Assembly (NCBI GenBank): GCA_031266955.1 | Contig: JAISAA010000263.1 | Span: 1 to 44,151 of the forward strand | DNA from: Oscillospiraceae bacterium | Lineage (GTDB): Bacteria; Bacillota; Clostridia; Oscillospirales; Oscillospiraceae | Length of the DNA: 44,151 bases | Direction of reading: 5' to 3' | Shown here: in pieces, positions 1 through 44,151 of the stretch | How the letters are laid out: every line of letters starts with the position of its first letter | How positions within the stretch are numbered: the first letter of the stretch is position 1 | Notes under the pieces: model-generated | What the model saw: the letters and a program-made list of their open reading frames with translations, nothing else | Databases searched by the model: none | Told to the model about the DNA's origin: nothing | Position numbers and translations under genes: made by a program

Positions 1-482
1 AACAAATCTATAAAATCAGCCATAGGCTCCGGATTGAAGCAGCACGCGCCGCCCGCTATCACAAGCGGAGTCAAGCTTTCCCGCTCGGACGAGCGCCGCG
101 GCAGTCCGGCGAGACCCAGCATATTAAGCGCCGCCGTGTAAGCCAGCTCATATCCGAACGAGAACGCGATGATATCGAATTCCGGTAAGCCGTCCCCGGA
201 TTCGAGCGCGAAAAGCGGGAGCCCGGCCTTTCGCATTTCCTCGTCCATATCGCCCCACGGGGCGAAAACGCGCTCACACCACACGCCGTCGAGCCTGTTC
301 GCTAAGTCGTAGAGTATGCGCATACCGAGGTTTGACATTCCAATCTCATACGTGTCCGGGAAGCAGAGCGCTATGCGCAGGTCGAGCTTTGATTTATCCT
401 TTACGATTTGATTGAACTCCCCGCCGGCGTAGCGCGCGGGCTTTTGTACGCGCGGGAGTATCCGCGCAAGCTTTTCGTTCAT
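1..482 (-). CDS. Radical SAM protein with B12-binding-like N-terminus (TIGR03960-like); 5' part only, continues past window start
   Basis: Absent from the ORF track because it is open at the window edge. Manual reverse-strand translation from ATG 482-480 (GGAG at 494-491, 8-nt spacer) reads MNEKLARILPRVQKPARYAGGEFNQIVKDKSKLDLRIALCFPDTYEIGMSNLGMRILYDLANRLDGVWCERVFAPWGDMDEEMRKAGLPLFALESG...VIAGGACCFNPEPMADFIDL, with no stop down to position 1. I associate the KPxRYxGGExN and FPDxYExGMSxLG pattern with the TIGR03960 radical SAM family. The listed ORF 71..277 is an out-of-frame shadow. Confidence 0.7.
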   Translation of the reverse strand, partial: MNEKLARILPRVQKPARYAGGEFNQIVKDKSKLDLRIALCFPDTYEIGMSNLGMRILYDLANRLDGVWCERVFAPWGDMDEEMRKAGLPLFALESGDGLPEFDIIAFSFGYELAYTAALNMLGLAGLPRRSSERESLTPLVIAGGACCFNPEPMADFIDL

Positions 483-509
483 TTGTATATCTCCGATAAT
501 TTTGGGGCT

Positions 510-1745
510 TTACCAGTCCCGGGTGTATTTCGAGCTTCCGGACGGGCGGGCGTCGTCCCAGACCTCGGCGGCGTCGTAAAATTTCATATATCTGTTGCGC
601 TCGTGCCTCAGCGTGACGCCGTCGGAGTGCATCCTGTCGCATATCACGGCGCTGATCTCTTTTTTAATTTTTGAGTACGACTCCACGCCCACGGACGCGA
701 ACACGCGGAAGCCGAGGCTGTGGTAGTAGCGGAACGCCTCGCCCGTCTTTGTCACGTCGTCCCCGTCAAGGCGCGAGCCGAACGGATACACCATCAGCTT
801 TGTGGGCCCGATGAGAGAGCCGACCTCCGCCATCCACCTATCGGCGTCGCCCTTCGACTTGGAAAACGAGGCCGTGTTGAGATTGATATGCCCCCAGCTA
901 TGTGAGGCGAAATACCAGCCCGTATCCTTCAGCCGCTTCACGATAGGCTTGACGCGCGCGATCTCGCTCTGCCTCCGCGCCTCGAACTCGGGCGAGGAAT
1001 CCTTGGAGTCGGTCTGCGTGCGGTAGCCCAGAATGCCGTTATAGCCCGTCAGGCAGATAAGGCCCTTGGCCCCGCCGAGCGAAAAATCCGGATGGTCTTT
1101 TACGAATTTGTCGAGGATCGTCACGCAGTCGATGTCCTGAGAGATGACCTCGTTCCCGGCGGGGTCCTTGCCGTAGCTCCAGATATCGCCGTCGCGCCCG
1201 ATTATCAGCCTGTACGGGAAGCCGTTGTCCATCATATATTCGTAGTAGCTGATATCGTCGAACGAAATTATGATCGGCTTCTTGCCCTCCGGTATCATAA
1301 GCGTCTCGCGCTTCATATACGGGCTGCCGCTCTCGTCGGCGTACTCGTTCCAGACGTCGTTCATATTGACGATTATGTAATCCTTGTCGTACAGGCTTTG
1401 CAGTATCTTTTTGTATTCCTCCACCGTGACCATATACATATCGAAGCCCTCCTCCTGAGAGTCGCCGTCAAAGGCCTGCTCCGTATACGCGATGGGCGTG
1501 TGGAAAAAAAGATGCTCGACTATCCCGTCGTACGGGACGAGCCGGTCTGCCGCGGGCGATATCGCCTCCGTCGCCGCGGGCGACCGTATCGCGTGTATCG
1601 TCCCGTCCGGCGTCGGCTCCGCGGGAGTCTCAGAATACGCCGGGGACTCAAAATCCGGCGCGGGCGCCGTTCCCGCGTCCCCGCACGAAGTCAGGGACAG
1701 AGTCAGGAACGCCGCTGAACATAGCGCTGCAATAAGCTTTTTCAT
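510..1745 (-). CDS. Polysaccharide deacetylase (NodB-domain) lipoprotein
   Basis: ORF track gives 510..1799. I prefer the internal ATG at 1745, which yields MKKLIAALCSAAFLTLSLTSCGD (signal peptide plus lipobox L-T-S-C). NodB-type motifs are present: IISFDD, FASHSWGH, MVYPFG. The stop is only 27 nt from the downstream radical SAM start, suggesting co-transcription. Confidence 0.75.
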   Translation of the reverse strand: MKKLIAALCSAAFLTLSLTSCGDAGTAPAPDFESPAYSETPAEPTPDGTIHAIRSPAATEAISPAADRLVPYDGIVEHLFFHTPIAYTEQAFDGDSQEEGFDMYMVTVEEYKKILQSLYDKDYIIVNMNDVWNEYADESGSPYMKRETLMIPEGKKPIIISFDDISYYEYMMDNGFPYRLIIGRDGDIWSYGKDPAGNEVISQDIDCVTILDKFVKDHPDFSLGGAKGLICLTGYNGILGYRTQTDSKDSSPEFEARRQSEIARVKPIVKRLKDTGWYFASHSWGHINLNTASFSKSKGDADRWMAEVGSLIGPTKLMVYPFGSRLDGDDVTKTGEAFRYYHSLGFRVFASVGVESYSKIKKEISAVICDRMHSDGVTLRHERNRYMKFYDAAEVWDDARPSGSSKYTRDW

Positions 1746-1792
1746 ATAATCACCCCAAAAAACTTTTTTTATTATAGCATACGCCGCGGTGA

Positions 1793-1821
1793 TTGACAAT
1801 CACAAAACTTTGGTGTACAAT
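1793..1821 (+). promoter_or_regulatory. SigA/sigma-70-type promoter for the 1869 gene
   Basis: TTGACA (1793-1798), 17-nt spacer, TACAAT (1816-1821). AAGGAGG RBS at 1854-1860 precedes ATG 1869. Confidence 0.6.
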
Positions 1822-1868
1822 TGAGTAAATCTTAGTAAATACAGAAAAACATTAAGGAGGTATTTCAA

Positions 1869-2954
1869 ATGTCAACCGCTTCAATCCCGTTCGATCCCAA
1901 GGAAATCAGCGAGGCCACCACTATTCCGGGCTTCGGCGCCGGCAGCCCCACCGTGATCTTCAAGTATCCCGTGTCCCCGCGCGAGGGGTACAACGCCGTC
2001 TACCGGAGAAAACCGCTCTGGCAGGTGACGGGCTCCGAGCAAGCAATGTTCTCCCCCAAGGTAAACCCCGACAACATCGCGCGCGCTTTCGTTTTCGACG
2101 CGAGCGGCTTCCCAATGGGCTCCGGCGGCGGCCCCGATATGTTCGGCATAGAGTGGGAGTACGTCCCGCAGGTCGGCGGGAGTATGGTGCGCCCCGGCAA
2201 GCCGTTCATCGAGGACGCGAACGAGATCGCCGAAAAGCTCGTCTGGCCGGACATTGAAAAATGGGACTGGGAGGAAAACGCGAAGGCGAACGCCAAATTC
2301 TCCGACGGCAATCGCTCCGTCGTCGCATGGTTCCTCAACGGCTGGTATGAGCGGCTCATCTCCTTTATGGACTTCGAGGGCGCGATAATGGCCGTGTTCG
2401 ACGAGGACCAAAAGGACGCTGTCAAAGACTTTTTCAGCAAGCTCTCCGACCTGTACATAAAAATCTTTGACAAGTATCTTCAGCATTTCCCGTTCATCGA
2501 CGGCTTCTGTATCCACGACGACTGGGGCAGCCAGAAGGAGACTTTCTTCTCGCCCGCCGTCGCGAACGAGATGATCGTGCCGTATATGCGCCGCGTCACG
2601 GACTATCTGCACTCGCGCGGGAAATACTGCGACCTGCACTCCTGCGGCCAGGCCTACAAGCAGATCCCGAACTTCATCGCCGGCGGCTGGGACTCCTGGA
2701 GCGGCCAGAATATGAACGACACTCATAAAATCTATGAGGACTACGGCGATAAAATACTTATCGGCGTAACTCCCGAGATATTCGACCCGACGACGCTGAC
2801 GGAGGACGAGCAGCGCGCGCGCGCCCGCGAGTACGCGGAAAAATTCTGCCGCGCCGACAAGCCCTCGATTTTCAACTACTACGGCGCGTCCGTGCAGACA
2901 AGGGCGTACAGCGAGGAGCTGTATAAGCAGTCGCGGATGAATTACTCGAAATAG
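1869..2954 (+). CDS. Uroporphyrinogen decarboxylase (URO-D) superfamily protein, MtaA/CmuA-like methyltransferase-type
   Basis: 361-aa ORF with a strong RBS. Length and segments such as PDMFGIEWEYVP, FMDFEGAIMAVFDE and GFCIHDDWGSQ resemble URO-D-family proteins common in anaerobic Firmicutes. This is fold-level recognition only; the substrate is unknown. Confidence 0.45.
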   Translation: MSTASIPFDPKEISEATTIPGFGAGSPTVIFKYPVSPREGYNAVYRRKPLWQVTGSEQAMFSPKVNPDNIARAFVFDASGFPMGSGGGPDMFGIEWEYVPQVGGSMVRPGKPFIEDANEIAEKLVWPDIEKWDWEENAKANAKFSDGNRSVVAWFLNGWYERLISFMDFEGAIMAVFDEDQKDAVKDFFSKLSDLYIKIFDKYLQHFPFIDGFCIHDDWGSQKETFFSPAVANEMIVPYMRRVTDYLHSRGKYCDLHSCGQAYKQIPNFIAGGWDSWSGQNMNDTHKIYEDYGDKILIGVTPEIFDPTTLTEDEQRARAREYAEKFCRADKPSIFNYYGASVQTRAYSEELYKQSRMNYSK

Positions 2955-2976
2955 AGCGAGAGCGGCAAAACAACAA

Positions 2977-3008
2977 GCGGCGCCCCCGGTGAAAGCCGGG
3001 GGCGCCGC
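2977..3008. terminator. Bidirectional intrinsic terminator between convergent genes
   Basis: GCGGCGCCCCCGG (2977-2989), loop TGAAAG, CCGGGGGCGCCGC (2996-3008): a 13-bp GC-rich stem. It has T-rich sequence downstream on the + strand and A-rich sequence upstream (T-rich for the - strand). It sits between stop 2954 (+) and stop 3035 (-). Confidence 0.7.
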
Positions 3009-3034
3009 CGTATTGTCTTATCGTTTCCGGGATT

Positions 3035-3934
3035 TTAAGCGGCGGGCTTCGCCGCGACGAACAGCGTATCGTTGTTCTCGTCGCCGCCGTCAAAGAAATC
3101 GTACATCGTAAAGTTGTATATAAACCGCTCGGCGGGGATGACGCCGTAGCCGTCCTGATTGTGATCCGTCGTGTCGTAAGGGTCGGCGACGATTAGTACA
3201 TCGTCGCTTTCGAGCTCGGTGCCCATCGTGTCGTAGCCGATGATCGACTGCCAGTGGCCGCCCCAATCGTTCCAGCAGATCAGTACCGGAGTTCCCTCGG
3301 CGAGAAATGTTTGAATAGTATCGAGCCAAAATTCGCCGTCGAAATTGCGCGTGGATACGACGTCGAAGCCGCCGGCCTTTTCAAAAATCTCAAGCATTTC
3401 GTCGAGCGAGGTCGCCGACGGCTCCAAACCCTGCGGACGGAACTCCGAAACGGCCATTTCGTCTAAGGCGCCCGGGTTCCCGAAATATTCTATGACCGTC
3501 AGCGCCGCGGCGGGGCCGCAGCTCCATTCGCTTGTCTGCTGCACCGTTTTGTATTCCGGCAAAATGGTCAGCGTGTCGGTCGATACCATATTGTAAAAAT
3601 CAAGCTTGGCGAAGTACGGGCTGTCGGGGTGGTCGCCGTCGCGCTCCGTGAAATACGCCACGCCGCCCTCATAATAGCCGTCGGCGCCGTCGTCGGGGGA
3701 TATGTCGCGTCCGTAGGGTATCTTCATTTCGCTTGTGTAATTGCCGGAGCCGGAAGGTGTGAGCGCGGGGGATTCCGGGGATTCAGAAGCTTCGGGGGGC
3801 CCGTCGGGGGTCTGCGATTCCGGCGGCGGCTCGGAAGCTCCGGGGGGCGTTGTCCCGCCGGCGCAGCCGGCCGCGAGGAGAGCAAGGGTCGCGATGAGTG
3901 TGCATACTAAAAGCAGCGTAAGGGGTCTTTTCAT
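3035..3934 (-). CDS. C39-like (papain-fold) cysteine peptidase lipoprotein
   Basis: ORF 3035..3937 begins with TTG. The ATG at 3934 gives MKRPLTLLLVCTLIATLALLAAGCAGG (lipobox L-A-A-G-C). A Pro/Glu/Ser-rich linker follows. Then come the catalytic-type signatures SEWSCGPAAALTV (Cys), GGHWQSIIGYD (His) and VADPYD, as in Peptidase_C39_2-like domains. Confidence 0.65.
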   Translation of the reverse strand: MKRPLTLLLVCTLIATLALLAAGCAGGTTPPGASEPPPESQTPDGPPEASESPESPALTPSGSGNYTSEMKIPYGRDISPDDGADGYYEGGVAYFTERDGDHPDSPYFAKLDFYNMVSTDTLTILPEYKTVQQTSEWSCGPAAALTVIEYFGNPGALDEMAVSEFRPQGLEPSATSLDEMLEIFEKAGGFDVVSTRNFDGEFWLDTIQTFLAEGTPVLICWNDWGGHWQSIIGYDTMGTELESDDVLIVADPYDTTDHNQDGYGVIPAERFIYNFTMYDFFDGGDENNDTLFVAAKPAA

Positions 3935-3988
3935 CAATTCTACCGTCCTTTTTATTTTTTGCCCGGCGGCGACCGCCGGTACGCTTAC

Positions 3989-4017
3989 AGTATCGCATAA
4001 AACCGCGCGGGTGTCAA
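3989..4017 (-). promoter_or_regulatory. Possible promoter for the peptidase lipoprotein gene
   Basis: On the minus strand: TTGACA (4017-4012), 17-nt spacer, TGcGATACT extended -10 (hexamer 3994-3989). The -10 matches only 4 of 6 positions. Confidence 0.35.
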
Positions 4018-4074
4018 GAGCGGATGAGCAATACGCACGATTAAGATATAACTTAATTTATTTACAATTACCGC

Positions 4075-4103
4075 TTGCAAATCAGTTGTATCTGCGCTAT
4101 AAT
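4075..4103 (+). promoter_or_regulatory. SigA-type promoter for the 4145 ATPase gene
   Basis: TTGCAA (4075-4080), 17-nt spacer, TATAAT (4098-4103), in an AT-rich intergenic region. Confidence 0.55.
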
Positions 4104-4144
4104 GGCTTTACTGTTATTGGTAATGGGAAGGAGTGTATGTTTTC

Positions 4145-5359
4145 ATGATCAAAAGAGAAGCGTATATGAGCCGCATCCGTCCGTTTATCGGAAGCGAGCT
4201 TATTAAGGTTTTGACCGGCATCCGGCGTAGCGGCAAATCAGTTATGTTAGAGCTGATACAGGAGGAGTTGATCGCGCAGGGGATTTCCGGCTCTCAGTTT
4301 ATAAGGCTCAATTTTGAGGATATGGGCAACGCGCGGCTATGTACCGCCGAGGCCCTGCATAAAGAGGTCACGCAGAGGATCTCCCATATCGAGGGGAAGG
4401 CGTACCTTTTCTTCGATGAAATTCAAGAGGTTTCGGAATGGGAAAGATGCGTGAACTCATTACGCGTGGAGTTTGACTGCGACGTCTACATCACGGGCTC
4501 TAACGCCAAGCTGCTTTCGGGCGAGCTTGCGACGTACCTTGCCGGAAGGTATGTCGAGTTTATTATCTACCCATTTTCCTTTGGGGAGTTTTTGGAGCTG
4601 TTTACTTCTGTATTTCCAAAGGCACAGAAGCAAGAGGCGTTCACAAGGTATCTGACCCTCGGCGGTATGCCGTATCTCGGAAACCTCCGTTACGAGGATA
4701 TGCCGGCGCAGATATACCTGCGGGATTTATTTAATTCGGTCGTCCTCAAGGACGTTGTAAAACGCAACAGAGTTCGCGACGTCGATCTGTTAGAGCGCAT
4801 TATCGCTTATGTATTCGGCGGCGTCGGAACGACCTTTTCGGCGGCGTCGATCTCAAAATACTTTAAGAGCGAAAACCGCGTGACGGCGCCCGAAACGATC
4901 ATGAACTACATCAATTATTGCACGGACGCGTTCCTGTTCTATCAAGTCCGCAGGCAGGATATACAGGGCAAGCGGCTGCTTGCGGTAAATGAAAAATACT
5001 ACGCCGCCGATCACGGCATCCGCGAGGCCGTTTACGGCGGCAACATGAAGGACGTCAATCTCATACTAGAGAACATAGTTTACATCGAGCTGCTTCGGCG
5101 GGGATACAAGGTCACTGTCGGAAAGGCGGGGGCAAAGGAGATCGACTTCGTCTGCGAAAAGACGAATGAAAAGCTCTATGTTCAGGTTTCCTACCTCCTC
5201 GCGTCGGAAGAAACGATCCGGCGCGAATTCGGCGCGTACGAAGCCATACGGGATAATTTCCCGAAGTATGTCGTGTCGCTGGATGAGCTTGATATGAGCC
5301 GCGAAGGGATAAAACACAAAAACATCCGGGATTTTCTGCTCGCTCCTGATTGGAATTGA
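4145..5359 (+). CDS. AAA-family ATPase with C-terminal DUF4143-type domain (AAA_14/COG1373-like)
   Basis: ORF track starts at GTG 4133. The in-frame ATG at 4145 lies 11 nt after GGGAAGGAG. Walker A is GIRRSGKS and Walker B is YLFFDEIQ. The C-terminal KEIDFVCEK...LYVQVSY block is typical of this family. Confidence 0.75.
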   Translation: MIKREAYMSRIRPFIGSELIKVLTGIRRSGKSVMLELIQEELIAQGISGSQFIRLNFEDMGNARLCTAEALHKEVTQRISHIEGKAYLFFDEIQEVSEWERCVNSLRVEFDCDVYITGSNAKLLSGELATYLAGRYVEFIIYPFSFGEFLELFTSVFPKAQKQEAFTRYLTLGGMPYLGNLRYEDMPAQIYLRDLFNSVVLKDVVKRNRVRDVDLLERIIAYVFGGVGTTFSAASISKYFKSENRVTAPETIMNYINYCTDAFLFYQVRRQDIQGKRLLAVNEKYYAADHGIREAVYGGNMKDVNLILENIVYIELLRRGYKVTVGKAGAKEIDFVCEKTNEKLYVQVSYLLASEETIRREFGAYEAIRDNFPKYVVSLDELDMSREGIKHKNIRDFLLAPDWN

Positions 5360-5401
5360 GCCGGATTTTTGTATTTTGGGACGGATACTATGTGATACGC
5401 G

Positions 5402-6700
5402 TCACGCTTTCAGGCAAAACACGGCGTAAAGCGGAACGCTCTTGATACCGTTTTCAAATCCGAAGTTTTTTGCCGATACGCGGATTGAGTAGGCGGGCTT
5501 GTAAATATCACGGTAGCTTCGCAGGCTTTTGGAGCGCACGTTTTCCGCCGACTTCGCCTCTAACGGGATGATGTTCCCGGACTTTTCCTGAAAGACAAAA
5601 TCCACCTCGGCCTTGCCCGGCGAGGTCCAGTAATACGGAGTGATGCCGTTTGCCGTAAGCGCTTGGCAGATATAATTTTCGGCCAAGGCGCCTTTGAAGC
5701 CGTTAAAGGTGTGGGGCGTATGGAGAACCGCGTTTGGCGGGATGTCGGACTTGGAGCACAGCAGCCCCGTGTCCGCCATATAGACCTTAAAAGTTCCGTT
5801 TTGCGCATATGCCGACAATGGCAGCTTGCACTCCGTTACATTGACGCACTTGTGGATCATCCCGGCGGCTTTCAGCCAGTCCAGCGCCGTCTCGTAATCG
5901 TTCGCCCGCGCCCCGGTCCTTATTATCTTGTATTGGAATTTATGATTTTCCTTTGCGAGCTGCGCGGGTACGGAGGCCCACGCAGCCATAATGCGCGCGG
6001 TTTCTTGCGGCGTAGCGTATTTCGCCATATCCGCGATATACGAATCGTTAAGCGTTTTAAGAACCGCCGTGACAAAGTCAAAATCCTGCTTATCGGCGTA
6101 TTCCAGTACGGCGCGGGGCATACCGCCCACCGCGAGGTACGTTTTGTAAAGGTCCGTCGCGGTATTGTGCAGGGACATCGGTGTAAAGCCCTCATACGCC
6201 TCCCGTATCAGGCCGCATAGCTCGCGCCGGCCCATCGCCCACAGAAATTCCTCGAAATCCATAGGGGAAAGGTGAAGCATATCGACCTTGCCGACGGGGA
6301 AAGAGAATTTTTCGCGCTTTATAGCTACGCCGAGCAGGCTGCCCGCCGCTGTAACGTGATATTGCGGCGCGCGCTCCGCGAAATATTTAAGCGAGGTCAG
6401 GGCTTGCTCGCACGCCTGTATCTCGTCGAATATAAGCAGCGTATCGCCCGGCAGGATCGTAAGGCCGCGCCGTGCCGCCAATTCGCGGACGATCCGCTCA
6501 GGGGCCAAATCGCGCTCAAATACGGCGGAAAGCTCCTTTGCTTCCTCCATACTGAAATACGCGACGTTTTTATAATGCCGCTTCCCGAACGACAAAAGCG
6601 CATGGGTTTTTCCCACCTGCCGGGCCCCCTGTAGAAGCAAGGGCAGCCTATCGGGATCGTTTTTCCACGATAAGAGCGATTCCTCTATTTTGCGTTCCAT
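5402..6700 (-). CDS. AAA-family ATPase with C-terminal DUF4143-type (PD-(D/E)xK-like) domain
   Basis: 432-aa ORF. Walker A is GARQVGKT and Walker B is LLIFDEIQ. The C-terminal block is GKAEVDFVFQ...IIPLEAKS (D...ExK-like). GAGGTG RBS precedes ATG 6700. Confidence 0.75.
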   Translation of the reverse strand: MERKIEESLLSWKNDPDRLPLLLQGARQVGKTHALLSFGKRHYKNVAYFSMEEAKELSAVFERDLAPERIVRELAARRGLTILPGDTLLIFDEIQACEQALTSLKYFAERAPQYHVTAAGSLLGVAIKREKFSFPVGKVDMLHLSPMDFEEFLWAMGRRELCGLIREAYEGFTPMSLHNTATDLYKTYLAVGGMPRAVLEYADKQDFDFVTAVLKTLNDSYIADMAKYATPQETARIMAAWASVPAQLAKENHKFQYKIIRTGARANDYETALDWLKAAGMIHKCVNVTECKLPLSAYAQNGTFKVYMADTGLLCSKSDIPPNAVLHTPHTFNGFKGALAENYICQALTANGITPYYWTSPGKAEVDFVFQEKSGNIIPLEAKSAENVRSKSLRSYRDIYKPAYSIRVSAKNFGFENGIKSVPLYAVFCLKA

Positions 6701-6722
6701 AAAGTGCTATCACCTCACATTT

Positions 6723-6750
6723 ATTATACCCTAAAAAAGCGAAAGGTCAA
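6723..6750 (-). promoter_or_regulatory. SigA-type promoter for the 5402-6700 ATPase gene
   Basis: On the minus strand: TTGACC (6750-6745), 16-nt spacer, TATAAT (6728-6723). Confidence 0.5.
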
Positions 6751-6793
6751 GTATTTTTTAATTTGCGCATATAATTTTTGTGCTGCAAACCCC

Positions 6794-6822
6794 TTGACAA
6801 CTTCTTCCGTCCGGTGTATAGT
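6794..6822 (+). promoter_or_regulatory. Near-consensus SigA-type promoter upstream of the SBP and giant genes
   Basis: TTGACA (6794-6799), 17-nt spacer, TATAGT (6817-6822). It is divergent from the 6723-6750 promoter and is the only good + strand promoter I see before 7053. Confidence 0.6.
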
Positions 6823-6836
6823 AAGCTTAGACCCTT

Positions 6837-6932
6837 GGAATTCTAAAGAGAATTCCGAAAAAAATTAAAAATTCCGAAACGGCGCGCCGTTTCGTGCGCT
6901 TCCTTAATTTGAACACAAATAAGGAAGCGCAC
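6837..6932 (+). promoter_or_regulatory. Three consecutive perfect hairpins in the ~230-nt 5' leader
   Basis: Hairpin A: GGAATTC-TAAAGA-GAATTCC (6837-6856). Hairpin B: the 20-nt perfect palindrome CGAAACGGCGCGCCGTTTCG (6875-6894). Hairpin C: GTGCGCTTCCTTA, 13-nt loop, TAAGGAAGCGCAC (6894-6932, 13-bp stem). AATTCCGAAA occurs twice (6851-6860, 6871-6880). None is followed by a canonical T-run; only TTTT at 6939-6942. Confidence 0.5.
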
Positions 6933-7052
6933 GAAGGATTTTCAGCCGCTGTTTGAGCGCGCGGGCGGCGGAGCCCGGCGTCGGGATTTGGATCCGGACG
7001 GTCAAAGCGGACAAGATCAAAGCGAACAAAATGGAGGCATAGGTGTAAAGAG

Positions 7053-8771
7053 ATGGGCGACAGGCTTGATAACGGACAAAACGCTCCCGCCGAAGAAAAT
7101 ACGGTGAATACGGCGAATACGGAGAATACGGAAAATGCGGCGGGCGGCGTCAAATTTTCGGTAAAGAAGCGGAGCATAACAATTATCGCGGCGGCGCTGG
7201 CGGCGGCGGGACTCATAGCCGCGATAACCGCGCTGATATTGGGCGGCGGCGTCAGGGGCGTCTCTACTATATATAAGGCCGCGACGGATAAGTCCACGGT
7301 CATAGAGCATATGGTCGTCGGCGTTGAGGGACTTGAGGGCGGCTACCGCCCACAGGACGTGGCGCTGCCCGGCGACAGGCTGGTGTCGGACGCTATCTAT
7401 GAGCCTCTTGTGGCCGCCGGCCCGGAGGGGCTGCCGGTGAACGTGCTGGCGGAGAGCGTGACGCTTTCGCCGGACGGCCTTGTGTACACGGTGCGGCTCA
7501 AGGACGGTGTGAAATTTCACAACGGCCAGCTTTTGACGGCGCGGGACGTCGCCGCGTCAACGGCGGCGCTCATCGGGCGGGGTACGCGGTTCGAGCCCTA
7601 TCTGGCGGGGCTTAACGGGTATGAGGAATACATAGGCGGCGCGCCGGAGCTGTCGGGCGTCGTCGCCGAGGGCGAGGCTGCGGTGGTGTTCAGCTTCGCG
7701 TCGGCCAAGGCCGAAAATGTCTGGGCGCTGGGCGTCGGCGTGCAAAGGGCCGACGAGATAGGGGATTATTCGGCGGTCAACGGCACCGGCCCGTATAAAT
7801 ACGGCTCTTACTCCGAGGCGCGGCGGACGCTCATCCTTGAACCCAATGGGGATCACCGGGGCGGCGCGCCGGCCGGCGGCGTATCGCTTCGGGATATGAC
7901 CCTGTCCGAGGCCGTGGGTCTGTACAAGGCCGGCGAGATAAACGCTTTCCAGTTCAACTACGATGAGAAGCTGCTGTCCGAGGCGGCGGCAATACCGGAT
8001 ATCAACATCTATCAGGGCGACGGGGGCGGCTATCTGTATCTGGGGATAAATTGCGCCAGATTTGACGTCCCGCTGCGGCGGGCGCTGGCCTATGCGCTGG
8101 ATCGCGAGGCGTTCGCGGCGGAGGTGTTCGGCGGGGGAGCGGCTGCTGCTGCGCTGCCGCTGCCGGAGGCGGCCTTTGCCGCCGACGGGCTGAGTAAGCT
8201 CGCCCGGTATAAGCACAGCGAACGGGCGGCGCTGCGTGAATTTAAGGCGGCGGGGTATGAGAAAAACGCCGCCGGGAAAATGGCGTCGGCGGACGGTACG
8301 CTCCTGACGCTGACTATCACGGCGCTGGATACGGAGCTTGCCCGCCGCGAGTTGAACGCGATAGCGGCGCAGCTTGATGAGTACGGTGTGCAGGTGTCGC
8401 AGGATTTGATACCGTACAAGGACTACCGCGCGCAGATATACCGGGACGGCGACTATGACCTGTATATGTCTACCTGGCAGGGCGGCGCTTACGTGGATAT
8501 GAGCCGCTTCGCCCGCGGCTCGGGTATGAACATAGAAAACTGGGAGAATGAAACGGCTTACGCGGCGCTGGAGGAAATAGCCGCGGCAATAAGCTATGAG
8601 GCGGCGGCGGAGCATTACGCGGAGCTGCTCGGGCAGTACGGCGGCGACGTGCCGCAGATACCGCTGGCGACGACGAAGCGCTTTCTGGCGGCGCACCACA
8701 GCATAAAGGGCTTGTCTTACTCGCAATATTCCACGGTGTTCGGAAATCTGAGCGGCGTGAAAATAGGCTGA
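7053..8771 (+). CDS. ABC-transporter family-5 (peptide/nickel type) solute-binding protein, membrane-anchored, orphan
   Basis: 572-aa ORF. The N-terminus has a low-complexity segment followed by a hydrophobic anchor (ITIIAAALAAAGLIAAITALILGG) with no lipobox Cys. VRLKDGVKFHNGQLLTARDVAAS matches the hallmark SBP_bac_5 motif. No permease or ATPase genes occur in the window. Confidence 0.8.
   Translation: MGDRLDNGQNAPAEENTVNTANTENTENAAGGVKFSVKKRSITIIAAALAAAGLIAAITALILGGGVRGVSTIYKAATDKSTVIEHMVVGVEGLEGGYRPQDVALPGDRLVSDAIYEPLVAAGPEGLPVNVLAESVTLSPDGLVYTVRLKDGVKFHNGQLLTARDVAASTAALIGRGTRFEPYLAGLNGYEEYIGGAPELSGVVAEGEAAVVFSFASAKAENVWALGVGVQRADEIGDYSAVNGTGPYKYGSYSEARRTLILEPNGDHRGGAPAGGVSLRDMTLSEAVGLYKAGEINAFQFNYDEKLLSEAAAIPDINIYQGDGGGYLYLGINCARFDVPLRRALAYALDREAFAAEVFGGGAAAAALPLPEAAFAADGLSKLARYKHSERAALREFKAAGYEKNAAGKMASADGTLLTLTITALDTELARRELNAIAAQLDEYGVQVSQDLIPYKDYRAQIYRDGDYDLYMSTWQGGAYVDMSRFARGSGMNIENWENETAYAALEEIAAAISYEAAAEHYAELLGQYGGDVPQIPLATTKRFLAAHHSIKGLSYSQYSTVFGNLSGVKIG
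7097..7141 (+). repeat. Five tandem copies of a 9-bp unit, in frame, within the SBP N-terminus
   Basis: AAATACGGT GAATACGGC GAATACGGA GAATACGGA AAATGCGGC, encoding NTV NTA NTE NTE NAA. Confidence 0.85.
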
Positions 8772-8802
8772 TACCGCACATAAACAGGGGGGATACTTGG
8801 TT

Positions 8803-8928
8803 ATGAAGAATACACTGAAATACCTGAAAAGGCTTGTCAGCGCGGCGGCGCTGAAACGCGCGATAGCGGCGCTGCTCGTGGCGCTGACGCTGATGCAGAA
8901 CGGCGCCTCAATACTGCCCGCGCTTGCC
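8803..8928 (+). other. Signal peptide of the giant protein
   Basis: MKNTLKYLKRLVSAAALKRAIAALLVALTLMQNGASILPALA|DTGEE: a basic n-region, a hydrophobic core and an A-L-A cleavage-type site ending at nt 8928. Confidence 0.7.
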
Positions 8929-11900
8929 GATACGGGAGAGGAGCAGACACAGCAGGAGCAGGTGACGCAAACACAGGAGCAGCAGCCGGAGCCGGAGCCG
9001 GAGCAATCGCAGCCGGAACCGGAGCCGGAGCAGACCGGCGGACAGACCGGCGAGCAAGCCGGCCCGCCGACGCCCGGCGCGGGGGATAGCCCGCAGGAGC
9101 CGGCGAAAACGCCGGAGAAAACCGGCGAACAGGCCGGCCCTCCCACGCCGGACGGCAAAACGGGGCAAACGGAGCCGCCAAACGAGAGCTTTGAAAACGG
9201 TGGAGTGCTAAGCGAGCTTGAGGACCGGCTTAATTCCGGCGAAAGCCTGAACAGCGAGGCGGGCCCTCAAAGCGACGAGGGCGAGGAGCCCGAAACCGGT
9301 GAGGAGCCCGGAGACGGCGAAGAAGACCCCGGGCTGCCGCCGGACGCGCAGGGCGAGGTGGGCCTGCGGATTGTCCTAAACAGCGATGGGGCGGAGAGCG
9401 AGTTCCTGGACGAGGATCACAGGGTCCGCATGGTAAAGCCCACGGAGGAGGGCACAAATATCAAGACGGCTCGGGCGATCTTGGAGATAGTGCCGCCCAC
9501 GGCGGGAGCTGCAAACAATGTGGTCGTCCATCTGCGTCTCGGCTACGTGGGCCCGGACGGGGAGGACGGCGCCACGTTTAAGCACAGCGACAGCCCCCTT
9601 GACGAGGCGCAGGCCCCCGGCTACGGCGGCGTCTGGGTCAACATTGAAGAGGACAGCGCCAGTACTGAAGCGGCGTGGATAATCCCGACGGAGGAATGCG
9701 CGGGCGTAATAAACCAAACGATAGAGGATGACGGGAAGCTCTGGCATTACGGCTCAGAGGCCGTCATACTGTTTCCGAGCGTGCCGGACACGTATCATTT
9801 TACGGTTCCGCTGGAGTACGGCTTCTACGGCGAGGTGCCGGAGGGTATGCGCTTTTATATGTACGCCTGGGTGGAGTACGAGGGCATAGACGGGAACACA
9901 GACTTGGGCTGGAAGCAGCCCTACAGCGGCCCGTATCAGGAGACGATTTTTTATCTGCTGCCGACAAATATAAAGTGGCAGCCAAAGGTTGACGTCGTAA
10001 AGCCGGTAGTCGTCGCATGGGACAGGTACAACTATGACGTGTTCGACGTCAAGGTGAATAACAACTCGATAAAGCCCTCGGCTGTTATCAACGACACAAA
10101 GCTTTTCTTCACAGTCCCGCCCGCCTTCTCAAACCAGAAGGACGCGAACGGCGGCGAGGTGGACCCGGATATCCGCCGCTGGAAATACAACGGCGACGAC
10201 CCGCCCGTCGAGGTGACGAACTACGACACCGGTATCTCCAACGACCCGTACATAGGCGTGATCGACAAGGGCGGCCTGCTGATCTACGACGTCACGGATA
10301 TAGACCCGGAGCTGCTGGAGGGCGAGGCGTGGGACAGGCTCATGCCGACGCTGACGGGCATCCCCTACTACGTGACGGGCGACGGCCAGATATACTTCAA
10401 TATGGGCAATACGCTGCTGCCCGATCCCGCTAACGTCGAGATTGCCGACGTCGATAATCAATACGGCGGCTACAGGCAGCAATTTGAAGACCTCGACGGC
10501 CGCGCCGAGAGAAAATACCGTATATACATCCCGATAGCCAACCTGTTCAACTACCGCCCGGCGGATATCATCACCGGCGTGCAGGCGACAATATTTTTCG
10601 GGCACGAGATAAAAGAGCAGACCGGCTGGACAAAGGAAGACCTCGCCAAGGTCTCGCACGTGTACCCGAAGCACGAAATGACGTTGAGAAAGTACACGGA
10701 CACCCCCACAAATTACCTGTACGAGGACGCGTCATTTTACATCTCGGACGTGACGAACGTCGAGCAGGACGAGGGGAACTACACCCCGGCAAAGGTGCGC
10801 CTGACGGACGCGATACCGGACGGCTTTATGCTGGAGTACATCGAGTACATAGTTCCCGACGACGATTACTACGCCCCTGAAAACTGGCTGGGCGAGGACG
10901 GACGCTACAGCTATTATCTGGTGGACGACGGCGACCCGGATAAAAACGAGTTCAATATCACCGTCAACAATCCGGACGATGCCGAAAGAATTGAAGTGGA
11001 GGCCGACGTATACCCCGCGCTGGAGTACAGGCGGAACATCTGGAGTGAGGTTCTTGACCCCGAGACACATGACCCGGTGCTCGATCCCGAGACGAACGAG
11101 CCGCTTCTGGAGCTCACCGGCACGGAATGGGTTCCGTTTTACGCCAACGACGAGGCTGTAAATGCGTTGACCTCGGAGACGGCGAAGACGCAGGCCCTGT
11201 TCGGTGAATATACCGTCGAAGACGATAAGCGCGTGTACCGCATACCCGTGCCGGCGGAGTTCAACAAGGATCTGCAAAAGGGCGTGGAGCCGATCGACGT
11301 CGTACAGCCGCCGTCGCCGCCGCTTGAGCCGCACGAGCTCCGCATAAATTTCAAGGAGTATTTCGACATCGCCTACACGTTCCCCGGCACGTTCAGGCTG
11401 GCCGGCAATATCAACAAGACGGGCGTGATCGAGAATACGGTCAGGCTAAACCGCGATTACCGGCACGAGGTAACAAAGCAGGACGATTACACGAAGACTT
11501 GGCGCCCCACCTATGTGGAAAACCCGCGTGACGTGGCGAACGGCGTCCTAAAAGGGATGATCGGCGAGCTGCCGCCCGTGACGGCGACGGCCCGCATCAC
11601 AGTGCCCGACCCGCTACCCGTGCTGACGATGAAAGCGTTCGCGGACGATGTGTCGCCCGGCAGTGGTGAGGTGAGCGAATGGGTCTACGGAGACGCGTTG
11701 CAGGCGATACAGCACGCCCCCGTCGGCTACAGGGCGGACATTACGATGAGCAACGCAAGCTCGATGCGCGACGTTGACGCTGAGCTGACGATCCCGTACA
11801 ACGGGGGCGTCAACGGCGACCGCGCCAGCTTCCGCTTCTCAGATTTCTACGTCAGCCCGCAGACGGTCGAGGTGGCCGGCGTCACCTCAATAAAATTCTA

Positions 11901-14900
11901 CAGCGACGAGTTTTCCGGCGATATGGATGGCATACTCCCCGCCGTGCCGTATCTGCGCGACGAGGTGCGCGTCTATCCGCCCGAAATTGAGGGCGGCGAA
12001 TACACCACGGAGATATTCCACTACCCCGACCCGTCCCGGGCGGAATGGGCGGACGCCGACGACCATACTAAGGGCAGAGTGCCGCCGGAGGAAGTGACGG
12101 GCCAGCCGAGCGGGACCGAGTTCACCGCGTGGCGTATAGCGGCAAACCCGGTATCTGCGGAGGAATATAAGTACAAAATATTCGCGGAGTTCGACAACGC
12201 CGGCGGCCTCATTATATATATGAGCGACGCGGCGGCCCCGGCGGGCTTGGATGAAAATGAGCTGACAGGCGACTTTTCCGTTGACCCCAGCTACAACGTC
12301 GGCGACCCCTCCAAGTCAAACAGGCTGCTGCGCTGGGCGTACAAGGTCCCGAAAATCTCCCTGCACCTGTTTGAGATACCCGGCGGCACAGCCGCAAACA
12401 CCATATTCGTCCAGATGAACGCGCGCGGAAGCTCCCAGGCCTTAAACGCTGAAAATAATGACGAACGGGTCACGGAGTACGGCATCGCCGCCCCCGGCAC
12501 GTACATTTCGCAGGGCACGCTGTCCGCGAAAATACCGACCGGCTATCAGACGCGTAAACCGCTCACCCGCAGCGATACCGCGCGGATACAAATTGCCCCC
12601 GCCACGCTCTGGACGGAGGCAAAGGTGCTGTGGCCTGAGCGGAGCGATACGCCGGCGGATACGAAAGCCGTAGCCTACGGCACGCCGGTGTGGTTCCGTT
12701 ACCGCGCGGGCAATATATCCCAAAACCCGTTTGAGCCGGCGTGGCTGACTATGACGCTGCCGCTTGTGACGGCGGACGCAAACAACCGGATGCGCGGCTT
12801 TCAGGCGGACGAGCTCGAGATTTCAAACGCGCTGTGGTCGCGGCTTAGGGCAAGCTCGTCGAAAAAAAGCCTGCATTCGATAACCTTCGTCAGCGCGGAG
12901 GACCCGGAGGTCACGTTCACGCTTGACCTGGAGAAAGAGGACAATCAGCAATACTATAACTACGACGAAATAGAAACCGACGATAGCATCGCAATGACCG
13001 TCACAAAAGAGCAGTGGAAGGCGTTCATAGCATCGGAATACACAGCCGAGAACGAAGCCCTGTCGCTGGGTCTGTCCCCCGAGACCATAGCGGCGCTGGC
13101 GGAAAGCTTCCGCCTCGGGCAGGTGCGCCTCGACTTCTACGACTACCCGCGTGACGTAGACGGCGAGAAAGACAGGAAGAAGGTGGAGCCGACAGTCGCA
13201 TACTGCGACGAGGTGTACATTAAAGGCGCCGTGAATCACTATTTCACAGCGCAGCAGCCCGGCGTAACAAGCGTGGTGTGGGACGGCGACAACATTACGG
13301 CGCCGGTCAGCGATTCGGCAAGGGTGACGACGACGCCGTTCACAATAGGCGCGCAGGCGTACACGTTCAGGAACGGAAAGGACGCCGTACTGAAAACCGC
13401 CGACCAAGCGCCGTTCAACGACCCGGGCAGCGCCCCGTACATTTTCCGTCTGACAAACAGCAGCGTCAGCGGCGTCTGGGACTCAGCCGTCGAAATAACG
13501 CTGCCGCTTATCACCACCGGCAGCGCCGCCGGCAGGGGCTTTCAGGCCGAGGCGGTGACGCTGACGGAAGAATTCTTCCGCGACGCGGACATAGCGTGCG
13601 TCCGGCTGACGGGAACGGGCGGGACGGAAACGGACGAGTACGGCAAACCGATCACCGAATACGTCATAGAGGCGGCGGCTATAGAGGCCGGGATGAGCGG
13701 GGAGATTTACATCATAACCGAGGACGCTGAAGGCTGGCAAAAATATGTCGGCAAGCTGTTAAAGGTGACGGTGGAGCTCAACAGCTTTAAGGAGCAAGTG
13801 ACTTTCGCGACGAGTTACACCCCGGCGGAGCCGGGTGATCCGGAGGATCCGGAAGACGAGGGCACACCGGCGGACTACGGAACCTATTTCGACCACCACA
13901 TCCGCGTGGACGGTCACATCGACGCCTACGAATATTCCGCGGCGGCCAAAAACTTTGTCGCGAACGTCGTCTGGCGCGTGCGGGACTTCGCGGCGGAGCA
14001 GAGGGCAAACGCGCAATACGAGGTGACGCCCGCCAACCCCATTTCGGTGGCCTACGCCTGGGCGAAAGAAGACGACGAGGGGAACGATATGCCCTACGCG
14101 GACGTTTTTTACGATGAGAACGAAGGCGACGGCTACGGCATACATAATGACACCGCCGTGTATCTGGAGCAGGACAAAGAAGAAGGCTCCCCGGCCTACG
14201 TGTTCGAGCTCAACAACGACTCCGCGAGCTGGCTGTGGGAATCCGCGATACATATCGAGCTTCCGGTGAACACCTACGGCAGCGCGGTAAACAAGGGCTT
14301 CCGGGCGGAGTATATAAAATTCACTGCGGAATTCCTGCGCCACGCCGTCATAGCCGGCGGCGAAAACGGCGTCATAAAGCTGACGGACTCCGAGGGGAAA
14401 ATATACGAGATACCGGTCTCCGAGCTGGACCTGCCGGCCAATCACGCGACGATCAAGCAAAATGACAGCTCCGCCGCATACACGGAATATAAACTCTCTT
14501 TGACGGGCCTCAAGGCGACGGACGGCGAGGACTTCGGGCTTTTGCGCTTCATAGACGTCGAGCTGTCGGACTATAAGGGCGAAGCGAAGCACGGCGAGGA
14601 CGGCGAGGGCGCCAACATCATAGTCGGCGGCCTGTTCGACGCGACGCATTACTTCGGGGAACCGCTCTATCCGGCTAATTGGAGCCATGAGTTCCCGGCG
14701 GTGATCACCTGGACGTCGAGCGGCGTGAGCATACCGCGCACCTACAATACGGCGAAATTCTCCGTGACCGATTTCAATTTGCAAGTCAGGGCTTTCGCGT
14801 GGGGCGAGGACTACGCTACGCTCCAAGCTATGTTCAACGACTCAAACGAGCATAACGCGACCGCGAAGGACGGCACGCGCGCGCCGGTATCCGGTGACCC

Positions 14901-17900
14901 GACAGATTTGCAGGGAACAAGGTCAGCGGACAACAAAGCGGCGACGGCGTATTTAGAGAAGACCCATCCCGCCGAGAACGCCGGAGCTGAAAACTATCCC
15001 GGCAATCCGGTGTACGTCTACGAATTCAGCAACGCGTCCAAAAGCGCGGCGTGGGCCTCCACGATAAAAATCGACCTGCCCATCAGAAGCGGCGCCGACG
15101 CCGTCGAGGATAAAGACCCCGAAAACAAAGTGGCCCTGCCCAACACCAGCATCGACGTCGGCGACGAGGGCCGGGGCTTTATAGCGGAGGAGCTGACGCT
15201 CACAAACGAGTTCTTACGCTCCCTCGTCCCGCCCGACGTCAATGAGGCGAATCTGCTGAAAGGCATAACGTCGATAAAGCTGTTCGACGCCGACGAGGAA
15301 ATATCGCCGGTAACGGTAAGCTTAGCGTCGGTGAGCATTGAGGAGGACGGCGGCGACCTCGTAATAAAAATATCCGATCACCAGACAATTAAAACGCTGA
15401 AAACCGTAGAGATAAAGATCAACGGCTTCAAGGGCGGCGTCACATTCCGCAACAAGCTTGATTTGGGCGAGAAAGAGCAGGACGCCGAGGACGACGAGTT
15501 TATTTTCGGCGCGAACATCTATATCCGCGGCTACGCTGACGCCTACACGCTGACAAAAACGCCGTTCAAGCCTGAGCTCCGGAATACCTACAACAACGCG
15601 CAGATCGTTCAGAATAGAGCGCCGGAAACATTCTTCGAGCTCCAAAGCCACGTCGATTGGAAGGACGACACCTACAAAGCAGGCGGCGCGGACGACGCCT
15701 GGTTTGACTGCGTACCGGCGGACCTGACCGTAGAGGCCTTCGCGTGGAACAAGGACGGCGACAAGCTGGGCGAAAGCGATTACGATGAGTTTTTGAAAAA
15801 GGCGACGAACAACGCCAAAGCCTTTTATAAAGAAACGCCCTCCGCCTACGTCTACCGTTTCAGCATAGCCGGCAACAGCGGCATATGGGACACGACGGCC
15901 ACGATAGAGCTGCCGGCGACCGTCGCCGCGGCAACCTCACCCGCCGATCCCAAGCTGAACACCGGCCGGGGCTTCGTGACGGAAAGCATCGTGTTCACAA
16001 AAGAATATCTGCAAGCCACGGCGCACGCGTTGCCCAACAACACGTCGGCGTTCTCGCTGGGTAAGGCGGCGATAAAAGCCGTGACGCTTACCGACACGAA
16101 CGGCAAAAGCTATGCAATACCGCTGGAGCCGGACGATATTGATATAAACCAAGACTGGGTGATAGTGGTCGCCGATTTGCGCACGGATCAGGAAACGGCT
16201 GATATTTTCGCGGACTTCGCAACGCTGAAAACAGTCGTCGTGGAGCTTGAAAGCTTCAACGGTCTTGTCCAAAAAACCGATAACGCGAACATCGTGATCC
16301 ATGGCGGGTTTGACGACTTCGCCAACTATCCGGGCATTGATAACAGCCTCACCGTCTCCGCGAACGGCGACCGCTTCACGACGACGGTGCTCTGGGTACC
16401 GCGGGGCGAGCGCACAGACCCGACGCTCGCTTGGTGGCAGAGGATCGACGGCTGGAAAGCGCACCCGATCACAGTCAGTAGAAATCAGGAACAAACGACA
16501 TTGCAGCGAAACTGGGTCTTCACCCGCTACCTGAAACGCGTGGACGCCAGCGCGTACTTCGCCGTGCCCCGCCCGAACCTCGTCGTGAAGACGACGGCGC
16601 AGAGCGACGAGCGTCTGCCTAATGTGGAAGAGGAAGTCCAAGACCCGCCGCTCCCGGACGACGCTGAGCAGTTCTATTCGCTCGTGGACGTGCCGATCTA
16701 CAGCGGCGGCCAGTTCCGCTACCGGATGACAAACGTCGGAATATCCGGAGACAGCGAGACGGCAAACCTCGTCAGTATGATGGACGACCCGTATGTGTCG
16801 CCCTCCGGCGCCCCGGCGCCGGCCAACGGCGACACGGAATTTTTGATGACGATCGCCGTGCCGGTGAACAAGGACGACGCCTTGCAAAATCCGAATATGG
16901 GCTTCCGCATGAACTACGCCGTCATAACCTCCGGCCTGCTGGAGGCGGCGACGCTGTCAAAGGTCGTGTTCAAAAACAGCGCCGGCGAGACGTATGAACG
17001 CGTAATAACAGCGGAGGAAAACGAAAACGATGCCGAGCTCGTGATCCCGATAACGGAATGGGAGGAAAACTGGGCTGAGCTTGACGAGCACAGAGCCGGC
17101 GAAAAAGCGGCGTACCCGAACGAGATAATCATCTATTTCACGCGCTTTGAGCGCGACGTGTTCACGATAGACGAAGCCGATTTTTTGATCCACTGCGACA
17201 CCGATCCGGAATGGGAAACGCAGGACGAAAAAGGCGTGATCGACGACGGAACCGAGCGCGTGATAAACACATATTACGACCACGTCAGCACGGCGTTGTG
17301 GTACAACCGCTACCTCGCGTGGAAGCAGGGCAAGGTCCCGAACGACGCCGCCTACGTAAGAAGCACCGGCGCCGCCATAACGACAAGCGCGGCGAATATC
17401 TACGTTTTCCCGGCGATACCGTCTCTGGCGCAGCTGGCGTATGACGCAGACACGGCGGATCCGGGACGCCCGTTCTACGATTCCGAGGAAACGGTGACGT
17501 ACCGCGAGACCCAGTCCGGCTACTGGGTGCAGCTCTACAACCCCTCGCCCAGCATATCGACGAAATCCAAGGCGACGATAACAATACCCCACGAGGGCGA
17601 GAAAACCAACGACCCGAGAGGCTGGGGCTTCATCACGGAATCGGTGGACTTCAACGAGGCGCTTATGCGCAGCCTCACGGGCCGCGAAACGAATTTGTCG
17701 AAAAACGACGCCGACGGCACAAGGATCAGCGCCATTTACCTCTACGAATACGAAAATGACGAAACGCCGAAGCAGACGATAATCGGCGGCGATCCGGATG
17801 ATCCGCGCTATCTGGCGGCTCTTGATACCGCGGAAGCTTTTACGCTGCTGGCGGCGGACTACTGGGAAGACCCGGCTGATCCGTACACCCTCGGCAAAAT

Positions 17901-20900
17901 AGTAGTGGAATTCGGCGAATTCGACGGCTACGAAAAGCTGCCCTGGAATTGGGACTATGAGGAGCACTACGACTATCTGTGGCCGCACACCGACAAACAC
18001 GATAGCCTAAGCGACGAGGCCTACTATGCCACCGCCGACGAAGCGTCCTCGCTTATCTACATCAACGGACATACGGAATGGTACTCCACCTACGCTGCGG
18101 AAAATTACAAGGTGCCGGTGTTGTATGATCGTTGGAACTATACCGGCGGGAGTATTGAAGAAACAGAATGGCGGCTCGACAGCGAGGAATTCCAGTGGGT
18201 GCACAAGGATCTGCTCATTTCCACCTCCCGCTGGGAAAACAAAGACCTCAGCACGGCTGTGAACAACTATCAAAACACAAATCAGCAATATGTGACCGGG
18301 ACTACGCTGATAAACTACCAAGCGCAGGACGGGATATCGACAGACCGCGCGGCGCTGTACGTCCCCTACGGCAACGCCGTAGTGTCGGCCTACTCGTTCT
18401 ATGAGCACGCCGATTCGCCGGGGATGAAATACCCGACGCCGGAGGAAGTGTCCAGCCCGTCGGGCGCGGCGCGAGAAGTCGGCTACGATGACAAAGACGT
18501 AACGACGGCCTTTGAGTCAAACGCGGGCTACAAGTTCGTACTGGGCAATGAGCCCAACGGCCAGATGTACAATATGAACTACGCCCTGCGCACGGACGAT
18601 ATAGATATAACGGGCCGTGATTTTGACGTGCCCGATTCGCTGTTCCAGAACACTGAAATAGGCGTTGCCTACAACTTTTTCAATAACATGGGCTTTGATG
18701 ACTACAATGGTATATCGGTCCCGACACACACCGGCTTCACCTATTTCTACGGCGCCAACAGCCCGCTGCTGAACAACCCCGTCGTGCGTGCCGGCGGCTG
18801 GTACGAAATCAGCCAAAGAGTCCCGCACGGGGGAACAGGCGGATGGCACAGAGGACTTAATCTGTATCCGTTGCTGGCGGCATATTACAGCTATGACGTA
18901 CCGCTGTTCAACAACGGGCCGGCCTACGGCGGCAACGGCGGCGCCGGCAGCGACGGCGAGGGCGGCACAAACGTCGGGTATAATTACCCCGCGGCGCCTA
19001 ATTATAATTATCTGCTGTCAAACGCACAACAAATCAAGCAGCCGCTGCCCGGAGAGACCAAGGCCGGCAACACGTACAATATGGGCAACGACCCCAACAA
19101 GCGCTACTCCTTCACGGGCAGCAAATTCTACAACGCCTATTTCGATATCGACGTCCCGGTCTACGGCCCCGACAACGCGGCGCCGGACTTGAGAAACAAG
19201 GGCTTTGTGGTAACGAGCGTAGAAATAAGCTCTGAATTGATAGAAATGCTGCTGGAAAACACGGACAAAACAAACGTCGATGAATTGTTTGACAGCCTCG
19301 TCATATACGGCAACAGGGGAGTGACGGCGGGCGCGGGCGTGAGCTCCACAGTGACGCTGACCGGGGAGGAGCTCGCCGCTTATTATGACGACACCGCGGA
19401 ATCGATCACGCTCCCGCGCGAAGCGTGGTTCAACGCTTCGACCGCAGAGGAGAACGCCGACCTCGAATACGCGGCCCGCTTTGAGCTGAAGATCAAAGAA
19501 TTTCCGCAGGAAATTTCTCGCGATGAGAACTGCGCGATCTACGTCTACGGCTATTCCACCCGCTACGAGAAGCCCATGGACGCCGTGGGTACGTGGCGTC
19601 AGGATTCCGCGCCTTACGCGGATAACGGCGATTTTTATGAGAAAATCGATGACACCTACAGCTATTCGCACAACCCGTACCATAAGATAATATCGAACGG
19701 CGCATACTATTACTGGCACCTGAACGGCAGGGAGTACTTAGCCGATGAAGACCTGATAAGCGCCGCGAAAAACGGTGACGGTAACAGCTACGTCTACCCG
19801 AAAGCCGAGACCTGGACAAACGACGCGCGGGACTGGGCCCGCATCCAAATCGCGCCGCAAAATCTCCGCGCGAGCGCTTTCGCGATGAAACCTAATACGA
19901 CGGCTCCAACGCAGGAAAAGCACGACGTCGTAGAGGTCCAGTTCAGCGAATCCGGCGGCTACCGCTTCCGGCTGAGCAACAACAGCATAAGCAAGGCGAT
20001 AGACGCCTATGTGACGCTGACGATGCCTCTGACCGCCCTCAACGACGCCGACGCCGCAAAGCGCGACCAAGGCTTCATAACGGACAAGCTCACGCTGACA
20101 AAGGCGCTCTTTGAAAAGGCCGCCCCGGACGAAATAACATTTACGAACAGCGCCGGAGAGTCGCTGACCGTGCAAATTTCGGATTTTACCGGTAAGACCT
20201 TTGCGGAGTTTGACGAAAACGTTGCGGACAGCGGCGCCGGCTACGACGGCGCCGGCAATCTGATAATAACGATGAAATGGATCATCGCGAATTCGGCGAT
20301 GACGGGCGACGGCCACCTTCTGAACGACGAAGACGGCGTCGGCACGGGCGAAATCGACTACGAACAGGTTTACGAACGCGACGGCCACCCGCTGAAAACA
20401 GTCGCCCTGCACATCCCCACCGTCGTTGCGAATTTGCCGTTTGCGGACCCGCAGACTGACCATGTCAACGGCGTAGACGTCCTGATAGACGGCAAGGCGG
20501 AGCGCTACGGCGACAACACAGCCTCCGTCGGCGGCTACGCCTATCAGCAAAAAGACCCGATCGAGGCGCAGGGAAGCGGGATCGACCTCAACGCCAACCT
20601 CCACGTCAAGCAGCCCAAGCCGCGCGTGGACGTGATCGCGAGCGAGACGTACGGCGCCATAGACGTGAATTATGCGAAAAACCCATATACCAAGAGCGAT
20701 ATCGGCAAGGCCGGCTCCGGCGGCGTGACCTCAGACACGGACGCGGCCAACGAAACGCCGGTGACGCTCGGGCGGTACAACAACCACGCGGCGAGCTTCG
20801 ACGTCGTTCTGGCGAATATCGGCGAGGTGAGCGCCGGCAACAGCAAAACGGTGATCGATTTACCCATGTTCGGCATAGACGGCGACGGCGTAGCCGGCAA

Positions 20901-23900
20901 GGACTACACCGGCTTCCACACGGAAAGCATAACGCTCTCAAAATCACTGCTCAAATACACAGGCTTCCAAACCCTGAGCCTGTGGGATTACGACACTTGG
21001 AATACGGGAGAAAACCCGCCCGCCGACATCGTCATAACGCGCGCCGCTCTGCAAGCTTGGCTTGTGAGTGAAAGCATAGCTGCAAACGAAGACGAGGCGA
21101 AAAAAATTCTTGCCGGCGACGACGGGACTGCCGGCGTCACGCTGACAAACGCGGACTGGGAATACTTCCGCACGGAACCCGGCCACGACCCGATAGCAAA
21201 CCTCGCGCACGCCACGATGACGTCGCAAAAGATCGAAGCGATAAACCTCGACGGGCAGACGTTTACGGAATGGTACTCAGGTCGCGGCGGCTCGGTGCCC
21301 CTCGAGGCTATGGGCTTCCCCGACAACGTCGGGAATTCATATCCGGCGGCGGGCGGCAGGCTGCACGACCAAAACGCCCCGGACAACTGGGCCTACGCCG
21401 AGAACGACGCCGGCCTGACCTTCACCGGCTACAACGACCGTTACGACACAAACCTCGCGGCGTCGGCGACGCTCTACCCGCTGTATCTGGATAAAACCGC
21501 CCTGTACAGCGCGGCGATAAACGTACCGTCCCCGGGCCCGCAGGTAAAGCAGTACGCGCAGTACGGCGTAAAGCGCGGCAACATCAGCGCGAACGCCTCG
21601 GCGGCGACGGCGCTGGCGATACCCTATGACCGCTACGGGCAATACCACTACGCCATAGGCAACGGCGACACTGACGTAAATAATATCCGCAACGGCTATG
21701 TGGATATAGCCTTCAACGCCGTCACGAACCCCGCCCGCGGGGACTCCACCCGCGAGCTGCATATAGACGAGATCGAGCTCGACGGATGGCTGTTCGACAG
21801 CTTCGCCAAAATAGACCGCGTCGTGATCGTGGACAATGACGGCTCGACGGCCGTGATCCGCAAATTCAACGATGGATTTTTCTTCGCGGAAGCCGGCGAC
21901 GCGGGTAACAACGGCATGGTCTTCGATAACAACGAATACGGCGATAACGAATGGGAAAAAGCGGACGCCGCGACGGCGCTTGCGCCAAACACAAAGAACG
22001 ACGGCGGCTTCAAGGTCACGCTTGAAGACCTCGAGACCCAAGGCGTAACGGACCCACAAAATATGCGCATCTGGCTCCACAGCGCCAACATCGTCAACGG
22101 AAACCGTTATAAAGACGCGAGCGCTTACAGAAAGAGCAATGACATAACCACTCCGAAGTTCGTAAAGGACGAAAATCCTTACGCCGACGTCCAATTCGCC
22201 ATCCACGCCGGAGGCCGCCTTGATGTCTGGCCGAAGGAAGGCTACAGGGCCACCGGCTGGTATGTTCAGACACCGTACCAGTCGAGTTATACCTATGCTT
22301 ATCTGAGCGATTCGGGTGAGAAGTACGACGTCAACGCCAACGGCGGCTCAGCCGGGGGCGGCTTCACCATAGCGCGCACGACGGGTATCGCCTCATATAC
22401 TTCGCTGTTCACCTACTCCCACCGGTCGGATATGCGCTTCACCACGATGAACTATCTGGACGAGTTCAAGAACACCAAGAATGCGAACGCGCAGGCAGCG
22501 TTCCTCGTCACGGCGATGAAACTCGATTTGCAGCTCGAAACGGCGCTTCGCGCGTCGGACTCGCTGGCGGAAAACGACGACTTCACAAAGCGCGGCATAA
22601 CCTCGCGGCGCAGCACGTATTTCAATCCGGTGTGGGACGGCGGCTCAACTCAGAACGTACCGGAGCCGTATGATAATGTGAGTGGCAGTATAGTCCAGAA
22701 TAAAGCTTACCCCGCCGTACAGGGTGAGTTTACCGGCGGACGTACTCCGCAAGATGTTTATGCAACTGAATATCATGGTCAGTCCGGCACCAACATCATG
22801 GAAACGACTCCGGAAAGCGACTACGCGGATATGAGCACGCTGACCACCTACACAAAGGACATAGTCAGCTACACCGCCAGCCTGTATCAGGACACCGATT
22901 ACTGGAACCACGCCGAGGCGGAGGCAGAGCTCACGATAGACCTGCCATCAGACTATTTCGACGCGTACTATGTAAAAATAGACCCGAAAGTGCGCCCCCT
23001 CGTCACCGGCGTAGATATCTACTACGCGAACGACGATGGCGGCGATGCGCCGATGAAAAGCTACGGCGCAAATGACTTGACGGAGCTCTGGGGCCGCGAG
23101 CGCGACGCCGACCAATCGACCGAATGGCTGCGCATAGACGCGACGTATAACAATACCAGCGCGTTCAACGAGGATGACGCCTCGCCGAACTCATATTATG
23201 ACGTCGGAGAATGGGACCCGGTCGAGCTCAACAACGAGCCGGACTCGCACCCGTATTACAGAACGCAGCGCTACTATCAGGCGGACATCGACGACGGCGA
23301 GCTGCCGGACGAGATATTGCACACCGCCCGCCGCGTCGTCGTGCGCCTCGCGCTAAACCAGAGCGACGAATACTATAAGAAAGACACGGACAGTCTGCAC
23401 GGAAAGCTTGCAACAGGAGCCTATGATACGTACAATGACACTTTTGAGGAAAAAACCGGAGTCGATCTGACAGTGCCCTATATGACCGGCACAGGCAAAA
23501 CGGAATACTGGAATTTCATAAACACCCAGAATACCGACGGCTTCCCGCGCGACTTCGTCGAGGTCACGGGACGAATGTACCGGATAACCGGAAGCGAAAG
23601 CGCCAAGGCTGACGCCCACGTAAAAGTGCTGCTGGGCGACGACGATAACGACGAAAACCGCATCCTCATCGATCCGACGGGCGAGAACGACTTTAACAAC
23701 AGCGGTAACGCCTACGCTCCGGCGGAGGTGTACAACAGCGGGAACGGCGCGGCGAAATACCGCTCGGAGAGCGGCCTGACCTTCGTATCCCGCAACACGA
23801 ATACTGGGGTCAGCAGGGGAGAGCCTTTCCTGCAATCCTGGCTGCCCAGCCTGCTGTACTACAACAGATATAACGACGGCGCGGGCAGCGGCACTGACGT

Positions 23901-26900
23901 TTTGCACAATGACCGCCAGTGGGGCGACCTCGCCGTCAGCGCCCAGATAAAGGTCTCGACCTTGGGAGCAGATATCGCAAAGACCGTAACGGACGGCGGC
24001 GCGTCAAAAACCGGCCTGACCTTCGGCGGCTACGACAGCTACACGGTGACGCAGACGAACAACAAGACGAACGGCGGCGCCGCCTACGGCGCAACCACGC
24101 CGCCCGCGCCCACAGGCGCCTACCTCGACCGCCTGTATCTGCGTGACTATCTGTGGCGCGCGATCCCGATCAAGAACTACGTCGAAGACGTCTACGAGCG
24201 CGGCTTTTTGCCGACTGTGATAGAGCTCAAGCCTGAAAACTTCAAATATTTCGAGAGCCTGACTCTCTCGCTGGGTAAATACGAACAGAAAACGCCGCCG
24301 CCCGAGACGTGGCCGACCACCTCGGAAAGGCAGGTAAAGCTGCTCGTCCCCACCGACGCGGGCTACGAAGCGGAACTCGGATATGGGCGTTATGAGAATA
24401 ACGAAAGCTCCGGCATCACCGACGAAATATACACAAGCGGCGACCGCATAGTGTTCACACTTGAGGACTTGCAAGAATACATTGAGAACTACGGCGTCAA
24501 CACGACCGATTCGTACTATATCTACCTCGAATACGAGGAAAACGGCGCGGGCTCCCTCTACGACACGACGCCGGGGGATTCCACGGACGTAATTAAGTAC
24601 CTTCGCCCTGAAACCGAGAAAAACCAGTATAAGGGCACGACGATAGTCCTGCCGAAAAGCGTGTACGTGACGGACTTCGTGTTAGAGCTGCGGGACATTC
24701 CGGGCGGCAACGATTTCAGCGCGGAGCTGGAGGGCGTGACGGCGGACGTCAGCCCGAAAGCGGTAGAGGTACACGGGCATTTCTTCACGATAGAAGCCAA
24801 GGGCGGCGCCGTGAACGCGGCCCGCCAGCTCGTCTGGGATTCCGTCTCAGCCAGCGAGAACGACTATTACATAAAAAACACTGAGACCGGTATTACGCCC
24901 AAGCAGGACCCGGCAAAGCCGGTGTACACCGCCGGCAGCTATGGCGTCGGAGCCGCCAATACGCAAACTGAAAACGATCTGTGGACCGGCGGCAGCGCCT
25001 ACAACAACGGCGCGGCGGTCTCGGCTGAAACGACGGCGAAAATATCCGTCAAGGATAAAGCTCTGACGGGCGTCGCGAAGCTTGAAAACAGCTGGGACCG
25101 CCGCAACGAGGCCGAGGCGGGTACCGATAACGACTATGTGCGCTTTTACGACTACGGCGAGGACGGCGTAACGCCGAATGTCCTGTGGCAGTACATCAAC
25201 TTCCAAAACCCGGCGTCGGAGGGCGGCACGGACAACACCGCAGTCAGCCGCGTGGACTTCACCTACAACGCCGACGCGTATTTCCGTATGAAAAACATCT
25301 ACATCGCGGCGGATATAATCGACCCGGTGACCGACCCGCAAAATCCCAGCTCCGAGGTCTTCCACGGCTGGCACGGCGACTGGCGGCCCAGAAGCTTCGA
25401 GATAACCGCGATAGCGAATAACGTAACGTCAAAGGTGAGCATCCCCGACGAAAAATTGATAGACTATTTCAATACGTGGGAGTGGATAGACGGCGTCAAA
25501 TATTACGTGCTCGACGCGGAGGAGCTTTTCACTACGTTCGGCGATGCCGTAGGTCAGGATGGTTTATCGCAGGAGCCCGGCAAGCCCCCGATATTCGGGA
25601 TAACGGGCAGCGATAAATACGGCTTTGACGCGGAGTATATGCCCTTGCGGATCACGACGTTCAGCGGCGCGTTCGAGACGACGCACCTGCTTTCCGAGGG
25701 CATAAAGGATATGTTCCTCCCCGGTACGTATTTCCTGACTGGCGACGGTACGCAGAAAACGGACACCGTCGACGACATAATGGTGCGCGGCGACTACGTA
25801 GACAAGACGGACTACACGGAGGAAATCGAAGAAGCCGGCTACACGTGGGACAACACCACCCCGACGTTCAAAGGCTCGAGAGCGGATAACGACCCGTTCG
25901 ACGCCTTACAGCACAACAAGCAGAACGAATCGCAAAATCAATCGTGGACGGCGAACGCGACGCTTAACACCTGGTACACGACGAAGGAGGAGGTAAAGAA
26001 CAACACAGGCGCCTCCCGCAAGTGGAAGCTGCCCGACGTGGAGGCAAAGGTGCCTCTGGCGCACCGCTACGCCGTGGCAAATTCAAGCTGGACGTGGCGC
26101 GGCGTGACGGAGGACGGCACGGAGGAAATACGCCCGGAGGACGTGGGCGAAAAAGCGCTGAAGCTGAATATGCTCCCCGGCGATAAGATCACCGGAACAT
26201 ATACCGTGCGAAACGCCGGCAAGGAAATGCCGGAAAACGCGACGCACGAGTTCGGCAATATCGCGCTCTACGACCCGGCCTACCTGATGTTCGCCAACGG
26301 CGGCGCGAAGCCCGCCAACGGCACAAACAATGCGGCTGCGCCCGGAGCCGCCAACGCGGAAAACCTGATGCGCGGCCTGGAGGTCACGTCGATAGAAGTT
26401 GACTATTCCGCGTCCGGCCTCGCCCCGGATACGACCGCCGAGACCCTTGACAGGAACACGCGCGTGTTCTACAAAGAGCGCCACAGCAAAGACGACGGCG
26501 CCGTTGACGCGGACTGGATCGAGTTCGCTTACGACAGCGCCGCGCCGGGCTATTCGTATGAGTACGACTCGGCCAAAAAAATCGGCACGTACACGTTCCC
26601 CGCCGCGATGAACGTCAAATTCATCAATATAACGACGACGGGCGAGCTGGGCTTTGTCACAAAAGACACAGCGGAGCAGACAAGCGACCCCGGCGTCGTC
26701 CAAAACGACACGCTGACCGTGACGGTCAACTACGCGCTGGTGGACGACTACGAGGGCGCCCACGGCGGCATTCAGGGCAAGAACTTCCACACGGAGATAA
26801 TAGACGCCCCGGTGCGCCGCCACGACTTCAACCCCGTGGTGATGACGAGCGCGACAGACAGCCCGAACGCCCCGGTCACGAGAGCGAGAACGCGCGCGGA

Positions 26901-29900
26901 CAACACGGAGCTCGACGTCAACGCGAATAACTTAGACGGGCAGCGCCCAGTTACCGGCAGGCCGGCAAAAAATCTGCCGGAGAAAATTTCGCAGAACTAT
27001 GACGCGTTTCAGGTGCTCAAGTTCCTGAACCTCAGCCTTTACTATCAGCCCGGCGAGTTCCGCGGACTGTGGCTCGACGGCGATTGGATAAATGAAACGC
27101 CCGGCTGGTGGACCGCCGCGAATTGGACGGACGCCAACCTGACGGCCAACAGCGCCGGCTACTATGAAAACGACAGCCTGTACGTCGTCAACTACAAGAG
27201 GGTAGGGGCGGCCGCCGCCGGCACGGGAGAAGCGGCGGCAAAGCCCGGCGACACAAGCCCCAACGTCACGTGGAACTGGGGCGGAAACCTCGACGGCAGG
27301 GACGCTTTCATCAAGGTGACGGACATCAAAAACTACACCTATCGCAACAAGGCGGATCTGTCCGTGCGAGTGGCCTTGGACACGAATATCAAGGGCTCGG
27401 GCGTCGGCGCCGTTCCCTACGACGGCTTCCTGCTCTCCGCGTGGCCCGTCGCGGCGTACCCGGCAAATTACGACTTCGACTTCCTGCGAGACGGCGAAAA
27501 AGCAGACGATGACGCGAATGATGATATATACGCCGACTTCCATTCCGCCGGCTGGTACGGAGACGGCAAGGATGCCGTAAGCGGCGAAACCGAATACAAA
27601 TGGGTGGAACGCAAAACCGACGGCGACGGAAGCTATGAGCTGACCCCGATGACGGATGACGAAACTCTCGACGGCAAATACAGGCCGAAGCTCTATTACA
27701 CGACAGACCCGTCCTCGACGCCCGAAAACAGCGTAGTGTGGAAGCAAGTAGCGTTTGACGATATAGACGCCCAGACGCCGCCGGAGGAGGGCTTCGCCGC
27801 CGTGCGCCAGCTCCGCTGGGACTACGGCTCCGTGCCCAGCTACACCTACGTGAGAACGGGCGACGGCACGCCGTCTGTGCCGGAGAAAGAGCCGCAGCTC
27901 ATAAGCGGCCATTACATCGACACCAACAATGATAATGAATACACAGTGCCGGACGACCCGGGGGATTTGCAAGAAACGGACGATATCTGGGTCGCGGAAG
28001 AGCCTTATGACAGTACAAACGAAGACCCGGATTATCCGGCGATTGCGATGTATTCCGATGCGGAAGACGGCCTGCCCGCGCAGCCGACGCAGTACGAAAC
28101 CGTGCCGCTGGCCTTCCCCGACGTATACATCGCCGGCTACGGCTATTGGCGGGACGAAAGCGGCCCCACCGCCGCGGTTTACACCATCGACGGTAACGCC
28201 CGGCCTATCTACACCATCGGCATACTGGGCGACCTCGACCGCTCCACGACGCTAAACGGCGGCTACGCCCTGTCGAGCCAAAACATAGTGCGCGTGACGC
28301 CGGACGTGGAGATAGCCACACACGCCTTCCCCGACCGCGCCAGCGCCGAAAAGAAATTCTTCGGCAACTCCGACGAGATAAAATTCTGGTACCGCCCCGG
28401 CGACGAGCTGTGGTACAAGACAAGCGTGCAGAACCACTATACCGCCTACAATAGGGCGGAAACGGCGGTAAAAAGCGGCACGGGCGTGATACAGGACTTG
28501 GCCGTGTATGAAAAAATACCGGAGTACATCGACGCCGATTTCCTGGACCCGACGAAGCTGGAAGAAGCGGGCCTCACAAAAGACACGGACTTCGGCGTGG
28601 ACGCGGACAACGAAAACCGCGTGATATGGATCACCACGGACGGCGTTAATACCCTGCTCGGCGACGGTTCGGACGACGCGCTGCTCAGCATAAATATGTT
28701 CTACCGCAACCCGGAGAACGATCAGGAGTACAACGAAAAGTTCAACGGCGCGAAAACCTACTCCGCCGCGGAGCTGGCGGGAAGCTACGCCGAGCTGCCT
28801 AAGACGTATATCGATGACACGGAAAAACGGATAGACAGCTCCGAGGAACGCTCCGTCTTCAAGGCCCCCCGCATAAACGTCTATTACATAGAGGACTGGG
28901 ATATTGACGGCGATCAGGTGACGCAAGAGACGACGCAAACACTCAACCTCTCGCAGCTCACCCATCCGACGAACCAGAATTTCACCGGCAACTGGGCCCA
29001 ATATCAGAACAGCAACGGCCACTGGACCGGCCCGTTCATCCTGGAGCACGCTTACAATCCCGTGGGGAATGTAGTATACCCGTCCTCCAACCGGCCCGCC
29101 GGCGTCAGCAAAATAACCTTCGCGGTGGTGGAATTTGACTTCGGGCAGGAGGAGGACGTCTGGCTCAACCCAGTCCTGCCGGACACGACGGCGATCAACG
29201 CCCACAGCCCGGCTGCTTCGGGGGCCGCCGAGCCCTCCGAACCCGCCTACGGACACCTTCACAGCGTCAACGGCCAGAGCCTGAACCCCGGCGACCGCGT
29301 GGAGATACAATACAAAGCCCGCAACAACGGCAAATTGCCGACGGCGAACGACACAACGACGGGCCGCGTGAATTACGCGCCGATGGCCGGCGACCTGACA
29401 CAGCTGGCGTTTCAGGGGAGCTCCTGGCAGCGTGCCAGTGGTGCAAGCTCCTATACCTTGGCGCCTTACAGCGACTACGAGTTGTCCTATGAGCCCCATG
29501 TGACGAATGTCTCAAGCCGCCTGATGGAGGGCGACTACCTCTACCATGAGGCGGGGGTGAGCGGCACGCCCAACAGCGGCACGGCAAAAGAACAGTTCCT
29601 GGGCAAATACGCGCACTGGCTGCCGGCCAGCGACGCGGCCAAAACTCTCAGCCGCGGCTGGATGACGGAGCACTCTTTTTCTGTTGAGAGAAAAATTGGG
29701 ATGAACGTGAGCTGGTTCACTTTTTACTACTACCAATATCACTCCGCCAGCCTTCTGCTCAATTACGGCAAGCGTATCAATAACACTCTCGCGTCCGGTA
29801 ACGCCGACCTCTGGATCGGCACAGACGGCATTTGGGACACCGACCGCCGCTCAGAGAACAATCTGAAAGCGACCAGCACCGACGATATGTACGATATGCG

Positions 29901-32900
29901 GGTTCAGGTGCTGACTCCCCGCACGGAAAAGGTGCAGGGCGCGACGGCGGCCGATATTCGCCCCGTATACGGCTACGTAAAAGTCGGTGATGAATACATC
30001 TGGCAAGCGCTGGAGGACGGCGATATTTCGGCAATGGCGGACGAAGTGAAAACCAGCTACACCGCCGCCCGGCCGCCGGAGGACACGCCGCTGCGCGAGA
30101 ACACCGTATGGGCGGAGAGCCGTATGCACCTGCGCCGCGGCTGGCTTGCCGCGACGTCGGAGCTCCCGTCGGAAAAATTGGAGTACGAACAAAACCTCGA
30201 CCTCAAGCTTACAGCCTACAACTACGGCGACTGGGGCTTTAGCGGAGTTAATTTTGTCGAGGTAATGCCCTTGGGCACACAGCCCCGGTTCGACTCGGAC
30301 GGTCTCCCCGTGGCGGAGATAACGCTGGGCGGCGTGACCTACAACAGCAAGGATGCTCCGGGCGTAATAAAAACAGAGATCATCCAGAGCCCCGCCTATT
30401 ACGACCCGGAGAATAAACAAAGCCACGCCGCGAAGGTGGACCCCGATAATCAATACGTCGCGCCCATTGAGCAGATGGATTATAACGTGCGGCCCTACGC
30501 CGCCGCGCCCTTACACAATGACATCAACATCGGCTACGTCGCCGACGCCGTCCCGTGGGTTGTGAAGGTGACGGTCACGAGCGAGCTTGGCGTGTGGTGG
30601 AACTCCGCCAAGGAAACCGCGTGGGCGGCGGAGGGCAATCCGCTGCAAAGCGGGTGGGCCGGAGACCCGTCGCAGTACACGGCGGTGTTGAAGGCCGCCG
30701 TAGTGGACCTCAATTACAACGAAAAATGGTACGACAAGCTGCTGGCGTACCCCATTTTGGACGGAAATTCAACGGAATATGAGATTTACGACTATGAGTA
30801 CTCATCCACCGGCAGAACCGGCGCGGCGACTAAGCTCAAGGACAAAATCACCGGCGAGACGGCGGGCCGGGGGACGGATCCTGTTCCCGCGACGTATGTT
30901 TTCCGCCTGTATGAGAATCCGTCGGGGAGGCGCAGCTTAGGGTACGCGCAGGATGATGACGTAAAACGCGCGATCGATCAGTCAACAAACAGTCCCCCAA
31001 CCTTTGGGATCGGGTACAACTATTTTTACCATAGCTGGTACCGCGATAGCGCGAAATATTTCGCGAGAGACACAAGCCTCCATACCGATTACGTCAACAA
31101 AGAAATCAAGCCCATAGCCTGGCAAGCGCCGTACATACACGGCGTCAACAAGCACACCGTCCGCGCCTCGGCGGATATGACGGAAAGCTTGCCGGGCTTT
31201 GAGGGCGTCCCCTATTCCGGCAAAAACGCCTATGAAGTGCGCAAGGTGGCGCGCAACGGCGACTACGCCGACGCCAAACACCCGACCATCGGCCTGACGC
31301 CCAGCGTCGGGGCCGACGCGGAGACGGATTACTCGACACAGGTCTCAGAGCCGATCCAGAATTTTGACATTCACCTGAAGGCGGACTCCACCTCCAACAC
31401 GCTGTTTGACCCGGTGTACACCGTCCTGTTCCCGCAGGGCATAGTCCCGATGACGACCCGCACGGTAGGCGACGTACCCCTGTCCAGCGACGGCACGCCC
31501 TACCCGTGGTATCAGCCGGAAGGCACCTACAGCGCAGAAGGCCCCGGCGAGAAAAACGCGACGTGGCTGAACGGCGTATACATAGGCTCCTGGGACGAGG
31601 GTGAAGGCAAATACGTCAAAGACCCCGAAATAGAGGCGGCGATGGCGCTGATCGACCCGGACGGCGAAGGGATGCAAATATTGTGGTCCGTGGGTCTCGA
31701 CAGCGACGAGACGGCGAAAAATCTCGGCGTAACAGTCAACACCGCCGTGGGCGACCGGCAGACGACGGCAGACCCGATAAAATATCTGGACGGTACGCTT
31801 GTCAGCGATGGCTCAATTACGGAGGAATATCTGAAATCGCTGTTTGACGTGCGCGTGGATTGGCTGTACTACGCCGACGGCGACGCTTACGGCGGTACGC
31901 CGGGCGTGCCCATGCGCCGGTATCTGGTGCAGTTTATCCCGAAAGTGCAGCCTTTCAAAGAGGGCTTGCGCATCCCGCAGGGCTCGTCGCTGACGATCTC
32001 AATAAGAACGGCGGCGGCGGCGACGCCCGAAGTGCTTACCCCCGGCGTGGACCCGGACGACCCGCCCCGCGAAAACGTCGCGCTGGTGCAGCGCTGGCAG
32101 GATATTGTCACTTTCCTGACGAGCCGCAGCGACCCGACGAAGCTGCAAGCGGCGCCGGAGTCCGCCTACCCCTCGTCGCAGTTCAAGAGCGCGCTGACAA
32201 AGTACGAGGAGGACGGCGCCATACAGTTAGAGCACTGGACGGCGGACCGCTTCCCGCAGTACAAAAGGCCGGCGGCCTATCTGCCCCAGCGGGCGAGAGA
32301 AGCGCTGAACGGCGAGGACCCGCACGGCATTGCGCCGGGCGGCGAGCTGGTATATATCTTCACGCAGAACCCGAATCCGGAATCTTGGAAGGACGTCGGC
32401 GTTATGCGCACGATGTACGTCAAGGGCGCGGGGCCGCGGCTTGTGCTGGATAAGCGCATCGTGGCGTCCACCCGTTACGACGAGGAAAAGAACGCGGCCG
32501 TGCCGACGCCGGGCACCCCGGATCAGCCGGACGGCAGGGGAGCGCTTCTGGCAAACAATGCCGCCCCGCCGCTGTACTCCTTCGGCGACGAGATATGGTT
32601 CTCACTGGAGGCGTTAAACGACCCGTCCATCAGAAACGAGTCCAACAAAGACCTCGGCGTCCTGACGAATTCCCAGCTGCTGTTTGTAGACCAGCTCCCG
32701 GACTTCCTCAGCTACGCCTACGATTATATAATAGAGATACAAGACCCGGACGATCCGGCTAAGACCAAGCTGCTGACAAGGGATGAGGCCGCCGCCGCCG
32801 GCTGGCAGATCGCGCTTAAGGCCGATATGACGCAGCCTATGCCCTCCACGACCGGCGCGGAGCATATAGTGATGTTCACGGCGCTGACGCCCAGCCGCGT

Positions 32901-35900
32901 AAAGGACGGGCAGAAGCTGGCTATGGGCCGTATGGAGCCTGACGAATGGTTCCGCCTGCGGATCAAGACCCGCGTGTCAATGCTGCCCGAGCCGGACAAG
33001 GTGGAGGCGCCTAAGGATGTGAACGGGCAGCTGGGTACGGTGCTCAGCGAGTGGGGCCCGTATACCAACTACGCCTATCTCGGCGTGGAGAACAGCAATT
33101 ATCCCACAGCCGGCGTCACGATCTTGGTGGAGCAGGAGGTGGGCTCTATCGAGTTCGCCAACGCCGTGGAGGAATACGCCCAAAACCGCGACTATGACCG
33201 GGACGGCAAAAAAGACAAATTTTTCAGCGCCGACAGCGAGAGACTGAGGCTCTTGCAGCCCAACGTAAACGCCCGCAAGGAAACCGACGGCGTCCGCCAG
33301 CGCTACGACACGGGCAGCACTCAGGTGCCGATCTACACCGCGGCGGAGGACATCGGCTTCGTCTTAGCGGACGTCGAGAACCGCGGCGGCCCGCTAAAGG
33401 AACTGATAATTCAGGACATCCTGCCCAGCAGGGACAACACGACTATGGCGATAAAGGACTGGACCACCAACATCAAGAGCGTCCAAACCGGCAAATGGTC
33501 GGTCCCGGCGCCCTACAGGCCGGCCGATTACGGCGTATACGTCTACTACGCGACGCAGTACACCGACCCCGTTGACCTCGGCAATACCTACGCCACAGAC
33601 CACGGCGCCGGCGGCGTCTGGACGCTTGCAAATCCTGACCTCGACGACGACGGCGTCCCGGACGGTCTGCCGATAGACGAAAACATGGAAATCAAATTCA
33701 TCGTCTACGACGAAGGCGGCCTCACGATAAACACCGCGGCGACGAAGGAGCTGCAAGAGGGCATACGTCAGATACGCATCGTCATACGCGGTAACAACGG
33801 TCAGCTTGTCCCGCAGGGGCTAAAGGTCGATTATTCCGACCCGGAGCCCGATCCGGGGGACTACGATTACACGGCCTATCTCGCGGCGTCCGCGCTGACC
33901 GCCCCGAATTTCGAGCAACCCGGCAATCCGTATGATCTGGGCTCAAAGACCGCCAACATCTTTGACCGTCTGGAGCGGTTCAATTACTGGCAGTACAGAA
34001 ATATGCTCAGCGAGACGGTGCCGAAGCTCGTTCAGCAGCGCGCGCCGATGATATATATGTCCGTCACCGCTTACGAGGCGTTCCCGCTGCCCCTGAAAAA
34101 TCAGGCGCAGTTCTGGGGACAGTATTCGGACGCCTACTTCAAGGAGTTTGAGTATAACGACGCCTCCTTCCGCATCGCGGACACGGTGCCGACGGTGGAC
34201 CTGCGCATCGAGACGCGCTACTTCAAGTACAATAATAATGAAACCCCAACAAATTTGAACGACGACTATTTCGCGTGGTCTAAGGACCTGATAATAAACC
34301 CGCTGCGCTCCACGACGCTGCTGTACAAGGTGCAGTATGAATCGGTGAAGGACGTGGAGTGGAAGGGGCTCCCGGACGTGTGGGATGCGGATTACGACAA
34401 GCGCCTCGCCGACAGCCGCGCGCAGAACGGAGATGATATTGATACGCTCCTGCCTGCCGGATGGCGGGACTTGGACATCGACGAGGTAAACACGCTGGGC
34501 AATACATTCCTGCCCGAGCGGTGGGCGCTGCGCAATCTGGTGGCGTGGAGGATGATACCGCTGGAGCGGCAGAAGCTGTACCGAGAGGACGCGATCATCG
34601 ACCCCGTCGTCACCGTGGCCCTGTCGCCGCTGGCGACGGTGAACGCCGATTTTGAGATGTATAAATGGCAGGCGGACAACGGCGAAGGCGCCGTGGACGG
34701 CGCCCGCAGCTCTCCGCTGCAAATAGCGGGCCTCAGCGAGGCGAACGGTTACAACGAACAGCTCGGCCCGGAGGCGGATTATACCCCCTTCGAGGCGACT
34801 AAGGACCTGCGCCAGATGACGTATAACGGTCAGGCGGGCTATTTCCTGAACAAGGACGCCTGGACGTGGCGCGTCGTGGACGGCTACGGCAGGACCGTAT
34901 ACGACAGCGACGTAATGCTGTCCACAAGGGACAGAGACGGCGACGAGGTGGCCGACCCGAACGTGGTGATAAAGTCCGCCAACATCGCCGAGCCGGACGA
35001 GGCGCAGGACGGCGCCGTGACGCTCAACCGCCAGACTATAACGTGGTTCTTTGAAGGCAAGCTGCTGCCAGGGCAGTACATTGAGATATTATTCACCTGC
35101 GGCGTGGATCACACCAAGAGCTACACGACAAATATGTCGCTGCGCAGCATAGCGTTCGGAATAAACAGATCGGGCACGCTTAAGGCGTATCTGCCCGCCG
35201 GCGAGGAATCGCAGGACGGCCTGTCGCTGCAAAACGACGCGAACGATTTTAACGAAAATGGAAAATTCGTCGAGCGCGACGCCGTGCGCAACTCCGAGCT
35301 GTTCGTGTTCTCCGATATCAGCACGCAGATCGTGTTCAAGGACGCGATAACGGCGCTAAGCCCCGACCCCGGTACGCGCGCGCCGTCAGCGTCGGTGCTT
35401 GAGGAGGGCGGGGACGTGACGTTCGTCAACACGATGCGCAACCCGAACGCGACCTCCGGCGATTCGGCCAAGGACGAGGCGAACACTCTCAAAAACCCGG
35501 TGATGTTTGACATTCTTCCGTTTGTGGGCGATATGGAGGTCGTCTCGCTGGAAACGAAGTACGGCAACGGCAGCTATTATCTCGACGTGATGCGCAGGCT
35601 GGCGGGGCAGACCGATGCCGAAGGCGGCACAAAATGGAACCCGGTGTTCGACCCGTTCTCATTCGAGTCAAGCCTGCTGTCGGAGAAGCGCATAGAGAAC
35701 AAAGTGCCGGTGACGAAGGAGGACGGAACGCCGCTTCTGGATGAGAACAACGAGCCGGTGGTTACGACCGAGTACGAGTATGAGTTCACGGAGGAACAGC
35801 TCGAAAACGGCAAGGACTACACCGTCTGGTACGGTCCGATCACGCGGGACGTGAACGGCACGGTGAACGGTATCGGCGACTTTGAATTTAACAAGGTGCT

Positions 35901-38900
35901 GGACTCCAATACGCCGAACAAAGGCTGGGTAAGTGCTTATGACGAGAGCACGATCACAAACGAGACCCGCAGCACGGAAAGCTTCTATAAACAAATCCGC
36001 GAGGAGATGGTGGATCAGATCAAAGAGGCCGACCTCGCGAGCATGGCCGAGCTGCGGAAATATTTCGTCAGCGAGCCGGAGCTGCGGGCGATGGAAAGCT
36101 CAAATCCCGCGATGTACAATACTCTCGTGAATCAAAACGGCTTCAAGGCGTTCTTCATCCACTTCAACACGAAGGACCAAAGGCTCGCCCCGCACTCCAG
36201 CTGGATCGTGACGTACAAGATGAGATCCCCGCTGAACTATACAAAGCCGCAGCTGAACCCGGACAGCTATCTTGACAGCGTCGCGTGGAACAACTTCGGG
36301 AGCTGGTCGTACAAGGGGACCTCGGGGTCGGCGCCCAACGACTCCAACCTCGCCGGCGTTTACGTCGGCGCGGCGCCGGGCAAGGTGTATCTCGGGGACT
36401 ACGTGTGGTTCGACGCCAACGGCGACGGACTGCAAAACGAGGTGTACGCAAAGCTTGACCAGAACAGCGGCCGCGTGCTGCCCTATATCGACGCGGACGG
36501 CAAAATGTATACGGACGAACACGAAAATGTGATTGCCGACGACCCCGGCATCAACGGCGTCCGCGTACAGCTCCTGTCGCCCGAAGGCTATGAAATAACA
36601 AGCGCCGGCGCGCGCATCAAAAAAGACCCGGAGAACGGGAAGTATTACGCCATCGACGAATTCGGCGATTGGCTCCTTTACAGCATAGACGGTGAGCGCG
36701 TAGAGTCGTCGCTGCCGCCGATGCAGCCGGTAATTACGACGACGGACTACGCCGGCCGGCGCGGCTTCTACAATATGCCCAACGTCTCGCCGAACGTCGA
36801 TTACAGCCTGCGCTTCATATTCCCAGAGACGGAGATCGGCAAGGGCCTGACAATAAAGACGACGCACGGCTTTGACGAGACCGCCGCCGTCGGAGTGACG
36901 GCTTACGGCCCCGGCGAGCTGCTGCCCGACGGCGCGACCGCGGAAACGCTTGTCGTGTACACCGGCAAATTCAGGCTGAAAAGCACTACGGCCGCGCTCG
37001 GCGAGTACGGCGATAATGCCGACAAGTACTACACGGACTTTGATATCGGCGTCAGCTACACGCTCAGCTACGCCGGGACGGTGTGGTACGATTACAACAA
37101 AACGGTGGCGCTCTACGGCAACGGCTATTTAGACGCTACGGACGGCGTCCCCGACGGACAGGGCACAAGGCCGGGCATCGCCGGGGCGACCGTGAGCCTG
37201 ATCGACGCCGATACCTACGATCCCGATGAAGACATAATAGAGACGGTCACGGGAATGAACAACCTCCCGCTGAGTATGCTTACCGGCTTAAGCGGCAAAT
37301 TCCTGTTCAACTTCGTGCCGGCGGGCAATTACATCGCGCGCGTCACGCTGCCGGACGGGACTGAATACTACCTCACGCAATATGTGGGGGAGGACGACAA
37401 GGACCCGTCCGCGGACCCGGTGAACGGAGAGCGTCATCCCAACGACGGAAAAGCGGAAACCGTCCAAGCGGCGGACCCCGAGACGGACGATCCGATAGAC
37501 GTCCCGACGGGCCATTACGTGACAAACGAGTTCACGGCTGAGATGGGAGCGCAAGAAAGTACAAATCCGAAGTGGGACGATGTATACAAGCGTTACAAGC
37601 TGATCGACGCGCTTGACTTCGGCTTCCTGCTGCCGAACTACGGCGCGATAGGCGACGTGATATGGCACGACGCCGACCACGACGGGATTCAGGGCGAAAA
37701 CGAGGCGGGGCTTGAGGGCGTCACGCTGACGCTTGAGGTCTACAAGCGCTTAGCGGACAAGTGGGAGCCGCTGAGCGAGGCTGAGGTAGAGGCGCTGGCG
37801 GCGGCCACGGGTATGAACACCGTAGCCGTGACCGACGAGGACGGCCTTTACAGCTTCACAAATCTGCCGGTGATGGATACGGCGGCGCACAGCGCCTACG
37901 GCTACAGAGTGCGGCTCGCGGAGCTGCCGGACGGATACGCCGTCACGACGTATCACGACCTCGGCAAGGACTCCGGCAATCACTTCAAAAACCCGGCGAT
38001 CACTACGGAAAGCGAAGTGGCGCTCTTCGACAGCGACCTGTACTACAACGGCTATCTCGAGCAGAGCAAGCCCGCCGCGGACGCGTTTGAGCCGATAGTC
38101 GTAGCCGCGCTTGACGATACGCTTCCCGACGGCTGGGACCTGACGAGGCCGCGCGTAATAGACGACCTCGACGGCGGTCTCATCAAAATCCCCGAGTTTA
38201 CGATAAGCGGTATCGCGTGGTACGACGAGGACGGAAACGGCCTGCGCGAGGCCGAGGCCGGCGATAGCCCGTCCCCGGACGAAATGCAGGTAGAGTTGCA
38301 ATACTACGCGTATGAAGACGGCGCGTATTACTGGCGCGACGTCCGCGTGACGGGCGAGGGCGACGAAAAACGCCTGTTGTTCGAGGGCGACGACGGCTAT
38401 GACGGGGCGGAGGGCTACGCGCTGCTCACCGCCACGGGAGCCGGCGACGCCGCTGCCGGCTCCTATAAATTCACAGGGCTGCCGATAGGCCGCGCGGTGG
38501 AGAAAAACGACGGCGTGACGGAGCTGGAGCGTCTGGGCTACAGGGTAAAGGCGACGCAAAGCCTCGGATATGTGACGTTCACGCAATACGTATCGGGAGC
38601 CGGTAACGCCGCTACGGAGAAAATAAACAGCAATGTCATGACAACGGCCGACGGCGGGATAACAGGCTATACCGACGCGCAATATCTGACGAGCGTGTTC
38701 CAACCGCCGATGACCGCGCCAGAGCTGCCGGCGGGCGCGCCCGCGGCGGCGCTGTGGCAGACGTTTGACTTTACAAAGGCCTCGAATTGCGAGAATGTGG
38801 ACGTCGGTCTGAAAAAGGCGGAGCACTCGGCAAAGCTCGGCGGCATAGTGTGGCTCGACATCAACGAAAACGGCCTGATAGACGAGTTTGACGCCGACGG

Positions 38901-40587
38901 CGACGATGCGCCGGATACGCCGGAGGTGCGCTTCCACGATAAGGCGATGTACATCTATGTAAAGAGCCTCAAGGCCGGCGACGACAAGTGGTATCCGTAT
39001 GTTATAGAGAGACCGTACTATCTCTACGAAACAGACTTCAATGCGGACGCTCTGCCTTCGCCCTCAATGGTGCGGACGGGCGGCGACGGGAGCTACGCGG
39101 CGGAGGTCGAGGCTGGCAACTTCAAGCTCGGCGCCGAGGGCTTCGGCAAGCCGTTTGAGTATCTGATGACGACGCAGCGCGTCTATGACGCGGGGCCGCC
39201 GGAAACAGGCTTGAAGTGGACGCTGTTTGACGAAGACGACCCTGATTGGGTGGGCAAGCACGCCGCCAACGAGCAAGACGACCCGTACTATATAGCGAAT
39301 AACTTCCGCGCAGCGGCGGACGGCCAGCTTGCGGACGTCGACCGAGGCGTATCGACCCCGACGCGCCTCGGCGAGAGCGACGACGACACCGGACGCTTGC
39401 TGCCCGAGACGATAGCGGACGCGATGTGGCTGAACTGCGGGCTGATCCCGCTGGATGACGAATACGAGGACAATACGCTCGAGCTCAGCAAAAGCGTGGA
39501 TAACGACGGCTCAGACGCTGAAAACCCGGTACGGCCCGGCGACGAGCTCGAGTACACGGTGACGGTCGTGAACAGAGACATAACGTGGCCGATGAGCAAG
39601 CTCCTGAAAAATGTCGTGGTGTATGACGCCGTGCCGGAGAAGACGACGTTTGTTCCGGGCTCCGTCGTCATAAAAGTGAACGGAACGACGGTGACGCCGT
39701 ACATCCCGGACGGCGAGACGCCCGGCTACGACGGGGAAAGCATAAAGCTTGTGTATATGGGTGCCGCGAACACGGAGGAGACGACTGGTCTGTGGTGGCA
39801 GATACCGGAGCTGCGCATAGACGATACGGTGGAAGTGAAGTTCAAGGTAAAAATCACGGAAGATAAGGAAGAGCTCGGATACGTTTTGGAGGACGACGGC
39901 AAGCTGCACGCGCGGATACTGAACGCCGCCCTCGCGGCGGAATTCGGTACGACCGAGATACCCGGCGACCCGGAGCCGGATCCACAAGACCCGGAGGAGC
40001 GCGACCCGAATCCCGACGTCCCGCCGCTCGATCCCGATACGCCGGTAGACCCCGACGGAGACGGCCCGGAGGAACCGGAGCTGCCGGAAAGGGACGACGC
40101 GGTGACGGAGCTTGAAGATGATCCGCCGGTTCCCGAGCCTTCACCGTCGCCCTCCGATTCTCCACCGCCGCCGCCACCGCCGCCTCTGCGGTCTCCCGAA
40201 CCGTCGCAATCACCGGAGCCGCCGGAGTCCCCGGGACCGTCTGAGCGGCCGAGAGAATCCCCGCCGGTATCCCCGCCGCCGCCGACGGTGACGCCTACGC
40301 CTACGCCAAGCCCCGGAGAAAACAGGAAGCCGCCCCCGCCGAACACGCCGGGCAATACGCTCGTGCCGAACGGAGACGGATACATAGAGATCGACCCGGA
40401 CGGGACGCCGGTAGGCGAGTGGTATCTGGACGACGACGAATGGATATTCGATCCGTTCCCGCCGCTCGGAGAGATGCCGGGAACAGGCGACAGCTTCAAG
40501 CCGGCCGCGCTGGTCGCGATATTCATCGCATCCGCCATAATACTCATTCTCATCTTCTGCGCGCCGAAACGCGGGAAAAAGAAATAG
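8803..40587 (+). CDS. Giant (~10,594 aa) secreted, sortase-signal-bearing cell-surface protein with DUF11-like modules and SdrD-B-like repeats
   Basis: One stop-free frame (ORF track 8797..40587, 10,596 aa). ATG 8803 lies 10 nt after AGGGGGGA, whereas TTG 8797 lies only 4 nt after it. It has an N-terminal signal peptide and a C-terminal MPGTG motif, hydrophobic helix and KRGKKK tail. Coherent domain signatures run throughout. The protein is acidic and aromatic-rich, and Cys is very rare. Confidence 0.9.
   Translation: [10594 protein letters not shown]
8929..9350 (+). repeat. Low-complexity Q/E/P/G-rich linker with short duplicated peptides
   Basis: QPEPEPEQ occurs twice (about 8983-9033). 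[10 protein letters not shown] occurs twice (9046-9075 and 9121-9150); the two DNA copies match at 25/30 nt and every difference is a synonymous third position. An acidic tract [18 protein letters not shown] lies at about 9280-9330. Confidence 0.8.
11720..26420 (+). repeat. Array of highly divergent protein modules sharing a three-part signature (DUF11/CARDB-like by inference)
   Basis: The central motif G-F-x-x-[ED]-x-[ILV]-x-[LF]-[TS]-x-x-[LF] recurs in frame at nt 12790, 13531, 14290, 15169, 15961, 16894, 17620, 19195, 20065, 20905 and 21751. Weaker copies lie near 11820, 18610, 22950, 24196, 25279 and 26368. Each is preceded by Y-x-[FY]-x-[LF]-x-N-x-S...W-x-S-x-x-x-I-x-LP and followed by [IV]-x-[LF]-x-[DN]-x-x-G. 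Confidence 0.7.
36393..39440 (+). repeat. Five SdrD-B-like (Cna-B-type) repeats with calcium-site motifs
   Basis: [16 protein letters not shown] (about 36393), [10 protein letters not shown] (about 37075), [28 protein letters not shown] (about 37648), [16 protein letters not shown] (about 38204) and [17 protein letters not shown] (about 38835). The W-x-D-x-[DN]-x-[DN]-G-x-x-x-x-x-E pattern is the SdrD B-repeat signature. Confidence 0.7.
39475..39875 (+). other. DUF11-type 'conserved repeat' domain
   Basis: [34 protein letters not shown]...[25 protein letters not shown]...[11 protein letters not shown] matches the canonical DUF11/TIGR01451 pattern (PGDxxxYTxxVxN...VxDxxPxxxxFVxGS). Confidence 0.65.
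39961..40350 (+). repeat. Proline-rich, wall-spanning stalk
   Basis: [42 protein letters not shown]...[40 protein letters not shown]...[27 protein letters not shown]. Confidence 0.8.
40474..40584 (+). other. Sortase-type cell-wall sorting signal with a variant motif (MPGTG)
   Basis: MPGTG (40474-40488), then DSFK, a hydrophobic helix [21 protein letters not shown], and the basic tail PKRGKKK before stop 40585-40587. Confidence 0.75.
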
Positions 40588-40592
40588 CAGGC

Positions 40593-40630
40593 AAAACCGC
40601 CTGCCCTCAACGGAGGGCAGGCGGTTTTTT
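40593..40630. terminator. Strong bidirectional intrinsic terminator
   Basis: AAAA-CCGCCTGCCCTC (40597-40608), loop AACG, GAGGGCAGGCGG (40613-40624), then TTTTTT (40625-30). This is a 12-bp GC-rich stem flanked by an A-tract and a T-tract, between stop 40587 (+) and stop 40629-31 (-). Confidence 0.85.
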
Positions 40631-41225
40631 ATATTACTCCGACCGGGAGGAGTGTATCAACATCCCATTGTATCGCCGTCATCCCCATAGAGCCCACGGT
40701 TTTTATCACGTTGTCGTCGTATTCCCCATACGGCGCGCGGAAAAGCGACGGGGTGACGCCGCACGCCGCGGCTATCTTTTCGTTCGCCTCGGCGATATTC
40801 GCTGTAATTTCGCCGGCGGACAGCTTGGTAAAATGCGCGTGGTCGTCCGAGTGGTTCATCACCTCGTGCCCGGCGTCGGCGAGCGCTTTTACAGATTCCG
40901 GATAGCGCTCCGCCCACGCGCCGACGACGAAAAACGTCGCCTTAACGCCATATTTGCCCAAAATGTCGATGAGCTGCTGCGTGTCCTCGTTGCCCCACGC
41001 CGCGTCGAACGTCAGGGAAACGGCCTTGCCGTCGCGTTCCACCGAGTAGACGGGCAGCGCGCGCGCCGTCGCCGAAGCGCCGACGACCGCGGGATGCGAC
41101 ACGACGGTGAATATCGCGGCGGCGGCAAGCACGCACCCCGCGGCGGCGAGCTTTCTGCGGCTGAGAGTGACGAACACCCTCGCAAATTTATCCTTCAACG
41201 CGTTCGGAAGCCTTGGACTGAACAT
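40629..41225 (-). CDS. NodB-domain polysaccharide deacetylase (PdaB-like), membrane-anchored, apparently C-terminally truncated
   Basis: 198-aa ORF with a GGGGGT RBS. It has an N-terminal anchor (LAAAGCVLAAAAIFTVV). NodB motifs present: LTFDAAWGNEDT (MT1 variant), NHSDDH (MT2) and FRAPYG (MT3). The ORF ends at IQWDVDTLLPVGVI*, where the family normally continues with D-W and a further ~50-60 aa including the final catalytic His motif. Confidence 0.6.
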   Translation of the reverse strand: MFSPRLPNALKDKFARVFVTLSRRKLAAAGCVLAAAAIFTVVSHPAVVGASATARALPVYSVERDGKAVSLTFDAAWGNEDTQQLIDILGKYGVKATFFVVGAWAERYPESVKALADAGHEVMNHSDDHAHFTKLSAGEITANIAEANEKIAAACGVTPSLFRAPYGEYDDNVIKTVGSMGMTAIQWDVDTLLPVGVI

Positions 41226-41435
41226 AAAAATACCCCCTGAATATTATTTTTCGGCGAGACCGGGCGAACGCGCCGTCCCGCGCGGCCCCGCCGTCATACT
41301 TTATGTACAAACCACAAGCCGTATGTGCGCCGCGAAAAAAGTGAAATTGATTTCGAGCAATTCCGAGGAAACGGGCGTAATCTTGCGAAAACGAGCGATT
41401 TTACCCTTCAGCTTAATAAAATTCGGAAAAAACTG

Positions 41436-41464
41436 TTGACAGGGGGCTCTCGCTGTGTTATAAA
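41436..41464 (+). promoter_or_regulatory. SigA-type promoter of the rplM-rpsI operon
   Basis: TTGACA (41436-41441), 17-nt spacer, TGtTATAAA extended -10 (hexamer 41459-41464). About 80 nt of leader precedes the AAGGAGAG RBS and ATG 41544. Confidence 0.65.
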
Positions 41465-41543
41465 TGCAGAGCACATTTCAGGATCGGCATAAGCGCGGGT
41501 CCTCAACACCAATGTTTTTAATATCAATAAGGAGAGTAAGAAA

Positions 41544-41975
41544 ATGTCAACCACACTTGCCAAACGGGAGACAGTCTCCCGCAAATGGTATGTCCTTGAC
41601 GCAAAGGGACGTCCGCTCGGACGCGTTGCGGCGCAAGCCGCCGTCATCCTGCGCGGCAAGCATAAGCCGGACTTTACGCCCAATGTGGACTGCGGCGATT
41701 TCGTCATTATAGTCAACGCCGCCGAGGCGGTGCTCACGGGAGACAAGCTCCGCCAGAAGTATTACCGCCGCCACAGCGGCTGGGTCGGCGGGCTGAAGGA
41801 AGTGCAATACAAAAAGCTGATGGAGACGCGCCCCGAGCTGGCGATGCGGCTTGCCGTCACCGGAATGCTTGCGAAGAATTCGATAGGCAGAGAGTCCGCG
41901 CGGCGTTTGCGCGTGTTCAAGGACTCAGAGCATATTCACGCGGCGCAAAAGCCCACCGCATGGAATATGGATTAA
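41544..41975 (+). CDS. rplM: 50S ribosomal protein L13
   Basis: 143 aa: RKWYVLDAKGRPLGRVAAQAAVILRGKHKPDFTPNVDCGDFVIIVNA...YYRHSGWVGGLKE is a diagnostic L13 sequence. Confidence 0.95.
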   Translation: MSTTLAKRETVSRKWYVLDAKGRPLGRVAAQAAVILRGKHKPDFTPNVDCGDFVIIVNAAEAVLTGDKLRQKYYRRHSGWVGGLKEVQYKKLMETRPELAMRLAVTGMLAKNSIGRESARRLRVFKDSEHIHAAQKPTAWNMD

Positions 41976-42011
41976 ACCAAAACGCGGAATAAAGGGAGGA
42001 CCTGAATAAAA

Positions 42012-42416
42012 ATGTATACAAGCAAAAAGCCTTATCTTTACGGCACGGGACGGCGCAAATCTTCCGTCGCTCGGGTACATCTGTTCCCCGGCGGGAACGG
42101 CGTCATCAAAATCAACGGACGCGATATCGACGATTATTTCGGGCTTGAGACGTTAAAGCTGCTCGTGCGGCAGCCGTTTGCCGTGACAGGCACGTCCGGC
42201 GGATACGATATCGAGGCTACCGTGTCAGGCGGCGGCGTTACGGGTCAGGCGGGCGCTATCCGGCACGGCGTGGCGCGCGCGCTCCTGCTTGTCGATGACA
42301 CGTTCAGGACGTCCCTGAAGGCGGCGGGGCTTCTGACCCGTGACCCGAGAATGAAGGAGCGTAAAAAATACGGGCTCAAGGCTGCTCGCCGGGCCCCGCA
42401 ATTCTCAAAACGCTGA
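42012..42416 (+). CDS. rpsI: 30S ribosomal protein S9
   Basis: 134 aa: [12 protein letters not shown]...[19 protein letters not shown]...[28 protein letters not shown] is a diagnostic S9 sequence. GGGAGG RBS and the conserved rplM-rpsI order support the call. Confidence 0.95.
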
Positions 42417-42552
42417 AAGGGCTTGCGCATCGCTTTGGGGATGTTTGGAAAACGGAGAACGCTCTCCGTCCGAAAGGGCGGGGGGCGTTTTGATAATTGC
42501 ATAAAACGTGCCGGCTGGCCGGCACAGTGCGGGGGACGGTGGGACGGGGGTT

Positions 42553-42629
42553 TTTGCCGTGCGCGGCGTGGACGGGGGACGAGGGACGGAGGACGGGGGG
42601 GATTTGCCGTGCGCGGCGTAGGACGGGGG
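42553..42629. repeat. Two direct copies (50-nt period) of TTTGCCGTGCGCGGCGT(A)GGACGGGGG, separated by a GACGnnG heptad tract
   Basis: Copy 1 is at 42553-42578 and copy 2 at 42603-42629. Between them lie four heptads, GACGGGG GACGAGG GACGGAG GACGGGG (42571-42598). The + strand is G-rich and the - strand C-rich. Confidence 0.8.
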
Positions 42630-42640
42630 TTTGGAGGCGG

Positions 42641-43381
42641 CTAAGTTCCGTTGCGTAGTTTTTGTACGGCTTCGGCGATTTCGGGTTTGGCTTCGGACAT
42701 TAGCTCATCCCAGTTGCCGGCGTAGTGGTAGGTCGTTTCGGCGCCTGAGCGTATGCGGTTTATGTAGCCTGCGAACAGCTCGTAATCGCGCGCGTATACG
42801 TGGAAGCTGTTGGCGCGGTGGGTGTAGGAGCCGACCGGGACGCCGAGCTCGCACGCTATGCGCTGCTGCAGCATAATAAGCGCGAACGCGTTCATAAACG
42901 TCGCCTTCGCCGCGTCGTTCGAGCGGAATAGAGACTTGCAGTGCAAAGCCCCGCCGCGTATAAAATACTGCAAGGATTGCAGGCAGGCGGGGGAGCCGGA
43001 TTCCATATCATGCTTGTCGCGCGTCGATATCACCGCGCGGCGGGAATCGGGATTGCGGCGCAGCTCGCTGACGATCCACGGCAGCTGTCCCTCCATTCTG
43101 GCGTGGTACGTATACTCCCAATTGCCGCGCCCGACCTCAAAATCGAGTATGCCGTCAAGCATTTCCTGACGGTACTGCTCAAGCGAGCGCGGGTCGCCTA
43201 TAAAAAGCCGCGAAATAAGCGGCTCCGCGAGAGCGTCGGCGACGGTAAAGGTCATCGACGCTTCCTTTTGCTCTGTGTTATAATCCGGGCAGGGGACTGC
43301 GTCGTGGTCGTCCCACAGCGCCGCGAGCGCGTTGTGATACGCCTCCGGGAGAGTTTCGCCGCGAACAAAAAGCTCAAACAT
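42641..43381 (-). CDS. Thymidylate synthase-fold protein (short, ThyA-like / archaeal-type)
   Basis: 246 aa. DSRRAVIST aligns with the ThyA SRRxIxSAWN motif. SPACLQSLQYFI aligns with PPCHxxFQFYV (catalytic Cys). FRSNDAAKATFMNAFALIMLQQ aligns with QRSxDxxLGxPFNIASYALL. ANSFHVYARD aligns with GDxHLYxNH. GGAGGT RBS lies 9 nt before ATG 43381. Confidence 0.6.
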   Translation of the reverse strand: MFELFVRGETLPEAYHNALAALWDDHDAVPCPDYNTEQKEASMTFTVADALAEPLISRLFIGDPRSLEQYRQEMLDGILDFEVGRGNWEYTYHARMEGQLPWIVSELRRNPDSRRAVISTRDKHDMESGSPACLQSLQYFIRGGALHCKSLFRSNDAAKATFMNAFALIMLQQRIACELGVPVGSYTHRANSFHVYARDYELFAGYINRIRSGAETTYHYAGNWDELMSEAKPEIAEAVQKLRNGT

Positions 43382-43410
43382 ACAATATGACCTCCGCTGT
43401 TGTTGGAAGC

Positions 43411-43439
43411 ATTATATACGAGCGGCGCGGTGACGTCAA
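43411..43439 (-). promoter_or_regulatory. Near-consensus SigA-type promoter of the ThyA-like gene
   Basis: On the minus strand: TTGACG (43439-43434), 17-nt spacer, TATAAT (43416-43411). The -35 lies within the palindrome TGACGTCA (43431-43438). Confidence 0.6.
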
Positions 43440-43509
43440 GTGTCGCCGCGCGCACATTGCGGGCATTATTTCTAACGCTGTTATTGTGCCTGCGCGGTGA
43501 GCGGTTGCC

Positions 43510-43601
43510 CCGTCCCGTAGGGGCCGACGTCCTCGGCGGCCCGCCGTTCTCCGTCCACCGTCTACCGTCTACCGTCCCGTAGGGGCGAACTGCGTTCGCC
43601 C
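43510..43601. repeat. REP-like GC-rich repeats plus a CCGTCnn heptad tract
   Basis: An exact 15-mer CCGTCCCGTAGGGGC occurs twice (43510-43524 and 43572-43586). Five heptads, CCGTTCT CCGTCCA CCGTCTA CCGTCTA CCGTCCC, span 43544-43578. A hairpin GGGCGAAC-TGC-GTTCGCCC lies at 43583-43601. Confidence 0.8.
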
Positions 43602-43628
43602 GATTTCCCTGTGGTGTAGGCCTTTTTT

Positions 43629-44151
43629 CGCCTGCGCGGCGGGCGCCCCATTTCTTTGCCGAAAGAAATGGGGGAAAGAACGGCAAAAGGGGGTCTCCCC
43701 CTTTTGAAACCCCAAAATCGCGGGGGCTTACGGGGGTTGTTTGCGGTTGATGGGTGCGGCGCTGTCATTTTGGGACGGTATCGAAATTTGTATTGCTGTG
43801 GCACTCTGTATCAACACGCGAAGCGGCTCGTTTCGCTGCCGCCCTGCTGTGCGAACGGGAAGAACAACCCCCGCCCCTGCGGGGCACCCCCTTCTGAGAA
43901 GGGGGCATTTTCAGGAGGCATCTCAAGTCCCCTTCCGAGAAGGGGGTGGCGCGCAGCGCCGGGGGTTGTATCCCGCGTCCATCGTCCATCGTCCATCGTC
44001 CCGGGGGAAATCCAAAGGGGGGCGCGCCGCCCCTCTTTGTGTCGCTTTAAGGTGAGGGGTCCAGGGGAGAGGGAAATCGAAATCCCTCTCCCTTGGTCGT
44101 TCTTTCGCCCCTTTCTTTCGATAAAGAAAGGGGACGCCCGCCGCGCAGGCG
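43629..44151. repeat. ~520-bp non-coding unit bounded by 54-nt imperfect inverted repeats (MITE-like candidate); right repeat ends exactly at the window end
   Basis: The segment 43629-43682 matches the reverse complement of 44098-44151 at 48/54 positions, including an exact 17-mer CGCCTGCGCGGCGGGCG. Each arm contains its own hairpin: 43646-43673 (12-bp stem) and 44108-44133 (11-bp stem). Confidence 0.6.
43975..44002. repeat. Heptad tract (G/T)CGTCC(A/C), four copies
   Basis: GCGTCCA TCGTCCA TCGTCCA TCGTCCC, immediately followed by GGGGG. Confidence 0.85.

Follow-up and report, generated by a model that had tools for sequence, protein, structure and literature searches.

The locus described here raises the question of why a gene for a family-5 substrate-binding protein (SBP), without transporter genes at its side, should directly precede the gene of a giant surface protein, and whether the two products work together. 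The window, i.e., the whole 44,151-nt stretch of DNA analysed, had been described in an earlier note as carrying, in this order, a promoter-like site, a leader, the SBP gene, a 31-nt gap, the giant open reading frame (ORF) and a terminator, and each of these elements was verified at its coordinates (Table 1). The same note had remarked that genes for an ABC permease, an ABC ATPase, a sortase or secretion functions do not occur, and all of them are indeed absent from the other ORFs of the window.

Table 1. Features of the SBP-giant locus, with their positions in the window and the evidence for each.
Position	Strand	Feature	Details and evidence
6794..6822	+	Sigma-70-type promoter-like site	TTGACA-17-TATAGT; 11/12 matches; no mapped transcription start
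6823..7052	+	Leader, ~230 nt	Three hairpins; ribosome-binding site GGAGG at 7033-7037
6837-6856	+	Leader hairpin 1	8 bp
6875-6894	+	Leader hairpin 2	GC-rich palindrome
6895-6932	+	Leader hairpin 3	13-bp stem
7053..8771	+	SBP gene, 572 aa	Membrane-anchored family-5 homologue; ORF and Pfam SBP_bac_5
7167..7241	+	SBP N-terminal signal-anchor TM helix	aa 39-63; sequence and AF2 model helix
8772..8802	+	Spacer, 31 nt	Ribosome-binding site GGGGGA at 8787-8792; no hairpin, no T-run
8803..40587	+	Giant gene, 10,594 aa	Secreted sortase-type surface protein; ORF without internal stop
8803..9342	+	Giant signal peptide and linker	Signal peptide aa 1-42, cleavage-like site between ALA and DTG; E/P/G/Q-rich low-complexity linker aa 43-180
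9340..11901	+	Giant conserved N-terminal "head"	aa ~180-1033; homology to other giants
12667..21195	+	About ten very diverged ~225-aa beta-rich module copies	aa 1289-4131; iterative HMM search and alignment
32350..38352	+	Giant conserved C-terminal region	aa ~7850-9850, includes SdrD_B; blastp
37645-37974	+	SdrD_B domain	aa ~9615-9724; E = 6e-21
39523..39672	+	DUF11-type repeat	aa ~10241-10290; TIGR01451 E = 8e-8, 32.1 bits against a cut-off of 24
40474..40584	+	Giant C-terminal sorting signal	MPGTG, 20-residue hydrophobic segment, KRGKKK
40593..40634 (about)	+	Intrinsic terminator	16-bp stem with 10 G-C pairs, then T-run

With regard to transcription, the promoter is near-consensus as had been claimed; a scan of positions 6600-9400 returned three promoter-like sites of that quality against 0.7 expected, and neither hexamer differs in L001, a relative with 94% identity. 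All three hairpins of the proposed leader are present, and the leader folds at -88 kcal/mol (z = -4.65), a stability reached by none of 200 shuffled sequences; in L001 the stem of hairpin 3 is kept and its loop differs. Rfam covariance models gave no match to the leader at the gathering score, merely two chance-level miRNA matches at E up to 1, and on this null result a riboswitch (that for c-di-GMP included) or other known leader RNA was rejected. A terminator-like score is also obtained on the - strand, for hairpin 2 with the T-run after it. Between the two genes only a ribosome-binding site was found, and no terminator-like or promoter-like site, in agreement with the earlier description; the sole strong + strand terminator candidate downstream of the promoter is the one starting at 40593, for on this strand the giant gene holds just four weak candidates with stems of 5-6 bp. 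The SBP and giant genes satisfy the sequence criteria for an operon, lying on one strand with a short gap and without a terminator or promoter in between, and the SBP-then-giant arrangement is kept in L001-L003. Co-transcription of the pair in the window is nonetheless an inference from the 31-nt gap and the missing terminator, with no transcript data behind it. Most likely, a single transcript of ~33.8 kb would begin at the promoter, run through the SBP gene and then the giant gene, and stop at the terminator. An 11/12 promoter-like site does lie between SBP and giant in L012, so that in some lineages the giant may also be transcribed alone.

The assignment of the first gene to the family-5 SBPs was borne out by its match to Pfam SBP_bac_5 (PF00496; E = 1.6e-47, 162.8 bits against a cut-off of 32.4). 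Its AF2 model (pLDDT 84.5) has the complete bilobal cluster-C SBP fold, and the best Foldseek matches are AppA, NikZ, MppA and NikA, at probability 1.0 and with TM-scores of 0.53-0.83 (normalised by target length). No NCBIfam model was matched at its cut-off, the best being Opp4A with 97 bits against 650; by this test the protein is not the equivalent of a named transporter SBP (OppA, DppA, NikA, Opp4A or others). The lipobox Cys is absent, and a 38-aa N/T/E-rich tail precedes the transmembrane (TM) helix; this tail is inferred to be cytoplasmic, because KKR directly precedes the helix. With a dN/dS of ~0.22, the gene is under purifying selection, and the fold is intact. As a lead only, the protein has Gly (WQGG) three residues after the conserved Trp, at the place of the Asp of OppA/DppA which we take to bind the amino terminus of the peptide.

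The second gene likewise reads as had been described, from its ATG to the end without an internal stop. The label "SdrD-B/DUF11 giant" given to its product does not hold: SdrD_B and DUF11 are its sole family matches and lie in the last ~10% of the chain, and for the first ~9,600 aa there is no match in Pfam, NCBIfam or PDB. A Pfam run on 1,000-aa pieces at E up to 1 gave mere noise up to aa ~9600, the whole giant had no counterpart in PDB sequence searches, and the Pfam DUF11 model itself matches the repeat weakly. An MSCRAMM/Sdr-type adhesin was considered and rejected, as the criterion of a DEv-IgG region, tandem B repeats and an SD-repeat region is unmet and only the short SdrD_B stretch is present; with the NCBIfam SdrD model it reaches just 35 bits where the cut-off is 2500. 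Tandem repeats were not detected inside the chain, and internal sequence repeats are almost lacking. The sorting motif is MPGTG and not the canonical LPXTG, with a TM segment and KRGKKK behind it; at this position the homologous giants have LPQTG, IPKTG or VRTG, then a TM segment and a basic tail.

At the other end of the protein, an N-terminal Sec signal peptide could be read directly from the sequence (MKNTLKYLKRLV...ILPALA, then DTG), and the giants of L003, L007, L009 and L014 have the same kind of start, with a signal peptide followed by a low-complexity linker. The head that comes after it has no Pfam, NCBIfam or PDB sequence match, and shares 29% identity with the L003 giant (E ~1e-80); the L007 and L014 giants match it too. 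The ~225-aa modules are recognisable by a conserved LP...GF..E motif, and the AF2 model of an internal module is beta-rich but poor (pLDDT 57), Foldseek finding no fold match for it at E <= 0.001. The C-terminal region is common to the Enterocloster, Intestinibacillus and Lachnospiraceae giants, with which it is collinear (blastp E from 1e-25 to 6e-51). The dN/dS of the giant is 0.29-0.42 in its N-terminal third. Word-indexed protein searches with aa 181-1500 and with the internal-module alignment gave no matches; since the index missed even the ~90%-identical L001 giant, very long proteins are probably absent from it and this null result is weak.

Whether the neighbourhood of the two genes has any meaning depends on how often it recurs. 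A HMMER search over 1.84 billion representatives yielded only nine SBP matches below 1e-30; the top-ranked relatives share the N-terminal TM anchor and have no lipobox, which most other family-5 SBP matches of the same search do possess. Among the TM-anchored relatives, a same-strand giant adjoins the SBP gene in all 14 informative loci, and an ABC permease gene within three genes of it in none (permeases elsewhere in these genomes are not excluded). The closest SBP relatives in giant-adjacent loci have 22-42% identity to the window SBP, the gaps between SBP and giant are of 5-204 nt, GC content ranges over the loci from 37 to 67%, and both gene orders are seen. As four of the 14 loci are close relatives, they correspond to some four to five independent lineages, and the pairing thus extends to gut Clostridia that are only distantly related. 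The giant lies downstream in L001 and L002 (SBP identity 84-95%, from the same sample as the window) and in L003 (42%); giants of 5,898, 3,379 and 7,935 aa were found in L007, L012 and L014 (SBP identity 29, 24 and 26%, respectively), and in L009 the gene downstream of the SBP begins with a signal peptide and an acidic linker. In L010 and L016-L021, which come from Intestinibacillus massiliensis, Enterocloster asparagiformis DSM 15981, E. lavalensis, Clostridiales VE202-15 and two Lachnospiraceae MAGs, a giant ORF of >3,260 aa stops 5-73 nt upstream of the SBP gene. The giants of the SBP-linked loci, which range from ~3,400 to 10,700 aa over the loci seen, are mutually homologous and collinear.

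A class B sortase gene begins 0-16 nt past the SBP stop codon in L016, L018, L019 and L020, and one also adjoins in L011; it is a member of the module in one clade and is not part of the window, where no sortase gene was found over the 44 kb. The order in L003 is giantA-SBP_A-SBP_B-giantB, and this one-to-one duplication suggests one cognate SBP per giant. Two SBP relatives are not followed by a giant: P0013 (L008), with a lipoprotein-type signal, precedes Ku/LigD, and P0007 (L004), on a contig of 1.8 kb, precedes a recombinase-like gene. A genome scan with an alignment of the close SBPs found nothing, and no fusion of an SBP5 with an adhesin domain was detected in a Rosetta-stone search, which retrieved only multi-SBP, MCP and kinase fusions. 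A metagenome scan retrieved only generic SBP5 loci; these were not counted as relatives and formed the control set, in which permease-like neighbours accompany the SBP in 19 of 22 loci and a giant in none. The check proposed beforehand, namely that SBP homologues should recur beside giants and not beside opp/dpp permeases, was therefore positive (14/14 against 0/22). On the other hand, the TM-anchored SBPs do not form one clean clade in a crude neighbour-joining tree of 145 SBPs; this tree being unresolved, no monophyly is claimed for them, and the SBP-giant association may have had more than one origin or loss.

The functional coupling put forward in the earlier note is thus strongly supported by the recurrent adjacency, by the homology and collinearity of the giants and by the lack of a nearby permease gene. 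The SBP-fold protein and the giant very probably work together, in a way that has not been described; no description of such a pairing was found in the literature. We incline, with modest conviction, to regard the region as an instance of a surface-display module conserved among gut-type Clostridia, in which the SBP is the dedicated accessory partner of the giant. The module would comprise a giant sortase-anchored wall protein, its cognate membrane-anchored SBP-fold protein and, in one clade, a class B sortase. An uncleaved N-terminal helix would keep the SBP-fold protein on the outer face of the membrane, where it would most likely not feed an ABC importer and would instead be a dedicated partner for the export, folding or anchoring of the giant. 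More tentatively, and with doubts that weigh slightly heavier than our confidence, we propose that the SBP fold has been repurposed as a membrane-anchored biogenesis factor for giants, each with its own cognate copy. This factor could act as a holdase for the emerging chain, or as a cofactor presenting the sorting signal or wall peptide to the class B sortase; both roles are inferred, as is any physical interaction between the two proteins. In the mechanism that we prefer, the peptide-binding cleft typical of the fold would take hold of a stretch of the nascent giant in extended form, which could be the acidic low-complexity N-terminus leaving the Sec channel or the region of the C-terminal sorting signal, and would keep it at the membrane until the class B sortase joins the threonine of the xPxTG motif to the wall. 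Chaperone-like (holdase-like) activity has been reported for OppA (PMC7442780, PMC9967938, PMC8144458). Clostridial SrtB recognises (S/P)PXTG-type motifs, and class B sortases accept variant motifs and are usually encoded together with their substrates (PMC4591827).

The most serious competitor of this proposal, which we consider unlikely and not dismissed, takes the SBP for a true ABC-importer receptor docking on an Opp, Dpp or Nik-type permease encoded elsewhere; the giant would bind or release a peptide, metal chelate or heme and hand it inward, as Isd proteins do to IsdE. A receptor of this kind would account for the complete cluster-C fold, closest to the transport proteins AppA, NikZ, MppA, NikA and PrgZ, and for the purifying selection on the SBP. 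One permease is shared by orphan SBPs in Gram-positive Opp systems (e.g., OppA paralogues, PrgZ/TraC), and the isd locus is a precedent for SrtB, its substrate and an SBP in a single locus. Nonetheless, the absence of permease or ATPase genes within three genes of the SBP, set against their frequency in the control loci, speaks against such a receptor, and so does an anchor that is a TM helix and not the lipobox of most other family-5 matches. Furthermore, family searches recognised no NEAT, protease or other ligand-handling domain in the giant, and the paired duplication in L003 is easier to reconcile with a cognate partner than with a receptor in common use.

It has also to be considered, as an improbable alternative, that the SBP-fold protein is a sensor, responding to an external ligand or to the state of the giant and passing signals, for example through c-di-GMP, to regulators of the production or release of the giant. 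The SBP5 fold is used for sensing, as its fusions to an MCP signalling domain (P0066) and to a Ser/Thr kinase (P0117) indicate; a TPR-GGDEF gene follows srtB in L016, L018 and L019, and the SrtB substrates of C. difficile are controlled by c-di-GMP (PMC4591827). The TM-anchored SBPs have, however, no output domain, merely one TM helix and a short N-terminal tail (0-55 aa, inferred to be cytoplasmic), genes for a sensor kinase, a GGDEF protein or an MCP are not consistent neighbours (the giant alone is, plus the sortase in one clade), and the leader of the window matches neither a c-di-GMP riboswitch nor any other Rfam family. That the SBP is an orphan or decaying transporter remnant lying beside the giant by chance was already disfavoured and is hardly credible, for although common descent alone would explain the arrangement in L001 and L002, which are from the same sample, the two genes are still neighbours where SBP identity is down to 22-30%, over the whole GC range, with gaps of 0-204 nt and in both gene orders, the low dN/dS and intact fold argue against decay, and no control SBP has a giant beside it.

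The reading of the SBP as the accessory partner of the giant has practical consequences. Little is understood of the way in which Gram-positive bacteria export, fold and anchor proteins of 5,000-10,000 residues, and a conserved partner gene would make the question accessible to experiment; cultured human-gut isolates carry the module, such as Enterocloster asparagiformis DSM 15981 (SBP WP_007716446.1) and Intestinibacillus massiliensis (WP_227105503.1), so genetic and biochemical testing is possible. The labels "ABC transporter substrate-binding protein" and "peptide/nickel transport system" are probably misleading for the TM-anchored SBP subfamily. Some 90% of the giant is sequence "dark matter"; it belongs to a family of very large surface proteins that is conserved in gut Clostridia and probably serves adhesion or the architecture of the cell surface. 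If the SBP is truly a biogenesis factor, the display of giant proteins would involve accessory factors of a new class.

Compared with known systems, the window SBP shares its Pfam family and complete bilobal fold with the cluster-C SBPs, i.e., B. subtilis AppA (1XOC), NikZ/NikA, MppA and OppA/DppA, the profile E-value versus AppA being 1e-74, whereas sequence identity to them is only 16-22%. They are lipoproteins or soluble periplasmic proteins, while the window SBP has an N-terminal TM anchor, and its subfamily differs from them in being always adjacent to the gene of a giant sortase substrate in the informative loci and never to permease or ATPase genes. A class B sortase is encoded with its own substrate in S. 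aureus isdCDEF-srtB-isdG, and C. difficile SrtB has its (S/P)PXTG adhesins; in the Enterocloster and Lachnospiraceae loci the class B sortase gene likewise lies beside that of its presumed substrate, which has a variant xPxTG motif. The isd cluster also contains an SBP gene, as the SBP-giant loci do; IsdE, however, is a heme SBP of a different class that comes with the permease IsdF, whereas here a family-5 SBP goes without permease, its presumed partner substrate is ~3,400-10,700 aa long and free of NEAT domains, and no sortase gene lies in the window. PrgZ and TraC of enterococcal conjugative plasmids are likewise family-5 SBPs without permease, the elements that carry their genes encode a sortase-anchored aggregation adhesin as well, and PrgZ (4FAJ) is among the PDB sequence matches of the window SBP. 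Unlike the latter, PrgZ is a lipoprotein, and a signal peptide is imported through the chromosomal Opp system that it recruits; to our knowledge, it is neither adjacent nor translationally coupled to the adhesin gene, and does not recur with giant genes.

The giant itself resembles Ebh and the SiiE/LapA-type adhesins in being a secreted surface protein of several thousand residues, probably built of beta-rich domains, and differs from known giant surface proteins in its near lack of internal repeats and in the ~90% of its length without family match. Two surveys (PMC11573180; bioRxiv 10.1101/2023.11.21.568195) do not mention an SBP5 or sortase partner of giants, and the SBPs near Omnitrophota giant genes come with transporters, unlike those of the SBP-giant module. 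The nearest parallels in concept are MdbA, the membrane-anchored oxidoreductase of actinobacterial pilus assembly, the accessory Sec system of serine-rich repeat adhesins and chaperone-like OppA: although the window SBP is unlike MdbA and the Asp/SecA2 proteins in fold and gene family, and its chaperone role is inferred, the idea common to all of them is that a large sortase substrate is handled, during translocation or afterwards, by a factor that is dedicated to it or bound to the membrane.

The SBP gene and the giant gene form a conserved pair, which in one clade becomes a triplet with the class B sortase gene srtB. A word-indexed search returned only two close relatives of the SBP, 95% and 84% identical to it and found in a single JGI sample. 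Each has a giant gene 3', which at so short a distance is uninformative. Exhaustive HMMER searching against 1.84 billion representatives gave 9,811 hits, only nine of them below 1e-30; a transmembrane anchor is common to the top-ranked full-length hits, while lower-ranked ones are mostly lipoproteins. Several diverged relatives and their neighbours are listed in the table. When GTDB species genomes were scanned with the subgroup of relative P0016, six further loci emerged, in Intestinibacillus massiliensis, Enterocloster asparagiformis DSM 15981, E. lavalensis, Clostridiales VE202-15 and two Lachnospiraceae MAGs. Each has an ORF that is open across the whole 10-kb upstream flank (>3,260 aa), its end lying 5-73 nt 5' of the SBP gene; these giants are collinear with the window giant over aa ~7850-9850 (E 1e-25 to 6e-51) and carry IPKTG, LPQTG or VRTG sorting signals. 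In loci L016, L018, L019 and L020, srtB starts 0-16 nt past the SBP stop codon.

Whether SBP homologues sit beside giants or beside permeases was the check proposed in the earlier note, and the answer favours the pairing: a same-strand giant adjoins the SBP gene in 14 of 14 informative loci and a permease-like neighbour in none (0/14), against 0/22 and 19/22, respectively, in generic SBP5 control loci. The controls were loci of at least 8 kb from a metagenome scan that retrieved generic SBP5 loci only, and the 14 loci are non-independent, amounting to some four or five lineages with two gene orders among them. The pairing fails in two relatives: P0013, with a lipoprotein-type signal, lies next to Ku/LigD, and P0007 (39% identity; L004, a 1.8-kb contig) has a serine-recombinase/resolvase-like ORF 3' (1387-1833) and no giant, which could reflect an insertion or an inversion switch, if it is not a true exception. 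The SBP tree did not resolve whether the giant-associated SBPs are monophyletic. The protein index apparently lacks very long proteins, so it is uncertain whether the giant family is as rare as it seems.

Features of the window and of the compared loci (window coordinates unless a locus is named)
Feature	Position	Strand	Remarks
Papain-like cysteine peptidase ORF, 300 aa	3035-3937	-	weak Peptidase_C70 / C39-like matches, E about 2e-4
AAA_14/DUF4143 ATPase gene	4133-5359	+	just 5' of the unit; convergent with 5402-6700
AAA_14/DUF4143 ATPase gene	5402-6700	-	convergent with 4133-5359
Promoter-like site facing ATPase gene	6750-6723	-	same divergent intergenic region as the next
Promoter-like site	6794-6822	+	TTGACA-17-TATAGT, 11/12 matches
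Leader hairpins 1-3	6837-6856, 6875-6894, 6895-6932	+	between promoter-like site and SBP start codon
SBP ORF, 572 aa	7053-8771	+	ORF map
SBP-giant spacer	8772-8802	+	GGGGGA ribosome-binding site
Giant ORF, 10,594 aa without stop	8797 (ATG 8803)-40587	+	ORF map
SdrD_B	giant aa ~9615-9724		family match
DUF11-type repeat	giant aa ~10241-10290		family match
Terminator	40593-40628	+	16-bp stem; sole strong + strand candidate 3' of promoter
rplM-rpsI (L13, S9)	41544-42416	+	1 kb 3' of the unit
P0006, 42% to window SBP	L003		then protein homologous to head of window giant, E about 1e-80
P0012, 29%	L007 (39.5% GC)		51 nt, then 5,898-aa giant, collinear similarity to window giant
P0014, 28%	L009		then gene opening with signal peptide and acidic linker
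P0016, 30%	L010, L011		6,614-aa LPQTG-ending giant 5'; sortase gene 3' in sister contig
P0018, 24%	L012		then 3,379-aa protein
P0020, 26%	L014		then 7,935-aa protein
Tandem TM-anchored SBP5 genes	L003: 2091-3770, 4016-5692		40% identical to each other
(LALT)n low-complexity stretch	L003: 1864-2037		
Promoter-like site	L012: 5040-5068		11/12; within 138-nt SBP-giant gap
TPR + GGDEF (diguanylate cyclase) protein, 1,100 aa	L016: 12568-15867		directly 3' of srtB

Some of these loci vary the arrangement. L003 (13-9607) reads giantA (LPQTG end), SBP_A, SBP_B, giantB, that is, two SBPs and two giants. In the L012 lineage the giant may, to judge from the sequence, have its own promoter as well; there, the last 8 nt of lepA are shared with the SBP gene. 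Genes equivalent to the TPR + GGDEF gene of L016 occur in the Enterocloster-type loci L018 and L019, and their place after srtB hints, by analogy with C. difficile SrtB substrates, at possible c-di-GMP control. In I. massiliensis Marseille-P3216T (L017, 10001-11916) the SBP gene is broken into two ORFs, 379 and 260 aa long (NCBI entries WP_087065489.1, 379 aa, and WP_456236197.1, 277 aa), by either a frameshift or an assembly error; other assemblies of this species hold an intact 560-aa SBP (WP_227105503.1).

Within the window, the intergenic region 5' of the SBP gene (352 nt) is divergent. The near-consensus promoter-like site and structured leader read there in the earlier note were both recovered, the leader (232 nt) being far more stable than its own shuffled sequences (z = -4.65) and without any family match in Rfam. 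The claims that the 31-nt spacer lacks any hairpin or T-run and that the first convincing + strand terminator lies downstream of the giant also stood, the spacer scan finding no terminator-like feature and only a ribosome-binding site. L001, the sole close relative spanning the leader (94% identity), differs in the hairpin 3 loop, with both promoter hexamers and the three stems retained; this is consistent with selection on leader structure, one comparison being thin evidence. On the - strand, hairpin 2 followed by a T-run (6857-6874), GAATTTTTAATTTTTTT, scores as an intrinsic terminator, and could block antisense or read-through transcription toward the divergent ATPase gene, instead of or besides regulating the SBP mRNA. 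L001 lacks window 5594-6651, most of the - strand ATPase copy, an indel polymorphism beside the promoter region. The remaining window genes encode polysaccharide deacetylases, two AAA_14/DUF4143 ATPases, a papain-like peptidase, ribosomal proteins L13 and S9 and a thymidylate-synthase-like protein; as had been claimed, annotation of these ORFs reveals no ABC permease, ABC ATPase, sortase or secretion factor. Since rplM-rpsI lies so close downstream, the module occupies a core chromosomal neighbourhood and does not lie on an obvious mobile element.

The window SBP belongs to family 5 (PF00496, E = 1.6e-47), and its confident AF2 model (pLDDT 84.5) shows the full two-lobe fold, an intact peptide/nickel-type binding fold with AppA, NikZ, MppA and NikA, above all in open forms, as nearest structures. 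Unlike ordinary Gram-positive SBPs, it has no lipobox cysteine and is tethered to the membrane's outer face by a single TM helix (aa 39-63) preceded by a 38-aa N/T/E-rich tail. This presumably cytoplasmic tail (7053-7166) is a low-complexity stretch, NTVNTANTENTEN, with a 3-aa indel relative to the 95%-identical P0001; N-terminal tails, 37-56 aa long, are present in the relatives P0009, P0011 and P0015 too. The gene is under purifying selection (dN/dS 0.22). No curated NCBIfam model comes close to its own cut-off with this protein, it matches no named equivalog, and public annotation calls these SBPs merely 'ABC transporter substrate-binding protein'. By sequence and fold it is a SBP_bac_5 member, yet it fails the genomic-context feature of a transporter SBP. 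Among the HMMER hits, P0021, P0066 and P0117 carry SBP5 as a four-fold tandem array (2,754 aa), an MCP fusion and a Ser/Thr kinase fusion, which are non-transport uses of the fold.

At the N-terminus of the giant a signal peptide precedes a 140-aa E/P/G/Q-rich linker; the C-terminus consists of MPGTG, a hydrophobic segment and KRGKKK. Signal peptide and tail are as expected of a sortase substrate and the sorting signal reads as class-B-type, but the motif of the window copy is non-canonical. Together with the relatives, this Gram-positive sorting signal points to a Clostridia bacterium as the probable source. Its earlier description as an SdrD-B/DUF11 protein stands only for the last tenth, where both domains are found; the first ~9,600 aa have no match in Pfam, NCBIfam or PDB sequences. 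An Sdr/MSCRAMM identity was ruled out. In contrast to most giant adhesins, blastp detects almost no internal repeats, and iterative HMM searching finds, at aa 1289-4131, about 10 strongly diverged copies of a beta-rich module (~225 aa), whose fold could not be assigned, the structure model being too poor. The N-terminal third is under purifying selection (dN/dS 0.29-0.42). AT skew on the coding strand is strong over the full length (+0.17 to +0.29; 8803-40587).

That the SBP and the giant are dedicated functional partners is, in our judgement, highly probable. The SBP-fold protein is inferred, without expression data and with permeases elsewhere in these genomes unchecked, to serve the giant as its cognate accessory factor and not to be part of an importer. 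The role we favour, as a holdase or sorting cofactor of the giant, is itself only tentative, and partnership and mechanism combined earn slightly better than even confidence. It is favoured because family-5 SBPs bind extended peptides, and because translocation of a 10,000-residue chain is estimated to take minutes at typical translation and translocation rates, so that during export the N-terminus would be free with the C-terminal anchor still unmade. It is further favoured because chaperone-like activity has been reported for OppA (PMC7442780, PMC9967938, PMC8144458) and because in one clade little or no gap separates the SBP gene from srtB. Class B sortases accept variant motifs, and their genes typically lie with those of their substrates (PMC4591827). 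That the SBP relays a ligand, in the manner of Isd or PrgZ, to a permease whose gene lies elsewhere is unlikely in our view, with no transporter genes beside the pair. A sensor function has precedent in SBP5 domains fused to MCP or kinase domains; for an SBP that lacks an output domain and whose constant neighbour is a giant, it seems improbable. Chance adjacency, set against recurrence in every informative locus, is very unlikely.

Full-text literature searches found no paper tying giant genes, SBPs and sortases together, and two giant-protein surveys do not mention the pairing. Class B sortase operons such as isd come near in arrangement but differ in SBP class, include a permease and act on small substrates with NEAT domains; PrgZ and TraC are orphan OppA homologues, but are lipoproteins serving Opp; MdbA and the accessory Sec system are dedicated adhesin-biogenesis helpers, from families unrelated to the window SBP. 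Compared with these systems, we class the present one as a locus for sortase-dependent surface display whose inferred accessory protein, of SBP fold, is conserved and undescribed.

Follow-up and report, generated by a model that had tools for sequence, protein, structure and literature searches.

A predicted 1.17-MDa surface protein, largely without recognisable domains, encoded by a single gene of an uncultured Oscillospiraceae bacterium

The locus and its giant gene

The stretch of DNA analysed here, 44,151 nt in length and referred to below as the window, contains no N bases and is dominated by one open reading frame (Table 1). From ATG 8803 to the TAG stop at 40585-40587 this frame covers 31,785 nt including the stop, or 72% of the window, and encodes 10,594 aa; the ORF listing also gives an alternative start, TTG 8797, from which the product would have 10,596 aa, and it is the sole such ORF on the + strand. 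The first-pass annotation had described a single stop-free frame of 31.8 kb that occupies about 72% of the window and opens with a proper ribosome-binding site and ATG, and both the ORF listing and the AGGGGGG ahead of the start agree with it. Within the same stretch the giant frame has no internal stop and the other two forward frames have 525 and 314, which excludes chance as the reason for its openness. The encoded protein carries an extreme negative charge along its whole length. It contains exactly 10 cysteines, where about ten had been counted by eye, and the enrichment in D, E, Y, W and N that was pointed out at the same time is present and extends to T.

Table 1. Features of the locus, with nucleotide positions in the window
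Feature	Residues (aa)	Position (nt)	Strand	Remarks
Polysaccharide deacetylase gene		510-1799	-	
Predicted lipoprotein gene		3035-3937	-	LAAGC lipobox
AAA_14/DUF4143 ATPase gene		4133-5359	+	
AAA_14/DUF4143 ATPase gene		5402-6700	-	
Promoter-like site TTGACA-17-TATAGT		6794-6822	+	Upstream of the SBP gene; consensus match only
SBP_bac_5 solute-binding protein (SBP) gene		7053-8771	+	N-terminal membrane anchor; ends 31 nt before the giant ATG
Ribosome-binding site AGGGGGG		8786-8792	+	10 nt before ATG 8803, 4 nt before TTG 8797
Giant ORF	1-10594	8803-40587	+	10,594 aa and TAG stop; MW 1.17 MDa, pI 4.4
Signal peptide (predicted)	1-42	8803-8928	+	Read from sequence; hydrophobicity scan
Acidic P/E/Q/T/G-rich low-complexity tip	43-190	8929-9372	+	
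Head region, ~1,050 aa	191-1242	9373-12528	+	Without family match or internal repeat
Ten diverged modules of ~250-300 aa	1243-4083	12529-21051	+	Internal HMM searches
Unique region, ~5,100 aa	4084-9194	21052-36384	+	No match, no internal repeat
Five SdrD-B-like domains	9195-10235	36385-39507	+	Each starts G-x-V-W-x-D-x-(N/D)-x-(D/N)-G
DUF11-type "conserved repeat" domain	10236-10400	39508-40002	+	
Pro/Glu/Ser-rich spacer and pre-anchor segment ...GEWYLDDDEWIFDPFPPLGE	10401-10557	40003-40473	+	Presumed wall-spanning
MPGTG pentapeptide	10558-10562	40474-40488	+	Candidate variant of the sortase motif LPXTG
Hydrophobic helix AALVAIFIASAIILILIFCA, then P and basic tail KRGKKK	10568-10587 (helix)	40504-40584	+	
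Intrinsic-terminator-like hairpin		40593-40628	+	16-bp stem, 10 G-C pairs, then T-run
Polysaccharide deacetylase gene		40629-41225	-	Downstream of the giant gene

Our data indicate that the frame encodes one product and not a fusion of several genes, as had been read from the letters alone. Third-position GC (GC3) stays at 0.74-0.80 in every 1,000-codon (3-kb) slice of the ORF, and the codon usage (RSCU) of such slices correlates with that of the flanking genes at 0.79-0.91. Hydrophobic 19-mers are restricted to the N-terminal signal peptide and to aa 10563-10591, and the same hydrophobicity scan finds no internal signal peptides or membrane segments. The gene has no direct DNA repeat longer than 40 nt, consistent with the earlier remark that long identical nucleotide repeats are missing; Tandem Repeats Finder reports just two short low-complexity arrays (8976-9038 and 40133-40172), and homopolymer tracts of 8 nt or more, suggestive of phase variation, do not occur. 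Supporting this picture, an independent assembly, the 34,495-nt Logan contig SRR14710922_177208, encodes after the SBP gene one product, 10,426 aa long up to the contig end, where it runs off, and its sequence is 100% identical to window positions 5586-18771 over the 13,186 nt retrieved. By arithmetic the Logan contig ends near window position 40080, just ahead of the Pro-rich coding repeat at 40133-40172, and a second assembler in this way gives 31.3 kb of the same open frame. We conclude that the giant ORF is genuine and intact and belongs to the chromosome of an uncultured Oscillospiraceae bacterium; it is very unlikely to be a product of misassembly or a fusion of genes.

Ahead of the giant gene, the + strand has no promoter-like site other than the one upstream of the SBP gene, and co-transcription of the two genes is therefore possible. 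An ABC permease or ATPase partner for the solute-binding protein is absent from the window. Further upstream, the two AAA_14/DUF4143 ATPase genes face each other tail to tail in a patch of lower GC content (0.51-0.53, versus 0.59 for the window), and the Logan contig breaks inside the second of them. The predicted lipoprotein shows weak matches to the papain-like Peptidase_C70 and C39_2 families, and together with the two polysaccharide deacetylases it makes the neighbourhood rich in cell-envelope genes. Downstream of the giant gene, the opposite-strand deacetylase is followed by rplM-rpsI.

The product of rplM places the host. This L13 protein shares 91% identity with its counterpart in Oscillospiraceae bacterium isolate Pcl387_bin43; after that, the best matches, at 70-74%, come from metagenome-assembled genomes (MAGs) of other Oscillospiraceae, Papillibacter and Sporobacter. 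JGI sample 3300042612, which is also the source of the homologue contig L082 described below, contains an identical L13, and so does SRR14710921. In Pcl387_bin43, the closest species-representative genome, the deacetylase-rplM-rpsI block (L001 1-2400) has ~81% DNA identity with the window; it is preceded by a masked contig-end stretch whose visible edge is rRNA-like, with no giant gene there. It follows that the giant gene either is specific to a lineage at this site or has another location in that MAG.

Domains, modules and unmatched sequence

Pfam, NCBIfam, PHROGs and the PDB together recognise ~7% of the giant protein, all of it in the C-terminal SdrD_B and DUF11 region, and a recognisable fold is absent over ~90% of the chain. 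The Pfam searches used tiles of 600 aa at E ≤ 0.01 across the whole protein and of 1,000 aa at E ≤ 5 across aa 181-10180; the tiles did not all map to one adhesin family, and matches were confined to the C-terminal region. The initial impression that most of the length holds no nameable domain is thereby upheld.

At the N-terminus, sequence reading and the hydrophobicity scan agree on a predicted Sec signal peptide of the kind that sortase-anchored proteins carry, as annotated from the start, with a basic n-region, the hydrophobic core AIAALLVALTLM and a cleavage site between ALA and DT (aa 40-43). The acidic tip that follows has a counterpart in the homologue contig L082, which starts in P/E/T-rich sequence resembling it. 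Along the head region, the giant protein is colinear with the same metagenome fragment (protein P0003 on contig L082) at 29-33% identity; an AF2 model of the head from a 2-sequence alignment reached a pLDDT of 34 and is unusable.

Behind the head lies the only detectable repeat array of the outer protein. Iterative HMM searches within the giant protein converge on ten module copies, which share the core motif Y-x-F-x-L-x-N-x-S ... I-x-LP ... GRGF-x-x-E-x-L-x-L-T-x-E-F-L. Pairwise identity among the copies is 16-26%, some carry inserts (for example at aa 3170-3420), and the residues invariant over all ten are just P, G and F, inside the conserved LP and GF motifs. No further copies were found beyond aa 4083 by iterative HMM searches and hhalign. 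Highly diverged repeated modules do exist, as the first-pass annotation held, but the detectable ones are confined to aa 1243-4083, ~27% of the length, and over 6,000 aa lack any repetition.

The ~270-aa module is new and probably beta-rich, judging by an AF2 model from the 10-paralogue alignment that consists mostly of beta strands with one short helix, at low confidence (pLDDT 58, pTM 0.60). Foldseek of this model against the PDB returned nothing better than E = 0.03, and the non-significant top matches (Ig-like, integrin calf/thigh-type sandwiches and ApaG) are neither a fold identification nor evidence for family membership. By hhalign, the module is unrelated to the protein's own DUF11 or SdrD_B-like domains (probability < 1%). 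A DUF11/CARDB-like motif, PGD-x-I-x-Y-x-V-x-N ... D-x-LP, had seemed by eye to occur in many segments; we rejected it as evidence, given that an HMM built from eight hand-picked segments recovered its seeds alone and that the module could not be linked to DUF11 or SdrD_B by hhalign. As a separate observation, the insert between modules 7 and 8 (about nt 18310-19062) holds the longest blocks identical to the 48% orthologue described below, such as NAGYKFVLGNEPNGQ and TGFTYFYGANSPLLNNPVVRAG, and may, on this conservation, be a functionally constrained sub-domain.

The unique region that follows makes up about half of the protein. BLASTP, phmmer and hhalign detect no internal repeats in it, and Pfam, NCBIfam, PHROGs, the PDB and plasmid tblastn return no match. 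Collectively, this raises the possibility, which we advance tentatively and with more doubt than conviction, that the ~9,000 unmatched residues hold several undescribed extracellular domain families rather than diverged Ig-like filler. The candidates are the GRGF module with its ten copies of ~270 aa, the head of 1,050 aa and the unique sequence of ~5,100 aa; the protein would then stand for a megadalton, largely non-repetitive and fast-evolving family confined to one clade, a narrow group of uncultured Oscillospiraceae.

Towards the C-terminus the sequence becomes familiar. Among the five SdrD-B-like domains, one matches SdrD_B (PF17210) at aa 9613-9797 with 49.2 bits, above the 29.7-bit cut-off; a second and a third fall just short of it (28.2 and 25.6 bits), and the other two are seen from internal similarity alone. 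The DUF11-type domain, of which one copy is detectable, passes TIGR01451 (32.1 bits, cut-off 24; core at aa ~10242-10290) and lies just below the cut-off of Pfam DUF11 (23.9 bits, cut-off 24.6).

Relatives in public sequence data

The giant protein has almost no relatives among 15 billion public proteins. We found two, with an exhaustive HMMER search against 1.84 billion cluster representatives and with a word-indexed search; each is a fragment on a short metagenome contig, colinear with the giant protein, at 48% identity in one case and ~30% in the other. The HMMER search, with aa 3663-4862 as the query, returned two proteins, P0001 and P0002. P0001 is a 1,102-aa fragment from the 4.4-kb JGI contig L081, which matches aa 2926-4363 in a single frame with 48% identity; P0002 was dismissed as a weak, irrelevant repeat-protein match. 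The word-indexed search with the head returned one protein, P0003, at 33% identity over aa 203-742. Its 3.6-kb contig, L082, aligns in a single frame over two segments, aa 65-1033 (29% identity) and aa 1179-1265 (31%). Both contigs are colinear with the giant protein, so its layout is conserved in at least two relatives, and its sequence diverges fast.

Each homologue contig carries one in-frame TAG, at nt 3338-3340 of L081 and nt 2319-2321 of L082; the corresponding codons of the window are GAA (Glu) and TAT (Tyr), respectively. The giant gene of the window itself ends in TAG followed by a terminator, which makes TAG a normal stop in this lineage. The homologue TAGs may reflect sequencing error, nonsense polymorphism or pseudogenisation, and such genes may often be inactivated or mis-sequenced.

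The other searches differ in the weight that their negative results bear. Neither aa 4001-5000 nor the module alignment gave a match when used as a query in word-indexed searches; these searches missed the 48% orthologue later caught by HMMER, and their negatives are therefore weak. No exact 8-mers from aa 4001-5000 occur in GTDB representative genomes, in a scan that is insensitive below ~70% identity. Conserved peptide patterns (alignment A2) and a degenerate DNA motif for YFYGANSPLLNNP found nothing in a metagenome contig collection, and both missed the known homologue contigs as well; scans that miss even L081 and L082 indicate that the collection lacks these samples and count as weak negatives too. 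A tblastn search of the giant protein against 80 Oscillospiraceae rplM loci returned only Pro-rich noise. The family came up in our searches in just two JGI metagenome samples, whose numbers almost follow on from each other; the sequence of the window itself is found again in one of the two and in a pair of consecutive SRA runs. Because the relatives surface only as fragments of 3-4 kb, giant genes of this kind are lost from databases.

Anchoring, proposed role and comparison with known systems

We propose that the giant gene encodes an exported, C-terminally anchored (most likely sortase-linked), acidic, Cys-poor fibrillar surface protein of 1.17 MDa, probably an adhesin. The 42-aa signal peptide would direct Sec export, after which MPGTG, the 20-aa helix and KRGKKK would hold the protein in the membrane until, most likely, a sortase transferred it to peptidoglycan. 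The Pro-rich spacer would cross the cell wall, and the one DUF11 and five SdrD-B-like domains would form the base of a stalk. Beyond it, the ~9,000 outer residues may extend as a long fibre that comprises, from the wall outward, the 5,100-aa unique region, the ten modules, the head and a disordered acidic tip; if mostly folded as beta-sandwich-sized domains, such a fibre would have a length on the order of 0.1-0.4 micrometres. Its most probable role would be to adhere to, or make surface contact with, particles, other cells or host surfaces in a gut-type community. Given that ~90% of the chain lacks a recognisable fold and that the module and head models have pLDDT values of 58 and 34, the beta-sandwich fibre and the adhesin are proposed by analogy.

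The anchor merits separate scrutiny, since the first-pass annotation had credited the protein with a complete C-terminal sorting signal. The chain ends in ...PPLGEMPGTGDSFKPAALVAIFIASAIILILIFCAPKRGKKK, followed by the stop, so that the pentapeptide reads MPGTG and not canonical LPXTG. Motif, helix and basic tail are all present, and the helix AALVAIFIASAIILILIFCA (20 aa, Kyte-Doolittle 3.1) is followed by a positively charged tail as in sorting signals; the completeness of the signal is qualified by the variant motif and by the lack of any match among NCBIfam models, including any LPXTG-anchor model in the library, to the last 194 aa at E ≤ 0.1. An exported protein that escapes sortase could instead be tethered by the C-terminal helix alone, with KRGKKK inside the cell and MPGTG a coincidence. 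The methionine in place of leucine and the missing tail match fit such a membrane-only anchor, as does the absence of a sortase gene from the 44-kb window; helix and basic tail would suffice by themselves, and Ebh in Staphylococcus is a precedent for tethering a giant protein by a membrane anchor. We nevertheless consider it unlikely, because the pentapeptide lies exactly 5 residues ahead of the helix and behind a Pro-rich spacer, which is canonical sorting-signal geometry, and because among the three occurrences of [LIMV]PxT[GA] in 10,594 aa MPGTG is the sole xPxTG. SdrD_B and DUF11 domains directly before a Pro-rich spacer are the standard order in Gram-positive wall-anchored adhesins. On these sequence features, the giant protein is probably linked to the wall by sortase.

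A surface protein of this layout could also serve something other than adhesion: a structural coat, a sheath, a spacer, a biofilm matrix, or a decoy against phages, predators or host factors. Pfam finds no ligand-binding domain of a known adhesin family in the giant protein, its negative charge is extreme throughout, and its relatives diverge fast (48% and 30% identity), as expected for surface proteins under diversifying pressure. Nothing positive sets these roles apart from adhesion, however, and the protein has no S-layer (SLH), CWB2 or matrix-protein signature; we give them a minor share of the probability, and adhesion, by analogy with other surface proteins, remains the most probable role. 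Considerably less probable is that the protein scaffolds or carries catalytic or toxic domains that have diverged too far to be detected, for example as a cellulosome-like scaffoldin, a giant glycan-degrading enzyme or a polymorphic toxin. The ~6,100 aa of unique, non-repeated sequence without a recognised fold would offer room for such domains, and the relatives of the host come, judging by MAG titles, from fibre-degrading gut communities. Against it, no enzyme, toxin, dockerin, cohesin, carbohydrate-binding module (CBM) or RTX signature occurs anywhere in the giant protein; no dockerin, cohesin, CBM, glycoside hydrolase, peptidase or toxin family appears at E = 0.01, aside from one isolated CBM53 match below threshold (E 0.016; 15.9 bits, cut-off 27.6), and the C-terminus is an anchor, not a toxin tip. 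The remaining reading, in which the ORF stems from chimeric assembly or the fusion of several genes, or is a pseudogene in decay that stays open by chance, is close to refuted: mis-joins are possible in short-read metagenome assemblies and an in-frame TAG is present in both homologue contigs, but 31.8 kb are stop-free where the other frames have 314-525 stops, long DNA repeats able to drive mis-joins are absent, codon usage is uniform along the ORF, a second assembler reproduces 31.3 kb of it, homologues are colinear with it over two separate regions, and one signal peptide and one anchor stand at its opposite ends.

The proposed anchored fibre has partial counterparts among known surface proteins. 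With the Sdr MSCRAMMs of staphylococci (SdrC, SdrD and SdrE) it shares a Sec signal peptide, wall-near B repeats and a C-terminal xPxTG with helix and basic tail. The Sdr B repeats are of the Ca-binding type, and the giant protein matches Pfam SdrD_B and NCBIfam MSCRAMM_SdrD locally. It has the CnaB-like SdrD_B repeats of this family and differs in lacking the A region with its N2-N3 IgG-like "dock, lock and latch" arrangement: neither SdrG_C_C nor Collagen_bind nor a related family scores above threshold in aa 1-9190, and there is no PDB sequence match. Ser-Asp dipeptide repeats (0 SDSD) and a YSIRK signal are likewise absent; the protein is ~8 times longer and lies 93% outside any Sdr-like domain. 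Without the A region and the SD repeats, the giant protein falls outside the Sdr MSCRAMMs.

Giant proteins of 10,000-30,000 aa have been reported from Clostridia in gut metagenomes, including Oscillospiraceae, with a predicted extracellular role in surface contact, and were described as arrays of RCC1, Listeria-Bacteroides, YG, dockerin and LRR repeats (West-Roberts et al. 2023, bioRxiv 10.1101/2023.11.21.568195). The protein described here shares the bacterial family, the size class and the predicted extracellular surface contact with them, whereas Pfam tiles detect none of these five repeat types in it and over half of it is non-repetitive. It differs from the RTX/T1SS giant adhesins of the LapA, SiiE and MpIBP type in having one isolated GGxGxD and no Big or RTX Pfam match, and in carrying an N-terminal signal peptide and a C-terminal anchor instead. 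Ebh, the giant staphylococcal surface protein, is a single polypeptide of ~10,000 aa with a C-terminal membrane-spanning segment and a fibre-like outer part, alpha-helical and built of dozens of FIVAR-GA and DUF1542 repeats. The giant protein resembles it in length and in its C-terminal hydrophobic segment; it has no FIVAR-GA or DUF1542 Pfam matches, and its module is, in a model of low confidence, mostly beta. A DUF11-type domain before the anchor is common in Firmicutes surface proteins, and one domain in this position passes the TIGR01451 cut-off here; in contrast to DUF11/TIGR01451 proteins, there is one detectable copy, and the ten-copy module is unrelated to it (hhalign probability < 1%).

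To our knowledge, giant bacterial proteins nearly always consist of long runs of recognisable tandem repeats. A protein that is detectably repetitive over about a quarter of its length and recognisable over ~7%, the rest being almost without relatives in 15 billion predicted proteins, is unusual in this company. If it is expressed as one chain, it would be a compact source of new extracellular folds, and it is a candidate key factor for the attachment of an uncultured Oscillospiraceae bacterium of a gut fibre community. The near-total absence of recognisable domains, repetition and homologues in a 1.17-MDa protein merits structural follow-up. We see no new mechanism in it: export, anchoring and stalk logic look conventional, and the size by itself is not unprecedented. 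Set against the known systems, the wall-proximal part, with its spacer, DUF11 domain and SdrD-B stalk, is conventional, and the distal 9,000 aa are new.

Follow-up and report, generated by a model that had tools for sequence, protein, structure and literature searches.

The giant open reading frame

The 44,151-nt stretch of DNA analysed here (the window) contains a single giant ORF, within which degenerate motifs recur over many kilobases. This raises the question of what kind of module these motifs belong to, how many copies of it are present and what they may do in a protein of this size. The ORF encodes 10,596 aa (~1.17 MDa, pI 4.4, 9 Cys), and its probable true start is the ATG at 8803, with GGGGGGA 9 nt upstream. 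Its layout is as follows:

8797–40587, + strand: single giant ORF, 31.8 kb
8797–9396 (aa 1–200), + strand: signal-peptide-like N-terminus (MKNTLKYLKRL...ALADT) and acidic Pro/Gln/Glu-rich linker, from sequence and composition
9397–11586 (aa 201–930), + strand: N-terminal 'head' region
11587–22500 (aa 931–4568), + strand: module array
22501–36381 (aa 4569–9195), + strand: post-array region, without sequence repeats
36382–38946 (aa 9196–10050), + strand: SdrD_B-like (CnaB-type) repeat region, profile match
39523–39666 (aa 10243–10290), + strand: weak DUF11 match (PGDELEYTVTVVNRD...), 17.7 bits, below the cut-off of 24.6
39949–40431 (aa 10385–10545), + strand: Pro-rich acidic segment of the wall-spanning kind, from sequence and composition
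40459–40584, + strand: LPXTG-like sorting signal (MPGTGD, hydrophobic stretch, KRGKKK), from sequence

The sorting motif is an MPGTG variant, accompanied by a hydrophobic segment and the KRGKKK tail. No sortase gene was found within the window, and Rfam and tRNA scans of it were empty. The head region had no Pfam match and no PDB sequence match, although its residues ~325–713 are kept in nearly all full-length homologues. For the post-array region (queried over ~4,800 aa), there was no Pfam match and the PDB sequence search gave no meaningful match; four of its blocks (aa 4623–4987, 6420–6616, 6830–7380 and 7680–9195) are collinear with the homologues. Altogether, ~90% of the protein has no known-family match in Pfam, NCBIfam or PDB, and no adhesive domain was recognised anywhere in it by the Pfam and PDB searches. 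The features of the fibrillar adhesin class found here are a signal-like N-terminus, 13 tandem modules, SdrD_B repeats and a C-terminal anchor signal.

A tandem array of 13 diverged modules

The initial annotation had described old and much-diverged modules, arranged in tandem and sharing a three-part signature. All 17 motifs that it quoted were present where it had placed them, in one reading frame of one ORF. The distances between the GF anchors were also as claimed (741, 759, 879, 795, 930, 726, 870 and 840 nt, plus one gap of 1575 nt), and the 'double gap' of 1575 nt contains an extra module (module 9). BLAST of the whole protein against itself returned the identity match only, and the protein was therefore compared chunk against chunk, by BLAST and phmmer; BLASTP of this kind gave E-values down to 6e-15, and the repetition is far beyond chance. 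An HMM built from six seed modules detected further modules at 15–52 bits, whereas 50 shuffles reached no more than 4.8. Using an HMM made from 78 modules of other proteins (homologue modules only, with the window sequence excluded), we detected 13 in-register copies scoring 17–75 bits, while the shuffle maximum was 0.6 (50 shuffles):

Module 1, 11587–12576 (aa 931–1260), + strand: 27.8 bits; SF replaces GF
Module 2, 12577–13314 (aa 1261–1506), + strand: 55.5 bits
Module 3, 13315–14007 (aa 1507–1737), + strand: HMM match; first AF2 model
Module 4, 14008–14748 (aa 1738–1984), + strand: HMM match; second AF2 model
Module 5, 14749–15693 (aa 1985–2299), + strand: HMM match
Module 6, 15694–16548 (aa 2300–2584), + strand: 60.7 bits
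Module 7, 16549–17388 (aa 2585–2864), + strand: HMM match; 27-aa insert within Part 1
Module 8, 17389–18345 (aa 2865–3183), + strand: 49.3 bits
Module 9, 18346–18933 (aa 3184–3379), + strand: 17.4 bits; GF at nt 18691, C-terminal half undetected
Module 10, 18934–19833 (aa ~3380–3679), + strand: 24.3 bits; first strand undetected, start approximate
Module 11, 19834–20589 (aa 3680–3931), + strand: 74.6 bits
Module 12, 20590–21507 (aa 3932–4237), + strand: 63.2 bits
Module 13, 21508–22500 (aa 4238–~4568), + strand: 30.0 bits; GF motif lost, Part 3 reads VVIVDNDGS, end approximate

Neighbouring copies share 15–45% identity. Low identity between adjacent copies is usual for stalk arrays. At the DNA level, all that remains of the repeats is a 33-nt vestige around the GF motif, which is consistent with the modules being ancient and highly diverged.

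The array is shorter than the 11720–26420 span first proposed, and the earlier estimate of ~17 modules has to be lowered. Beyond aa 4355, the 78-module HMM gave sub-threshold matches only (-0.2 and -3.2 bits), and family-enriched N-half and C-half HMMs likewise found only sub-threshold matches past aa 4568. The segment at aa 4623–4987 aligns with the one that directly follows the last module in the homologues P0002 and P0018. Since nothing is detectable past ~22.5 kb, where the sequence runs collinear with the post-array region in full-length homologues, the count is 13. Strings resembling Parts 1 and 2 can be seen by eye near aa ~4700, ~5145 and ~5800 and are indistinguishable from chance.

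Predicted fold of the module

The modules measure 196–331 aa here through loop inserts, with a minimal size of ~200 aa (190–230 aa in homologues). For module 4, AF2 with 62 sequences gave a model of 11 strands plus 2 short helices (pLDDT 79, pTM 0.79), and in the model obtained independently for module 3 the strands follow one another in the same order. The loops are long and variable, with 19–62 low-confidence residues, and the C-terminal four strands are too few to make up a sandwich by themselves. Judging by the pTM, the strand count and the co-occurrence of both halves, each module is predicted to be one compact all-beta sandwich.

In this model, Part 1 of the signature is the hairpin of strands 2 and 3 (Y-x-F-x-L-x-N-x-S-x-S ... 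I-x-L-P), Part 2 is strand 4 with a short helix (G-F-x-x-E-x-I-x-L-[ST]-x-E-L-L) and Part 3 is the strand that follows (I-x-I-x-L-x-D-x-x-G). Part 2, initially read as helix-like, is thus a beta-strand (GFxxExxxF) that leads into a short helix (xEFLxx). The same three-part signature is kept throughout the wider family (160 modules), in which A2, P11, Y48, N54, S58, P70, G83-F84 and L95 are retained. The residues conserved in the profile (Y, F, L, I, P, G) are of the kind found in a domain core and do not suggest a surface patch.

When 62 modules were scanned singly against Pfam, no family was matched by more than one module even at E<=1. NCBIfam gave no module match, and searches of PDB sequences with two module profiles gave nothing meaningful. 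Foldseek with the module models found nothing significant; its matches were generic sandwiches only (for example, integrin alpha legs, CBM3a, TasA and SdrD), and there was no match against viral models. The module is, most likely, a previously undescribed all-beta domain, with no entry in the domain and structure libraries searched. The suggestion of a 'new composite module' therefore stands as regards novelty and falls as regards compositeness, the pTM and the 11 strands indicating one compact domain.

A rare family of giant, probably anchored proteins

A word-index search of 5.8 billion clusters, with either the module alignment or a 1,597-aa stretch as query, returned nothing. As the word-index searches were empty, an exhaustive HMMER search was needed, and it matched only 35 of 1.84 billion representative proteins; the module family amounts to ~32 representative proteins, with ~160 domain copies. 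Most members are unnamed giant metagenomic proteins that have a signal peptide and an LPXTG-like anchor and are collinear with the window protein. Their common architecture consists of a head, 3–7 modules, a long body and an anchor, and their C-termini carry PKTGD, LPVMGD or MKTGD followed by a TM segment and a basic tail.

No relative was found in 185,579 species-representative genomes scanned with an alignment of the window protein and its P0001 orthologue. Likewise, none of the 80 Oscillospiraceae loci around the ribosomal protein L13 gene encodes a relative, and no conserved neighbour (sortase or partner gene) was found around the homologues. Ribosomal protein L13 shows 91% identity to that of the Oscillospiraceae MAG Pcl387_bin43, and the Pcl387 MAGs originate from lower termites (PMC12887300). 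These data place the protein in an uncultured gut Oscillospiraceae bacterium of termite-gut type.

Possible functions of the array

We consider it probable that the 13 copies represent a new family of beta-sandwich stalk repeats, carried by a sortase-anchored protein of 1.17 MDa that resembles fibrillar adhesins. Ancient duplication of one all-beta domain would have produced the 13 copies, and the modules, joined head-to-tail, may form a rod that is rigid, acidic and resistant to proteases. This rod, the SdrD_B repeats at the C-terminus and the remainder of the protein would jointly place the head (aa ~300–800) far from the cell wall, an arrangement like that of fibrillar adhesins, in which a stalk is combined with an adhesive domain and with an anchor (PMC9210967). 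Three observations count against this reading. The modules adjoin the head and occupy the distal third of the protein, which is an equally plausible site for binding modules; their long, variable loops could serve to bind ligands and need not be inert spacers; and no adhesive domain was identified along the protein.

It is possible, though on the unlikely side, that the modules are instead ligand-binding units, that is, CBM- or lectin-like jelly-roll sandwiches for multivalent or multi-specific attachment to plant fibre, protist or host surfaces. Their loops and distal position fit such a role, the ~200-aa module exceeds typical stalk Ig domains, and CBM3a, CBM11, VIP36 and Aap lectin domains are among the top Foldseek matches; fibre attachment would also be relevant to a termite-gut Oscillospiraceae host (PMC11481507). 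However, these structural matches are non-significant (E>=4e-3, TM 0.15–0.25), and no CBM or lectin Pfam family matches any of the 62 modules, the single CBM53 match (E 0.011, in 1 of the 62) being noise. The conserved residues, moreover, are those of a core rather than a surface patch, and there is no evident aromatic platform. The CBM3a/jelly-roll carbohydrate-binding modules are all-beta sandwiches of similar size, but match the module only at non-significant levels (E 8e-3 to 3e-2, TM 0.15–0.36), with no sequence or Pfam similarity.

A more far-reaching proposal, which we hold to be unlikely, is that the module is a domain family new at the fold level, more than an overgrown DUF11, and confined to a rare clade of anchored giants (6,000 to >10,000 aa) from gut Clostridia, with each diverged copy binding a different surface polymer. 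If true, the protein would act as a megadalton 'Velcro' of multiple specificity, attaching to wood fibre or to protist or host surfaces in termite-type guts.

Relationship to DUF11/CLIPPER domains

The resemblance of Part 1 to DUF11, already pointed out in the initial annotation, was borne out by profile comparison. The module HMM built from the window only scored 70–80 bits summed on the true DUF11 arrays of P0016, P0026 and P0028 (shuffle maximum 7.3), hhalign of module against DUF11 gave 73% probability (E 3e-5) over 50 columns, and the module has the strand B–C hairpin signature of DUF11 (xYxxxVxNxG...VxDxLP). Part 1 is a remote homologue of the B–C hairpin of DUF11/CLIPPER, a stalk domain of fibrillar adhesins (PMC12617251).

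This similarity invites the reading that the modules are very divergent DUF11/CLIPPER (or DUF7507/DUF7619) members with a C-terminal extension and nothing new at the family level, which seems improbable to us. In its favour, besides the scores above, are the E-value of 1.6e-12 that the exhaustive search gave for P0016, a protein bearing 21 DUF11 domains, a sub-threshold DUF7619 match in the homologue P0007 and the weak DUF11 match near the C-terminus of the window protein. However, the likeness is confined to ~50 columns of the hairpin, and no module reaches any Pfam threshold; DUF11 has no match in aa 1–9600 or, at E<=1, among the 62 single modules. DUF11/CLIPPER (PF01345; 9IFR; CnaA-like E-set) and the module share the hairpin motif (aromatic-x-aromatic-x-hydrophobic-x-N ... 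hydrophobic-x-L-P) and are both all-beta sandwiches found in tandem in long, secreted, anchored surface proteins. In contrast, DUF11 has ~100–115 aa and 7–9 strands in an Ig-like sandwich, while the module has ~200–330 aa, 11 strands and 2 short helices, and its Parts 2 and 3 and entire C-terminal half lack a DUF11 counterpart. The CLIPPER structure 9IFR was also absent from the best 50 Foldseek matches.

The DUF11 isopeptide triad consists of a Lys in strand A, an Asp before LP and an Asn in a late strand (K715/D748/N806 in 9IFR), and some DUF11 domains also lack it (PMC12617251). In the module, no Lys is conserved at profile positions 1–8, that is, in strand A, and the Asp before L-P is partly kept (D in 42, T in 32 and E in 15 of 157 modules). 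With no Pfam match in 62 modules, double the size and no isopeptide lysine, the module is outside DUF11. Under the preferred reading as a new stalk-repeat family, the hairpin would have been inherited from the DUF11/CLIPPER (CnaA-like, E-set) lineage, with the domain roughly doubled and the isopeptide triad lost.

That the periodicity might arise by chance or from the composition of a long ORF that is acidic and of low complexity, as the strong coding-strand purine bias (AT skew +0.2 to +0.29) and the lack of DNA-level repeats could suggest, is for all practical purposes ruled out by the scores of the window-free HMM, the recurrence of the module in 34 other proteins and the confident AF2 fold.

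Comparison with known surface proteins and significance

The window protein has much in common with Gram-positive fibrillar adhesins and MSCRAMM-type Sdr proteins, namely a signal peptide, sandwich domains in a long array, repeats of the SdrD_B (CnaB-like) type, a Pro-rich segment of the wall-spanning kind and an LPXTG-like signal. It differs from them in being ten times larger (1.17 MDa), in its variant sorting motif MPGTG and in having no recognisable A-region or adhesive domain, with ~90% of its length lacking a known-family match. The RCC1-type giant proteins of Oscillospiraceae (bioRxiv 10.1101/2023.11.21.568195) are also giant and extracellular, come from the same bacterial family and owe most of their length to internal domain amplification. 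However, they are composed of uniform RCC1 propeller repeats and lack anchors, whereas the window protein has only 13 copies of an unannotated sandwich module, set in a body that is for the most part non-repetitive, and a predicted cell-wall anchor.

No general principle is changed by these findings, as anchored adhesins with stalks of tandem beta-sandwiches are already familiar; the value of the findings is for domain catalogues rather than as a new kind of biology. The entire 13-copy module, like ~90% of the protein, is invisible to Pfam, NCBIfam and PDB, and the small family merits an entry in the databases, which would keep giant adhesin-like proteins of this sort from being annotated as featureless 'hypothetical proteins'. 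The module may also illustrate how a CLIPPER/DUF11-type stalk domain loses its covalent cross-link and doubles in size, and it would offer a starting point for studying how uncultured, fibre-associated Oscillospiraceae attach to surfaces.

The giant gene and its product

The repeats belong to the product of one giant gene (amino acid positions count along this product), with the following layout:

8797-40587 (+): giant ORF, a single uninterrupted frame of 10,596 aa
9397-11586 (+): N-terminal head (conserved part, aa ~325-713), the block most widely common to the homologues

The likely true start is the ATG at 8803, preceded at a distance of 9 nt by a GGGGGGA box. The giant protein (1.17 MDa, pI 4.4, only 9 Cys) begins with a signal-peptide-like sequence, followed by an acidic Pro/Gln/Glu linker, and ends in a Pro-rich segment, MPGTGD, a hydrophobic stretch and KRGKKK; these last three elements make up a predicted cell-wall sorting signal of the LPXTG type, whose first residue departs from the consensus. 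From aa 1 to ~9600 Pfam gave no match; SdrD_B repeats (E 1.8e-17) and one DUF11 match below threshold are confined to the last 1,000 residues. NCBIfam, run on two pieces covering aa 1-7,500, gave none. The product is an acidic megadalton protein with secretion and wall-anchor signals; its 13 tandem sandwich modules are distal both to a long body and to the CnaB-type repeats at the C-terminal end.

Antisense to the giant gene (window 8797-40587, minus strand), over 20 ORFs of 150-415 aa were observed. The giant gene has a strong purine bias (AT skew +0.2 to +0.29), with which these ORFs coincide; most likely they do not code for proteins and are a by-product of that composition.

Thirteen diverged tandem modules

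All 17 peptide strings quoted in the initial annotation were found in the giant frame, between aa 1548 and 4350. Between aa 1260 and 3816, chunk-against-chunk BLASTP yielded 20 off-diagonal pairs that were significant (best 6e-15). An HMM built from six hand-cut seed modules recovered additional copies, with scores of 27, 15, 52 and 5 bits; the shuffle maximum of 4.8 (50 full-length shuffles) came from a later self-trained model rather than from this six-seed HMM. The decisive control was an HMM of the module N-terminal half, built from 78 modules of other proteins without any window sequence, which detected 13 in-register copies at 17-75 bits, with shuffles reaching no more than 0.6:

Module starts (homologue-only HMM, + strand): aa 931, 1261, 1507, 1738, 1985, 2300, 2585, 2865, 3184, ~3392, 3680, 3932, 4238

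The C-terminal-half profile was seen in 10 of these 13 copies. The array is real, and chance as the source of the periodicity is excluded. The spacings of the Gly-Phe (GF) anchors reported earlier are exact (726-930 nt), and the 1575-nt gap described as double contains module 9, with its GF at nt 18691. The array had also been called ancient, which holds, because the only DNA-level remnant of the repeat is a 33-nt echo of the GF motif; the duplications are therefore old.

The array had been extended to nt 26,420, with about 17 modules. Past aa 4355, family profiles gave sub-threshold matches only (aa 4652-4725 at -0.2 bits and aa 5122-5167 at -3.2 bits), and aa 4623-4987 aligns with the segment immediately after the last module in P0002 and P0018, two full-length homologues. 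The sequence comparisons therefore place the predicted end of the array near aa 4568, giving 13 copies over aa 931-~4568 (nt 11587-22500); they do not support the longer extent or the higher count. Strings resembling Parts 1 and 2 of the signature, seen by eye near aa 4700, 5145 and 5800, are indistinguishable from chance, and no other sequence repeats were found between aa 4400 and 9190.

Fold and conservation of the module

An AF2 model of module 4, based on a 62-sequence alignment, reached a mean pLDDT of 79 and a pTM of 0.79, with 120 residues above 90, and contains 11 strands and two short helices; module 3, modelled independently from only 9 sequences, shows the same order of elements. 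In the module 4 model, Part 1 of the three-part signature falls on the hairpin of strands 2 and 3, Part 2 on strand 4 (GFRAEYIKF) and the short helix after it (AEFLRH), and Part 3 on the next strand (VIKLTD). Part 2 as a whole is not the helix-like element first described. Across 160 family modules, the conserved positions (A2, P11, Y48, N54, S58, P70, G83-F84 and L95) correspond exactly to Parts 1-3 plus a first-strand motif, [TS]-A-x-L-x-V-x-x-P. Modules are 190-230 aa long in the homologues versus 196-331 aa in the giant protein, where loop inserts enlarge them. Because the C-terminal half adds only four strands, the halves co-occur and the pTM is high, we infer that the module is probably one domain rather than the composite first suggested.

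Foldseek found no match in PDB at E<=1e-3 for either model and none in BFVD for the module, the best PDB matches being generic sandwiches at TM<=0.36 (integrin alpha legs, CBM3a, TasA, VACV D13, VIP36 and SdrD). PDB sequence searches with the module gave no match, and no Pfam family recurred across 62 modules, even at a cut-off of E<=1.

Relation to DUF11

An exhaustive profile search of 1.84 billion representatives returned only 35 matches. In three of them (P0016, P0026 and P0028) the match was limited to profile positions ~20-80 but occurred over many stretches; these are true DUF11 arrays, in which Pfam recognises 21, 15 and 9 DUF11 domains, respectively. A window-only module HMM scored 70-80 bits on these arrays, against 7.3 in shuffles, aligning 'gYrFrLgNdSeS...ltIdLP' with 'tYTIsLyNwSsS...lsItLP', and hhalign gave 73% probability over 50 columns. 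On these scores, the likeness of Part 1 to DUF11 proposed earlier reflects a predicted remote homology to the DUF11 B-C hairpin. A recent study (PMC12617251) characterised DUF11 under the name CLIPPER, as a stalk domain that is CnaA-like and carries a Lys-Asp-Asn isopeptide bond (PDB 9IFR). We regard the module as a family of domains that has not been described before, remotely linked to DUF11/CLIPPER.

Some true DUF11 repeats (P0028, aa 146-457) share the N-x-S-x-S turn of the module (YTISLYNWSSSKATNAQLSITLP); the hairpin variant is therefore not unique to the module family.

Homologues and genomic context

The 32 true homologues, from metagenomic sources (Logan, ENA and JGI), are almost all giant (2,000-7,200 aa) and often frameshift-split into consecutive ORFs. 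They lack Pfam domains, bear signal peptides and PKTGD/LPVMGD-type anchors, and follow a plan collinear with the giant protein: the conserved head, 3-7 modules beginning near aa 665-700, a long body and a further conserved region (~aa 6,400-9,800 of the giant protein, SdrD_B repeats included). About 16 homologues cover aa 401-600 of the head, which lacks Pfam or PDB matches and is the leading candidate for a functional tip.

The largest array in the family is that of the window protein. There, modules 3-6 resemble one another more closely than any other module (25-45% identity), indicating a lineage-specific but old duplication, and modules 1, 12 and 13 are equally close to modules of other proteins and to their own neighbours. 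At three loci of relatives, two consecutive, slightly overlapping giant ORFs occur:

L082: 5020-18264 and 18236-28264
L084: 123-9317 and 9314-14911
L085: 2735-16057 and 16018-18678

These pairs are probably frameshifts or assembly errors, and the true proteins would therefore exceed 9,000 aa, above the listed lengths.

Upstream of one homologue lie small genes with HTH_3 and Spo0A_C domains, together with an S24-type repressor and a phage holin (L082 588-4575; L083 733-1454), which hints at a mobile or prophage-like neighbourhood. No similar phage-like genes lie upstream of the giant gene in the window, where the following flanking genes were found:

3035-3937 (-): 300-aa protein with weak papain-like cysteine protease matches (Peptidase_C70, 21.6 bits, above cut-off; C39_2, below cut-off)
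4133-5359 (+) and 5402-6700 (-): two adjoining, convergent AAA_14/DUF4143 ATPase genes, upstream of the giant gene
42641-43381 (-): 246-aa protein with a partial thymidylate synthase profile match (positions 105-225 of 266, E 9.5e-15)

The 300-aa product could be a secreted or processing protease, and for the 246-aa product a divergent enzyme resembling ThyA or dCMP hydroxymethylase is a possible identity. A leader RNA might be expected upstream of rplM; across the whole window (1-44151), that region included, no Rfam family reached its gathering score, and a tRNA scan of the same span found none.

In the Oscillospiraceae MAG Pcl387_bin43, the nearest relative, ribosomal protein L13 shares 91% identity with the L13 encoded in the window; the Pcl387 prefix denotes MAGs from lower termites (PMC12887300). 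The polysaccharide deacetylase-L13-S9 block is syntenic between window and MAG (window 40639-42416; MAG locus L002 2380-4101), and homology breaks off precisely where the giant gene has its 3' end; in the MAG, the upstream 2.4 kb is unrelated. None of 80 related loci encodes a relative, nor did a pattern scan across the genomes of 185,579 species reveal one. The giant gene looks rare and accessory, like a variable insertion.

Proposed role of the modules

We consider it probable that the modules are rigid spacer units in the stalk of a fibrillar adhesin, which would project the conserved N-terminal head. Low mutual identity of modules is typical of stalk arrays. The main rival reading sees the modules as binding units in their own right, CBM- or lectin-like and providing multivalent attachment; it is suggested only by their size, long variable loops, distal position and structural neighbours (the latter non-significant), and seems to us possible but unlikely. 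That they are just divergent DUF11 domains is very doubtful: besides the Pfam result, the module is twice the size of DUF11, the strand A Lys is not conserved, and 9IFR is absent from its top Foldseek matches. The modules would have lost the covalent cross-link of a DUF11-like ancestor.

Beta-sandwich stalk repeats of Gram-positive adhesins are already well known, and the finding of such modules is not surprising in principle. The module family, carried by giant anchored proteins that themselves form a rare family, deserves a Pfam entry and a structure.
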